DNA of 63,965 nt, the filler included, from Lenisia limosa (Eukaryota; Protista; Breviatea), in assembly GCA_001655205.1 (NCBI GenBank). It is 9 parts of 9 records of this genome, joined end to end, with 100 filler letters (N's around TTAATTAATTAA, not from the genome) between each part and the next. Parts side by side here need not be neighbours in the genome. Positions count along the whole stretch, not along the records: positions 7,578 to 26,568 come from LPNZ01009160.1; positions 26,669 to 29,285 come from LPNZ01001307.1; positions 29,386 to 37,469 come from LPNZ01005224.1; positions 37,570 to 45,826 come from LPNZ01009399.1; positions 45,927 to 50,518 come from LPNZ01005003.1; positions 50,619 to 56,853 come from LPNZ01009170.1; positions 56,954 to 62,723 come from LPNZ01006170.1; positions 62,824 to 63,965 come from LPNZ01009701.1; 1 more part is not named here. One strand, written 5' to 3'. Position numbers and translations under genes: made by a program. Below are positions 1 through 63,965 of this stretch, in pieces (position 1 is the stretch's first letter; every line of letters begins with the position of its first letter). Below the pieces are notes generated by a model, which was given only the letters and a program-made list of their open reading frames with translations, was not told where the DNA came from and searched no databases.

Positions 1-29
1 GCCAACATTGTTTTTTTTATGATTTCCAG

Positions 30-779
30 AACGATTTGAGTCTATGAAGAACCGTGGATGCTACTATATCAATGTGGTTGAAGATAAAGCTACTCAGAAA
101 GTGGTTGCATCAGCTACTCTCTTGATTGAGCAGAAAGTATGTGCATTTCGATTTTCCTGTTTTGCCGGTCAAGCTAATCCTTAGTTCATTCATAGTTGCT
201 CAAGCTACGGTCATATCGAGGATGTGGTGGTAAGGGGGCGATTGAGTACATACTAGTATTTATGATATGGAGTAATTCCTCTATAGCAACGTTTGGAACT
301 CATTCTTGAGAAAAGAAAAGCTGTCACCACGCTCGCAGTCTTCCTAATTTTCTCAGGTTGAAAGTAGTTATCAGGGCCAGAAGTTAGGAAAAGCTGTAAT
401 TGAAGCGTGTCTCTTTTGTGCGCGTTCTTTGGAACTTTTCAAAGTACATTTAGGTGGGTTAGGTTGCAAATGTTCACTGGGACATGTTTCTGTTTTGGGA
501 TGAATTGGATGTATTCGTATTCAATCATTTCAGTTTTTACCTTTAGAATAACCTCAAACAGTCTGAGTAAGCATAAAAAACATAATGTGATACATGTATA
601 TTGGCTCTGTTTTGAGGATTATTTGACATGAACAAGGTTACATAGATATTGATTGGATGCTTAGCAATTTAGACGCCCGAGAGGCTGCCATTCCCTTTTA
701 TGAAAAGTTTGGAATGAGGATAAACTCGCAATCGATGGCTATTTATCTTCAAAAAGGAAGTGCGCCAGGAAAATGCTAG
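30..779 (+). CDS. GNA1: Glucosamine-6-phosphate N-acetyltransferase, 3' part (5' exons upstream of the window)
   Basis: Spliced exons read YYINVVEDKATQKVVASATLLIEQK|FIHSCSSYGHIEDVV|VESSYQGQKLGK...DAREAAIPFYEKFG...*, matching GNA1/GNPNAT1 motifs (LLIExKFIH, GHIEDVVV, GxxLGK, FYEKxGF). GT-AG introns at 137-184 and 230-356. One internal exon is unresolved. Confidence 0.85.
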
Positions 780-938
780 GCCTATTCTGTTTTTGCGTTT
801 TTGCATGTTTCGTTTTTTTATTGTCGTTAGGTTACTTTGTGTATTCAATGTTTGTTTTTATGATTGATGATTGATATATATTTGATGTCAAAATGTATTA
901 AGTGAGGAGATTGGGAGATTGTTTGTGAAGTTGTGAAG

Positions 939-6772
<5,834 letters not shown>

Positions 6773-7179
6773 TCGACAAGGAGTGGGTTTTCAGGTATGT
6801 TGATAGTTTGTAGTGGTTGAAAGCAAGGTTTTAGTATGGTTTGTGTGGAAAGTTTCTTCTATTTAATGTAATAATTGTGATTGTATTTTCCAAGGCCTGA
6901 GCCATTTAGTAATAATTGTGATATTTTCCAAGGCATATTTAGCATTTTTAGCATTCTAACTGACCCTTTTCTGCAGCTGAGCAGCTGATGAAATGTTGCA
7001 AACATATGATATCTATCATTCATATAGTCATATAATCATATAATAATCTGATAATAAAAGAGCCATTAAAGGTGCATTAACACATTAACTGTATTAAACA
7101 TAAAGTCAATCTGAAGTCAGGGAGAGACAAAAGAGAAACGAAACCCGGTTTGTTGCCTCCCGAACTTGTGATCTTTAGA

Positions 7180-8106
7180 TCTCAAATATTGCGGAAATTT
7201 TTTACCTTTCTTTGTTCGCAAGAAGCAAGAAGTGAGCAATAATAAAATACTACAATACTAATAAAAAACACGAAAAGAACAGGAGAATAGCGAGAATTAC
7301 AGTGTACAGAGAGAAACCAAGCAGATCATTTTGGCGATCAGGGCGTCTCCCCTACCTCTCAGCCGGCCCTCCCATGGTTAAACCATCCCCATCATGACAC
7401 AGCAGGGAATTCAAGTATGTTACATGTTATATAGCTTTTGTTTGAATGTTACCCCCCCCCCCCTTCTCTCCACTTCGNNNNNNNNNNNNNNNNNNNNNNN
7501 NNNNNNNNNNNNNNNNNNNNNTTAATTAATTAANNNNNNNNNNNNNNNNNNNNNNNNNNNNNNNNNNNNNNNNNNNNGTAATATTATATAAACAAAAAAA
7601 AGTCCTAATCAACTCTTTTGGCTGACAACACAGGAGGATCGATAGTAACAATACAAACACAGCCCAGGCCAGTCGCTTCTGCAAATAGCGCTATATATCC
7701 AAATATAGTCTGATAAACAAGCTTCCTTATCCTGATAAGTAGATAAGCTTCCCCTTAGTCCTGAAAAGACTGAATTGCTTCGAGATTCACCCAACATTAT
7801 CAAGAAATTCACTCCGAATAAGAAGTATTTCAGTGTTGTGTACTGAGCAAGATGAAAATAAAGCAAAAAGATAAGATGGATCATGGAGATATGAATGACC
7901 AATAAACTCAAGTGGTGAGTAATTGAAGGAAACCATCAATATCATGCAATACTGTGACAAATGCAGATTTTTTAGCAACTTATTACATTACAGAGCACAA
8001 GAACTGTGGACAGGTCGAATAGGAACCTCAAAAGTCCAAAAGTGAAAAAAGGAAAGCGCATACCTGTGGGAAGTTTGGCGTAAAGGAACGCTGTTCTGCT
8101 ACTCAT
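7180..8106. CDS. Small hypothetical spliced gene, strand unresolved
   Basis: A plus-strand chain is phase-consistent (…PALPWLNHPHHDTAGNS|SPEKTELLRDSPNIIKKFTPNK|KAQELWTGRIGTSKVQK*). A minus-strand start MSSRTAFLYAKLPT|gtatgc and intron-like T skew on the minus strand are also present. Interrupted by a gap. Confidence 0.3.
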
Positions 8107-8888
8107 GGCTAAATAGCCGTTAATTGAAGGTCGAAAGGATCAGTAGGGGTTCTTTTAGCTTAAGGAAATTGGAAGACTGATTTGGTTCTTCGTTTTTATG
8201 GTATTGACTTTCAAATTTAATATTAAGAGTTTAAGATTAACTGTTTCCGATGTATATTTACCGGATCGAGTAAGAAAGAGGAGAATTCTGAAATTTCTAC
8301 AACATAAACCTTATTATGTATTTTTGGTGGGTACAAAATCATACGGGTCCAACTCAAATTAAAGTTAATTTCACTGTGGGTTCGATCCCCAACCAAAAGA
8401 ACTTTTTTAACACCGACCGAACCGACGGTTAATTTGTCCGATTTTTCTCCTTTTCTTTGTCTTTTCTGCTTCTCCCAGTTTCCCCCTCAGCACTGTAAGA
8501 TAACTAACAACAGCCAGAAGTGGGGTCCAACGCCAGAGTACAGTGTAACAGATTATCACTGTTCCCAAAATTCCATATTTCTGAACGTGATCCTGACGCA
8601 CGCATCAATATCACGTCGGCACAGCGTTAAATAGACTTCAATAAGGACCAAAGGACAGCTGAAGCAGGTAAGACAGGTGATAGGTCGTAACACAATTCTC
8701 ATTTGCATAACGGAGGATCTTCTTTCATCATATGAAAGTCCTGTTTTGCGCTTTTTGACCTTTATTATTATATATCATATGCCAATACCGCAAATACTTT
8801 AGAATAAAGCCTTATGCACATAGCATGTCACCCACCCACCAATATCCTACCAGATATATGATATAGTATCGATATTCCCTACAGGTCC

Positions 8889-11800
8889 ATGAGGGGAGGC
8901 ATGTGCGCAGTGTTGGGTGAATTTTATTCTAACGTTCTTGGGTTTTTTGTTTTGTGTTTAAAATATCCATTTCACCCCCCCCCCCCTNNNNNNNNNNNNN
9001 NNNNNNNNNNNNNNNNNNNNNNNNNNNNNNNNNNNNNNNNNNNNNNNNNNNNNNNNNNNNGCTGGAGTGATTGGATGCGGTTGCAGAAGCGACTGGCCTG
9101 ACCTTTATTTGTTTTGTTGTTATCAACACTCGTGTGTTGTCAGCCAAAAGAGTTGATTTTGGGCTTTTTTTTGAGATTTTTCACTTTACTCCCCTAGACA
9201 CCACTTCGGAGCTGCCTAGATGGATAGACGAGTTACTCCGGTTCGACCCTCGTCCGGAGACTCTTCCCATTCCCTTTCAAAACACACGTGAGCGTGGAAT
9301 AGAGCTTCACTTTCGGTTCCATAAAAACACTGGTAAAAGCCCGATAAATTATTGACAGATCCTCCATAAATTCCCAATAAATCCCCGATTAATTCCTGAG
9401 TATCGATTTGTCCGTCTTCATTATTTAGACAACCCTTTTGTTTCCATCCCCTATATTAGACGTTCACGTTAGGTTCCAAATACGGCTTCACTTCGGTTCG
9501 AAAAAAGCCTCAATTTCGATAAATCCTCGAAAATTATCGATATTTCACCGGTATTTTTCGAACTAAAGTGAAGCCCCAGCACTAAAAGACAGGTCAAATC
9601 TTGAGAGTTGAGAATTCAGTATTTTGGAACCGAAAGTTAAGTTCTAATAAATACAACCATTTAGCCTCAACCCAGCGTCAGCCGACAGGGGTATTCACTC
9701 AACTCGAGCGCGCACACACACTACCTGTATGCTGGGTCTGTTGAAAATCTACACTTAAGGTGGTCGTTGTTTTTTTTTGTTTCCTACATTTTCCAATTTT
9801 ACCTTTCCCCCTAGACAATCCCCCACCCCCAGGTTTGTTTTGTTGTTATCAACCCNNNNNNNNNNNNNNNNNNNNNNNNNNNNNNNNNNNNNNNNNNNNN
9901 NNNNNNNNNNNNNNNNNNNNNNNNNNNNNNNNNNNNNNNNNNNNNNNNNNNNNNNNNNNNNNNNNNNNNNNNNNNNNNNNNNNNNNNNNNNNNNNNNNNN
10001 NNNNNNNNNNNNNNNNNATTTTCGAAGATTTATCGAGATATTTAGTATTTTTTCGAACCGAAGTGAAGCCCTACTCATACCCCCCCCCAGCCACAGAAGA
10101 GACGTCAGTGACGTCATCGTTTCAGCGCAATGTTTTCAATGAGTTTCTTGAGGTTCATGTGGAGAACGAATTCCGGGACTTTCATATGGTACCTGGGGTG
10201 TACTTTGCGTACAGTTTATTTTGTTTTCTAATAATAAAAGTGAGAGGAAATTTTTGTATCTGACTCGGCTCATCAAGCTTCCTTCGACATTAACTATTCG
10301 ATATATTAGGTACATTTAGTTGCGATATTTTTTACATTAGTTGAGGATTTCCCCAGAAATTGCTCCATTTTTTGATCCAAAAAAAAACCTCTGAAATATT
10401 CCAATTCTGTCCATTTTTCCCCATAGACATAAGAATCTTAACAACCCTCAAATATTTTAATTCTGACTATTTTAGAAAAAGATCAAAGGTTTCATTTTCC
10501 CAATGACCACTGTAAGAGGAGAGAAGGAGTATTTCAATCAGATGTATAGAGAGTCTATCGTATCATATCAATATATATATATATACATATATATATGTAC
10601 TTTTTTTCGCTTTCAAAATCGAACTAGGGATTGTTACGATCCGAAAAAGTCTGGTAAAATTTCGAAGTTTATTGAGGTTTTATCGGTAGTTCGTCTTTGC
10701 GGAACTGTATGGAAGCCCTACTTACGCCAGTCCTTGTGTTTTCTGATCACTCAGATCATTCTGGTGTTCTCGTGGATCTTTTTCATCCACTTCTTGATCC
10801 GGCGCTTCAAAGGCGTGGAATCCCTTGTGTTTTCTTTATCGTGGGGGAGGGGGTCTATGTTGTGGGTTGGGCTTCACTTCGGTTCGAAAAAGACCGATAA
10901 AATATCAATAAGTTTCGAAGATTTTTCGAGAAATTCAGTCTTTTTACGAACCGAAGTAAAGCCCTAGGTGGGGCGTGGGGGGTATTGTTTCTATTGTTGG
11001 GGGTGGTATGACAACATTTAGAGAACTATATGATTTTGAACCCCCAACAATAACAATGTTTAGAGAAATAATATACATTAAAAATCTTGGAAAACAAATA
11101 AATACAAAAGGATACCATTAACAAGTTACCATGCCATCTCTCCAGGTTTGCAGTCTTTCCTATTTTTTCGCTGTTCCAGTACTTCTTCTTCCGTAAATGC
11201 ACAGTCGAAACAAGTTAGTTGGTGTCAACTGCATCATAGAAGTGGAGATTAGTTTATCACAGTATTTGATTTTATCAAGAAAATAAGTATTATAGGGTAA
11301 TAAATTGAACTTAGCCTTCTGCAAGAGAGTTTTTGTCATTAGGGAAGCACTGATATTGTAGGAGCGAAGTATTACCAAATCGTCCTAGTCAGCAACTCCA
11401 TTTGTCTTCTCCTTGCTTGTGAGATTGGGCTCTTTGAGAGGAATTTAAATAAATACATGAAATGAAATAAAATCTACATAAGCATAGAGATACTATGAAA
11501 CAAATTGCCATACTTCAGCGTTTTTTCGCTCCTCAGAGCCCCCCTCACCAAACATAATAGGTGCCCGGGACCCCCTGAATACTAAGGGGGGGTAATAGTG
11601 ATGGGTTTTTCAGTTGAAGATCCTTTTTTCATCCAAGTAACCTGCTTTTGTCTTTAAGGAATATTGAGGCGGCAGAGTCTTTACAATCTGCCGCCTCAAT
11701 ATTCCTAAAAGAGATTTGTGTCCCTTTGACAGTCACACCCATTCACCTCATTTACCCCAATAACAATTAACCCAACTATTTGCCTTTCAACTATGTTTAC

Positions 11801-14800
11801 TCAGTTTTCTGAATGCCTTCACAACAGTTGGATAGCATTCTCGTTTTGACACTACTACATGTAGAAATGAGAAAGAAAAACAAGGTAGTATCTGGCCGAA
11901 ACCGTCCACACCATCACGCTTATACGAGATATTGGATTATAGTATTAATTGAATTTGCCCATTCGATACTCCTTATTCATTCCAATACCACCATTTAACT
12001 CCCCCATTTATAATACCTCCATTTAACTACTGCTTCCGATACTCATTTTGACATTCCTTCTTCATTCCAAAACCCTTATTTGCCAATCCTTCATTCCTCA
12101 ATATGACTCTTTGACTCTCCTTATTCATTGCTCTATTTGAAACTCCTTCATTCCTCTATTTGACACTACTAGACACGATTCCGTTACTCGAGGAAGGCCA
12201 GCTTGACTCCGACAACACCAGTGTTGTATGGGGGAGGGAGGGGGCATTAATATTATTTTATTTATTTTTTGTCAAGAAACTATATTATATATAAAGATAA
12301 GAATACACAGGGCTTCTATAGTGATAAGTCCAATAGTATACACTCGTACGATAGTTGACCGACAATTCTTATTGCTACTCTGAGAAACCTAAACCTTTGT
12401 GTTATTTTCGTTCATCATTTGGATTTGAAAGTCGGTCATATGATCATATCACTAGTGGATATGTGTTATCAACACGACTTGGATTCTAATTTCCCAGATC
12501 TTCACATACCCGCTGATTGTCCTCATGAATCCCCTCGTCTTCCAGTGTCTCTTTAGGTAAATATGTGGTCATATTATTGTAATTATCAGATAAAAGATGT
12601 CACTAAAATTTTTATATGCACTCTACTTCTCTTAATCAAATGTACCTGGTTCAGTAAATCAGCTTTTTTTTATCATTATGTTCAAATTACGGCTTCACTT
12701 ACGATAAATCCTTGATATATCCTCGATAAATATGGATATTTTTACTGGTATTCCGTATGTTGTGAAGACTTCAAATCCTTTTCTAAATGCTATAATGAAG
12801 TTACAAACTTTTAACCGTTACAGCACTAACTCTGTGTGTTTCCCTTTGTCTTGTTAATACATATTGTATCATATATTTATTTTTAAAAAAACACAAACAA
12901 TTTAACTAACACCTACAGACCCACCGTACTGGTGACATGGGCACTGACTTTCTACCTCTGGGTGGTGTACTTATATGGAGGACGGACCGAGATGGTGTAC
13001 AATCAAGATGACAGTCGATGGGGCTTCCTTGTCCAGATGTCCGTCTTCAACGTCGTGTTTTCGTGAGTGTGGACTGGATATCTTTTCGTGGGGTGGGGGG
13101 TTGCATGTTTTTAACCCGTGTATACTTTACAATTCATTGTTATTTCATTGATTTCCAATTTCCTCTAGGATGCGGTGATGCAGAAGCGACTGGACTGGGA
13201 TNNNNNNNNNNNNNNNNNNNNNNNNNNNNNNNNNNNNNNNNNNNNNNNNNNNNNNNNNNNNNNNNNNNNNNNNNNNNNNNNNNNNNNNNNNNNNNNNNNN
13301 NNACAAATTCTAATTTAACTCCCGCCCCCCCTCCCCCACAGATTCTCATTCCTCCGTTTTGATCTTTCGATCCGAAATGAATTCCTCCTCCGTCGGAATC
13401 TGCAGATTGAGAACCGAAAGCTTGCGGCCCGCGTTGACGCTGCCACAGCCTTGAGGAAGAAGACTGAGGGGGGAGAGGTGGGAGGGGGTTGACTCTGTTG
13501 TATTGTTTTTTGTCTTTCTTTTTTTCTTTGAGAAGAGGGTAGTTGATCGTTACCCCCAGGGATGCCGTAATTTCACCCTCATAGGTTAAGCATTGATCCT
13601 CACACCATTTATATTTTTGATCTTGACTTTCCGTAGGAAGTTGACAAGGAAACCCGCGATTGGCTTCTCAGAAACTACGCGTCCAAAGAAGAGCGGGTGG
13701 GGGGGATGCCGGGTATTTTGAGTAGTCAAAGGGATAAAAGAGGTTAGCTAATGTTTTTTTGTTTTAATTTGTTTTATCACTTCACCCCTTAGGAAAAGGA
13801 GAGTCGCCCACGTAAGATGAGTGTTGTCAGCATGACCTCTTCAGTCGCTGCCAGAGTGGGGGTGGAGTGTGAGGTACATTGTGTGTATTTGTTTGTTTTT
13901 GTATGTGTGTGTGTATGTGTGTGTATGTGTCTCTGTGTGTGTGTGTCTGTGTGTGTGTGTATTCTGTGTATGTGTGTGGTATGTGTGAATGTGTTTCTGT
14001 GTGTATGTGTGTGGGTACATTATTACAGAGTTCACCTTTTTTAGGTGAGACCCACCCCGAAGCAGAACAAGTCTCCAGAGGTTGGCCCCTTTGTTTGTTC
14101 TTGTAGATTAGGGCTCCGTGCAATTAATTTTTTGGGGATATCAATTGATAAAATTTGAAATTATAGTGTCTGGAATAGGGTTCTCGTTCTTATATGTCCG
14201 ACTTCATATTTTGAAATTATTTTCAATTAATGCATGAAGCCCTAGGTAGTATATACTGGCTTCTGCTTGAACCAAGCAAGTGTAAAATGTGCTATTTTCT
14301 TTGATTTTACAGACACGAGCTATTCAAGGATATTTCCATTTCCTTTCCATCTTCACCATTTTCACCCTTTTCGCCACCTTCCCTTCAATTTGTTTATCAG
14401 TGTTCATGGACAATTCAGCACCACTTCCCTTCTCTCATTTCTAATGCCCATAAACTGCTGTCTTATTTCTCAGGCTCATAAGCTGATGATGCAAATGGGG
14501 CAATTCGTGTCCCCAACATTCAAATACTGCCAAGCCTCGGACTGCAATTTGACTGAACTTGTGGGTCACACAAATAACCAATCATTACCTCAAATAGTAA
14601 ATTACCACTCCCCCTCTTAAATAATCATGAAGTCTTCTTTTTTCACCTGCCCTCAATAATATTTTTGAAATGTCCTTTGTTTTCCTTCATCACTTGATTT
14701 GGGCTTGTTTCATAAATTTTCCAAAATTGACTCCTCCCCCTCCCAGGCTCTCCACCTCTTCCTGACATCCAACACCATTCTGAGCCTTGGTATCAGCGTC

Positions 14801-17800
14801 GTCAAACTCCGAACATTCCTTGAAAGGGTGGGCCGGGTGTTGTTACCTTGAAAGGGTGGGCCGGGTGTTTGTTATCTCTCCTAAAGGTGGTGTTTATATC
14901 GTCTCTTTTTTAAAAAATATTTTGGTTTTTTGTTCATAAAATACTACTTTTATCATTTTTTATTTTTTAACTACAGACGCTGCCACCCCCTTTAAGATGA
15001 GCCCTTTGTCTGGGGTGGAAGGGTGTTAATAGGCTTCAGTCAGCTTCTGATAATGGCTGAAATAATCGATATATTTCGATATTTTACCAATTTATTTTTT
15101 GGACCCGAGTGAATCCCGAGGTGCCAGGTAGTTAACCATTAATTTCCTTTTTAGTTGAGTGTCAAGTACAAGGCAAATCCCTATCACAACATCGAACATG
15201 CTATCGAAGTTATGTCCTGTATCTTCTACCTTGTTTCCTATGTAAGTGGTAATTTAGTATTTCTATGAAAAAGGGGATGATATGTTTCCGTAAGTGGTAG
15301 TGTAGGCGGTTATTGTCTGCAAAATTTGGCGTTGTTGTTCTGTTTTCTGTCTTGACAATTTAGCCAAACATTCGGCCTCACCTGACTACCCAAGAAGGTT
15401 GGAGAGGGGGAAAGGGGGGAGTGATTGGAGAGGGGGGGCTGAATTGGGCATATGTGGAGATGAAAAATAAAACATATTACATATAAATTTTCCAATGTTA
15501 CCCCCCCCCCTCCGCAGTGTTTACGGCGCTCTTGGCAGCAGTTTGCCATGACGTCGACCACGTCGGCTTCAATAACGCCTATCTGGTCACTACTCGGCAT
15601 AAAACGGGTAAGGGAGGGTTATTGATTTTAGATTTTTCTTACTTTTATTATTATTGTTTTTTTATAGTTTTCCTCACCCCCTTTAGCGATTGCCCACAAC
15701 GACTTGTCACCAATGGAGCGTCATCATTGCTCTACCTCAATCCAGCTGATGGAAGAAGCTGGCCTCCTGGAGTGCTTCGACATTGAAACTGCTAAGGACG
15801 TACGGGGGAAATGTGTTTAGGGGAAGAAAGAAAGGTTGTTAAATAATGGGAGGATGGTAGTTGATTTGGTGGGTTTTCTCCCTTACATTTTCCAATTTTA
15901 CCCTCCTTGCCAGGTTCGACAACTCTTCGTTCAGCTAATCCTTGCAACTGGTTGGTGTTTCTGGCGTATTAGGAAGATAATGGGTTTGTGTCAAATGATG
16001 TCCTTTAATACTATGAAATAGCTCAAATACTCCCGCCTCTACTTGGTAACCTTTATATCCCCTCGATCACCATCCCTCTCACTGTCCCCTTTCACACTGC
16101 AGATATGACGCAGCATTTTGGACTGATTAACGAACTTCGCAGTTCGACCGGTCTGGACTCTGGTTGGGGGGAGTAAAACCAAGGAAATTTCGATTAAAAA
16201 TATTGGCGTAAAGGTACAAATCACGAACCAAAAAATCTGAAACTCCNNNNNNNNNNNNNNNNNNNNNNNNNNNNNNNNNNNNNNNNNNNNNNNNNNNNNN
16301 NNNNNNNNNNNNNNNNNNNNNNNNNNNNNNNNNNNNNNNNNNNATTATGTTTTAGACAAGTTTGACCTGTCAACGCAGAAGCAAAAGGGCCTCCTTCTCA
16401 GCATCGCGCTTAAGGTAAATTCGTGCCCTCCAAATCATCATCATCATCACAACTGCTCCCTCCCCTCTTGTTTTTTAGCCCGGACTTTTTTTTAACAACA
16501 GTGTGATATTTTTTATATTCAAACAACCAATCTTCTGCTGGAGCCCCCCCCCCCCCNNNNNNNNNNNNNNNNNNNNNNNNNNNNNNNNNNNNNNNNNNNN
16601 NNNNNNNNNNNNNNNNNNNNNNNNNNNNNNNNNNNNNNNNNNNNNNNNNNNNNNNNNNNNNNNNNNNNNNNNNNNNNNNNNNNNNCAGACATCGGGCATG
16701 TTGCAAAAGACATAGATTCAACCATTGTATGGACTGCTGTGAGTGGGGGAAGTTAATTTTGGCTCAGTCTTTTATTTTTTCTCGAGTGATTAAATTCGTC
16801 AAACATGAATGTCGTGTTATTGTTCATTTTTGGAACAATATCACTTCATTTTTTGTGTTTAACATACAACATGTCGACTCTCATTCAGTGTAGAGAATCA
16901 ACTTGATTGGGTTTTTCTTCTTGTTCCAAACAAAAGAAACAATCATATGAAAGTTCTAACCTAACCATATGCAGAGAATCAACTCGGAGTTCTTCAATCA
17001 AGGTGCCAATGAGGTGAGCTATCCTGGGCAAGATATGCTTCCCTACAGTCCGAAAAAAGACTTAATTTTCCGAAAAATTCTCGATAAATATCGATATTTT
17101 GACGGTCTTTTTTGTACCGTAGGGAGCCCTAAATACAGGGACTGTTGGGGGGTATTTAATTCATATTCTTTATCGAAATTTCCTTCAGTACACCCCCATC
17201 CAGCTGTAAAATAACGTTTCCCCCCAGGATCGTGCCTTTACATCAATATCCCACCGGGATCAGTGCCTTTACNNNNNNNNNNNNNNNNNNNNNNNNNNNN
17301 NNNNNNNNNNNNNNNNNNNNNNNNNNNNNNNNNNNNNNNNNNNNNNNNNNNNNNNNNNNNNNNNNNNNNNNNNNNNNNNNNNNNNNNNNNNNNNNNNNNN
17401 NNNNNNNNNNNNNNNNNNNNNNNNNNNNNNNNNNNNNNNNNNNNNNNNNNNNNNNNNNNNNNNNNNTGTTTTTGTTTAATGAACTTTCCAATTTTACTTT
17501 CATAACCCAAAGAAATTTTTTTGAAAAAGTTTCCAATTTATCCCCCCCCCCTAGACCTACCTCGGATTGCCAATTAGCCCCTTCATGGACAGGTCAAAAA
17601 TGGACATACCTAAGAGCCAACTAGGGTTTATTGACTTTGTTGTCAAGGTGGCTGGGGTAAAGTAACTGTGAATTTTGGGAAGGAGCGGATTTGGGACTTT
17701 GGTTGGGGGTGTGGTTGGATAATCTCGGATAATGCGTGGAATTGGGTAAATTAATATTTATAATTTAATATCTCTTTTAAGCGTGATGGTGTGGACGGCT

Positions 17801-18738
17801 TGAGCCAGATACAACCTTGTTTTTTTTCTCATATCTCACATTTTATTTATCATTTCTATGAATTTATTTCTCATTTCTCTATATTCCATTCACTCTACAG
17901 CCTCTCTTTGATGTTTGGGTTGAATGCTCAAATGACGAGTACGTGAGAGACCAATTGATGGCCAACCGGCAGTTTTGGTTCCAGTGAGGGGGGGTATAAA
18001 AGGAAAATAGAAGGAAAATAGAAGGAAATTTTGATGATTAAAATGTAATATTTGAGTATTTATGAAACACATGGAGGAGAGGGTAGTGGATGCAGATTTG
18101 GTTCTTGTAGGGGAGGCGGGGAGTAAAACGAAGGAAATTTCGATGATGAATATTTCCATAAAGGTACTCATCACGACCCGAATTTTCTGAAACTTCAAGC
18201 AACAAGACAAAAAAACCAAGCAATGACAAGGCGAGCAGCCTACTATATGTATTGCACTTTATTTCACTATTTCAAACCGTCTCCATTTCACCTCCATCAG
18301 GAAGCAAACCGAGGGAGTCAAGACAATCAGTGGTATAGCCCCTCCAGGTCCCTTCAAGCCGCCTGCTTCGCCACACTTCGTTGAAGACACCCGTGCCGCC
18401 TCGCCCACGCCCATGTCGGAAATCAGCGTCGGAATCAACGTTTGGGGGTGTAATGAGGGATGTGGATCGTGGCCAGAAGGGATTTGATCATAAAAATAAG
18501 AAGAGAAAGAAGAAGAAGAAGAAGAATCTACTACTACTACTACTAATAATAATAATAGTAATAATTGGAATAATCATAAACAATATTAATTTTATGTAAT
18601 GATTGCCTTTTCCGTTATCCTTTCTACGTCCTCATTATCCCTGATGATTATCTCACCGAACAGAGCGCGTCTAATCTACCTTACGTATCTACTGCGTCTT
18701 TGGCCGACGTTACAGGAGTTTCCCCCTCGGTTGGCTGA
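8889..18738 (+). CDS. Class I 3',5'-cyclic nucleotide phosphodiesterase with an N-terminal multi-transmembrane region
   Basis: Phase-consistent exons give NPYHNIEHAIEV (15155-15241), LLAAVCHDVDHVGFNNAYL, SPMERHHCS, LILAT|DMTQHF, LSIALK|xADIGH, EFFNQG and LPISPFMDRSKMDIPKSQLGFIDFVVK, which are the canonical PDEase_I metal-binding and invariant Gln motifs. Upstream exons (10690-13067) are hydrophobic. Start codon is tentative. Confidence 0.9.
9061..9172 (+). repeat. Orientation-locked intronic repeat (family F) copy
   Basis: GCTGGAGTGATTGGATGCGGTTGCAGAAGCGACTGGCCTG...GTGTGTTGTCAGCCAAAAGAGTTGATTTTGGGCTTTTT, ending 25 nt before the acceptor at 9197 of the PDE gene. Confidence 0.85.
9481..9576. 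mobile_element. MITE family A copy
   Basis: GGCTTCACTTCGGTTCGAAAAAAG...TTTTTCGAACTAAAGTGAAGCCC inverted arms, starting 13 nt after the donor at 9468. Confidence 0.85.
10869..10966. mobile_element. MITE family A copy (near consensus)
   Basis: GGGCTTCACTTCGGTTCGAAAAAGAC...GTCTTTTTACGAACCGAAGTAAAGCCC-TA. Confidence 0.9.
11657..11706. other. Perfect 20-bp inverted repeat (hairpin) in a PDE intron
   Basis: AGGAATATTGAGGCGGCAGA, 10-nt loop, then TCTGCCGCCTCAATATTCCT, its exact reverse complement. Confidence 0.9.
11880..11940. repeat. Short repeat family H (GCGTGATGGTGTGGACGGCTTCGGCCAGATAC), about 12 copies
   Basis: Other copies or fragments near 17770-17825, 23655-23710, 25860-25900, 26118-26190, 29655-29700, 43950-43990, 46845-46905, 56530-56575, 59835-59895, 62025-62095 and 62485-62515. 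Both orientations occur. Confidence 0.8.
13865..14025. repeat. Imperfect (GT)n/(GTAT)n microsatellite
   Basis: Directly visible. It produces the spurious ORFs at 13817-14123. Confidence 0.95.
14109..14244. mobile_element. MITE-like family C (~135 bp; GGGCTCCGTGCAATTAATT arms), TA-flanked
   Basis: TA-GGGCTCCGTGCAATTAATT...AATTAATGCATGAAGCCC-TA. Diverged copies at about 19062-19183, 21128-21258, 22558-22690 and 58189-58305 share an AAATTAAAGTGTCT-like core. Confidence 0.7.
16165..16247. repeat. Short repeat family G (GGGGAGTAAAACGAAGGAAATTTCGAT...TATTGGCGTAAAGGTAC)
   Basis: Related copies at 18113-18195, 30127-30192, 46004-46045 and 60936-60970. Confidence 0.7.
17034..17131. mobile_element. 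MITE family B copy
   Basis: TA-TGCTTCCCTACAGTCCGAAAAAAGAC...GTCTTTTTTGTACCGTAGGGAGCCC-TA, starting 20 nt after the donor at 17014. Confidence 0.85.
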
Positions 18739-18933
18739 GTTTCACACGAAGCAGTGACTTTCATTCAATATAATCAACTGAATAAGTCCTTTATTCTTAA
18801 ATTAATCATTTTTGGTCTTAATCGAGAATGAGGTTTTTTTTTTGCTTATTCTAGTAATGATCATCAACAAATTGTGAACATAATCATCATCTGTCCATAA
18901 AGTTATGGACTGACACTCTCCATTATTCGTCAT

Positions 18934-19033
18934 GAGGGTTTTACTTCGGTCCGAAAAAAATATTAAATTTGTCGATAAATCTTCGGTATTATCGATATTT
19001 TACCGGGCTTTCTCCGACCGAATTGAAGCCCTG
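18934..19033. mobile_element. Diverged MITE family A copy (intergenic)
   Basis: GGGTTTTACTTCGGTCCGAAAAAAA...CCGACCGAATTGAAGCCC around the same TCGA-rich core. Confidence 0.7.
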
Positions 19034-19505
19034 ACTCTTAATTAGGAATTACTCCACATCCATCGTTGCAATGTTATTACTCAGTGACAATTTTGAAATT
19101 AAAGTGTCTGAAATTGAGTTTACATTACAATGATGTTCTCTTCAAATTTTGAAATTATTATTTCAATTACTTGCACGGAGCCAGCTATTGCTAACTAACC
19201 ACTTAGGTGTCTTCCTCGTATATTCTAGAGGAGTAACTTTTTTAGCGAAGGTTATTATTGTTATTGTTAATTATTATTGTTATTATATGGTGAGTGTGAT
19301 TTGTTGGTGTGGACTTAGTATGAATGGAATGCATAGGTTTGATCTATCTCAAGTTTGGTGTTTTCTCATGTATTCAGACAATTTATTATGTTTCAAGCTC
19401 ATGTTTATTCATCAGACTAAGATTTATGGGTATTCAGAACTAGGTACTCAGAGTACGGATTGCCTAACTGAGAAAGAACAAAAAGAGCTCCTGACCCAGG
19501 GTCCT

Positions 19506-22500
19506 TCATGGAAGGACTTGAACTGGAATCACGGTTGGCCGCGGAAATAGAGACGAAACATAGTCACCCATGGTCCTCTCCACGGCTTCTAACTACAATC
19601 GCGCTTCCTCCTTCCTCTTTTTTTGCATTTGTCACGTTGAAGTCTAAGTTTACAGACTTTTCGCATCAATTTTGTAACTGCTTCTTAAGTCAAAATAGAA
19701 AAGGTTTTTTTCGATATTCAATTCTAAATTATTCTTAGAGGATCAAGTGAATCTCAATATTGGACAAAAAAAAACATCATGACACGCTGAAATTGGCAGC
19801 AAAATANNNNNNNNNNNNNNNNNNNNNNNNNNNNNNNNNNNNNNNNNNNNNNNNNNNNNNNNNNNNNNNNNNNNNNNNNNNNNNNNNNNNACTGATAGTC
19901 CGGGAAATCCAGAACCGTGAAATCAATCTAAAGAATTAAACTCAAAAATGTCAAAAACACTCTCGATAAGGAATAATAATAAAACACAATTAACGTCTCA
20001 AAAACACAACATTAAGATAAAATAGTGTTTCATTCTCTTACCAACAATAATACGTTTGTTGTTGTCNNNNNNNNNNNNNNNNNNNNNNNNNNNNNNNNNN
20101 NNNNNNNNNNNNNNNNNNNNNNNNNNNNNNNNNNNNNNNNNNNNNNNNNNNNNNNNNNNNNNNNNNNNNNNNNNNNNNNNNNNNNNNNNNNNNNNNNNNN
20201 NNNNNNNNNNNNNNNNNNNNNNNNNNNNNNNNNNNNNNNNNNNNNNNNNNNNNNATAAATTTCTTCAAAATTCCATAGGATTCCCGTGTAAAATACGGGA
20301 ATTCCCAAGTTTTTAACAAGAATTCCAAGTCGACGCGCCATAGTGCACCACTTTTCTACCATATATAACTCACCTGAGTACTTCCGATTTGGCTGGAGCA
20401 TTCGACAACGGTGCCCTTAACAAATGGGAATGTCAACGAGCCGGCTGTGGGGGGGGGGGGGGNNNNNNNNNNNNNNNNNNNNNNNNNNNNNNNNNNNNNN
20501 NNNNNNNNNNNNNNNNNNNNNNNNNNNNNNNNNNNNNNNNNNNNNNNNNNNNNNNNNNNNNNNNNNNNNNNNNNNNNNNNNNNNNNNNNNNNNNNNNNNN
20601 NNNNNNNNNNNNNNNNNNNNNNNNNNNNNNNNNNNNATGAGGGTTGAGAACCCACCTCCGATAGCCTCCATGCTGTCACCGGCAGCGGTGATGTCAAGGA
20701 ACTCAACTGTGGTGGTACCTTTAGCGCCCTAAATGACGTGAGTTTTGTGTTGTGTAGCAAATCAAAATAGTCTGGCTTTGATAATACTAAACCACGTGAG
20801 TTTTCTGTGTAGCAAATCAAAATATTCTGGCTTGGGGCGGGTGTGAATTCAACCGCATGGTGGGGGTGTACTCAATGATGCTGTNNNNNNNNNNNNNNNN
20901 NNNNNNNNNNNNNNNNNNNNNNNNNNNNNNNNNNNNNNNNNNNNNNNNNNNNNCAACAGGCTTATCTGGCCTATCTAGTTTATTATTAGCTATGTAATTT
21001 CCATTTATCATGAGAAATAAAACAAGCGGCTATCTTACCCCACTCCCAACCCGAACTTCAAGTCGAGTCATCATTCGGCTGTTGCTGTAAAGTGAGAATG
21101 ATCACAGTCACAACTAGGGTAGAAATACGTGTCCGTGCAATTTAATTTTTGAAGAAATTCATTGACATAATTAGAAATGAAAGTGTCTAAAATGGAGATT
21201 AAATTAGTGTCCCTTTCAAATTGTGAAATTAATTTACCAACGAATTGCACAGAGTACTTCGTGCAATTCGTTGAGGAAGTAATTTCAAATGTTTCAAATG
21301 TTTCAAATTTTGAGGTGAGGCATATTGCAATCTGAACTGTGTTTCAGACTTTGATTTATAAAAAAAGTGAATTACACAGAGTCCAACATGTACTGTATAA
21401 TGATAATATACACATTATAGATAAACCATATAATACTACTAATACTACTAATACTACTAATACTACTAATACTACTACATGTACGGTATCTTTTTCATAT
21501 GATATAGTATATTACCTGTCATATGATATATGCTATTCTCAAAAATATAGATTTGTATTATGTATGGATTTACGCAGTGTTTACGAACTTACTTAGGAGC
21601 GGTGGCGCGAACGGATAGCAAGACAACCACATCCCTGAAATGTCAGAATGATTGATTACTGGGGGGTGATTCAAAGTCAGAATAATGATCATGAACCCAT
21701 ATCATCACCGCGTGACAAAATGACAGGTTACACGTGTGAAAGTATCTTTTTTGGACCGTAGGAAAGCCCAAGTTAATTTTACTCCCCATCTAGGGCTTCA
21801 TTTCGGTTCGAAAAAGACCGCTAAATAGTTTTCGAGGATTTATCGAAAAAATCAGTCTTTTTTCGAACCGATGTGAATCTCTACCCCCCACCTCAAAGCA
21901 GTGAACCTGTTCGTTGCAGAGTCGAAACTAAGGAAAGGCATTCCAATATTTGACCTAAAGACCATGAGGAGTGGCGTAATCTCTAATCCCTATTTACAGT
22001 GACCGCGATAAGTCCTGACACGGAGCTTTATCATTAGTCAATCGTGTCAGGATTTATCACGATTATTTTGGATGCTAGGGAGGCACGTATTTCGTGATAT
22101 GATTTCTGTTGACACGGGCTTCACTTTGATCCCGACAACAGCTGAATTACTGGATATATCATTGTAATATTTCGATCGTTTACCGAAATGTAAATGGAGT
22201 GTCAACATAGCAATATAGCATGTATGACTACTTAGACCTCGAATCGTGTCAGGACTTTTGGTGGTCAGTGGATATGTATACCAAGCCTACTCAGTATAAG
22301 ACGACACAATGTGACTTGATTCGTAGGTGAGTGAGTAGTGATGCGCTGCTACGTCTCCTAAATCGTCAGCTCTGGCACCGGGTACAAACAAAGATCATGT
22401 AAATCGAAACATTTCGAGAACTTATCAAGAAATAAATCGAAGTGAAGCCCAATTTTTCTTACTAAAACCCCACTTACTGGCTTCTGGGAGGGGAAGAACT

Positions 22501-25500
22501 GACATGGCTGTCCACATAGTCTATAATAATAATGAGGGGGTGAAAGTAGATATTAAGAATCTGTGCAATGATTAAAAAAATAATTTCATAATTGGAAGCT
22601 AGACATATTGTGATGGGAATGTCATTTTAGACCCTTTAATTTCATTTTTGTCAATTCATCTCTTAAAAAAATCAATTGAACAGAGTTCTAAAACAAAAAG
22701 ACAATAGTAATGTGGGGGTGAAACAGGGCTTCACTTCGGTTCGAAAAATAGTGATGAAATATCGATAGTTTTCGAGGATTTATCGAGATATTCTCTCTTT
22801 CTTCGAACCGAAGTGAAGCCCAAGGGTAAAACAGAAATTCGTCCAAATACCAAAACAAAAAAACAAACAAGAAGGATAAATTAGGACTCCTTGTAATTAG
22901 TAGAAATGTAAAATAACATGAGGCCACAATGTAATATACACACATGTACATTAAAATAATCAAATGTCAAACCTAAAGTGACCGTGATAAGCCTGTTTAT
23001 TGCTTTAAAACAAACACCTCACCCCTCCCCTCCCACAACTTACCCGAACACTATCCGTTGCAGTTTTCAAAATTTCGTAATACAGCTCTTCGTCCTAGAA
23101 AGTGAGAATTGAATAGAGAGCAAGTCTTCTTTCCCCTTTCTATTTGTTTTTTTGTCAGTACAGCTCATCATATATGTATATACTGTATGAATGTAAATGT
23201 ACATACATAATACATGTACATGTAATATGTCTATGTTTATAGTGGCTGTGTTAAGTCTAAATATGTTTTTCTTGGAGAATTATACAGAAAGCCGGTCAAG
23301 AACTTAGTAAAAACGTCTGAAAAAGTCCGAAAAATATGATACAATGAAATTCTGTACGGAGTCCCAGAATTCCCATACTTTGTTAAGGGAAACTACTTCT
23401 GCAGTTCCAGTCACCAAGTTCTGGGATGTCGTCATTCGTCTATTGAGCAGCACTCGCTCTACAAAAAAATTAGGGATTCCCTACGGTCCCAAAAAAAGAC
23501 TGAATTTCTTTCACCCCCCCCCCNNNNNNNNNNNNNNNNNNNNNNNNNNNNNNNNNNNNNNNNNNNNNNNNNNNNNNNNNNNNNNNNNNNNNNNNNNNNN
23601 NNNNNNNNNNNNNNNNNNNNNNNNNNNNNNNNNNNNNNNNNNNNNNNNTCAAAAATAAGGTTGTATCTGGCCAAAACTGTCCACATCATCACGCCTATAA
23701 GATATATTGGTTAATACTATATACTACATACAAAGTGTACAATGTACAAGATTATACTAATATAATAATAATACATCTGATATAATGATATGATAAGTAG
23801 CAGCTACATGAATATATGCTATACTATATAGCTACTATGTATATCATCCCCCATCACATATCACACATCACACATCACATATCACACATCACACATCACA
23901 CATCACACATCACATATCACACATCACACATCACACATCACACATCACACATCACACACAGTACCCACCCCCACCCCCTACCAGCCCCATTGACAAGGAG
24001 TTTAACACTGGTGTGGAACGAGCCTGAGGTGGAGGCCCTGGTATCCGACATGATGGTGACAAGGTAGCTGGGGGGGGGGGGGGNNNNNNNNNNNNNNNNN
24101 NNNNNNNNNNNNNNNNNNNNNNNNNNNNNNNNNNNNNNNNNNNNNNNNNNNNNNNNNNNNNNNNNNNNNNNNNNNNNNNNNNNNNNNNNNNNNNNNNNNN
24201 NNNNNNNNNNNAACAACACAAACAAAGCCAAGGCCAGTCGCTTCTGCAACACCGCATCCCATCACTCCAGCGTACGTTTGATTGGAAATTGATAAAACAA
24301 CAAAAAAGCAACACAAGAGGGTTGACAACAACAAATCAACAGCCAGGTCAGTCACTTCATACTGTTGCTGCATTTAAAATGTACCATGGATAATATATAT
24401 TCAAACTGACAAGGCTTGTCCAAAAATATTATTGTTAACCACATGTAACAATTGGTGCATTTCAATGGAACCTTTTTAGGAGGAGGGAAGTAGCCATCGG
24501 AATTACTCTATCAACGGAATTTTGCACGATTTGCCAACTTTCCAGTCTTAGGAGCAGTGAAGGTTTCAATGAGAACGGGGGCTTGGGTGGCATTAAAACT
24601 GGGGTGTAAGTGAAGGTGCTTTTTTGAGATAAAAAATAATATATTAATATTTAATTAAATTGAGGGAGAAAAGAAATTCGTAGGGATTTGCATTATCAAG
24701 TTACCATGTATGCTATGCCGGTGATAAACACATATTACCTAAAGAGGAAATGTGATTGTGATCAACCTGTACACAAAATTTCTTCCCTTTTCTTATATTA
24801 TAAATAAGATGATGATGAAGAAGAAGACGAACAAAAACAACAACAAGAAAAAAAACAATAACAATAATAATAAGAACAACAATAATAATAAGAACAACAA
24901 TAAGAACAACAATAATAATAAGAACAACAATAAGAACAACAATAAGAACAACAATAAGAGCCAACCCCCCCTCCCTGTCCGCGTACTAATCAGGCTGCGG
25001 CGCACCAGTTGGGGGTCGGAAAGCGAGCCCATTGTCGAAGTAGGTGGAGGTCGANNNNNNNNNNNNNNNNNNNNNNNNNNNNNNNNNNNNNNNNNNNNNN
25101 NNNNNNNNNNNNNNNNNNNNNNNNNNNNNNNNNNNNNNNNNNNNNNNNNNNNNNNNNNNNNNNNNNNNNNNNTCACGAATAATCTGTAGAAAATTGGAAA
25201 ATTTATGGAACAACAAAAAAAAGGCCCATAATTCTGTTGGCTGACAACACACAAGGGTTGATAACAACAAACAAACAAAGCCCAGGCGCTCCTGCAGTAC
25301 CGCATCCCATTACTCCAGCGTACAAAAACTTGTAAGTAAATATTGGTCAATATATTATATTGTATCATATGTACTACTAGTATAATATACGTGCATATAG
25401 CTATATTGATATGTATAATAAATAATACACTACATTATATGGTATAAGATAAAGTAGTATTTAATATCATCACACCTTTAGCATTATCCGCGACTTTGTA

Positions 25501-26290
25501 GAGTGAAAAGGTGACTCTTCCACCCAATTTACTGCTGTCAAAGGCAGGGCTGAGCTGTTCTCCTGAGGGGGGGGGGNNNNNNNNNNNNNNNNNNNNNNNN
25601 NNNNNNNNNNNNNNNNNNNNNNNNNNNNNNNNNNNNNNNNNNNNNNNNNNNNNNNNNNNNNNNNNNNNNNNNNNNNNNNNNNNNNNNNNNNNNNNNNNNN
25701 NNNNNNNNGAAAAAAGACTGAATTTCTTGATAAATCCTCAACTATCGATATGTTGTCGTGAAGCCCTCGTGGGGACTCAATATTCAGTAAATCCCTAAAA
25801 ATATCGATATTTTAATGATCTTTTTTGAACCGGAGTGAAGCCCCATACATAGTTGACGAATAAAACAAGGTTACCATCACGCTTATAAGAGATATTGAGA
25901 GTAGAAAATTAATTCACCCAATCATTTGCCTTACTCCACATACCAGCTTCGAGATAAACGAGTGCTGCTCCTTCACTGTCAGGATAGAGCGCATCTGGAC
26001 TGATTAAGGAATCTCATTCAGGAGCAGGGCTTCACATCGGTTCGAAAAAAACCGATAAAATATCAATAGTTTTCGAGGATTTATCGAGAGATTCAGTCTT
26101 TTTTCGAACCAAAGTGACGACTTCGGCCAGATACTATAATTCAATATCTCTTATTAGCGTGATGGAGTGGACGGCTTCGGCCAGACAACCCCCCCGCGTG
26201 CGCACCATTAAAAACCACTTCTTCAAAGGGGTGTTCGGGGACTTCCGTAGTAGCCGGGTCGCCTTTGACGACGTAAATTGCACTTTCTCC
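19506..26290 (-). CDS. Beta-rich C-terminal region with two C1q/TNF-like (jelly-roll) segments, probably the 3' half of the pseudokinase-WD40 gene
   Basis: Phase-consistent chain STYFDNGLAFRPPTGAPQPDY|YLVTIMSDTRASTSGSFHTSVKLLVNGA|ERVLLNRRMTTSQNLVTGTAEVVSLNK|DEELYYEILKTATDSVR|TMWTAMSVLPL, then SFDSATNRFTALR|DVVVLLSVRA...AGSLTFPFVKGTVVEC...|LEAVERTMGDYVSSLFPRPTVIPVQVLP*. The fold call is from pattern resemblance only. Confidence 0.55.
20257..20348. repeat. Dispersed repeat family I (2 copies)
   Basis: TAAATTTCTTCAAAATTCCAT...ATACGGGAATTCC...CAAGTCGACGCGCCATAGTGCA recurs at 58517-58612. Confidence 0.75.
21791..21883. mobile_element. MITE family A copy, TA-flanked
   Basis: TA-GGGCTTCATTTCGGTTCGAAAAAGAC...GTCTTTTTTCGAACCGATGTGAATCTC-TA, about 8 nt from a minus-strand donor. 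Confidence 0.85.
21995..22270. mobile_element. Tc1/mariner-like non-autonomous element (family D/E; TA-CAGTGAC...GATAAGTCYTGAC arms) with a nested family A fragment
   Basis: Left arm TA-CAGTGACCGCGATAAGTCCTGACACG, right arm CGTGTCAGGACTTTTGGTGGTCAGTG. Related arms at 32867-32946, 58975-59135 and 60370-60441 (...GACTTATCTCTGTCACTG-TA). Confidence 0.65.
22726..22821. mobile_element. MITE family A copy
   Basis: GGGCTTCACTTCGGTTCGAAAAA...TTCGAACCGAAGTGAAGCCC with exact 20-bp inverted arms. Confidence 0.9.
23845..23960. repeat. (CACAT)n-like microsatellite
   Basis: Directly visible. Confidence 0.9.
24830..24958. repeat. (AAC/AAT/AAG) low-complexity tandem repeat
   Basis: Directly visible, intronic. 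It explains the poly-N/K and poly-L ORFs. Confidence 0.9.
25213..25323 (-). repeat. Family F copy (near full length)
   Basis: Minus strand reads GTACGCTGGAGTAATGGGATGCGGTACTGCAGGAGCGCCTGGGCTTTGTTTGTTTGTTGTTATCAACCCTTGTGTGTTGTCAGCCAACAGAATTATGGGCCTTTTT, in the sense of the minus-strand host gene. Confidence 0.85.
26027..26118. mobile_element. MITE family A copy, right arm abutting a family H repeat
   Basis: GGGCTTCACATCGGTTCGAAAAAA...GTCTTTTTTCGAACCAAAGTGA. Confidence 0.8.
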
Positions 26291-26499
26291 TAAACTGGGG
26301 GAGGGGAGTAAGAATCAAAAATTTATGAAAAAAAAACACAAAATCACAAAAACCACTCTTTCTTTCTCAACACATACCCTCATATTGTATGTGCCCCCCC
26401 CCCAAACACACAAATTTTATTTTACATACTGACAGGGTGGAATTTTACCCATTCTGCGGTTACACTTGCCTGATATGGAAGGTTTTTAGGGTGGAATTT

Positions 26500-26568
26500 T
26501 ACAGGTTATTTTACCCAATTGTGTTGAGTTTTACCCAATTGTGTTGAGTTTTACCCAATTGTGTTGAG
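26500..26568. repeat. 20-bp minisatellite (GAGTTTTACCCAATTGTGTT)n running into a gap
   Basis: About three exact units visible before the N run. Confidence 0.9.
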
Positions 26569-26829
26569 NNNNNNNNNNNNNNNNNNNNNNNNNNNNNNNN
26601 NNNNNNNNNNNNTTAATTAATTAANNNNNNNNNNNNNNNNNNNNNNNNNNNNNNNNNNNNNNNNNNNNACAAAGCCCAGGCTAGTCGATTCTGCAGCTCC
26701 GCATCCCATCGTATTTTTCTTTTGCAAAATAAAAAAGTAAAAGGGTCTGGTTAATGTATTTTAGATGATATTTGAACTGATTCCCAATTTTTATGCATGT
26801 GGCAAAACGTTCGTTGGACTCAGCCTAAA

Positions 26830-29800
26830 GAATCACCCCTACAATGTCAAGTTTCTTCAAGGTCTTCGGGCAGAGTGGCTGAAGTTTGTTATACTCAGAC
26901 GAGCCCGTCATCAAGACTTCTCCGTTGGGTGACATGTCAATGAATTCGATACCGGATCCCTGGGTCACAATCTCTCCTAAAGTATGGTGAAACAAATAAA
27001 TAATAATTCTAATAATAAAAATTGGAAAATTTGAATGGGTTCACAACTAGAAGTATATCATACATAATTCTGGAAAAATAAAGTAGCGAGCGCAAGAACA
27101 TTGATACACTAGGGATGCACATTCATAAACACACAATAAAAGTAAAAAGTAAGGATTCACTTCGGGAAAATATCGATAGTTTTAGATGATTTATCGAATA
27201 ATTCAGTCTTTTTTCGAACCGAAGCGGAACATAAGTTAAAAGTGACAAATATTGGCACACCCAGTCCCTACCGTCTTCGGTATTAAAGACGACCAAGACG
27301 TTTTCTTTGTTGAGCGCATACACCAGCTTTTCGTCGGGAGAAAATACCAAGGAAAGAACCTAGGAATATGACGTGGTGAAAAATATTTAAGCTTGTCATT
27401 TGCCCAACAACTCTATGTACACAGATTTCTACGTGCTGATAAATATGAGCTATCAACGCACCTCCGATCCCTTGAGCTCCTTGACTTTGTACAGTGGTTT
27501 GACGCCCTTGGAGTCTTGATCAAGTGTGGAACCTATCGAGTGAACAACATGCATTATCATCATTGTATTTATGGGGGGGGGGGNNNNNNNNNNNNNNNNN
27601 NNNNNNNNNNNNNNNNNNNNNNNNNNNNNNNNNNNNNNNNNNNNNNNNNNNNNNNNNNNNNNNNNNNNNTAAAAGAGGTATTGTTATGAACAAAATAAAA
27701 AAATAAATGTAAATATTTGAAAATACAGACACTTTTTTAAAGAGCCACACATTTTTAGACAAGCCATTTTCACAGACTCGGTACAATGAAAAGTGTATTT
27801 AAAATACGGAGACTTACCGTCATAAAGGCTCTCTTCAGCTTGCCAGGCGCAAATAATGCCGTTTTCTCCGCCTGCAATAACAACATCGGTATCAGTTACT
27901 ATGAGGCGTGTTGTCTCGGACTGGGGGTGGGGGGTTATGGGGCAAAATAAATAAGTGAAAATGGAAACTATATTGTATTTTGGGCGGGAGATGACAAAAC
28001 ACCAAAGAATAACAATGTAACAAGTTTAACCAGGAGTGGGCTTTCAATTTCAGCAATTCCCTGATACCTTGATTCCGCCAAGGTTCGCAACAACGTGTGA
28101 AGTACGCGTATCGTAGATCTTAATCTGAAGATGTTGGTATGTGGGAAGTAAAATGGACCACAAAAAAAGAAAAATAGAAAATGTACATATACATGTATAT
28201 ATATACATGTATATATATAAAAGAAGAGGAAGCATACCTAGAAGAAGAACAACAATAATTACAAAAGAAGAAAAACAAAAACAACAAAAGTAGAACAACA
28301 GCAAAAGGAGAATAACAACAACAGAAAAAGAACAACAACAACAACAAAATAAGAGGAACATAGCAGCAACAGAGCAAGAAGAGCAGAAGTACATATAGTA
28401 TCAGAACCACTCACATGAGAGCCATTTCCTGAGCGGTTGTCTTGGGAACCTGAAACGACGTGGAAGGGAGCGTTTAGCCATCCACAGGTAGTCACACATG
28501 CATAGTGGTCGTGGGGGCGATCATACTGTTAAATCCAAGTCAAATCATAAGAGTATTATCAAAATCAATGCGACGAAATCAAGGTATTTATTCAAAAAGA
28601 AGATTCTACACACTTGATGACTCAATAATCCCCACATACGGTGTAGGGACACATGTTGACCTCTGGAATGGTTAATAATACGTACATGATCATAATGATT
28701 ATTTCACGGAATGGTTAAATAGTACATGAAAAAAAAATTGATTCACGGTACGATCACAAGTTGCATCCCTAGATTTGTTATCTTACTAATGACATTTCAA
28801 AAAAAAAAACAAAGTGTTTTGAGTTTCAACTGTTTATCGAGGAATTATCAAGAAATTTAGTCTCTTGTGGCCGTAGGGAAGCCCTAGATATAATACTAAT
28901 TACCCCCGCCGCCCTCCCTACTAACCATTTTATTTCCCTTATCCAAATCAGGAATCAACTTATTATTGCAATTTTCTTAAATCTCTAGCCCCCACGCTCT
29001 GAATACCAAGGTGGCCAATGCAGCCCCCACCCGCTGCATACCAAGGTGGCCAGTGTAGCCGTTAACAAGTACGAACGTTTTTGTTCGTCCAGCAATGAGC
29101 AACTTGGAGCCGTCTAGAGGGGTGAAAAGGGTTTGGAGGGGGGGGGGTTAAAACATTGAAAATTCATGAAACGAAGAAGCCCAAATCAACTCTGTTGGCT
29201 GAGGGGAGTAAAATTAGAATATTGATGAAAAAAAAAAAGCTGCTGACAACACAAAAGAGTTGATAACTACAAAACAAACAAAGCCNNNNNNNNNNNNNNN
29301 NNNNNNNNNNNNNNNNNNNNNNNNNNNNNTTAATTAATTAANNNNNNNNNNNNNNNNNNNNNNNNNNNNNNNNNNNNNNNNNNNNGTTATGTATGGTCAC
29401 CTATATATAATTATATATAATATGATATATATTTTTCATAGTTATATGTTATGTATGCAACAAAGAAGGAAATGAGAACCAATATGGACGGTGTCAAACT
29501 GATGAATATGAGGCCCATACAGTGTTAAAGGCTGCAGGATTTGAGGCTTGATTGTTCGGGAGACAGAAGTGGCATAATGTGGCAGGTGTTTGTCCTCCTC
29601 CTTCTCCTTCCTAAAGTAGTATAATAATAAGCGGCTTTAGTTATTGAGACATCACATATGGCTTCGGCCAGATACTACAAATTTTATTTCTCATTGCTAA
29701 GATCTGTAAAGATCTGAGAAGATCTGAGAAGATCTTGGTATATATGCCATCTCTCTAGTCACGCAGGATTGTATGTTTTGACGAGAGATTCAGCCCCTTG

Positions 29801-32800
29801 TATACATCAGATCCCATTGATACCCGGATCATTGCTATCTGCAAAACCACACCCATCAAACGTGATCAAATAGCGCTTCCTGATTTGGGATGTCTCGTGA
29901 CATGGTGCCAAGTGGTGTACCCGGCCTGGTGGAAAATTAGAAAATTTTAGAAATTAAAAAAGCCCAAATCAACTCTGTTCACATGAAGATTGATAACAGC
30001 AAAACAAACAAAGCAGGCCAGTGGCTTCTGCAGCATCGCATCCCATCACTCCAGCGTACCTGTAGAGGTTAGATTAACAAACAGTGAAAATAATTATAAA
30101 ACTCCGAATTCAACCGGGGTACAGGATGGGGAGGGGGTGAAACTCTCAGTAATTTCCGAAAAATATTGGCGTAAAGGTACTAAGCAAGAACCAAGATATA
30201 ATCACCAGCTGTATGCCATTACGATCACCATCCATGTTACCAGGAGGGAGGGACGGGGCGGACCTCCAGGTACTGAGTCGAGACCCCATTCGAGTGCCTT
30301 GAGGGGCCTTATGGCTCGATATCCTGCTAAGTCAAGTATGTACAGGGACTTTGCTGTTATATCATACCGAGTCAATATTGCATATCATATACTATTACTG
30401 TCTATACTGCCTACGATAAGTTTTACTAATGATAAAGCTCAACATCCGTTCAGCTGTCAGTGTACAAAAATACCACAAACCCTCATCTCTGTCACCCGTT
30501 TTCACGACCCCTACCTAGACTTCTGTCGAACCGGCACGGGACTGTGCGGGAACACAATCGGTTGATTGCGGTACTGAACATCATTCATATGCTTGAGCTC
30601 TGAGGCGATTTCCATGGCCCAAGTCGGAACATTCACACTTCCATCTTTTCCGGAGCCTTCATGATGTGGTGACTCATCATCGGAAGTTTCGGAATCGGAA
30701 GAGAATACCTGATCCGGTAATGTCAAGTTTGGAGCCGATGACGTGTACATCTCGTTTTTGCCGTTCTCCTCCCATGACCACTCAGCCATGCCTCTAATAT
30801 CGTAAGTAGACATCATATCCTGCAGGTATAACGAGTCGTCTACAGGAGCCGCCTTGGCTCGGTCCACTGTGTCAGGACTCAGGTCAGAGGAGGATGAGCT
30901 TTCGTCCGAGCCGGAGGTACTAGGTTCGGCCACTGGAGAGTCAGGTTTCGGCATGGGTTTCGGGACTTGGTTATTTTGAGAGTGTTGAGATGTGAATACT
31001 GGAATCAATGTTTGGTGAGTGACGATTTTGGGAGACTGAGGATGGTGAAATAAGTGTTTTGGAGATATTGCTTGAATTTTAAGGAATGGGATTGCTTTGA
31101 TAAGATGTGCGGATCCGGTTTGCATGAGTAAAACCAACCAGCTTTTGAATGCCAAATCTGAGATGCTATTTAGATAAACTGCTAATCACAAATGCTATCC
31201 CTACCTTCCACTTTTGTTTCTTTGGACATGCCTCTTCTCATGGTATCCTTTTTAATATCTGGTAGAGTGACACCTACAAAAATAACGGTAATTTTGGAGG
31301 AAAAAGAGTTTGAAAATAGCTTGGATAACATGTTCCTCTAACAAACACCTCCGGACAAGGTTTTAAAAAAACAAATGGGTAGTAGCTTTTTGCTGAAGGA
31401 AAGGGCCTGGACTATTCCAGCAAAAGTACAGGTAGAAATCTTACCAGGGGGGACGTAAGTTGAATGGCGCATTAACCGTCTTATTTCCTCCTCAGTATGA
31501 GGCTGAGTTGAGATGAGGGGAGACTGGGTCGAGCTCTTTTGTGAACGCGGGGAGTTGGGGTTAGAGAGGACTTGGTCAATGATCCGGCTGATGTCTGAAA
31601 TGGTGACATGCTGCATAAACATCAAATAATGACACGCTACGTTCTGCATAAGCTTTATTGCAAGCAGTAAGACAGCAAACTCGTAATTCAAAATGGGACA
31701 CTGTACTGTCCAAAACATAGTTATCCAATCAAAAATACAGGAGATTAGCACTATCCCTCATACCACCTAGTCGAGATTTGCCTTTAGATGCACGCAAATC
31801 TGGCAGTGGGCTTGAAACGTTCAAATGAAGCTCTGTAACAGGATCTGTGTCCTCTTGGGTAAGAATTGATTGCAGATTGGTTTACAATAATCATTATTAT
31901 CATCTGTTTAAATTATATAAAGATAATGATCGAATCAATATCTTCAAATTAATCTAAACACATCACATGATTACACATTTCCCTCCAAATTTCACGATTG
32001 ACTTACAGCGTTTGTTTGTTGAAGGTGATGAAGAGCCAAGTAGAACGTGGCCACTGGGGAACCCTGAATGTTCAGTCAGTTGAAATGGTGCGTTATTGCA
32101 GTGTTATATTATGAGATAGATTACGGACCAGGGTTAATTGATATCTTGAAAGATCAACTGTGATTGACAGAACAGTTGTTATTATGAACATTGTGAATTA
32201 AAAAGAAATCAGACTAACTCGATTTAGTTCAGACCGAATTCTCCAATGCTAACCTGTTTGAGTCCTGATGCGATTTTGTCTATTCCAGCCGCTTCTGGCA
32301 TCATATCCTTGACAAGCTGCTGTGTGCGAGGATGTTCTAAGAGCTTAGATGGGAAAAGAGAGGGACGGTTACAGTCTAGGAAAAGAGAGGGACGGTTACA
32401 GGCTTATAGGAAAAGAGAGGGACGGTTACAGTCTTATAGGAAAAGAAATGTGAGATATTTTGTGGGGACAAGCTGTGATAGTTTGAATGCTGTGTAGCAC
32501 CAAAGGAACAATTTGAGTTACCAGTTATGTTAGCTGTTGATGTAGTAGGATAAAGTGTGATCAAATATCAACTTATAAAGGAGTAGATACGGTCAAAAGA
32601 GCATCCCACCTTTGGGAATTGGGACATCAACTCTGATCAAATCGCCTAGGAAAGGAAACTGTCTGGCCAATTCTAAAAAGTGAACACTTATACATGGTGG
32701 GGAGTGGAGGCATGTTATTTGTGAATTATTATGTTACATGACTCCATATTGCGCTAGCAACCAATCATACAGTCTAGAATAGGCATTGGCACATTTGACA

Positions 32801-35800
32801 ATGCATATACGCGATATATGTTATGCCTGTTCATGCTCACTTGAAAAGAAGTAAATTCATTAGTTCTACAGTGACTGGGATAAGTCTTGACCGATATTCG
32901 AATTGATTTCCCATTGAAAATCGGTGAAGACTTATCCTGGTTACTAAATTTATCGTACCATTAACAGTAGGCCTTCTTGAGGGTTGAGGTTCCATTGCCG
33001 CAATAACAAACTAGGGGTTTTAAAATTTGGAACCATTTCATTTGTTGTGAATATGGGCTGACAGAGAAGCCAAATGGTCTTACTGGGATTGTTTATTTCC
33101 CTGCTTCATACCGAGGGAGGTTAAATATAACAGATCAAATTTTAAGTGATATGATACTTATTTACACTTACTGAAAGGAATGAAATACAGAGTATAGTAT
33201 GTGAACATTTTAATGCTGCTTCTTAAATGATATCAATAATTGAAGTTGAAGAGTCAAATAACTTCTTTGGCCCGGAAACCTTTTTCAGGAATAGGGGGGT
33301 GGTGCCATATATCCAATGCCCGTTTTGAATCTTGTCGAGCAGTTTCTAAATGTGGTGAAAGTTGGTTTGGGTTAATATGGTATTGCATTTTTGTATAAAA
33401 GCGAGAGTATACTTGAATTTATTTTATTGTTCAGCTTCATATGTATGACTTATCAAAAAGGGTATTTGGAATTCCAATGAGAATTGCAAACCCTTGTTTC
33501 TGATACCGAGGGAGACTTTTGGATAAACGAAAATGAGCCAGACTGCATTGGTGACTAGGTGATTTGTATTTATCAATGAACATTCAACTGTTTTGTTTGC
33601 ACCAACATAAATGCCATATTGAAATGTATTGTGACAAAATTGACACTTATCACAATTCAATTTTGCCCATCTCACAATGCATACAAGAACCAAAACGCCT
33701 AAGCACCATGATGATACCTAGATTCGTGGAAATACAAGAGGAAATTTCTGAATATATTTCACAAGCAGGCTTGAATTAAAATAACTTGTCTTGCTAGTTA
33801 AATACGATATCTTAATGACTTATCTAACACATGACAAATATGTTGAGATAACTGATTCTTCCTATGTACCTGAAGATATATTGGATCAGAATAAATCGAA
33901 TCCTTTTTGAAATGCTTGTAAAACAGAATATATTTGTTTTTATTATGTATCAAATAATGTCTATATCAATACGTTGAAAAGTAATAACAATGATAATGAT
34001 AAAGGCTCAATATCTCAGTATTCCATCATTAGGATCCAAATGCAATTCAAACCTTGTCAATATTCGGCACCTGGGGTAAATGGCTTGGCTGCATGTTTTT
34101 GGCCAGTTCAGCCTTGTATTCAGAAAGATGGTTGAAGTAACGTGTCACCTCAGGTGCATGAACATCACCAAAGTGGAAGGGAACATCTGAAGGGTAATGT
34201 CAAATGAATTTCTTTGATTGGTATCAGACAAGCCAAAAGGCTGAAAATAGGGATGACAAAATTGAATCAATAATTAGACATATTAAAGACATAAACAGCC
34301 AGCTCAAATATTACAGGGTCCGTTCACAACACTTGATACACAGTATTTTGTGATAAAAGGTTCAATATCAGCTTACTGCACAAACTGAACTGCAAAACAG
34401 CCAGGTCAGATTCATGACACTTGTCCACTTTGGGGAACTCTTTGAAGAGGATGTTGTTGCTAAATTATCAATTGTTTATGAAAGAACACTGATGCCAATG
34501 TTACAACAAAACCATCTTTATTTTCCTATCAATATATGATATCTTTTATATTATACCAGGAGTTCTCAAAGCAAATCGTCAAAGGAGTTCTCAAAGCAAA
34601 TAATAACAGGTGAACTAACAAAGAAGGTATCTGACAATGGCCTCCCTCTCACGTTGAAGGAGGACAGTAGTTCAGATTATTTCGCTGACAGACTGCAGAG
34701 TAAAAACAGGTTCTATAAGCGAGTACTGTGAACATATATTTACCCCCACTCTCGCTAACACAGAGTAGCCATAAAAGCAACTTTGAGAATCGATCGAAGA
34801 TCTGAGACGGATACGCCCTTTGTTTTGTGCAAATGATGGCGAAGGGTTCCTGGGGATACGGTGAGAGATTTGGAATTTTGACGTTCCAAAAAGTTTAATA
34901 CAATTAACACCAATTAAAAAATTTGGACCAAAAAAACACATTCTCACAAACCCTCGAATTTGTCTGTGACAACAAGTGCACCGCCCATATAATTTGTTAC
35001 GTCTCTTATGGGACAAATCCAAGGGACGTTGGTTTGGCTCTGCCAATGATGCAACGAGTCAATTGATTGACTAGAATGTCACATAATGGCGCGTCATTAT
35101 TGAAATAGGCATAGATGGGTCTGTCATTCTTTAAACGCACAATGACCATCATTAATTTTCTCATATTTAGGATTATTTCATATAGTATATATAAAATAAG
35201 GTCCTGACCGATGCCGTCCATACCACGCAGAAAATTTACACCAGTGGAAACGACAATTTGTCATTCACAGCCCACCTCCAGCCTCCAGCCTGACTGACAG
35301 GGCGCGAAATGATGACGGATGTGAACAATGCCTCATCACACAGCTGATGCTTGGTGGCGAAGAGACATCCCGAGGAGATTGTGCCTGGAAGCAGGTTAAT
35401 ATTGGAATCTGGCTTGGTCGAAGGGTGAAAATAAAAAAATGAAGATGCGTTGTGATTATGAAGTGGAATCAAAGTCAGTATTATTGACAGGAAGATTGTG
35501 TCACTGACCAAAATCCTTCTATAACAATTGTAAAAATTTGTAAAATGATAACATGAAAGGATATTGAGAGAAATGATAACGTAATAATCAAAACTCAATG
35601 AGAGGAAAGCAGGATAGTTCTGAAGAAATAATATGAATATCTGAGTGTATCTCAAACCGATTCTTTTGCAGAGGTTATAGGGCGGAATGTGAATATTTGC
35701 GGCACTAAAGAGAATCAATTGGTTGGTATATGATATTGCTGGAATAACAAGATTATGGCTGAGCGGTGACTATATATAATATTGCTGGATTAAAAAATAG

Positions 35801-36460
35801 CATAAGAGATCTCTGATCTCGCACCTTGGTTCGGTATCATTGACGTTGTGCAAATCTTCAAGGGTAGCTGAAATGAAAGCTGGAAAGTAAGTACACAAAG
35901 TGAAATGTGCGCCATTTTTGTAGATTGTCAAGTCATATTTCACAAGTTTCAAAGTAATGTTTTTACAAATCTTGGAGGATATATATAAATAGTCTTGAAT
36001 ATAGCTAGCTTTTTAAAAGACAACACACTTAAAGTTTTGTAAAGTTTTGTGAAGTTTTAACCAATTTGCCAACGTGGAAATAAAGATTGAAGACGAATAC
36101 TATCAATCAATGGAATAGCAAAACATTCTCTCCCACCGATGTCGGTTTCTGCTTCTGAGATATAGGACATGGGGCGATTATAGGGTATTGTTCCGGGTGA
36201 ACCAATGTCTAAAGGAGTAATGGTGAATGTCTAAAGGAGTAATGGTGAATGTCTAAAGTAATATTACATCAAGGGTGGCAGCGCATGGTATTGTTTTCGA
36301 ATGTAATTCCAAGGTTGTATCAAGCCTTGGGTTGTATTTGATGTATGTTCTGCCCCCCCCCCCCCNNNNNNNNNNNNNNNNNNNNNNNNNNNNNNNNNNN
36401 NNNNNNNNNNNNNNNNNNNNNGGTAATTGAGTCAGAGGTCTTAGGTAGACCTGTAGTATA
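26830..36460 (-). CDS. Large protein: N-terminal protein-kinase-like (pseudokinase) domain, Ser/Pro/acidic linker, WD40 repeats
   Basis: Kinase subdomain exons at 32960-35400: LVVTDKFE|GTLRHHL, LFCQRNNLNYCPPST|NNILF, GDVHAPE, VSSWCLGVLVL, KLLDKIQNG, AMEPQPSRRPT. WD40 exons at 26830-29920: DGSKLLIAG, HVVSGSQD...IKIYD, VIAGGENGIICAW, VLSLVFSPDEKLVY, IDMSPNGEVLMTGS. The 5' end is unresolved. Confidence 0.72.
29956..30060 (-). repeat. Family F copy (full length, begins GTACGC)
   Basis: Minus strand GTACGCTGGAGTGATGGGATGCGATGCTGCAGAAGCCACTGGCCTGCTTTG...GAGTTGATTTGGGCTTTTTT, followed by about 35 nt to the acceptor near 29918. Confidence 0.85.
32350..32450. repeat. Three-copy ~28-bp tandem repeat (GGAAAAGAGAGGGACGGTTACAG...)
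   Basis: Directly visible, intronic. Confidence 0.9.
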
Positions 36461-36863
36461 ATGAGTTTATATTTGAGTAAGGCTGTTGTTGTCTGGTGGT
36501 GGAGGAAAGTGGGAGAGTAAAAAGAAAGTACAAGGAATGGAGGAAAAGATAAAATCACTAAGTTTAACGAATAAAATCACTAAATAGTTTGAGTTAAATT
36601 TCTTTCTTGGAAGATGAGCGGGAAATATAGGGTGGAATGGGGACAATGGAACCCTTCCAAAAAGGGAAGGTTATGATTGAAATGTCCAACCATAGCCGTC
36701 ACACCATTGCTCTTTCACTACAAGTGCACTATTGCTTTTATTAAATTATTAAATTATTTTTACAACATGTGTAAGCAAGAATGGAAGAGTTTACCATGAT
36801 ACAGCGCTGAAAGCTGGATGGATGTAGTTTAAATTTTTGAGAGTATTAATACATTTGGTGGGT

Positions 36864-37452
36864 GTTTTTGCAGGAAGCGCTCTTTTTCGACATTTATATC
36901 GCTTAAATGGAGTGCTCTTACAATTAGCTGTTAATAGTTCAGAGATAATGTTAGGAAGAGCGGTATCTTTTTCATAATGAGCTAAGTCAGCGCCCTGACA
37001 GGATGTCTGTTCCATCCAAGGATGGTAAGCATTTCACCTGTAGATATTAAGATGAGTTGACTCGGTATTTACCTCTTTAGAGCTGAAGCTCTACTCTCAA
37101 GCGCAGGCAGATCATCTCAAGGTTTGCACCTATCTTCTCTATAGACTTTTCACAGAACTATAATGAAAATACTTGCAATGCAAGACGCGTTTTAACAGAT
37201 TTTTATTTCTGCTTTCTTTTGGCGGTTGAACATACCTTATTTGTTGTGATAGGATAGCTCATGAAAATGCATTGGGGAATGCGAAGTTTTCCCCACTCTA
37301 AGTTTTATGATGGTTTACAAGCGTTTCAAGAAACTCAAGAGATGAGTGGTACTGATAACTATAGAGGAAGATCAAGAAGTGGGAAGATGGCTTCAATCAG
37401 AAGTATGGAAGAGCCGCGACGCATGAAGATGTCAGCAGATCATCAAAGCTTA
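36864..37452 (+). CDS. Possible small spliced gene fragment with an Sld2/RECQL4-N or FAM13-like motif
   Basis: Exon-like pieces RPDRMSVPSKD|ELKLYSQAQADHLK and ag|RKIKKWEDGFNQKYGRAATHEDV|gt fit the [LI]KxWExxFxxxxGRxxxxxD pattern. Other frames and the opposite strand are also partly open. Confidence 0.3.
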
Positions 37453-38082
37453 GTTGGGGGGGGGGGGGGNNNNNNNNNNNNNNNNNNNNNNNNNNNNNNN
37501 NNNNNNNNNNNNNTTAATTAATTAANNNNNNNNNNNNNNNNNNNNNNNNNNNNNNNNNNNNNNNNNNNNCCCTTTTTTTCTCATCCAGTGTGGCATCCCT
37601 CCACAGTCCCTCCATCATCCACTCTTTCACTAACAGCGAGACGAGGCTAGTCTTGTACAGCCTTCTCAGCTAGGAGGAGGCGTATATATTCTTACGAATA
37701 GATATTCCTCCTAGTTCCCAGCTATTTTTTCCAACATGGGATTGTCAATTGCAAATCTCTACAGTGAGAGGGGTTTGTTTGCTTCTCACAGTCTTTGCTT
37801 TCTGCTTTCTGGAACAATTAAAATTATTAAGGTCACAACAAAACAACCCTTGAAGGAGACGAAGTTGTTGATTTACTGGTGTCCAATGTGAGATGCTGTA
37901 AGCGGTACAGTTATAACAGGAAGAGATGCCCCCTCTCCAATGCCAGGCCTCACATTGTTAAACCATAATTCCACCACTAGCGTTCCTCCCACTTTGAATT
38001 TTGTTTTGTTGTCTCCCCTTTTACTCCAATTATACTCCTGGCTCGGGCTTGTGTTTGTTTACTCCCCCCCCCCTCAATGCAG

Positions 38083-41000
38083 ATGAGGTTAGTATTTCTG
38101 ACGAGTGCACACGAGGGCTTTCGAGGGATTGCTTCGGTTATGCCATTTCTGTTCATGACTCAACGTACATGGTGGGAGGTATGGGTAGTTTTTGTTCTAA
38201 TTCAGTATTTTTTTTCGGATTAGCTGTTTTAAAGCTTGTTTTTTTGCTTGGATCATAGGTTTTTACAATACTCCTTTTACGTACATTGGAATGAGATATG
38301 GAGCCACAGGATAGATGGAATGGACTTTATTATTGTGCTTCAACTTTGAATGTGTATGTAAGATGAAAAGTTAATATAATTAGAAACTTTTTGTTGTTGC
38401 CCAATTACTTACTCCTCACAGGAAACCGTTTATCTCCACGAAAACCTCTTCCACCTTGTTGATGGTAACTTATTGCGACCTGGTGTGACAATTCGCGTTC
38501 GAGCCTTCACAAAAGTCTTCAAGCCCTTCATTCTCGTATTTTCCGATTTGGAGGTCTTGGTTTGCCGGGATAAACATGTATACACGGAGTTCAGTTACTC
38601 TGTCAATGGGTTGTCACTTTTCATGATTCTTGAGAAATTAAAACCCAAAGAAAGCATAGGTGGGTTTGTTTGCTTGCATTATCTGTCAAAACCTCGATCA
38701 TCCAGTTTGTATTTTTAATCAATTAACGAACAATCTTCCTATTATCCCCCTCCCCTCTCAGGACCATCCCATGGTGTCAGACTCTGGGCTTAAGCTAGTT
38801 CGTCAAACTAGGGGATCTTTTGGGCCCTTGTCTCCAATCACAATCCTGGGATATAAGGGTGAGCGTGCTGGTAAAAGCTACGATGGATCAACAACACTTA
38901 CACTCTAGACCGCAACCCCCCATACAGCCCCGTGTATTACTATTGGGATTGTTTTGACTCATCAGAGATCAGGTAGGCGGATAAGTGAGGTACTATCACT
39001 CTTGAATGCTAAAGCTGAGAATGAATATACCTTTTCTGGGGAAGCTGGAAACGTATCATATAAATCCATTTTATTTGCTTAGGAGGGAGCCGGAGGTGGA
39101 AATGGTCANNNNNNNNNNNNNNNNNNNNNNNNNNNNNNNNNNNNNNNNNNNNNNNNNNNNNNNNNNNNNNNNNNNNNNNNNNNNNNNNNNNNNNNNNNNN
39201 NNNNNNNNNNNNNNNNNNNNNNNNNNNNNNNNNNNNNNNNNNNNNNNNNNNNNNNNNNNNNNNNNNNNNNNNNNNNNNNNNNNNNNNNNNNNNNNNNNNN
39301 NNNNNNNNNNNNNNNNNNNNNNNNNNNNNNNNNNNNNGACTGTATGCCTCACTAGTTTTCCTGTTGGTCTTTTTTAGAGTGAACCAATATTTTGATAGCA
39401 TCGTTTTTTTATGATCAAGGGAAAGGTGAAATCCGACACGATTGTTGGGCGAATAACTGAGGTAATCATATTTGGTACATGCACTCTTATTCGTTAATTT
39501 TGAGTGTCTGAATTAGTTACCACTAACATTTCCCAGGTCAAGTCTATTATATCATACGACTCAAGAGACAGAAAAGGCTATCCCTGCGTACGAAATATTC
39601 TCATTTGTAAGCAATGAGTTCCCCAGCTTTTTTTTTTTTTTTTATCAATTGTTTTTTTCTGTGGTTTTCTTGTGTTCAATAACCAAGCAGCTGATGGGAC
39701 TGGTGAAATCGAAATCGCACTTTTCAACAAACAGTTGGGGGCCTTATGTTCTTTGGTGTACCATGCTGAATCTGGATTGCTTCCTTTAAAATGTATTTCT
39801 ACATCTCATGTATCATGATACTGATGCTTTGCATTATAATCAGTAGTTATTTTGTCTAGTTTTCTTTACCTCCCCCCCCATAGCATTTTTTTTTTCTCAC
39901 AATTATATATGATATCCATTCATCCTAACTCTTCAGTGGCCTGAACTCAAAAAGTATCCAAGAAGGCCAGATTATTATTTGTAGAGCGAACAAAGGGTGT
40001 TACTTCACTTCCATAATAACGTAAGTTGACAACTACATTTATGCTTCATCTCGATCCAAAAAAGATTGAATTTTCCTGTTATCTTCTGGGTCTTATCTAT
40101 TCCAGCTGAGGAGGATGATTGATCTTACTTGATTTAGTAATACCTCAAGCGGAAGCAAAGTCACTGTTCGTCTTTCAATGAGTCTGCACACCTTTTCCAT
40201 TTTAGAGGAAGATCCCAACAACCCCGTGACGTTTTATCAACCAAAAGCCCCGCAACAGTCCTTACTTGATGTTGTTCATCTTGTGGGCTGAGTTCTAAAT
40301 AATTATTCTTTTTCTCTCACAATGATCATATTTGAGGTATTAGACAACATCCGAGTTTCTTATCCTTCCCTGTCTTTCATCCTGGTGCCGAGTGTTTAGT
40401 TTTGGGTTCATATCTTATCACCTCAGCTCCAAGCGAACCCATCAAGCTCAGTCTCAGTCAGTGCGTTAGTTCATATTCTGGGTGCTGGTCCGGTGACATC
40501 AGGTGACAATATTGGACCAAAATACCTAAAACGATGGTGAGTACAGAATCTGTCTTATTTTCAGTGTGTTGATCACCCATTACCCCCCACAGGTCCAATC
40601 GCTGGTTCTATGTAACGGACGGAACAACAGATCCTGTACTACTTTGCGCCTACGCCAACTCGGACCTGCATAGCCTTCGAGCGTGGGAATTTGATTTTTT
40701 TTTCACCCGTCTCTGAAGATTGCATGCATACTCTTTTTATTTTACTCTTGTAGAAGGAAGGCAACAGACAGTGTTTTGGTGACAAATATGAAGGCCCAAT
40801 TCATTCCACACAAGTACGGCAAGCAGCCAATGTAAGCACAAATGCAAGTGGACATTGTGGAGTGAATATAATCCGATGCTATTATCCGATATGTTTAAGA
40901 GAAAATTGTGAAATGGAACACTGTTTGGTAAGACAATGCTCTTTCTACAAAAAGTAAAATAACGGTGAAATAGCTTCCCAAAGGAGAGAATGAGGAAAAC

Positions 41001-43144
41001 CTACTACAATAGCAAATCCTGTTTAATGTCTTCAGTCTTGTCCTTTGTACGACGTTTCAATCTTCATTCATGTTCTACCTTGGTCGCTTCTGGAAGCCTG
41101 ATCCAAGTTGTCAGGTTGTGGGGGTCAATTTTTCTCTTGTATCTAATCGGCTTTAACCTTTTTAGTATGAAAAAGCAATAGACTGGATAGTTGAGCAGCC
41201 CAAATTGAAGGTTGCAAAGGTTAGGACCTGAACACTACTTTGACCAAGTGCAAAAATGATATACCCTCTTCCGGATTGAATCTATATTCCCATTAATCGC
41301 TCTCAATCTGCTCTCAATGACGCCTAACTCCCCCAAAATGAAATTCATTGATATATTTGTTCTTGTTGCGAATTGCAGTTTCACTCCTGTTAGATCCCCA
41401 AGACGAAGACGATTTTAGAAGACACGTCAACGTCGCCTTTTGTTCCCCATCTTCTTAACAAGATCTCAGGCGAACGGACTGATATTATCTCGCAAGAGTG
41501 GGAGGAGGTTTCTTTGTATGATACTTGCTCTTCCTTCAATCACCCAAAAACTATTTTTTTTTTTGTACGATATTTTTTTCCTGTCTTTTGGAAGGATAAA
41601 TTTACATTCCTTTTGAGGAGATAATTGCGATTTGTTCTGATACTCCCTCACTATTTAGTGGACCTTTCCGAGAGAACCACATTCGAAACTACCTGACATG
41701 GGCCAACATGTTACGCCTCTCAAAACTGGACTACAACCATGTCCTCAACCTCAGCCCCTCGATGAAAGACCCCCTTATTCATAAGTATGCCAAGCTGGGA
41801 TTTGCTTTTTTGCATTCTATTTTGACAGGGAGGGGTGTTGAGGGTTTTAAAAACTGATAAAATCCCTAATCGATTAGGCTTTTCCCTTTCAATGGAGAAC
41901 ACCTATTTCTAGAGCACACCACAGCCCCGTCAGTTGTTGACTACTGTGCAACCATCAAAATTGTTGGCTTGCAATTAGCGGTATGAGGATCATGGCCACC
42001 TGGGTTGTTTTTTGCTTGGTTCTGGGAGAGGTTTTCTAATTTTCTAGAATCAATTCATTTCTGTTGGGAAAAGCTTCACTGATCCTTTGGGTGACACAAT
42101 TCTCCGATTTTTTGGTGAGAGGGGGGGGGGGGGNNNNNNNNNNNNNNNNNNNNNNNNNNNNNNNNNNNNNNNNNNNNNNNNNNNNNNNNNNNNNNNNNNN
42201 NNNNNNNNNNNNNNNNNNNCCACGCAATCACCGTCTATGCAACCTGCAACAACTTCCCTCTCCAGCTTCTACTTCTCCCTGTATGTGTGGTCGACTTTAG
42301 CAGAATATTTCTGTATCAACGCTCTGAGTAAAAATCAATCATGAATAAACCTGGCCGTCAAAAGCAAACAAGGGATTACGGTGTTAAAATTGACCGTTTT
42401 TCTTGATTTTTTCGGGCACTATGATAGAAAGGGGTCGGCTCAACACGATGAGGGGTTGTACCAGGGGTAAAGTCGTGAAATCCGCGTAAATTTTTTGATA
42501 TTTTGGAAAAAACTTGCATCGGGAGTGAAAAAGGGGATTAGCTTTCGGCTACGGTCATACTCTGGGGGTCATCGCGCATCCCATCGAAATGGTAGGAAGG
42601 GTAGTTTTTTTTCTCTTTTTTTCTTTTCTTCTCTTTTTTTTTTTTTTTTACTTTTTTCTCTCTTTTTTTAAAAAATACATACTACATGAGAAAACTAGGA
42701 AACAAGTAAATTGAGCTCTTTCCCATTTGTTCACCCCTCCCCCCTCACAGGATACCACAGCCTTCGCTCTCAATCATCTTGTGGACTCCTTCTTCCCCCA
42801 GTATCAACGGCCGCAGTGCCCCCACTTTCTGAACGACCGTATGCGGAACCATGGAAATCGAATGTAAACCACAACAACGGAAAATGGAGCTACCTATTTT
42901 TCACACCAACAGCACCAAAGGGATATGAGACATTTGTGGCTGATGCTGTTGAACTGGAGAAACCAACATACTCCTTGTTGGGCAGGACTTATCAGGCTAC
43001 AGTCTCAACATTACGGTGAGGGCCGAGAGGGGTCAAATAGGCTTAGAGGATTTTGGTACAAATTTTTAGTAATTGTATTTCTGCCTTATAAATTTTAGGT
43101 TGACAGGGGGATTCTTTTTTGTTCTTCGCAGTGTGCAAGATTAG
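38083..43144 (+). CDS. Multi-OB-fold ssDNA-binding-like protein, RPA1-related (RADX-like)
   Basis: YAISVHDSTYM|ETVYLHENLFHLVDGNLLRPGVTIRV...FILVFSDLEVL resembles the RPA70N OB fold. IVGRITE|VKSIISY...YPCVRNILI|AADGTGEIEIALFNKQ and RWFYVTDGTTDPVLL resemble further OB folds. Termini are approximate. Confidence 0.55.
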
Positions 43145-43739
43145 TAGATAATAGTGCTTCTACCTTTCCCGTATTGTGTTTTTATTTATTTGTTTTTAAT
43201 CTAGGAGGAATATAAATACATGTATGGGGACCTAAGATGTAGGTTCCATCCTACCGGATTCAGTTTTTTTCTCTTTGTAATCCAACTTTTTTTCAAGGAG
43301 TTTCTTTTTTATCTCAATGAACAACTTCCTGTGAGTAATGGAATTTAATCATACTAGAATAAATAGATTTGATTTATTCTGTTTTTACGACCACGCCAGC
43401 TTTCCTTTCAGCAGAAGAAATGACCAAAATGGGGAAAACCGAAAAAATAGTCAAAGTCCGGTAGCCTTAATACAACCGAAATCCTCAAAAAAACCCAGTA
43501 CTTTCCAGTCTGCCCGGTTTTTTTCTGACAACTTTTCCCTGTGAGGGTTTTTTTCACTTCTATCTCGATTGACCAGTTGAAAATTAAAAATCCCCCATAA
43601 TTTAGTATAGTATATACTCCTCCTAGATTTAATGATGATAACCTATGTGTGATGTGAACTTTGCAAGAAACAAATGAAAATAAAAATGTAAATGAGTCAC
43701 TCAGTGAAAGAAGAAATCAGAAACTCTCATTCGGAAAAA

Positions 43740-46700
43740 AACGACACAGAAACAATTAGAACATCATAGACTATACAAACTAGAGCCTTCGGAGAAGGTT
43801 TCTATAAGGTGAAAAAGGCGCACAACTCAGGTAAACAATCATTTCCGCCCACAAACATTGTCAGATTAGAAAGAGGCTATCAACAGTAGACCAGTCTAAA
43901 AGGGTAAAGGGTATTTTGACAATAAATATACACCCTAGAAAGACGAAAAATAACAAGTTACACCATCATACTTTTAAGATATTATTGGAATATTTAACCT
44001 CAACCCCATTACCTCCCTTTTGAATGGCTTCGTCAGCCTCATCCAGCCTCGACTTTCGATACAAGGAAATCGGCTTCAATGGGCATCTGCTCTTCTGCAG
44101 ATGTTGATCACTCAGCTGGAGATGGTCCATTAGCTCTTCGAGTCCGGAGCCCTGAGGTGATTGTCAAGAAGAATATATGATATGCCATGTAGGGCTTCCC
44201 AACGGTCCAAAAAAGACCGTTTAAATATCTATATTATATTTATCGAAGATTTATCGAGAAATTCAGTCTTTTTTTGGAAACATAGGGAAGCCCTAGATAT
44301 ATTATGATATGTATTCAAAACTTCCTATCCTTATGTTGATGAAGCATAGTTTCAGAGTACAAAAGTATCATTGTGGGTGAGAAGGGTGTCATCACAGTTT
44401 TAAAAACTGTACTCAGTTTTAGTTTATGTATATTTTTCAAATTCACATTTCATTTACTTACAGGTTTGGGTGGTCTTTTCATAGGGGCAAATACTTGCAG
44501 GTGATTGGAGTCAAACGGGTTTGTTTCTGGAGGAGAGGGTCAAATAGGAAACTTGTAATCACGTCAATAACTGTGCAACCCTATATTGCCCCAGATCCAA
44601 GCTTCTCTCATACACCGCTCTGACGCCCTTACTTACTTATTCCATCATCAAAATAGCAAACAATAATACCAACCCAACAAACTCAGTTTATAACTTCTGA
44701 GCAAGGGACGATTTTCATCAGGAGAAAGAAGCCACGCGGTAGAGATACTCAGCCCACAAATCAACTCCTGGGGGGGGGGNNNNNNNNNNNNNNNNNNNNN
44801 NNNNNNNNNNNNNNNNNNNNNNNNNNNNNNNNNNNNNNNTCATCAAAATAATAATCATACCAGAAGTAAAGCATAAATCCAACTTACATTATTAAAGAGG
44901 GAGTTGAAGAGCATAACTGGATGATGGTATTCCTAATTGGTAAGTAATTGAAAGGGAAAAGGCAAGTACCTCATCAGTTTGAAGGCCATACCCAAAGAGA
45001 CGCACCACAAACCGTTTTTGTTGACTGCAAAGTAACGGCTATTGATTCTTCCAATGAACAACCTGCAGAAACGAGGATGAAGATGCAGTGGCCGACTTGG
45101 GTCTTTATTTGGAGGGACTTCTGCGATATTACACAAGCAAAAAGATAAAGAATGCAAATATCTCCGCTTTGTTGGATCCTTCGTCCTCAAGACAGCATGA
45201 GCATGGCACTAAAATTTGTTCACATTGTCTTGAGATAATCATGATCATACAGGTATCAGGCAAAGCATTTGAATCGGAGATCACCATCTGCTTGAAGCCC
45301 CCCCCCCCCAACAGTGTTGGTAAATGTGGCCATGAGGTGAGACATTGGTAGGACACCGTCATGCTTCTTGAGCAATCCTTTCAGCCTGTGCTGCGGTGTT
45401 TGCCCTAAAATATTGGGGTGAACTGGTATCGTATATATCTCTCTCAGTCTCTCATTCTCTCAGTCTCAAATTTGCTAGGTAGGAACTTATCGTATATACC
45501 CCCACATACCTGAGGCCAGAAGCGCGGCACTGACATGGAGAGGATTGGGCTCATTTGTTTTACATGTTTCGTGGAGAAGAGATACTAGGTAAGGTGAGGC
45601 TATACATAAGAATGACCACTAAAGTGAAGTTTCATTAAGCCAATCATATGATATGATGAAGTCATTGAGGTAGTTGTCACCCTGAGTCATGCAGTGATAT
45701 CTCCCTGGTTTGTAAAGTCAATACTTTGTTTTTGGATCTTCATTTCATTCTTTTACCCTTTGCTCCACCCACTTGACTGAGCAGTACCGGCTTGGTGGAC
45801 AAGATGCTGAACTGAGATGATGTCTCNNNNNNNNNNNNNNNNNNNNNNNNNNNNNNNNNNNNNNNNNNNNTTAATTAATTAANNNNNNNNNNNNNNNNNN
45901 NNNNNNNNNNNNNNNNNNNNNNNNNNCTTCGAGGAGGGCCTGGGCATCTTCTTTGTCCTTCACCCAGAACGTTACTCGGTCGTTGGAAAGTTGTTGCTGC
46001 AGAGGGGGGGGGGTGAAACGAAGGAAATTTCGATGTAAATGAAAATTTATGAGAAAAAGCCCGAGGAACAGAAATAAGACAGACAAAGCCCAGGTCAGTC
46101 GCTTCTACAAAAAAATATAAAAAAGTATGATACCCTCCCACCTTAGCATGATACCCTCCTCCAACCTTAGCATGACACCCCCCTCCAACCTTAACGATGA
46201 CAACGTCTCTTTCAATGGCATTCAAAGCGAAGCTCTTTAGTGCATGGAAATGCTCACGAGAGAACCCAGAAAACTGAGAGGTCACATAAATATGTCGGGG
46301 AGGGGGAGTAAACATGGAACCTTTTTTTTTTTTTCACCCAAAATAAACTCTTGGCTAGTATTTTGGAAACACACAAGGGTGAAAAACAACAAAACAAAGA
46401 CCAGGCCAGTCGCTNNNNNNNNNNNNNNNNNNNNNNNNNNNNNNNNNNNNNNNNNNNNNNNNNNNNNNNNNNNNNNNNNNNNNNNNNNNNNNNNNNNNNT
46501 GTTGGCTGACAACACAGAAGGGTTGGTAACAACAAAACAAAGCCCAGGCCAGTCGGTGAAATTCTGTTTCTGAATTAATAGACAAAAGAAAAATTCATAT
46601 GTTCATAATGAAACAAAACAAAAAGCCCAATTCAACCCTGCTGGCTGACAGCACATAACACAACAAAGACCAGGCCAGTCGCTTCTGCAGCACAGGAGGT

Positions 46701-48280
46701 GAGGTGGATAATTGTTTTTTAAAAAAGGAACCATCTCTGTTGGTCTAGTTATTGACACTCCCCACGAGGGTTGAAAACAGTAATAACAAAAAAGCCCAGA
46801 CCAGTTTCTGCAGCTCCGATAAAAATACAGATTATATGTCCACAAATAAGGTGTTATCTGGCCGAAGCCTTCCACACCATTACGTACGTAAGATATTGGA
46901 TTATAGATTAATATTAGATATAATATTAGATCTTATTACACCTAAAGTAAGATAGAGGAGAATAAAAGGAAAAGGGGTATAAATATTTTGTTTTATTTCA
47001 TGATTTTTACAAATCTCTAGGTTTTATTTCATATTTTCAATGCTTTTATGTATCCCTAGGCTTCATTTAATGTATTTATGTACCCCAGGTCCCATTTAAT
47101 GCATTTATGTGCACCTAGATTATATTCAGTGTGTCTCTTGCTCTGGAATAATGACAAAAAAAGACACTCCCACATACCATAACAGAGTAGCCCGACGGTT
47201 TGCCTGCTGAGACCTTCTGGCCTCCCCTCTTCGTGGGTCTTTGATAGGGCTGCGATGAGTCGTGAGAGCGTCTAAGGGGGTAAGGGGACTTAACAATGGA
47301 ACACTGCACAAAAATAACCCAAAATCAACTCTGTTGGCAGATAACACACGAGGGTTGAAACAACAAAACAAACAAGTCAAGGCCAGCTGCTGGAACATTA
47401 CACAAAAATAACCCAAAATTAATCCAGTTGACTAAACATACGAGGGGGTGGGGTAGGGGTACCCTTGGAAAATATGAGAAAAAAAAAAAATACAAGACAA
47501 AAAAAATATATGAAATGATATTTAGAGATGAGAAATAAAAAAAATATAAAAAAAATCGACACACCAGAAAAGATGAGTTCAAACTAGGGTTTCACTTCGG
47601 TTCGGAAAAAACTTGAAAAATATCGATAGTTTTCAAGGATTAATCTAGAAATGCAGTCTTTTTTTTCGAACCGAAGTGAAGTTCTAGTTCCAGCCATATA
47701 AATAGCGATGGGAAATCTGTAGAACTTTGAATATCGTATCGTGTCGGTAATTTCGGGACATAGGGAACCTCATTACACTCTAAGGTTAATATATTGAACG
47801 ATGAACTGTCATTAAGTTATAACTACATGTATGTTTCTAAATGACTAGCTGAATTAAACTTAAACCCCATCAGTTCTTAAAGCTTTCCATTATTATATTA
47901 TTAATCTATTAGCAATGGTTATCTCAGGTGTCTCAACTGTGGGGAAGCAACATAGCACGATCAATGAAAGCATGATCAAGACCCAAGCCATATAACCCTA
48001 TATCAACAAGACAGATAGACTTCCCATTGTGTAAAAGCCTTAAAAAACCAGAGGCGGGGCCTTTCTAATTCATCCAGCATACCCTCTGCTACGGCCTTTC
48101 ATAGCGCCTCCGCGTCGACCTAAATATATTAGAGGCGTCCTCATATCATTATTTGCTGAATATATCGTCAAATTAGGCGGTGCAAACTCTTGAAGGAGCT
48201 TCCAGGAACCATTTTGGACAGCAAAGAAGACACTGGGAGCAAGGATCCGGATTTTTCTAAAGTAAATACGCTTAACTCCA
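43740..48280 (-). CDS. Hypothetical multi-exon protein, possible LOTUS/OST-HTH-like segment
   Basis: Minus-strand exons with GT-AG ends include FSGFSREHFHALKSFALNAIERDVVIVK, QQLSNDRVTFWVKDKEDAQALLE, HRLKGLLKKHDGVLPMSHLMATF and EVPPNKDPSRPLHLHPRFCRLFIGRINSRYF. No secure family assignment. Confidence 0.5.
44190..44295. mobile_element. MITE family B copy, TA-flanked
   Basis: TA-GGGCTTCCCAACGGTCCAAAAAAGAC...GTCTTTTTTGGAAACATAGGGAAGCCC-TA. Confidence 0.85.
46053..47400 (-). repeat. Cluster of six family F copies/fragments
   Basis: AAAGCCCAGGCCAGTCG and AATCAACTCTGTTGGCTGACAACAC blocks at about 46053-46108, 46370-46414, 46500-46557, 46620-46692, 46765-46816 and 47305-47400, all in the same orientation. 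Confidence 0.8.
46130..46195. repeat. ~24-bp tandem repeat (CCAACCTTAGCATGATACCCTCCT) x~3
   Basis: Directly visible. Confidence 0.8.
47585..47686. mobile_element. MITE family A copy, TA-flanked
   Basis: TA-GGGTTTCACTTCGGTTCGGAAAAA...TTTTTCGAACCGAAGTGAAGTTC-TA. Confidence 0.85.
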
Positions 48281-48477
48281 GTTAAATCCGACTATAGCCC
48301 CTAGACAGCGCAAAAGGCAGCTTCTTCTCATTTTTTTTGCTTAATGCTACTACGGTCGCGGGCCACTTGGGAGTTCAAAAATTTCAATCATCGATTGAGT
48401 GATTGATTGGATTATATAGTAGTATTAATATTAACTAACAATAAAGAACAGTTCTGAAAGACAGCGCCTCCGGAACA

Positions 48478-51350
48478 ATGGGCAACAGCCTCCTGGCCTG
48501 CATGGCTCTCTTCCTCATCTATTTATCGGTTTCAAGCGTTTTTGCTGAAATGTAGGCGGATCCGCTCCTTTTTTCCTGTCTTCTTGTTTGCTGTTCCGGT
48601 TGTTTGTTGCTCAGCCCTTTTGAATAGTCGCCATATTGCCATTTTTACATGTGCTTATCGGTTTTGTGGGCTTTGATAATCCTTATTATCACATTTTTAA
48701 GCATAAAAGGTTCTTAAATAGTTTCGGTACCTATATCAGTGAAGACTTTGACTGTCTTAATTGCAAACCCCCCTTTTTTCAGTTGCAAACCCCCCACCAT
48801 TTTTTTTTACCATTTTTTTACCATTTTTTTACCATTTTTTTTTATTTCATAGGACTACAATAATACACATTGTACAGAATGTATATTATTGTAGTACTCT
48901 CCCTTCGTTAATTGATACTTGTTGCAAAATAATCATAGGAGTCTGACTCCTTGCAATTAATTGGACCAATAATAGTCCTGCTATTTCATGTTTATCTTGC
49001 TACTGGACAAGTCCTACTATTTCATGTTTCTTGTTACTGAAAACACACTCACCACTTCAGCTTGGAAACGCCCAATGGTATTCGGCTGAAAGTTGACCAG
49101 ACCTTTACCGACGATGCCGCTCCCATTTCAAGGGTATGGGTGATAACTTTATGGGGGGGGGGGGGGGGNNNNNNNNNNNNNNNNNNNNNNNNNNNNNNNN
49201 NNNNNNNNNNNNNNNNNNNNNNNNNNNNNNNNNNNNNTGTTTGATATGTTTCCAATATTTTTGCGGTTATGTCCGTCTTGTCAGGTATAACTATCTAGGC
49301 CACTTTCGCTGAACAGCAAAACGCTTTGAAAGGTTTGGGGGAAGTTCGGATAAATGTGAGCATATTGTGCTCTCTTATTCAACTCTCTTCACTCCCGCTC
49401 GTCTGACGAGAATTACCATAATCACCGTAGGCTATCCAAATAATACTACAATCCAATATCTCTTNNNNNNNNNNNNNNNNNNNNNNNNNNNNNNNNNNNN
49501 NNNNNNNNNNNNNNNNNNNNNNNNNNNNNNNNNNNNNNNNNNNNNNNNNNNNNNNNNNNNNNNNNNNNNNNNNNNNNNNNNNNNNNNNNNNNNNNNNNNN
49601 NNNNNNNNNNNNNNNNNNNNNNNNGTCGCGTTTGTCCGACATTTCAGCTCTTCAATGCCGGGTGTTTCCTCTGATCACTGGTGGTCTGTCAGCAACATTT
49701 GAGGTACACCCCAGGATGCTAGATATAATGCCAATATTTTTATTGATATCGATATATATTGTCCAAATACTACATGTACATGTATATCTATGTAGAAAGG
49801 AAAAATATAAAGTTCTATTATTTTATTAATGGGATATCAAATAGTATTTTCTCAATGTGATGATGTGAGTGAATGGTTTGGCATCGTTCTCCCCCCAGGA
49901 TTTACCTCCCTCCATATAACCCTCGTAATGGGATGCGGTGATGGGATGCGGTGATGGGATGCGGTGATGCAGAAGCGATTGGCCTGGGCTTTGNNNNNNN
50001 NNNNNNNNNNNNNNNNNNNNNNNNNNNNNNNNNNNNNNNNNNNNNNNNNNNNNNNNNNNNNNNNNNNNNNNNNNNNNNNNNNNNNNNNNNNNNNNNNNNN
50101 NNNNNNNNNNNNNNNNNNNNNNNNNNNNNNNNNNNNNNNNNNNNNNNNNNNNNNNNNNNNNNNNAGGATTATGAAAACCCCACAGTTGACACAGCTGTTG
50201 TCAAGGCCTCTTTAAAAGTATCAGGGATTTCTCAGTCGCACAGTATAATAACCCATACACATACACATACTACAATGTATGATATTGTCAATCTCTTCAC
50301 CCACCCCTGGGCTTCACTTCGGTTCGAAAAAAGACCGAATTTCTTGATAAATCCTCGAAAACTATCGATATTGTACCGTATTTTTCGAACCAAAGTATTT
50401 GTGTTGCCTGTTATTCCAACAAGTTATTTTAGGTTATTATATCGATATATATTGTAATACAAATTTTCCTTTTTTATTATTTTGGGATTTTTTTTCTTCT
50501 GTTGTTTTATAATTTTTCNNNNNNNNNNNNNNNNNNNNNNNNNNNNNNNNNNNNNNNNNNNNTTAATTAATTAANNNNNNNNNNNNNNNNNNNNNNNNNN
50601 NNNNNNNNNNNNNNNNNNGAACAGCTTCCCTCAATCCCTCGTCTTCAACGAACTCGGAATCGCTCATCAGTGGAAGTTCGCTAAATCGTGAGCAACTCGC
50701 CAAGGCCTCTTTCAATAAATTTTCTATAAATTCTGAGGGGAATCCCAGAATAGAATTGAGGTGCACCCGATACTCTCTCTACTCAATCATGAAACCTGTG
50801 GTTATACAGACACCATCTACTACCCTGCTTCCCTTTCTCCTCTCTTCATTTTAGCTTTTCAGCCCCTTGCCCGATAAAATAATCTCCATGAGATTGTCAC
50901 GGTGTTCGTGCTGACAAGAACATGATCAAGTCCCCCCCCCCCCCNNNNNNNNNNNNNNNNNNNNNNNNNNNNNNNNNNNNNNNNNNNNNNNNNNNNNNNN
51001 NNNNNNNNNNNNNNNNNNNNNNNNNNNNNNNNNNNNNNNTTCGCCACTTCTCGAATGGTTATCCGCTCCGTCTCATCGAAGTTGTCTTCGGGGATCTTCA
51101 CCACCAAAGGCTATGGAGGGGTGGAATGAGAGATTACAAAACAATGAAGTCTAAACGGACGATTTTAGATATAATGAAAAGTAGAGATGTAATCCACCAA
51201 TATAGAGCATTATACACCAAAACAAGCTCCTCACCTGTGTTGGATGGTTTTGTGCTTCGACAGGGTGCTCGGAGACGGAAATGAAGATCTCTTTCGCGGA
51301 GGGAGTGGAGGTGATATTGAAGAGGCATTGTGATAGGGACGAAAAGTGGG
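48478..51350 (+). CDS. Predicted secreted protein, paralog of the gene at 57987, possibly with degenerate RCC1-like repeats
   Basis: Signal-peptide-like MGNSLLACMALFLIYLSVSSVFA, then EI|LETPNGIRLKVDQTFTDDAAPISR|, LQCRVFPLITGGLSATFE|DYENPTVDTAVVKASLK and FPQSLVFNELGIAHQWKFAKS. Frame of the 3' exons is ambiguous and several gaps interrupt it. Confidence 0.55.
50309..50396. mobile_element. MITE family A copy
   Basis: GGGCTTCACTTCGGTTCGAAAAAAGAC...TTTTTCGAACCAAAGT. Confidence 0.8.
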
Positions 51351-51737
51351 ATCTTTGGTGAGATTGGGAGAAAACTGACAATGGAGCAGCGGAAATAGAA
51401 CGAGAGAGAGCAATGCGGATAACATTAGAGAGATTCATGAGAAGCGAAACCGACACAACGTGCCCGTTTGCCTATTGCATGTTGCTAAGACTAATATACT
51501 TTGAAACTCGCAAAAAAACTGCTGCTAAGTAACTTACAAGGAATCAGAAAGCGGGGATTCTGATTATGGTTCCCTCAAATTTGGATAATTACTTTAGAAT
51601 TAGATATGCTACAACACTGTACAGTATAACCTGTCGCAAAAAGGAGATTTTGAAAGAAAATAATTGAATATTAATGATTAGTTCTGATTACTTACTGCTT
51701 TTATTTTACAATTTTTTTCAAATATCCCTCTTTCAGT

Positions 51738-52808
51738 ATGATTATCCCTGTTCGTTGCTTTACGTAAGTTATTGTCTCTATTTTTGCATTTCTAACCCTT
51801 TTCATTTTCGACTTTGTGTTTACTCCTCTCAGCTGCGGAAAGGTAAGCGTTCTCCTGGCTTTTCTTCCTCTTAGGTTACTTATTAAATCAATAAATTACC
51901 CATTTCCAGGTCATTGGTAACCAATGGAACAACTTCGTGTCACTACTCGCTCGTGAGTACACTGAAGGGTGAGCTTCGGGCTTGATTCACTGGTGTCCCC
52001 ATTTTCCCACCTTAGAAAATGTTATTTGGTTAAAAAACGCCAGAAACTAATGTATGGGCTTGGGATTATCTGAGGCTCCCCCCCCCCCCCCAAGAGGAAN
52101 NNNNNNNNNNNNNNNNNNNNNNNNNNNNNNNNNNNNNNNNNNNNNNNNNNNNNNNNNNNNNNNNNNNNNNNNNNNNNNNNNNNNNNNNNNNNNNNNNNTC
52201 ATATCTTTAATATTGTGTCTTGAAATTGACTGCCAGTGCTATTTGGTTACCTTTCCCTTCCAATAATTACTACACCTTCCTCTTGAATTCTCTATCTTGT
52301 AACAAGCTAACTGATGCAGTCACCACCATATCATATTATTGTATGGTACTTTCTTTCTTTTTTATTGCTCTTCTGAGACATCAAACCCTTTCCTACTGCA
52401 TGCTGTCATAAATCCCCTGTCCGTACTCCACTCCCAATACATTCAATATCTTTTCTTTTTGAGTGTCTTGTGTTGTCTCCATCCCTACATCTCTAACCCT
52501 CCTTACTTACCCCATTTTTGTTCTGTAGTGAGTGTCACAACGTGGCTTTATGGATCTCCTCTTTGAACATATTTATGGTTTCGCACCTCTGAATTCATAG
52601 TGATGCTCTGGACGCCTTGGACCTTAAGCGCTACTGCTGCAGACGAATGGTTCTCACCCATGTCGATCTTATTGAGAAGCTTCTCAAGTACAATAGTGGG
52701 GCGGTTGAGTAACACACATGACTACTTGTTAGGAAAACATATTTTACTCCGATATTTCATCTTCATAACATTTTAGTTTATGAAAAGACCCTTACTGGAG
52801 GCCAGTAG
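51738..52808 (+). CDS. RPB10: RNA polymerases I/II/III shared subunit RPABC5
   Basis: MIIPVRCFT|CGK|[20 protein letters not shown]|[31 protein letters not shown]|[10 protein letters not shown], with the diagnostic CxxC and RYCCRRM motifs. Confidence 0.97.
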
Positions 52809-53041
52809 TGTCCTTGCCAGTTTGCACCCTTTTTTTCTTGTACAGTATATGGTAACCATGCATTTCTTCATTTATATCCAAGATGGACAATGACACCTTT
52901 TGCATAGATGTGTAGATAAACGATGATGATATGACGCCAGAAAAACGAAAAGTGTGGAAGAGAGTGAACTGCATTTGGCAGAGAGGTAGATCCGAGAACA
53001 AAAGAAAGAGGGAAACAAACATCAGAAAAAAAGGAAAAAAG

Positions 53042-53902
53042 TTACTCGACCTGCTTGGGGATCATGACAGTCATGCCGTCAGTCACCTCGGTGGCAACAA
53101 CTTGGCAGCCAAGACGAGAGCTGCGAAAATGAAACTGGGTTGAACCCAAGATCAATGACTGACTTCACCCAGCGCCCTCAAACTTGTTCTGAACACCATA
53201 GCAGAGGTCGAGCATATCAAGTTCGTCGTCGGTGACCTTGGGGAGCTTGTCCATGGAAGCCTCGTCAATGAACACATGGCAGGTGGAGCATTGGAGCTCG
53301 GACTCGCAAGAACCTGAAGTGTGAGAACAAAATACTATCTTTGGGGCGGAGAAAGGCAGAGAGAGAGGGAAATAGAGAGCAGAAAATGCCAACATTCGGA
53401 TGACGGGCAACGAAGTTGGTCCGCTGCCTTATTTCAGGTATATTATAACACATAGAGGTCAGTATCAAAGGTATTAGAAGAAGTTCGGTGAAGAAAAATC
53501 CAGAAGAAAGGCGGATTAGCCTTCCTCCGAAGATCGGATACGTCTCAGAACTTGGTAAAATAAACACATTTACCTACCCTCAAGCTCAATGCCAGCACGA
53601 AGAGCAGCATCAAGGACAGTCTCGCCAGTGGAAACATTCTCGACCTTAATCTTCTCTCCAACATCGGTAATGAAGTTAACAGTGAAACTAAAGCAATATA
53701 AGAATGTATTCACCTCAAGGAGAGGTATGACGTGAAAAGTTCCAAACTATTTCTGTGTCAAACTTGGCAATTACCATTAATTAGCAATAAAATGGTACCG
53801 TATCGCCTCCTACCCCTTCATGACAGCGGGGGTGACTGAAAAAGCACGAGCGAGGGGAGCAGCAATAAGCTGAGTAGTGGCAATGCGAGCAGCAGAAAGC
53901 AT
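53042..53902 (-). CDS. FDX: Mitochondrial adrenodoxin-type [2Fe-2S] ferredoxin
   Basis: Basic, Ala-rich presequence MLSAARIATTQLIAAPLARAFSV, then GIELE|GSCESELQCSTCHVFID...ELDMLDL...SRLGCQV, containing all four cluster-ligand Cys. Confidence 0.95.
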
Positions 53903-54235
53903 AGTGTTTTAAGCTAAAAAGGATGAAAAAAATTAAAAAATTCCATAAAAAAGGGTGTAATACACTTTACGAATTTAGAACTTTGATCTCTTCGAAAATA
54001 TTGGTTTTAATAACCATATTCATAATATACATTTAAACTTAAATATTGATATTAATTAAAAATATAAATAATAGTTACAGATATGAGAAAATAAATTCAG
54101 TCAAAGTATTTTGTATTATCTTCATTCAAGGAATTACCCTTTTTAGATTTTTTCAGAAAAATATCGCTGTATTTTGAATTCTTTATGTTTAAATTGTTTT
54201 TTAAAATTACAGAACAATAACGTTAAAAAATCGAA
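53903..54235. promoter_or_regulatory. Probable bidirectional promoter region between the ferredoxin and DnaJ genes
   Basis: Very AT-rich, repeat-free ~330-bp interval between two divergent start codons. Inferred from gene geometry only. Confidence 0.55.
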
Positions 54236-56853
54236 ATGGGAAAAGACTTTTACAAGATTCTCGACATTGATCGCAATGCAGATGATGCAACCATCAAAAA
54301 GGCATATCGAAAGATGGCCATGAAGTAAGCTTTTTTCTTCACTGCTTTATAACGTTACTAGATATCACCCAGACAAAAACAAGGACCCAGGAGCAGAGTC
54401 GAAATTCAAAGAGGCTGCCGAAGCATATGAGGTCAGATTGTAACGGATTCGTTCATTTGGGCTTCTTGGACCCCTCGTCACGTGTAGTGCATTTTTTGGG
54501 GGGTTCCCGTGATACCCATGACTGAATGTGTCTGATTTTTATGGACCAGTGGGGTGTCAACAGTAGCAAAGTGAATTGTAGAACATTGTTGCTTAGAATC
54601 AGTCATATTTTTTGTGACTTCTTAATTTCTTTTTTCTTACTTCTTCTGTCGCTTTTATTTTTTCTTGTTTGGGTATCAAAGCACATAGTTATCAAAGGAT
54701 ATAGTTTTATTAATTCGGCGCGCTATGATTTCAATTTGTGTCACGCAGTTGTTTGTTTTTGTATTGTTTTTTTACTGTTGTTGTTGTTTTTGTTGTTTGT
54801 TTCTTTCTTCGAGCTTATGCTGAAACACCCAGGTGCTCTCCGATAAAGAAAAGCGCAACCTTTTTGACCAGTTCGGCGAAGCAGGAATCAACCCCCAGGT
54901 AGGAGGGGGGGTCACTTTTTTTAAAAAAACTAGATTTCTCCTGTTATCCGCAATTCGATACTTCGCTGGACTTTTTCGGACCAGAAAATACAAATTGTCA
55001 CGACTCGTTGCAGCAATATATTTACATGTAATATATTGTCACGATTTCACCTGAACCCTATGCTAGCCAACTAAATAAGTATAAATGGCTATATTTTGTC
55101 AAAGGCTCCTGCAGATTTTGCCATCAATGTCCTTATAAACGTTACAGTGTGGATGGCTTTGTCCCACTATTCCCTTTTCATTTTGCGTTTCTTTACCATC
55201 TAGGCTGGAGGCGCACCCGGGGCGAACCCCTTTGGTGGCATGGGAGGAGGCATGGGTGGCATGCCGGGCGGTTTCAGTTTCAATTTCGGTTGGTCCCGGG
55301 TATGTTTTTTTATGTTGGGTTCCTCATGTGTTTCTCAGGTAACAATATATTGATCCTGTTTTTTTTNNNNNNNNNNNNNNNNNNNNNNNNNNNNNNNNNN
55401 NNNNNNNNNNNNNNNNNNNNNNNNNNNNNNNNNNNNNNNNNNNNNNNNNNNNNNNNNNNNNNNNNNNNNNNNNNNNNNNNNNNNNNNNNNTTCGACCTGT
55501 TCCGCGAAATGTTCAACATGGGCGGGTCCGGCGGCGGCATGGGCGACTTCTCCGATGATGGTTGGCGGGATGGGTGCTTCGGTTCGGATAAAACAATGGA
55601 AACATCGAGACCTTTCGAGGGTTTATTGAGGAACTTGAAGTGAATGGGCTTTTTGGTTTCTTGGAATGTGTGTGACATGTATAATTTCCTCATTTCAACT
55701 ATTTCACCCCTCAGATGAGCCATCTCCATTCCAAATGTGAGTCTGCTTCCAATAAGGCAAGTGTCACCTTCGATAATGGGCTTTATTTCATTTGAAACCG
55801 TCACGTTTGTACGGTAATTAATGTTTAAATCTTGGTATTTATCAAAAATTGTTGATTATACTATTAATCGTTCCGATAACAATACCCAAAAAAGTGTTAT
55901 TTATCAAGAATTTATCACCCAAGCAAAACCGTCATTTTTTGAACCGAAGGCACCCCCTTCTCATTCTATTAGGCCCTTCGGAATGGGAGGCAGCCGGAAG
56001 CCAAAGGCCACCGTGCACACGCTTAACCTCGATCTTGAGGATCTCTATAATGGTGCCCAGAAGAAGATGAAGGTTGGCGGCACGGGGTGGGGTTTTATTG
56101 TGGACTACTTTTGTGTTTGTTTCTCCACACATTGTTTAATAGTTTTCTTTTGTTCTCTACCCCCNNNNNNNNNNNNNNNNNNNNNNNNNNNNNNNNNNNN
56201 NNNNNNNNNNNNNNNNNNNNNNNNNNNNNNNNNNCCACCGTTGAGGTAAGGAAGTGAAACTACTCCACTAGGGCTTCCCTATCCCAAAAAGACTGATTTT
56301 CCCGATAAATGCTCGATAAATATCAATATTTTGACGGTCTTTTTTGGACCGTTAGCGTAGCCAAATCTTCTTCTGAGCGCAGGAGTGTTCACCTTTCTTC
56401 ACTTGCCCCCATCCCCTAACCTGACAGGTCCTTCAAATTGACGTCAAGCCTGGATGGAAGGACGGAACCAAAATCACCTTCAAGGGGGCAGGTATGCGGC
56501 ATTTGAATTATTATTATTATTATTATGACTGCTTCGGCCAATTACTACCTTATTTTTTATTTCTCATTGCTATTTATTATTATAATTATATTTATTCCTA
56601 TTCTTATTAGTTACTTCCCTCAAACTCTGTACTATCAGAAATAATGCTCCGTTTCCTTTTATTTTAAATAATGATGATACCATCAAATATTATTTATTCG
56701 GTAGCAGATTTGGCACTTACCATATTAGGCAACCAGACGTCAAGAAATACTACTGCTTCGGACGTTATTTTCGAGGTCAAGGCCAAGCCGCATAAGCATC
56801 TTCGACGTGAAGGTATGAATATAAGGGCTCGGAGAAATGAAGTGTCAATGGTT
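54236..56853 (+). CDS. Class B Hsp40/DnaJ (DNAJB1/4/5, Sis1-like); 3' end lost in or after the gap
   Basis: MGKDFYKILD...IKKAYRKMAMK|YHPDKNKDPGAESKFKEAAEAYE|VLSDKEKR, a G/F-rich region, LNLDLEDLYNGAQKKMK, IDVKPGWKDGTKITF and DVIFEVKAKPH. No zinc-finger repeats seen. Confidence 0.93.
56269..56362. mobile_element. MITE family B copy in a DnaJ intron
   Basis: TA-GGGCTTCCCTATCCCAAAAAGAC...GTCTTTTTTGGACCGT, 23 nt after the donor at 56246. Confidence 0.75.
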
Positions 56854-57986
56854 NNNNNNNNNNNNNNNNNNNNNNNNNNNNNNNNNNNNNNNNNNNNTTA
56901 ATTAATTAANNNNNNNNNNNNNNNNNNNNNNNNNNNNNNNNNNNNNNNNNNNNCCTTCTTTTATTTCGCCTCTCTACCACATGACATAGTGTACTAATGG
57001 GGTATCATACAATATACATAATGATGCAAAGTTAGGTTTTGATGATATTTCACACAGAGGCATGCAGAAAATTGGTGTCTCTCAGCTTGATGATGTGGAT
57101 GGCGTCGCCCTGATGCAACAAGGGCTTCAATTTGGTTCCAATACAACCTGAAAATATATCGATATTTATCGAGAAATTCAGTCTTTTTTTTTTGAACCGA
57201 AGGCCTAGATACAACTCTATTTTCTTCGCCAACTCTCTATATCATCAAGCACACTCTAAGGTCTCACTTTCCAGAGTAGGTAACCCGGATGAAGGGCAGC
57301 GGGAGGTAGCGGTTTTGTTTCTGTTTATGCATGGTTTTTTGAACTTCGGACATTTTTACATTTTGTGGCATATACGAGGAGGCCTCCTTATAAAAGGCAA
57401 CCACTTGGAGGCATATCCCGGCTTGGTCATATCATCGAGGAGGCATATCATACCAAATTTAATATTGAGATGTTGTGGAGATGGGAAAGAAAGCTTGATC
57501 ATATTAACATCATATTGTCATCATGTATCCGCATCCCAATCTCCCATCTCCGAGTCACAGACAGGTCACAGCACCACAGTTTCCTTGCAGTTTCCAGAAA
57601 CTGCAGTCTGAGTCTGAAGACACAGCCATCATAAATATCGAAGGTGACAAACATATCGTTACCCCAGGTTAATATGCACTTTAAAAAGAGTCAAGGTTGC
57701 AGACAATTTAAAAGTGTAAATAACATTACTGATAACTGAAGCTGATTAACAGATTAACAACTACTGATTATTTATTGATTCAATAAAGAGAAGAACAGAA
57801 GCGACGGGATCTTGGTTCACGGTATGTGCTCTTCCTTTCCCTTCGGTGCCGATTTAATTGAAACTAGCTCATCCCAAAAATCTAAGAATACTCAGAGAGG
57901 GCATCAAAGCATATCTGCCCCGGCTTTTATGATCAATCATTGAGCTAACTCCTTTCAGACAAAGCCCTGTTAGTTAGCACCTCAAA

Positions 57987-60900
57987 ATGGGTTTATCGTG
58001 GAAGTTCATTCCGTTTCTGATACTGCTTACGACGGCGCTCCTGTGCTCCGCCGCTATCCTGTGGGAGTGAGGTGCCAATAAATTGGTGCGAATAGTATCA
58101 TTTTTATGGCCTTCACAAACATTAGTGCTTCTGATAAATGCTTAGCATTAATATCATTATGAAGATGCTTAATATTAACCTCATGAATATGCTCCGTGCA
58201 ATTAATTTCTGAAATTACTGCCACAATTTGAAATTAAAGTGTCTATAGTTGAGTTTATATCACAATATGTCACACTTAAATTTTGCATTACCCGCATTGA
58301 AGATGTTTATTATTCTTATGAGTAACAAAGCTCTCCTTAAACCTCTCTTGCGAAGTTATGGTAGTTTAATGTTTCACAGCACTCCGAGTGGCCTTGAAAT
58401 CGACGCTCAGCCAGCAGTATCGGCCAGTCAGCCGGTTACTAAGGTGGGGGGTTAAGTCATCCAGTTACACTACGGCGCATTGACTTATAATTCCCATGCA
58501 TTATTTGATAATCCCATAAATTTCTTCAAAATTCCATAAAATTCCATGGGATTTGTAAAATATGGGAATTCCAACGTTTTCACAAGATTCTCAAGTCGAT
58601 GCGCCATAGTGCAGCATTCAACTCTCGTGTGTTGTCAGCCAACAGAGTTGATTTTGGTTTTTTTTGTTTCATCGAATTTCCAATTTCACNNNNNNNNNNN
58701 NNNNNNNNNNNNNNNNNNNNNNNNNNNNNNNNNNNNNNNNNNNNNNNNNNNNNNNNNNNNNNNNNNNNNNNNNNNNNNNNNNNNNNNNNTTTACTAATAA
58801 AATCAAATCAAATAAAATCAAATCAAATAAAATACAAAATCAAATACAATAAAATTAACTAAAATGTAATACAACAAAATAAAATCAAAATGACCATTTT
58901 AGAGTGTCTTTGAGGGTGAGTGGCGATACTGTCAAGGCCTGTAAGATAAAGGGGGCCATTTTGGTTCAAATCATGAATCTTATCGCGGTCACATATCGAT
59001 ATGTACAGGGACCAATGTGATTTCCCAAGGAAAATCGGTCAATACTTATCCTAGTCACATATCGATATCATATGTAAAATATTTGACCTATTCTCCTTGG
59101 AATATCGTTGAGCAAATCGGTCAAGACTTATCCTGTTTGTTGTTTGGGAAGTAAGGATTTCCATGAACTGAAGGAGTAATAAAGGGACGGGATTCTCATC
59201 ACTTAGATGAGTTTGATTTTCTCCCTTCAAAGTTTTGACTAACTTTCTAGCGCAAATCACTGAGTTGCAAAATGCGGTTGATGGTAGGTGGTCGTCCAAT
59301 CTGCAAAAATCTCACTTTTAATCACTTTTTTATCACGGTGTCTGCAGGGCTGGTGTCTTAAGTAATGCTTCCTTTCGGTTCGAAAAAAGACTGGATTTAT
59401 CGATAGATCATCGAAAACTATCTCTATTTTGTCGGTCTTTTTCGAAGTGAAAACCTAGTCATAAGGTCTCGGGGTCAGGCCAAAACTTATCTTACAATAT
59501 ATGTATCACTACATTACATATCATATCGATATGGTATTTTATATCATAGTAGTATGATATGGTTTCACTTCGGTTCGAAAAAGAACACTAAAACTAAAAT
59601 GTCGATAGTTTTCGAGGATTTATCGAGAAATTCAGTCTTTTTTCGAACAGAAGGGAAGCCCTACACATCCCCGTCTCCCTTATTTCCCAGACCTGCAGTG
59701 TTCTGTACCCCCTTCCCCTAATATCCCAGATTTGAAGTGCACAATGCTGCCGTTCCCCACAGCTCCTGTTGAAATGCGTCTTCTAGAGCACTCCGTTTAT
59801 GCTGGAGGGGCTTGGGCGTCTCTAGAGGTGGGAATATCTCTTTTAAACGTGATGGTGTGGATGGCTTCGGCTAGATACAACCTTGTTTTTTATTTTTCAT
59901 TGCCATTTTTACAATGTGATGGAATATTGTATTTTCGTGTGACAATAAGGGATATGTAAGGGATTCTATTTTCTATTATTGTCAACCCATTTCATTGCAA
60001 CAGTTGGATTGCCAGTACTCTAAGGGGTACAATACCGAGACGCTTACGGTCAATGCCACTTGTACATCTGCTTTGGGGTGGCAAGGCGTCCCATCATGCA
60101 CGCCGATCGAAGGAAGTGGGAAGGTGCCTATACATAGCTAGGGTTTCCCAACGGTCCGAAAAAGACCGTTTAAATGTCGATATTTATCGAGGATTCATCG
60201 AGAAATTTGGTCTTTTTTTGAGACCGTAGGGAACCCCTACCCCTATACATAGCATATTATTAAGGCTTTACTACAATCCAGAATACGGCAGAATTTCTGG
60301 ATAAATCATCGATATATTTCGACACTTTACCGACCTTTTCGGTACCGAAGTGATGCCCTCATATACATTGACCAGGATGTCTTGACCGATTTGCTATGAT
60401 TTCTGAAGAAAAATAGGTCAAGACTTATCTCTGTCACTGTACATATTATACTATAATATAATTTTAATAACAACATCAGTAACAATAGGGTGCTTATTAG
60501 GGCTTCACTTTGGTTTGAAAAGTACCGGTAAAATATCGATAGTTTTCGAGGATTTATCGAGAAATGAACCGAAGTGAAAAAAGCCCTTGTGCTTATAGTA
60601 TACGATTAAATGAAATGATGGGCATTTTGGTAAGAATTTTAACAAAAAAATATTTCATGTGATAATTATTCTAACAACTTCTTTCCTCTTCGCCCCCCTT
60701 TCCAAAACAATCCCATTTCCATCACTATTCAGAATTGCTTTTCTGCGGTAACAATGAAAAGTCAAATTTCGGTCCCGGCGGCGACTATATAGCCCAATAT
60801 GGCTCGCAATCGTTTGGAGACTTCTCGAAGATTCTATCAATCGCATCCACCACAGATGTATCAGCTATTATTCTTGGTATGTTGGAATTAGGGCTTCCCT

Positions 60901-63840
60901 TCGGTCTGAAAAAGACCTTTGAAACCACTATTCTTCATCGAAATTTCCTTCGTTTTACTCCTCCCGCAGGTGACGGAGATATCCAAGTCATGGGCACTAA
61001 TACGTACGGGCAGCTGGGTATCAATACGGCCAACGTCACCTTCCATAAGGAAGTTTTTACGTCTCTTCGCTCTGTGTTGGGGGGTATGCATAATGTATGT
61101 ATATATCATATGTTTATGATACTATATGATATAATATGATTTGCAGATGATATTGTATATGATATACAGTGTTTATTGAAAAGAAGTGAAGCCATATACG
61201 TATATTAAATTCATATATGCGGGGACATTTGTGTCTTTCAACTTTGCTTATTTCTCGATAAATCCTAGATAAATATCGAAATTATTAAGTTGTTTTCGGA
61301 CTGTCAGGGAAGCCCAAGCTAATTTGACCGATTCAGGGTGTCGCCAAGCATCGTCTTTATCGACATTCAAGCTGGTTTTCATTTTGTTGCCTTGACTGGT
61401 ATGGGGTTTTTGCAGTTAAGTCTCTATTGAAACTAGGGTAATAAAGATAACATATCTATTGCAACTAGGATCGTAAAGATTAGTTTCTATTGAAACTAAG
61501 TTATCATTTGCGTCACCCTCACACCGGCTTCACCACTATCATCTTCTTCTTTACTACCATCATTATCATCATTACTATCATTGTCATCATCATCATCATC
61601 ATTATCATCATCATCATCATCATCATCATCATTATCATTATCATCATCATTATCATCGTCAAAAACAACAACACCATCACCATCACCACTTTAGACACCA
61701 ATGAGGTTTATGCTTGGGGTGGAAACAGCTATCATCAGACTTTCGAAACTACCCAAACCATAGTGCTTCGTCCAACTAAGGTACGACTTGGTTCAAAGTT
61801 AGGGTTTTACTTCGGTTCGAAAAAAGACTGGATTTCTCGATAAATCTTCGAAAACTACCGATACTATACTGGACATCTGCTTTCCCCCCCCCCCCCTTNN
61901 NNNNNNNNNNNNNNNNNNNNNNNNNNNNNNNNNNNNNNNNNNNNNNNNNNNNNNNNNNNNNNNNNNNNNNNNNNNNNNNNNNNNNNGTAAGGCAAATGAT
62001 TGAATTAAGATTATACTATAATCTAATATCTCTTATAAGCGTGATGGCGTGGACGGTTTCGGCCAGATACTACTTTATTGTTTATTTCTCATTGCTATAT
62101 TAGTATACGATATTATGATACATATATAACTGTCTCGCATGATAACTTTTCCCCTTTTTCAATTATTTACATATGATATAATATTATTTTACGATATTAT
62201 AATACATATCATGTATAACTGTCTCACAGGTTGACTTTTCGAGTGTTGGTGGCTGCACTGCTGACCAGCTGATTGTGCACACTCAAGCTACTGCTATCCG
62301 TTGCTCAGGTGGGGGGTGATGATGTTGACTGTGCTGATGTTGTTGTTGTTGATGGAGATGATACTGATGGTGGTGATGTTTTCGTTGATGTTGATGTTGT
62401 TGTTAGTGGTGATGGTGATGATGATGGTAACAGTGATGATAATTGTAATGTTGTTGTTAATGGTAGTGGTGGTGGTGGTGATGATGGTGTGGATGGCTTC
62501 GGCGAGATACAACCTTGCAGTTAATCCGCCCTCCCATGACCTTCACAACTACTCTTGGAAAAACACGAAATAGTTGTTATTATTCAATGCGATTTGTGTC
62601 ACTTTCACATCCCTCTGCCCGTAGTGTATGTAGTGACCCTCCCCCAGTATCAATTGATCATCCCATGCCCTAATTGACCCATTCCCTACAGCGGAGTCGA
62701 AGTTTGTCGGAGGCGGCCGCGGCNNNNNNNNNNNNNNNNNNNNNNNNNNNNNNNNNNNNNNNNNNNNTTAATTAATTAANNNNNNNNNNNNNNNNNNNNN
62801 NNNNNNNNNNNNNNNNNNNNNNNCATTGCCATATATATCGTATATACATGTATATTGTACCGTGATTTAATTTAAAAGTACGGGTTTTACTATTTCAGGT
62901 GAAGTTCGACCTTTTGAACGTCGAAAGGTGTGTGGAAAGGGCTTGCGTCCCAACTGGCTTTTTTTGTGTAATAAATTTAATTTTACTCACCCCCCCCCCT
63001 CCCCTATTAGATGCGTGCCATGCAGGGTTGAGGATAAGGAAGTTGACGGCAATACAGTTCAGTACCTCGAGCCCATTGTTGCTGCTCGTAAGGGGGTTAT
63101 ATATGGTTGAAATTGGTATTCTGTGGGTTGAAAAGAGGGAGAAGGAAAAAAATAGAACTGGGAGAAAAAAAAGAATTAGGAGGGGGAAAAAAAAAATCCG
63201 TATTTTTTTGGGACATTCGAAAAATTTGATCATGATCCACTTTCAAATGTTTTCCTTAATTTTTGTCGGGGATGTAGCTCAAGTGGTAGAGCGCTCGCTT
63301 AGCATGCGAGAGGCACTGGNNNNNNNNNNNNNNNNNNNNNNNNNNNNNNNNNNNNNNNNNNNNNNNNNNNNNNNNNNNNNNNNNNNNNNNNNNNNNNNNN
63401 NNNNNNNNNNNNNNNNNNNNNNNNNNNNNNNNNNNNNNNNNNNNNNNNNNNNNNNATGTAGGTATAATATTTTTCTTTCTGTAACTCTTGCAGGCAACGT
63501 TGCTGATGCCAAAACCCTGCCAAACTCTATCCAGGTTGGAGTGTAATATCTAGAGCTTCCATTTCGGTTCCAGAAGACAAATAAAGTTTCAATATTCGAG
63601 GATTTATTGAGGATTTTTCGAGGATTCAGTCTTTTTTGGAACCGAAAGTGAAGCTCTAGCATTGTCTTCTTCTTTATGAACTTAAAAACAATATATGATA
63701 TTAACAGATTAAAAAGATCTTGGGGAAACATTTATTTGGGGGTTTGAACATCGTTATTAAGTTTTATTAACCTTTTTTGTAGATCTTTATGAGGGAACGT
63801 GTTGTTCACCAGTTCTTCGGCGTGCCAGATTTTGACGTGA
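57987..63840 (+). CDS. Predicted secreted protein with RCC1-like repeats (continues beyond the window)
   Basis: Signal-peptide-like MGLSWKFIPFLILLTTALLCSA, then ILW|DTPSGLEIDAQPAVSASQPVTK|, and RCC1-type GDGDIQVMGTNTYGQLG, IDIQAGFHFVALT|DTNEVYAWGGNSYHQ. Confidence 0.68.
59364..59663. mobile_element. Two adjacent MITE A/B copies (59364-59458 and 59560-59663)
   Basis: TTCGGTTCGAAAAA left arms, shared TCGA core, right arms ending AAAACC-TA and GGGAAGCCC-TA. Confidence 0.75.
60139..60586. mobile_element. MITE pile-up: B copy 60139-60239, degenerate A 60261-60359, D/E arm 60370-60441, A copy 60498-60586
   Basis: Four consecutive elements recognisable by their arms within one intron. Confidence 0.75.
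61555..61690. repeat. (ATC)n trinucleotide microsatellite
   Basis: Directly visible, just upstream of the acceptor near 61696. Confidence 0.95.
62315..62485. repeat. (GAT/GTT/GGT) low-complexity repeat
   Basis: Directly visible, intronic. Confidence 0.9.
63268..63340 (+). tRNA. tRNA-Ala(AGC), 3' third hidden by a gap
   Basis: GGGGATGTAGCTCAAGTGGTAGAGCGCTCGCTTAGCATGCGAGAGGCACTGG gives the acceptor 5' strand, D-arm/A-box and anticodon arm CTCGC-TTAGCAT-GCGAG. Sequence is visible only to 63319, so the end coordinate is extrapolated. Confidence 0.85.
63551..63658. mobile_element. MITE family A variant, TA-flanked, both arms GAGCTTC
   Basis: TA-GAGCTTCCATTTCGGTTCCA...TGGAACCGAAAGTGAAGCTC-TA. 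Confidence 0.85.
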
Positions 63841-63965
63841 GGCGGGGGAGGTAATAAATATTGAACATTTTGTGGTTTACATTTTCCGTTCTTACTTCCC
63901 TTTTGTTGCATTATTTTCCACGTTGGAGGGATGGGATGCGATGCTGTAGAAGCTACTAGCCTGGG

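Follow-up and report, generated by a model that had tools for sequence, protein, structure and literature searches.

The window, as the whole 63,965-nt stretch of Lenisia limosa DNA analysed here is called, carries 23 copies of a short repeat in 17 introns of seven genes, rather than the five genes originally counted. All of the 18 copies listed in the original prediction were recovered by nhmmer, as was the one at 7598, and the reversed window used as a control gave two matches only (E 3.8 and 9.2). A profile that includes the tail added copies at 47446 and 29198 (the second copy in the 29180 locus) and short 3' fragments at 14694 and 15859, with 0 matches in the reversed control. The repeat is real. 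Eight further copies were found on other contigs, and summed read depth suggests, roughly, a copy number of about 10^4.

Strand was established for the host genes in several ways. The PDE gene lies on the plus strand, as shown by Pfam (PF00233) and by one RNA contig spliced on that strand; the WD40 gene lies on the minus strand (phmmer and Pfam) and the RCC1-like gene on the plus strand, on weak Pfam matches (E 0.011-0.017). For the remaining four, strand was taken only from open spliced frames with GT-AG ends. Searches for transcript-derived protein versions found none for the ferredoxin and PDE exons and only distant relatives for the WD40 exon; a DnaJ exon on contig L012 was 100% identical to one transcript-derived protein, the others among the matches listed being at 65% or less.

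All of the 23 window copies are in the sense orientation of their host genes. These include the copy at 7598, which had been considered a possible counterexample; it is most likely sense, since three in-frame minus-strand exons that begin at ATG 8106 lie upstream of it, most likely placing it in a minus-strand gene. Of the eight copies on other contigs, strand could be assigned in seven, all of them sense (the L012 copy is the eighth), so that the sense-only placement claimed at the outset now extends to 30/30 strand-assigned copies in 23 introns. Control families do occur in both directions: MITEs were split 12:18 (Fisher p 1e-6 against the 23 window copies), and three other families pooled, with one more included, were split 19:7 (p 0.01). 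Family H was found at C-runs on both strands, with antisense copies persisting at donors. No copy of the repeat body was found in the apparently gene-free stretches of the window.

Copies and tail-only matches of the repeat along the window, with the acceptors predicted for them
Feature	Position	Strand	Remarks
5'-truncated copy, consensus about 28-130	7580..7684	-	tail cut by scaffold gap; intron of gene from ATG 8106
Near full-length copy ending at acceptor 9197	9061..9197	+	first bases in gap 8988-9060 (about 47 real bases)
Tail-only match, acceptor-like TAG at end	9776..9814	+	
Copy from consensus 53, directly behind C-run and AG	9833..9855	+	remainder in gap
Copy from consensus 18, directly behind older acceptor-like TAG	13169..13341	+	gap; tail ends at in-frame acceptor 13341
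3' fragment, consensus 99-149, forms PDE acceptor	14694..14746	+	
Tail-only match, forms PDE acceptor	15475..15517	+	
3' fragment, consensus 97-145, forms PDE acceptor	15859..15913	+	
Two stacked tail-only matches leading to PDE acceptor	17471..17554	+	
Sole antisense match, tail-only (5 mismatches in 27)	18045..18071	-	between antisense family-H copy and donor G-run; no diagnostic body
Two-copy stack, downstream copy: full-length start GTACGC directly behind older tail	24068..24275	-	gap; C-run and AG at 24068
Two-copy stack, upstream copy, more diverged, own tail	24276..24358	-	
Complete copy, GTACGC to AG	25184..25323	-	last 140 nt of 292-nt intron
Tail-only match at acceptor	26295..26334	-	
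Copy from consensus 13	26669..26710	-	cut by scaffold gap
Stack, downstream copy leading to acceptor 29114	29114..29198	-	joined via TCAG common to old acceptor and element
Stack, upstream copy, ends in own acceptor-like TCAG	29199..29285	-	
Complete copy, GTACGC to AG	29926..30059	-	frame open if intron 30263-29926 uses its AG
Older acceptor-like tract, CAG immediately before GTACGC	30060..30090	-	AG|GT, no exon between
Copy, tail merged with family-H end at acceptor 45997	45997..46109	-	
Four-copy stack (starts 46818, 46693, 46556, 46414)	46274..46818	-	3' end of 904-nt intron
Tail-only tract (47447-47488) with a pair of copies (starts 47446, 47391) running to acceptor 47272	47272..47488	-	
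Copy with internal 13-nt triplication, 26 nt behind older C-run and AG	49925..50166	+	gap; in-frame acceptor 50166
Copy, consensus 69 through tail	58617..58689	+	cut by gap
Copy from consensus 4, behind pyrimidine tract	63921..63965	+	cut by window end

The repeat unit is 151 nt long, not about 115 nt, and runs from a donor-like GTACGC through a pyrimidine tract and a C-run to an acceptor AG. Since a whole acceptor belongs to the unit, it is more intron-shaped than was at first supposed, with splice signals at both consensus ends as judged by sequence. The donor-like start noted earlier holds for each of the four full-length copies, which begin with GTAYGC behind upstream flanks that are all different; the commonest donor among 33 modelled introns is GTATGC (3/33). 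Genome-wide, the T-rich and C-run consensus was found behind the repeat body in 135 DNA contigs, in several of which the body is joined to ordinary acceptor tracts. Identity of the copies ranges from 74 to 100%, with deletions and truncations, as in free decay. The consensus does contain the predicted hairpin (z -1.96 for a 39-nt fold), but five of six whole copies folded no better than shuffles and covariation was weak (a score reached by 27/500 shuffles, with both sides changed in 2/15 pairs). A Sm-like word is present at consensus position 101, and an SL-RNA or snRNA origin, which it might have indicated, was unsupported. Rfam gave 0 matches at gathering score over the whole window and, by E-value over 24000-30300, eight weak and meaningless matches, of which the sole one overlapping a copy had E 3.9. 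Metagenome (two patterns) and viral (one pattern) scans also gave 0 matches.

The main pattern, which the original prediction did not contain, lies in acceptor-fixed 3' ends, variable 5' truncation and head-to-tail stacking. The final copy stops within 0-25 nt of the AG in every host intron that is free of gaps (9/9), with a joint chance of about 1e-6 in a test that is partly circular, the consensus itself having been lengthened to reach the AG. The 3' ends vary little: all 22 that are uncut reach consensus 115-151, and 20 of them reach 132 or more. The 5' starts of 31 copies, by comparison, are scattered, with four at position 1, 23 at 4-102 and four cut by gaps or a transposon. Copies form head-to-tail stacks, in many cases immediately after an older tract resembling an acceptor, and the exon-proximal member was nearer the consensus in 6/7 stacked pairs (sign p about 0.06), a weak gradient given that the consensus was built with more downstream copies. 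Sequence differences between neighbouring copies make serial insertion a better fit than a single rolling copy; tandem copying of an intron circle was ruled out on the same ground. The tails of the copies at 47446 and 47391 resemble each other, and a local duplication is likely there.

The upstream flanks of the copies have a composition like that of real acceptors, and the tail motif is present in 7/27 of them compared with 1% of intron interiors. YAG occurs at or within 2 nt of the junction in 7/27 (against 5.4%) and strictly at the junction in 3/27 (p about 0.012 under an assumed null of 1.8%); four of the seven YAG junctions reuse an AG belonging to the element. In several copies unrelated pyrimidine sequence 20-50 nt long separates the C-run from the AG, as it would if the AG frequently belonged to the host. 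Acceptor use was read from reading frames because the RNA contigs, compared with 7578-23500, reach no element-bearing junction, a gap in coverage that carries no weight either way. The predicted acceptor first placed at 9197 was retained, and those at 29918, 46004 and 47274 were moved to 29926, 45997 and 47272. None of the four full-length copies with a visible 5' flank starts at an exon, so creation of introns by the repeat is unsupported; the proposed link to splicing is supported, an introner in the narrow sense is not. The stretch 9057-9197 could also be read as an intron in its own right, preceded by a hidden exon of 41 nt, which fits the 47-nt gap and the frame with donor 8917; an alternative donor at 8910 restores the frame without such an exon, and the 9061 copy could yet follow an exon.

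The absence of transposon marks noted earlier was borne out. No TIR was found in the consensus (the best match, of 6 nt, lies 5 nt away from the 5' end), and cognate flanks were no more alike than non-cognate ones (permutation p 0.14, n=15 copies), a comparison that TSDs of 2-4 nt would escape and in which old copies may have lost a SINE-type TSD of 7-20 nt. Single suggestive cases of a long TSD were seen (AGGATT at 49925 and a 16-nt match in L010), with no overall signal. Pol III A and B boxes are absent from both consensus strands, as is an A tail. Helitrons typically have a 5' TC, a 3' CTRR after a close hairpin and an insertion site between A and T; here the start is GT, about 45 nt separate the hairpin from the end, and in most cases the AG is followed by a base other than T. 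Compared with other repeats, the element showed no enrichment among poly(A) RNA contigs, although this is a weak test.

We tentatively favour, with a probability of roughly 0.45, the reading that this high-copy, whole-intron-like repeat spreads as a non-autonomous retroelement, with its RNA serving as a template at splice acceptors. An inserted copy would likely become the new acceptor of the host intron. An RNA intermediate, an enzyme and actual splice use are the parts that we infer. A full copy excised from pre-mRNA would yield an RNA with a defined GU start, and a reverse transcriptase supplied in trans would be primed at the C-run just before the host AG, possibly assisted by pairing to the tail of that same RNA. 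Copying would proceed from 3' to 5', frequently stopping early, and end joining would connect the product to the upstream DNA. The new copy would thus settle between the old tract and the exon, where it may be tolerated because it supplies a working pyrimidine tract, and its tail could become the target for the next copy. No reverse transcriptase was found among 15 open frames run against Pfam. Targeting of C-runs alone fails to explain the sense lock, since family H occurs at C-runs on both strands and one antisense tail-only match exists. The missing TSD signal, Pol III box, A tail and poly(A) RNA enrichment were counted against retroposition.

The sense lock would be explained directly if a spliceosome still holding the excised element attached the 3' end of that element to a 3' splice site, whether in pre-mRNA or in R-loop DNA, through reverse splicing's first step, copying and end joining then producing full or 5'-truncated inserts. 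The ends of the element match host splice signals, including the commonest donor, and the exact AG|GTACGC join at 30059 and the YAG excess at junctions point the same way. Nevertheless, several copies end in the C-run and other sequence rather than in their own AG, the reuse of the element's AG at most of the YAG junctions weakens the excess, and no copy was shown to interrupt an exon. Unless the RNA is debranched, a branch close to the 3' end should also stop copying. This route is rather unlikely, and the same doubt attaches to the wider idea of a spliceosome-delivered mobile intron that overwrites acceptors of existing introns instead of making new ones, with thousands of acceptors as its fossils. 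Precedents include the R-loop model (PMC4540971) and the precise 3' and error-prone 5' joins of linear group II intron retrohoming (PMC3280974). Repair involving DNA only, in which breaks at G/C-runs anneal with another intron's C-run, copy an upstream stretch of variable length and rejoin, so that the family snowballs as its tail favours further annealing, would account for the lack of TSDs, the junctions at C-runs with short shared words (TCAG, AG), the self-stacking and the likely duplication at 47446/47391. It is less probable again, because a DNA template would often bring donor flanks, whereas four full-length copies share one GT start with unrelated flanks, and because it should operate at antisense G-runs too.

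Rolling-circle elements would likewise fit a repeat in tandem arrays that has one end fixed, the other variable and no TSDs. An ordinary non-autonomous DNA or rolling-circle element preferring C-runs might have lost its antisense and mid-intron copies to selection against added cryptic splice sites, a sense copy carrying an acceptor being harmless only at the intron end. Selection does shape the orientation of mammalian transposable elements near exons, but it depletes them near acceptors, the opposite pattern (PMC3088655). Together with the lack of a TIR, of a TC start and of a T after the end, the survival of family H antisense at donors and the absence of body copies from the apparently gene-free stretches make such an element a distinctly unlikely source. 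Least probable, and very unlikely, is a selectively maintained and propagated functional cassette (a splicing enhancer or processed intronic RNA); a strict bias in orientation and position, along with U-rich tracts and the Sm-like word, would suit it, but the copies decay freely, covariation is weak, Rfam gave no match at gathering score and no copying mechanism is provided. The earlier suggestion of a structured or abundant intronic RNA likewise lost ground, given the poor folding, the weak covariation and the lack of poly(A) enrichment.

Mobile elements are normally depleted beside splice acceptors (PMC3088655), and yet this family lives there, apparently in some 10^4 copies, by means of the acceptor that it carries. 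We did not find such a safe-harbour strategy described in the literature searched. It offers a route whereby a selfish repeat could shape the 3' splice signals of a genome. If delivery by the spliceosome were true, introns would grow from their 3' ends, and the genome would hold a genome-scale record of reverse splicing, legible in AG|GT joins and 5'-truncated stacks. RNA-based intron transposition may occur, and thousands of polar truncated junctions at splice sites could separate reverse splicing from ordinary retroposition in a direct way.

SINEs and 5'-truncated non-LTR retrocopies have a fixed 3' end, variable 5' truncation, a simple-sequence tail, high copy number and short shared words at 5' joins. 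The Lenisia repeat has the same traits, including the fixed 3' end with 5' truncation; unlike SINEs it has no Pol III boxes, a C-run in place of the A tail, no TSD signal, and strict sense and acceptor targeting. The parallel with linear group II introns, which retrohome in eukaryotes with a precise 3' join to the downstream exon and error-prone 5' end joining (PMC3280974), concerns the junction pattern only, as the repeat is without ribozyme size, structure or protein. The joins at 30059 and 24275 resemble the 3'-end-to-5'-splice-site joins of intron-lariat spliceosome circles, which are RNA products of yeast and human cells whose tails may be full or trimmed (10.1101/2024.03.26.586863). Introners lacking TIRs and TSDs, the fungal introner-like elements among them, are, like the repeat, gene-biased, under 200 nt and suspected of an RNA route; they are defined as introns similar from end to end (PMC9860276, PMC12130899), and a family giving only the 3' ends of introns would fall outside. 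The introner elements IE-A of Micromonas are short, non-coding, intron-shaped and sense-only in transcribed regions, and PMC3879977 and PMC4540971 report copies that are nested or merged as well as remnants within introns that already existed, with reverse splicing proposed. The Lenisia repeat is likewise sense-only in transcribed genes, but whereas IE-A are whole new introns at new exon positions, it was not found as a whole intron between two exons (none of the four visible-flank full-length copies) and piles up, 5'-truncated, at the 3' end of existing introns.

The element is real and unusual. It measures 151 nt: GTACGC is followed by a purine-rich stretch, another rich in GT, a weak hairpin, GGGC with a T-run and then a conserved tail, and the unit closes with its C-run and AG. 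The original prediction of a repeat of about 115 nt identified a real unit and fell short on its length, 115 nt being the body without the tail. A total of 135 DNA-run contigs extend past 9172, where their consensus (agreement 0.52) is T-rich and includes a C-run; this confirms the 151-nt unit with its tail outside the window, and several of the contigs link the body to tracts like the acceptors at 14705 and 15483. Set against a depth of 20-43 for unique contigs, the summed DNA depth of 521,793 at 9128 suggests about 10^4 copies, a rough figure since summed depth is not a copy number. Towards the 5' end, at 9101, depth fell threefold relative to 9128, in keeping with 5' truncation, with local divergence and a gap edge as confounders.

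A profile including the 3' tail found 23 copies in 17 introns of seven genes in the window. All 18 copies predicted originally were recovered, together with the one at 7598, and the reversed-sequence control scored far lower. The 7598 copy, once regarded as a possible counterexample to the sense lock, is most likely in sense orientation, because it lies downstream of three in-frame minus-strand exons beginning at ATG 8106. A scan of prokaryote genomes also found the element in eukaryotic contigs binned into a bacterial genome (G001), with eight further clear copies, seven of them sense in six introns and one, on contig L012, without a strand call. Sense calls on contigs L010 and L011 were made from open plus-strand frames; the L011 gene, which we take to be a galactokinase, had no Pfam match. 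Four contigs in that bin (C39, C43, C67 and C69) are eukaryotic, with spliceosomal introns, and represent contamination. As had been proposed, the MITE (12:18) and family H (2:2) occur in both orientations in the same genes; other control repeats there split 9:3 (D15), 5:1 (D20) and 3:1 (one more family).

The window is intron-rich eukaryotic scaffold sequence with many gaps, and four of its seven gene strand calls are based on reading frames alone. At 7478-7577 and seven more places scaffolds are joined by two runs of 44 N with a 12-base stop-codon linker between them, so that the order and strand of the sequences on either side are not assured. Many introns open with GT followed by a G-run and close with a C-run followed by AG (e.g. 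15608, 17991, 23982, 46189 and 54899), and their ends could therefore pair; assembly gaps often adjoin these runs. An intron of the RCC1-like gene holds the 5' part of a gap-cut tRNA-like gene (63268-63319), presumably tRNA-Ala-like, although ARAGORN called no tRNA. On the element-bearing L012, tiny introns stand alongside long repeat-filled ones: a DnaJ gene (4060-5500) has introns of only about 20-30 nt and one exon 100% identical to a transcript-derived protein. The same contig carries a DDE_1 transposase remnant (231-1109, minus strand; PF03184), with a similar stretch in L011. The MITE, of about 100 nt, occurs at 31 window places in both orientations, with long TIRs and often TA flanks.

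Some host genes of the element, and family H, in the window
Feature	Position	Strand	Support
Cyclic nucleotide phosphodiesterase		+	Pfam PF00233
WD40 protein		-	
RCC1-like		+	weak
Family H	16168-16244		
Family H	18118-18194		
Family H	30134-30206		
Family H	60912-60961		
Family H	17170-17203		
Family H	45997-46045		

Of twelve host introns modelled, three were set aside for gaps in their tails; in all nine others the last copy ended 0-25 nt from the intron AG. The joint chance under random placement is about 1e-6, a partly circular figure given that the consensus had itself been extended as far as the AG. Every one of the 22 3' ends that are uncut reaches position 115-151, while the 5' starts of 31 copies fall at position 1 (4), at positions 4-102 (23) or at cuts by gaps or a transposon (4). 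Head-to-tail stacks were found at 24358/24275, 29285/29198, 47446/47391 and 46818-46414 and in L010, and the exon-proximal copy was nearer the consensus in six of seven stacked pairs, a weak trend biased by the copies used for the consensus. At about 1400-3755 of L010, a copy has apparently been split by the insertion of a transposon, about 2.3 kb long and bearing inverted ends.

The 27 visible 5' flanks resemble real acceptors in composition (C 0.25, pyrimidine 0.63; intron interiors 0.18 and 0.56). The tail motif occurs in 7/27 flanks, compared with 1% of interior positions and 2/22 element-free acceptors. YAG ends no more than 2 nt from the 5' junction in 7/27 versus 5.4%, but four of these share their AG with the element, leaving a strict count of 3/27 (p ~0.012, assumed null). 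A complete copy at 30059 stands directly behind an acceptor-like CAG, with an open frame using the element AG at 29926, and a truncated copy at 13169 directly behind TAG, with an open frame using 13341. None of the four full-length copies follows an exon, in line with the earlier caveat that no copy was seen to start at a proven exon boundary. A free-standing intron is possible for the 9061 copy, whose start is hidden in a 47-nt gap, and the frames fit both readings. In agreement with the original prediction no TIR was found in the element and its flanks gave no TSD signal (p 0.14), nor was a Pol III box found in it. AGGATT at 49897-49902 (an older acceptor-like site) and 50165-50170 (an in-frame acceptor), flanking one copy, is the best single TSD-like case.

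That the 5' boundary is sharp and lies at the donor, while the flanks are unrelated, points to a template whose end is defined, most simply an intron-like RNA after excision. The combination of fixed 3' ends and ragged 5' ends suggests that copying would begin at the acceptor side. Spread by reverse transcription that uses the host C-run as its priming site is the reading we prefer (probability roughly 0.45), and beyond anatomy and placement we infer every step. Family H carries a comparable pyrimidine tract and C-run at its end; its sense copies supply acceptors, its antisense copies lie at donor G-runs, and it possibly shares a C-run targeting route with the element. Of 19 resolved tail matches to the element, one, a tail-only match beside an antisense family H copy, is antisense. 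In at least one family, then, C-run targeting operates on either strand, and the sense lock of the element needs a splicing link or selection.

Partial reverse splicing guided by the spliceosome is an unlikely route for the spread, and DNA-templated repair rather less probable. An ordinary element whose bias arose by selection is improbable. A selected functional cassette seems the most doubtful. Five of six whole copies are no more stably folded than shuffled sequences, and Rfam gave no meaningful match. The hairpin originally described does pair (85%), but its covariation is weak, with both-side changes in 2/15 pairs and a score reached by 27/500 shuffles. Over 7578-23500 the element's RNA-to-DNA depth ratio in poly(A) RNA contigs falls inside the span set by other repeats, and these contigs covered no element-bearing junction. 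A predicted exon end in L010 (about 5095-5112) resembles 15 nt of the hairpin arm, by chance or as an exonised fragment.

SINEs have a junction polarity comparable to that of the element. In mammals, TEs are reported to be depleted near acceptors (PMC3088655). By term search, a review of transposon-derived introns (PMC11282704) covers neither truncation nor existing introns, and among papers listed in literature searches no title or opening of an abstract describes an acceptor-replacing, stacking family; nested or merged-element figures for Micromonas and introner datasets may bear on novelty. The closest working likeness is to sense-only introners without TIR or TSD (PMC3879977, PMC4540971, PMC9860276, PMC12130899), although their defining feature, the formation of whole introns, was not seen in this sample. 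The junction polarity is also like that of linear group II retrohoming (PMC3280974), and the AG|GT and trimmed-tail joins resemble those of intron circles (10.1101/2024.03.26.586863).
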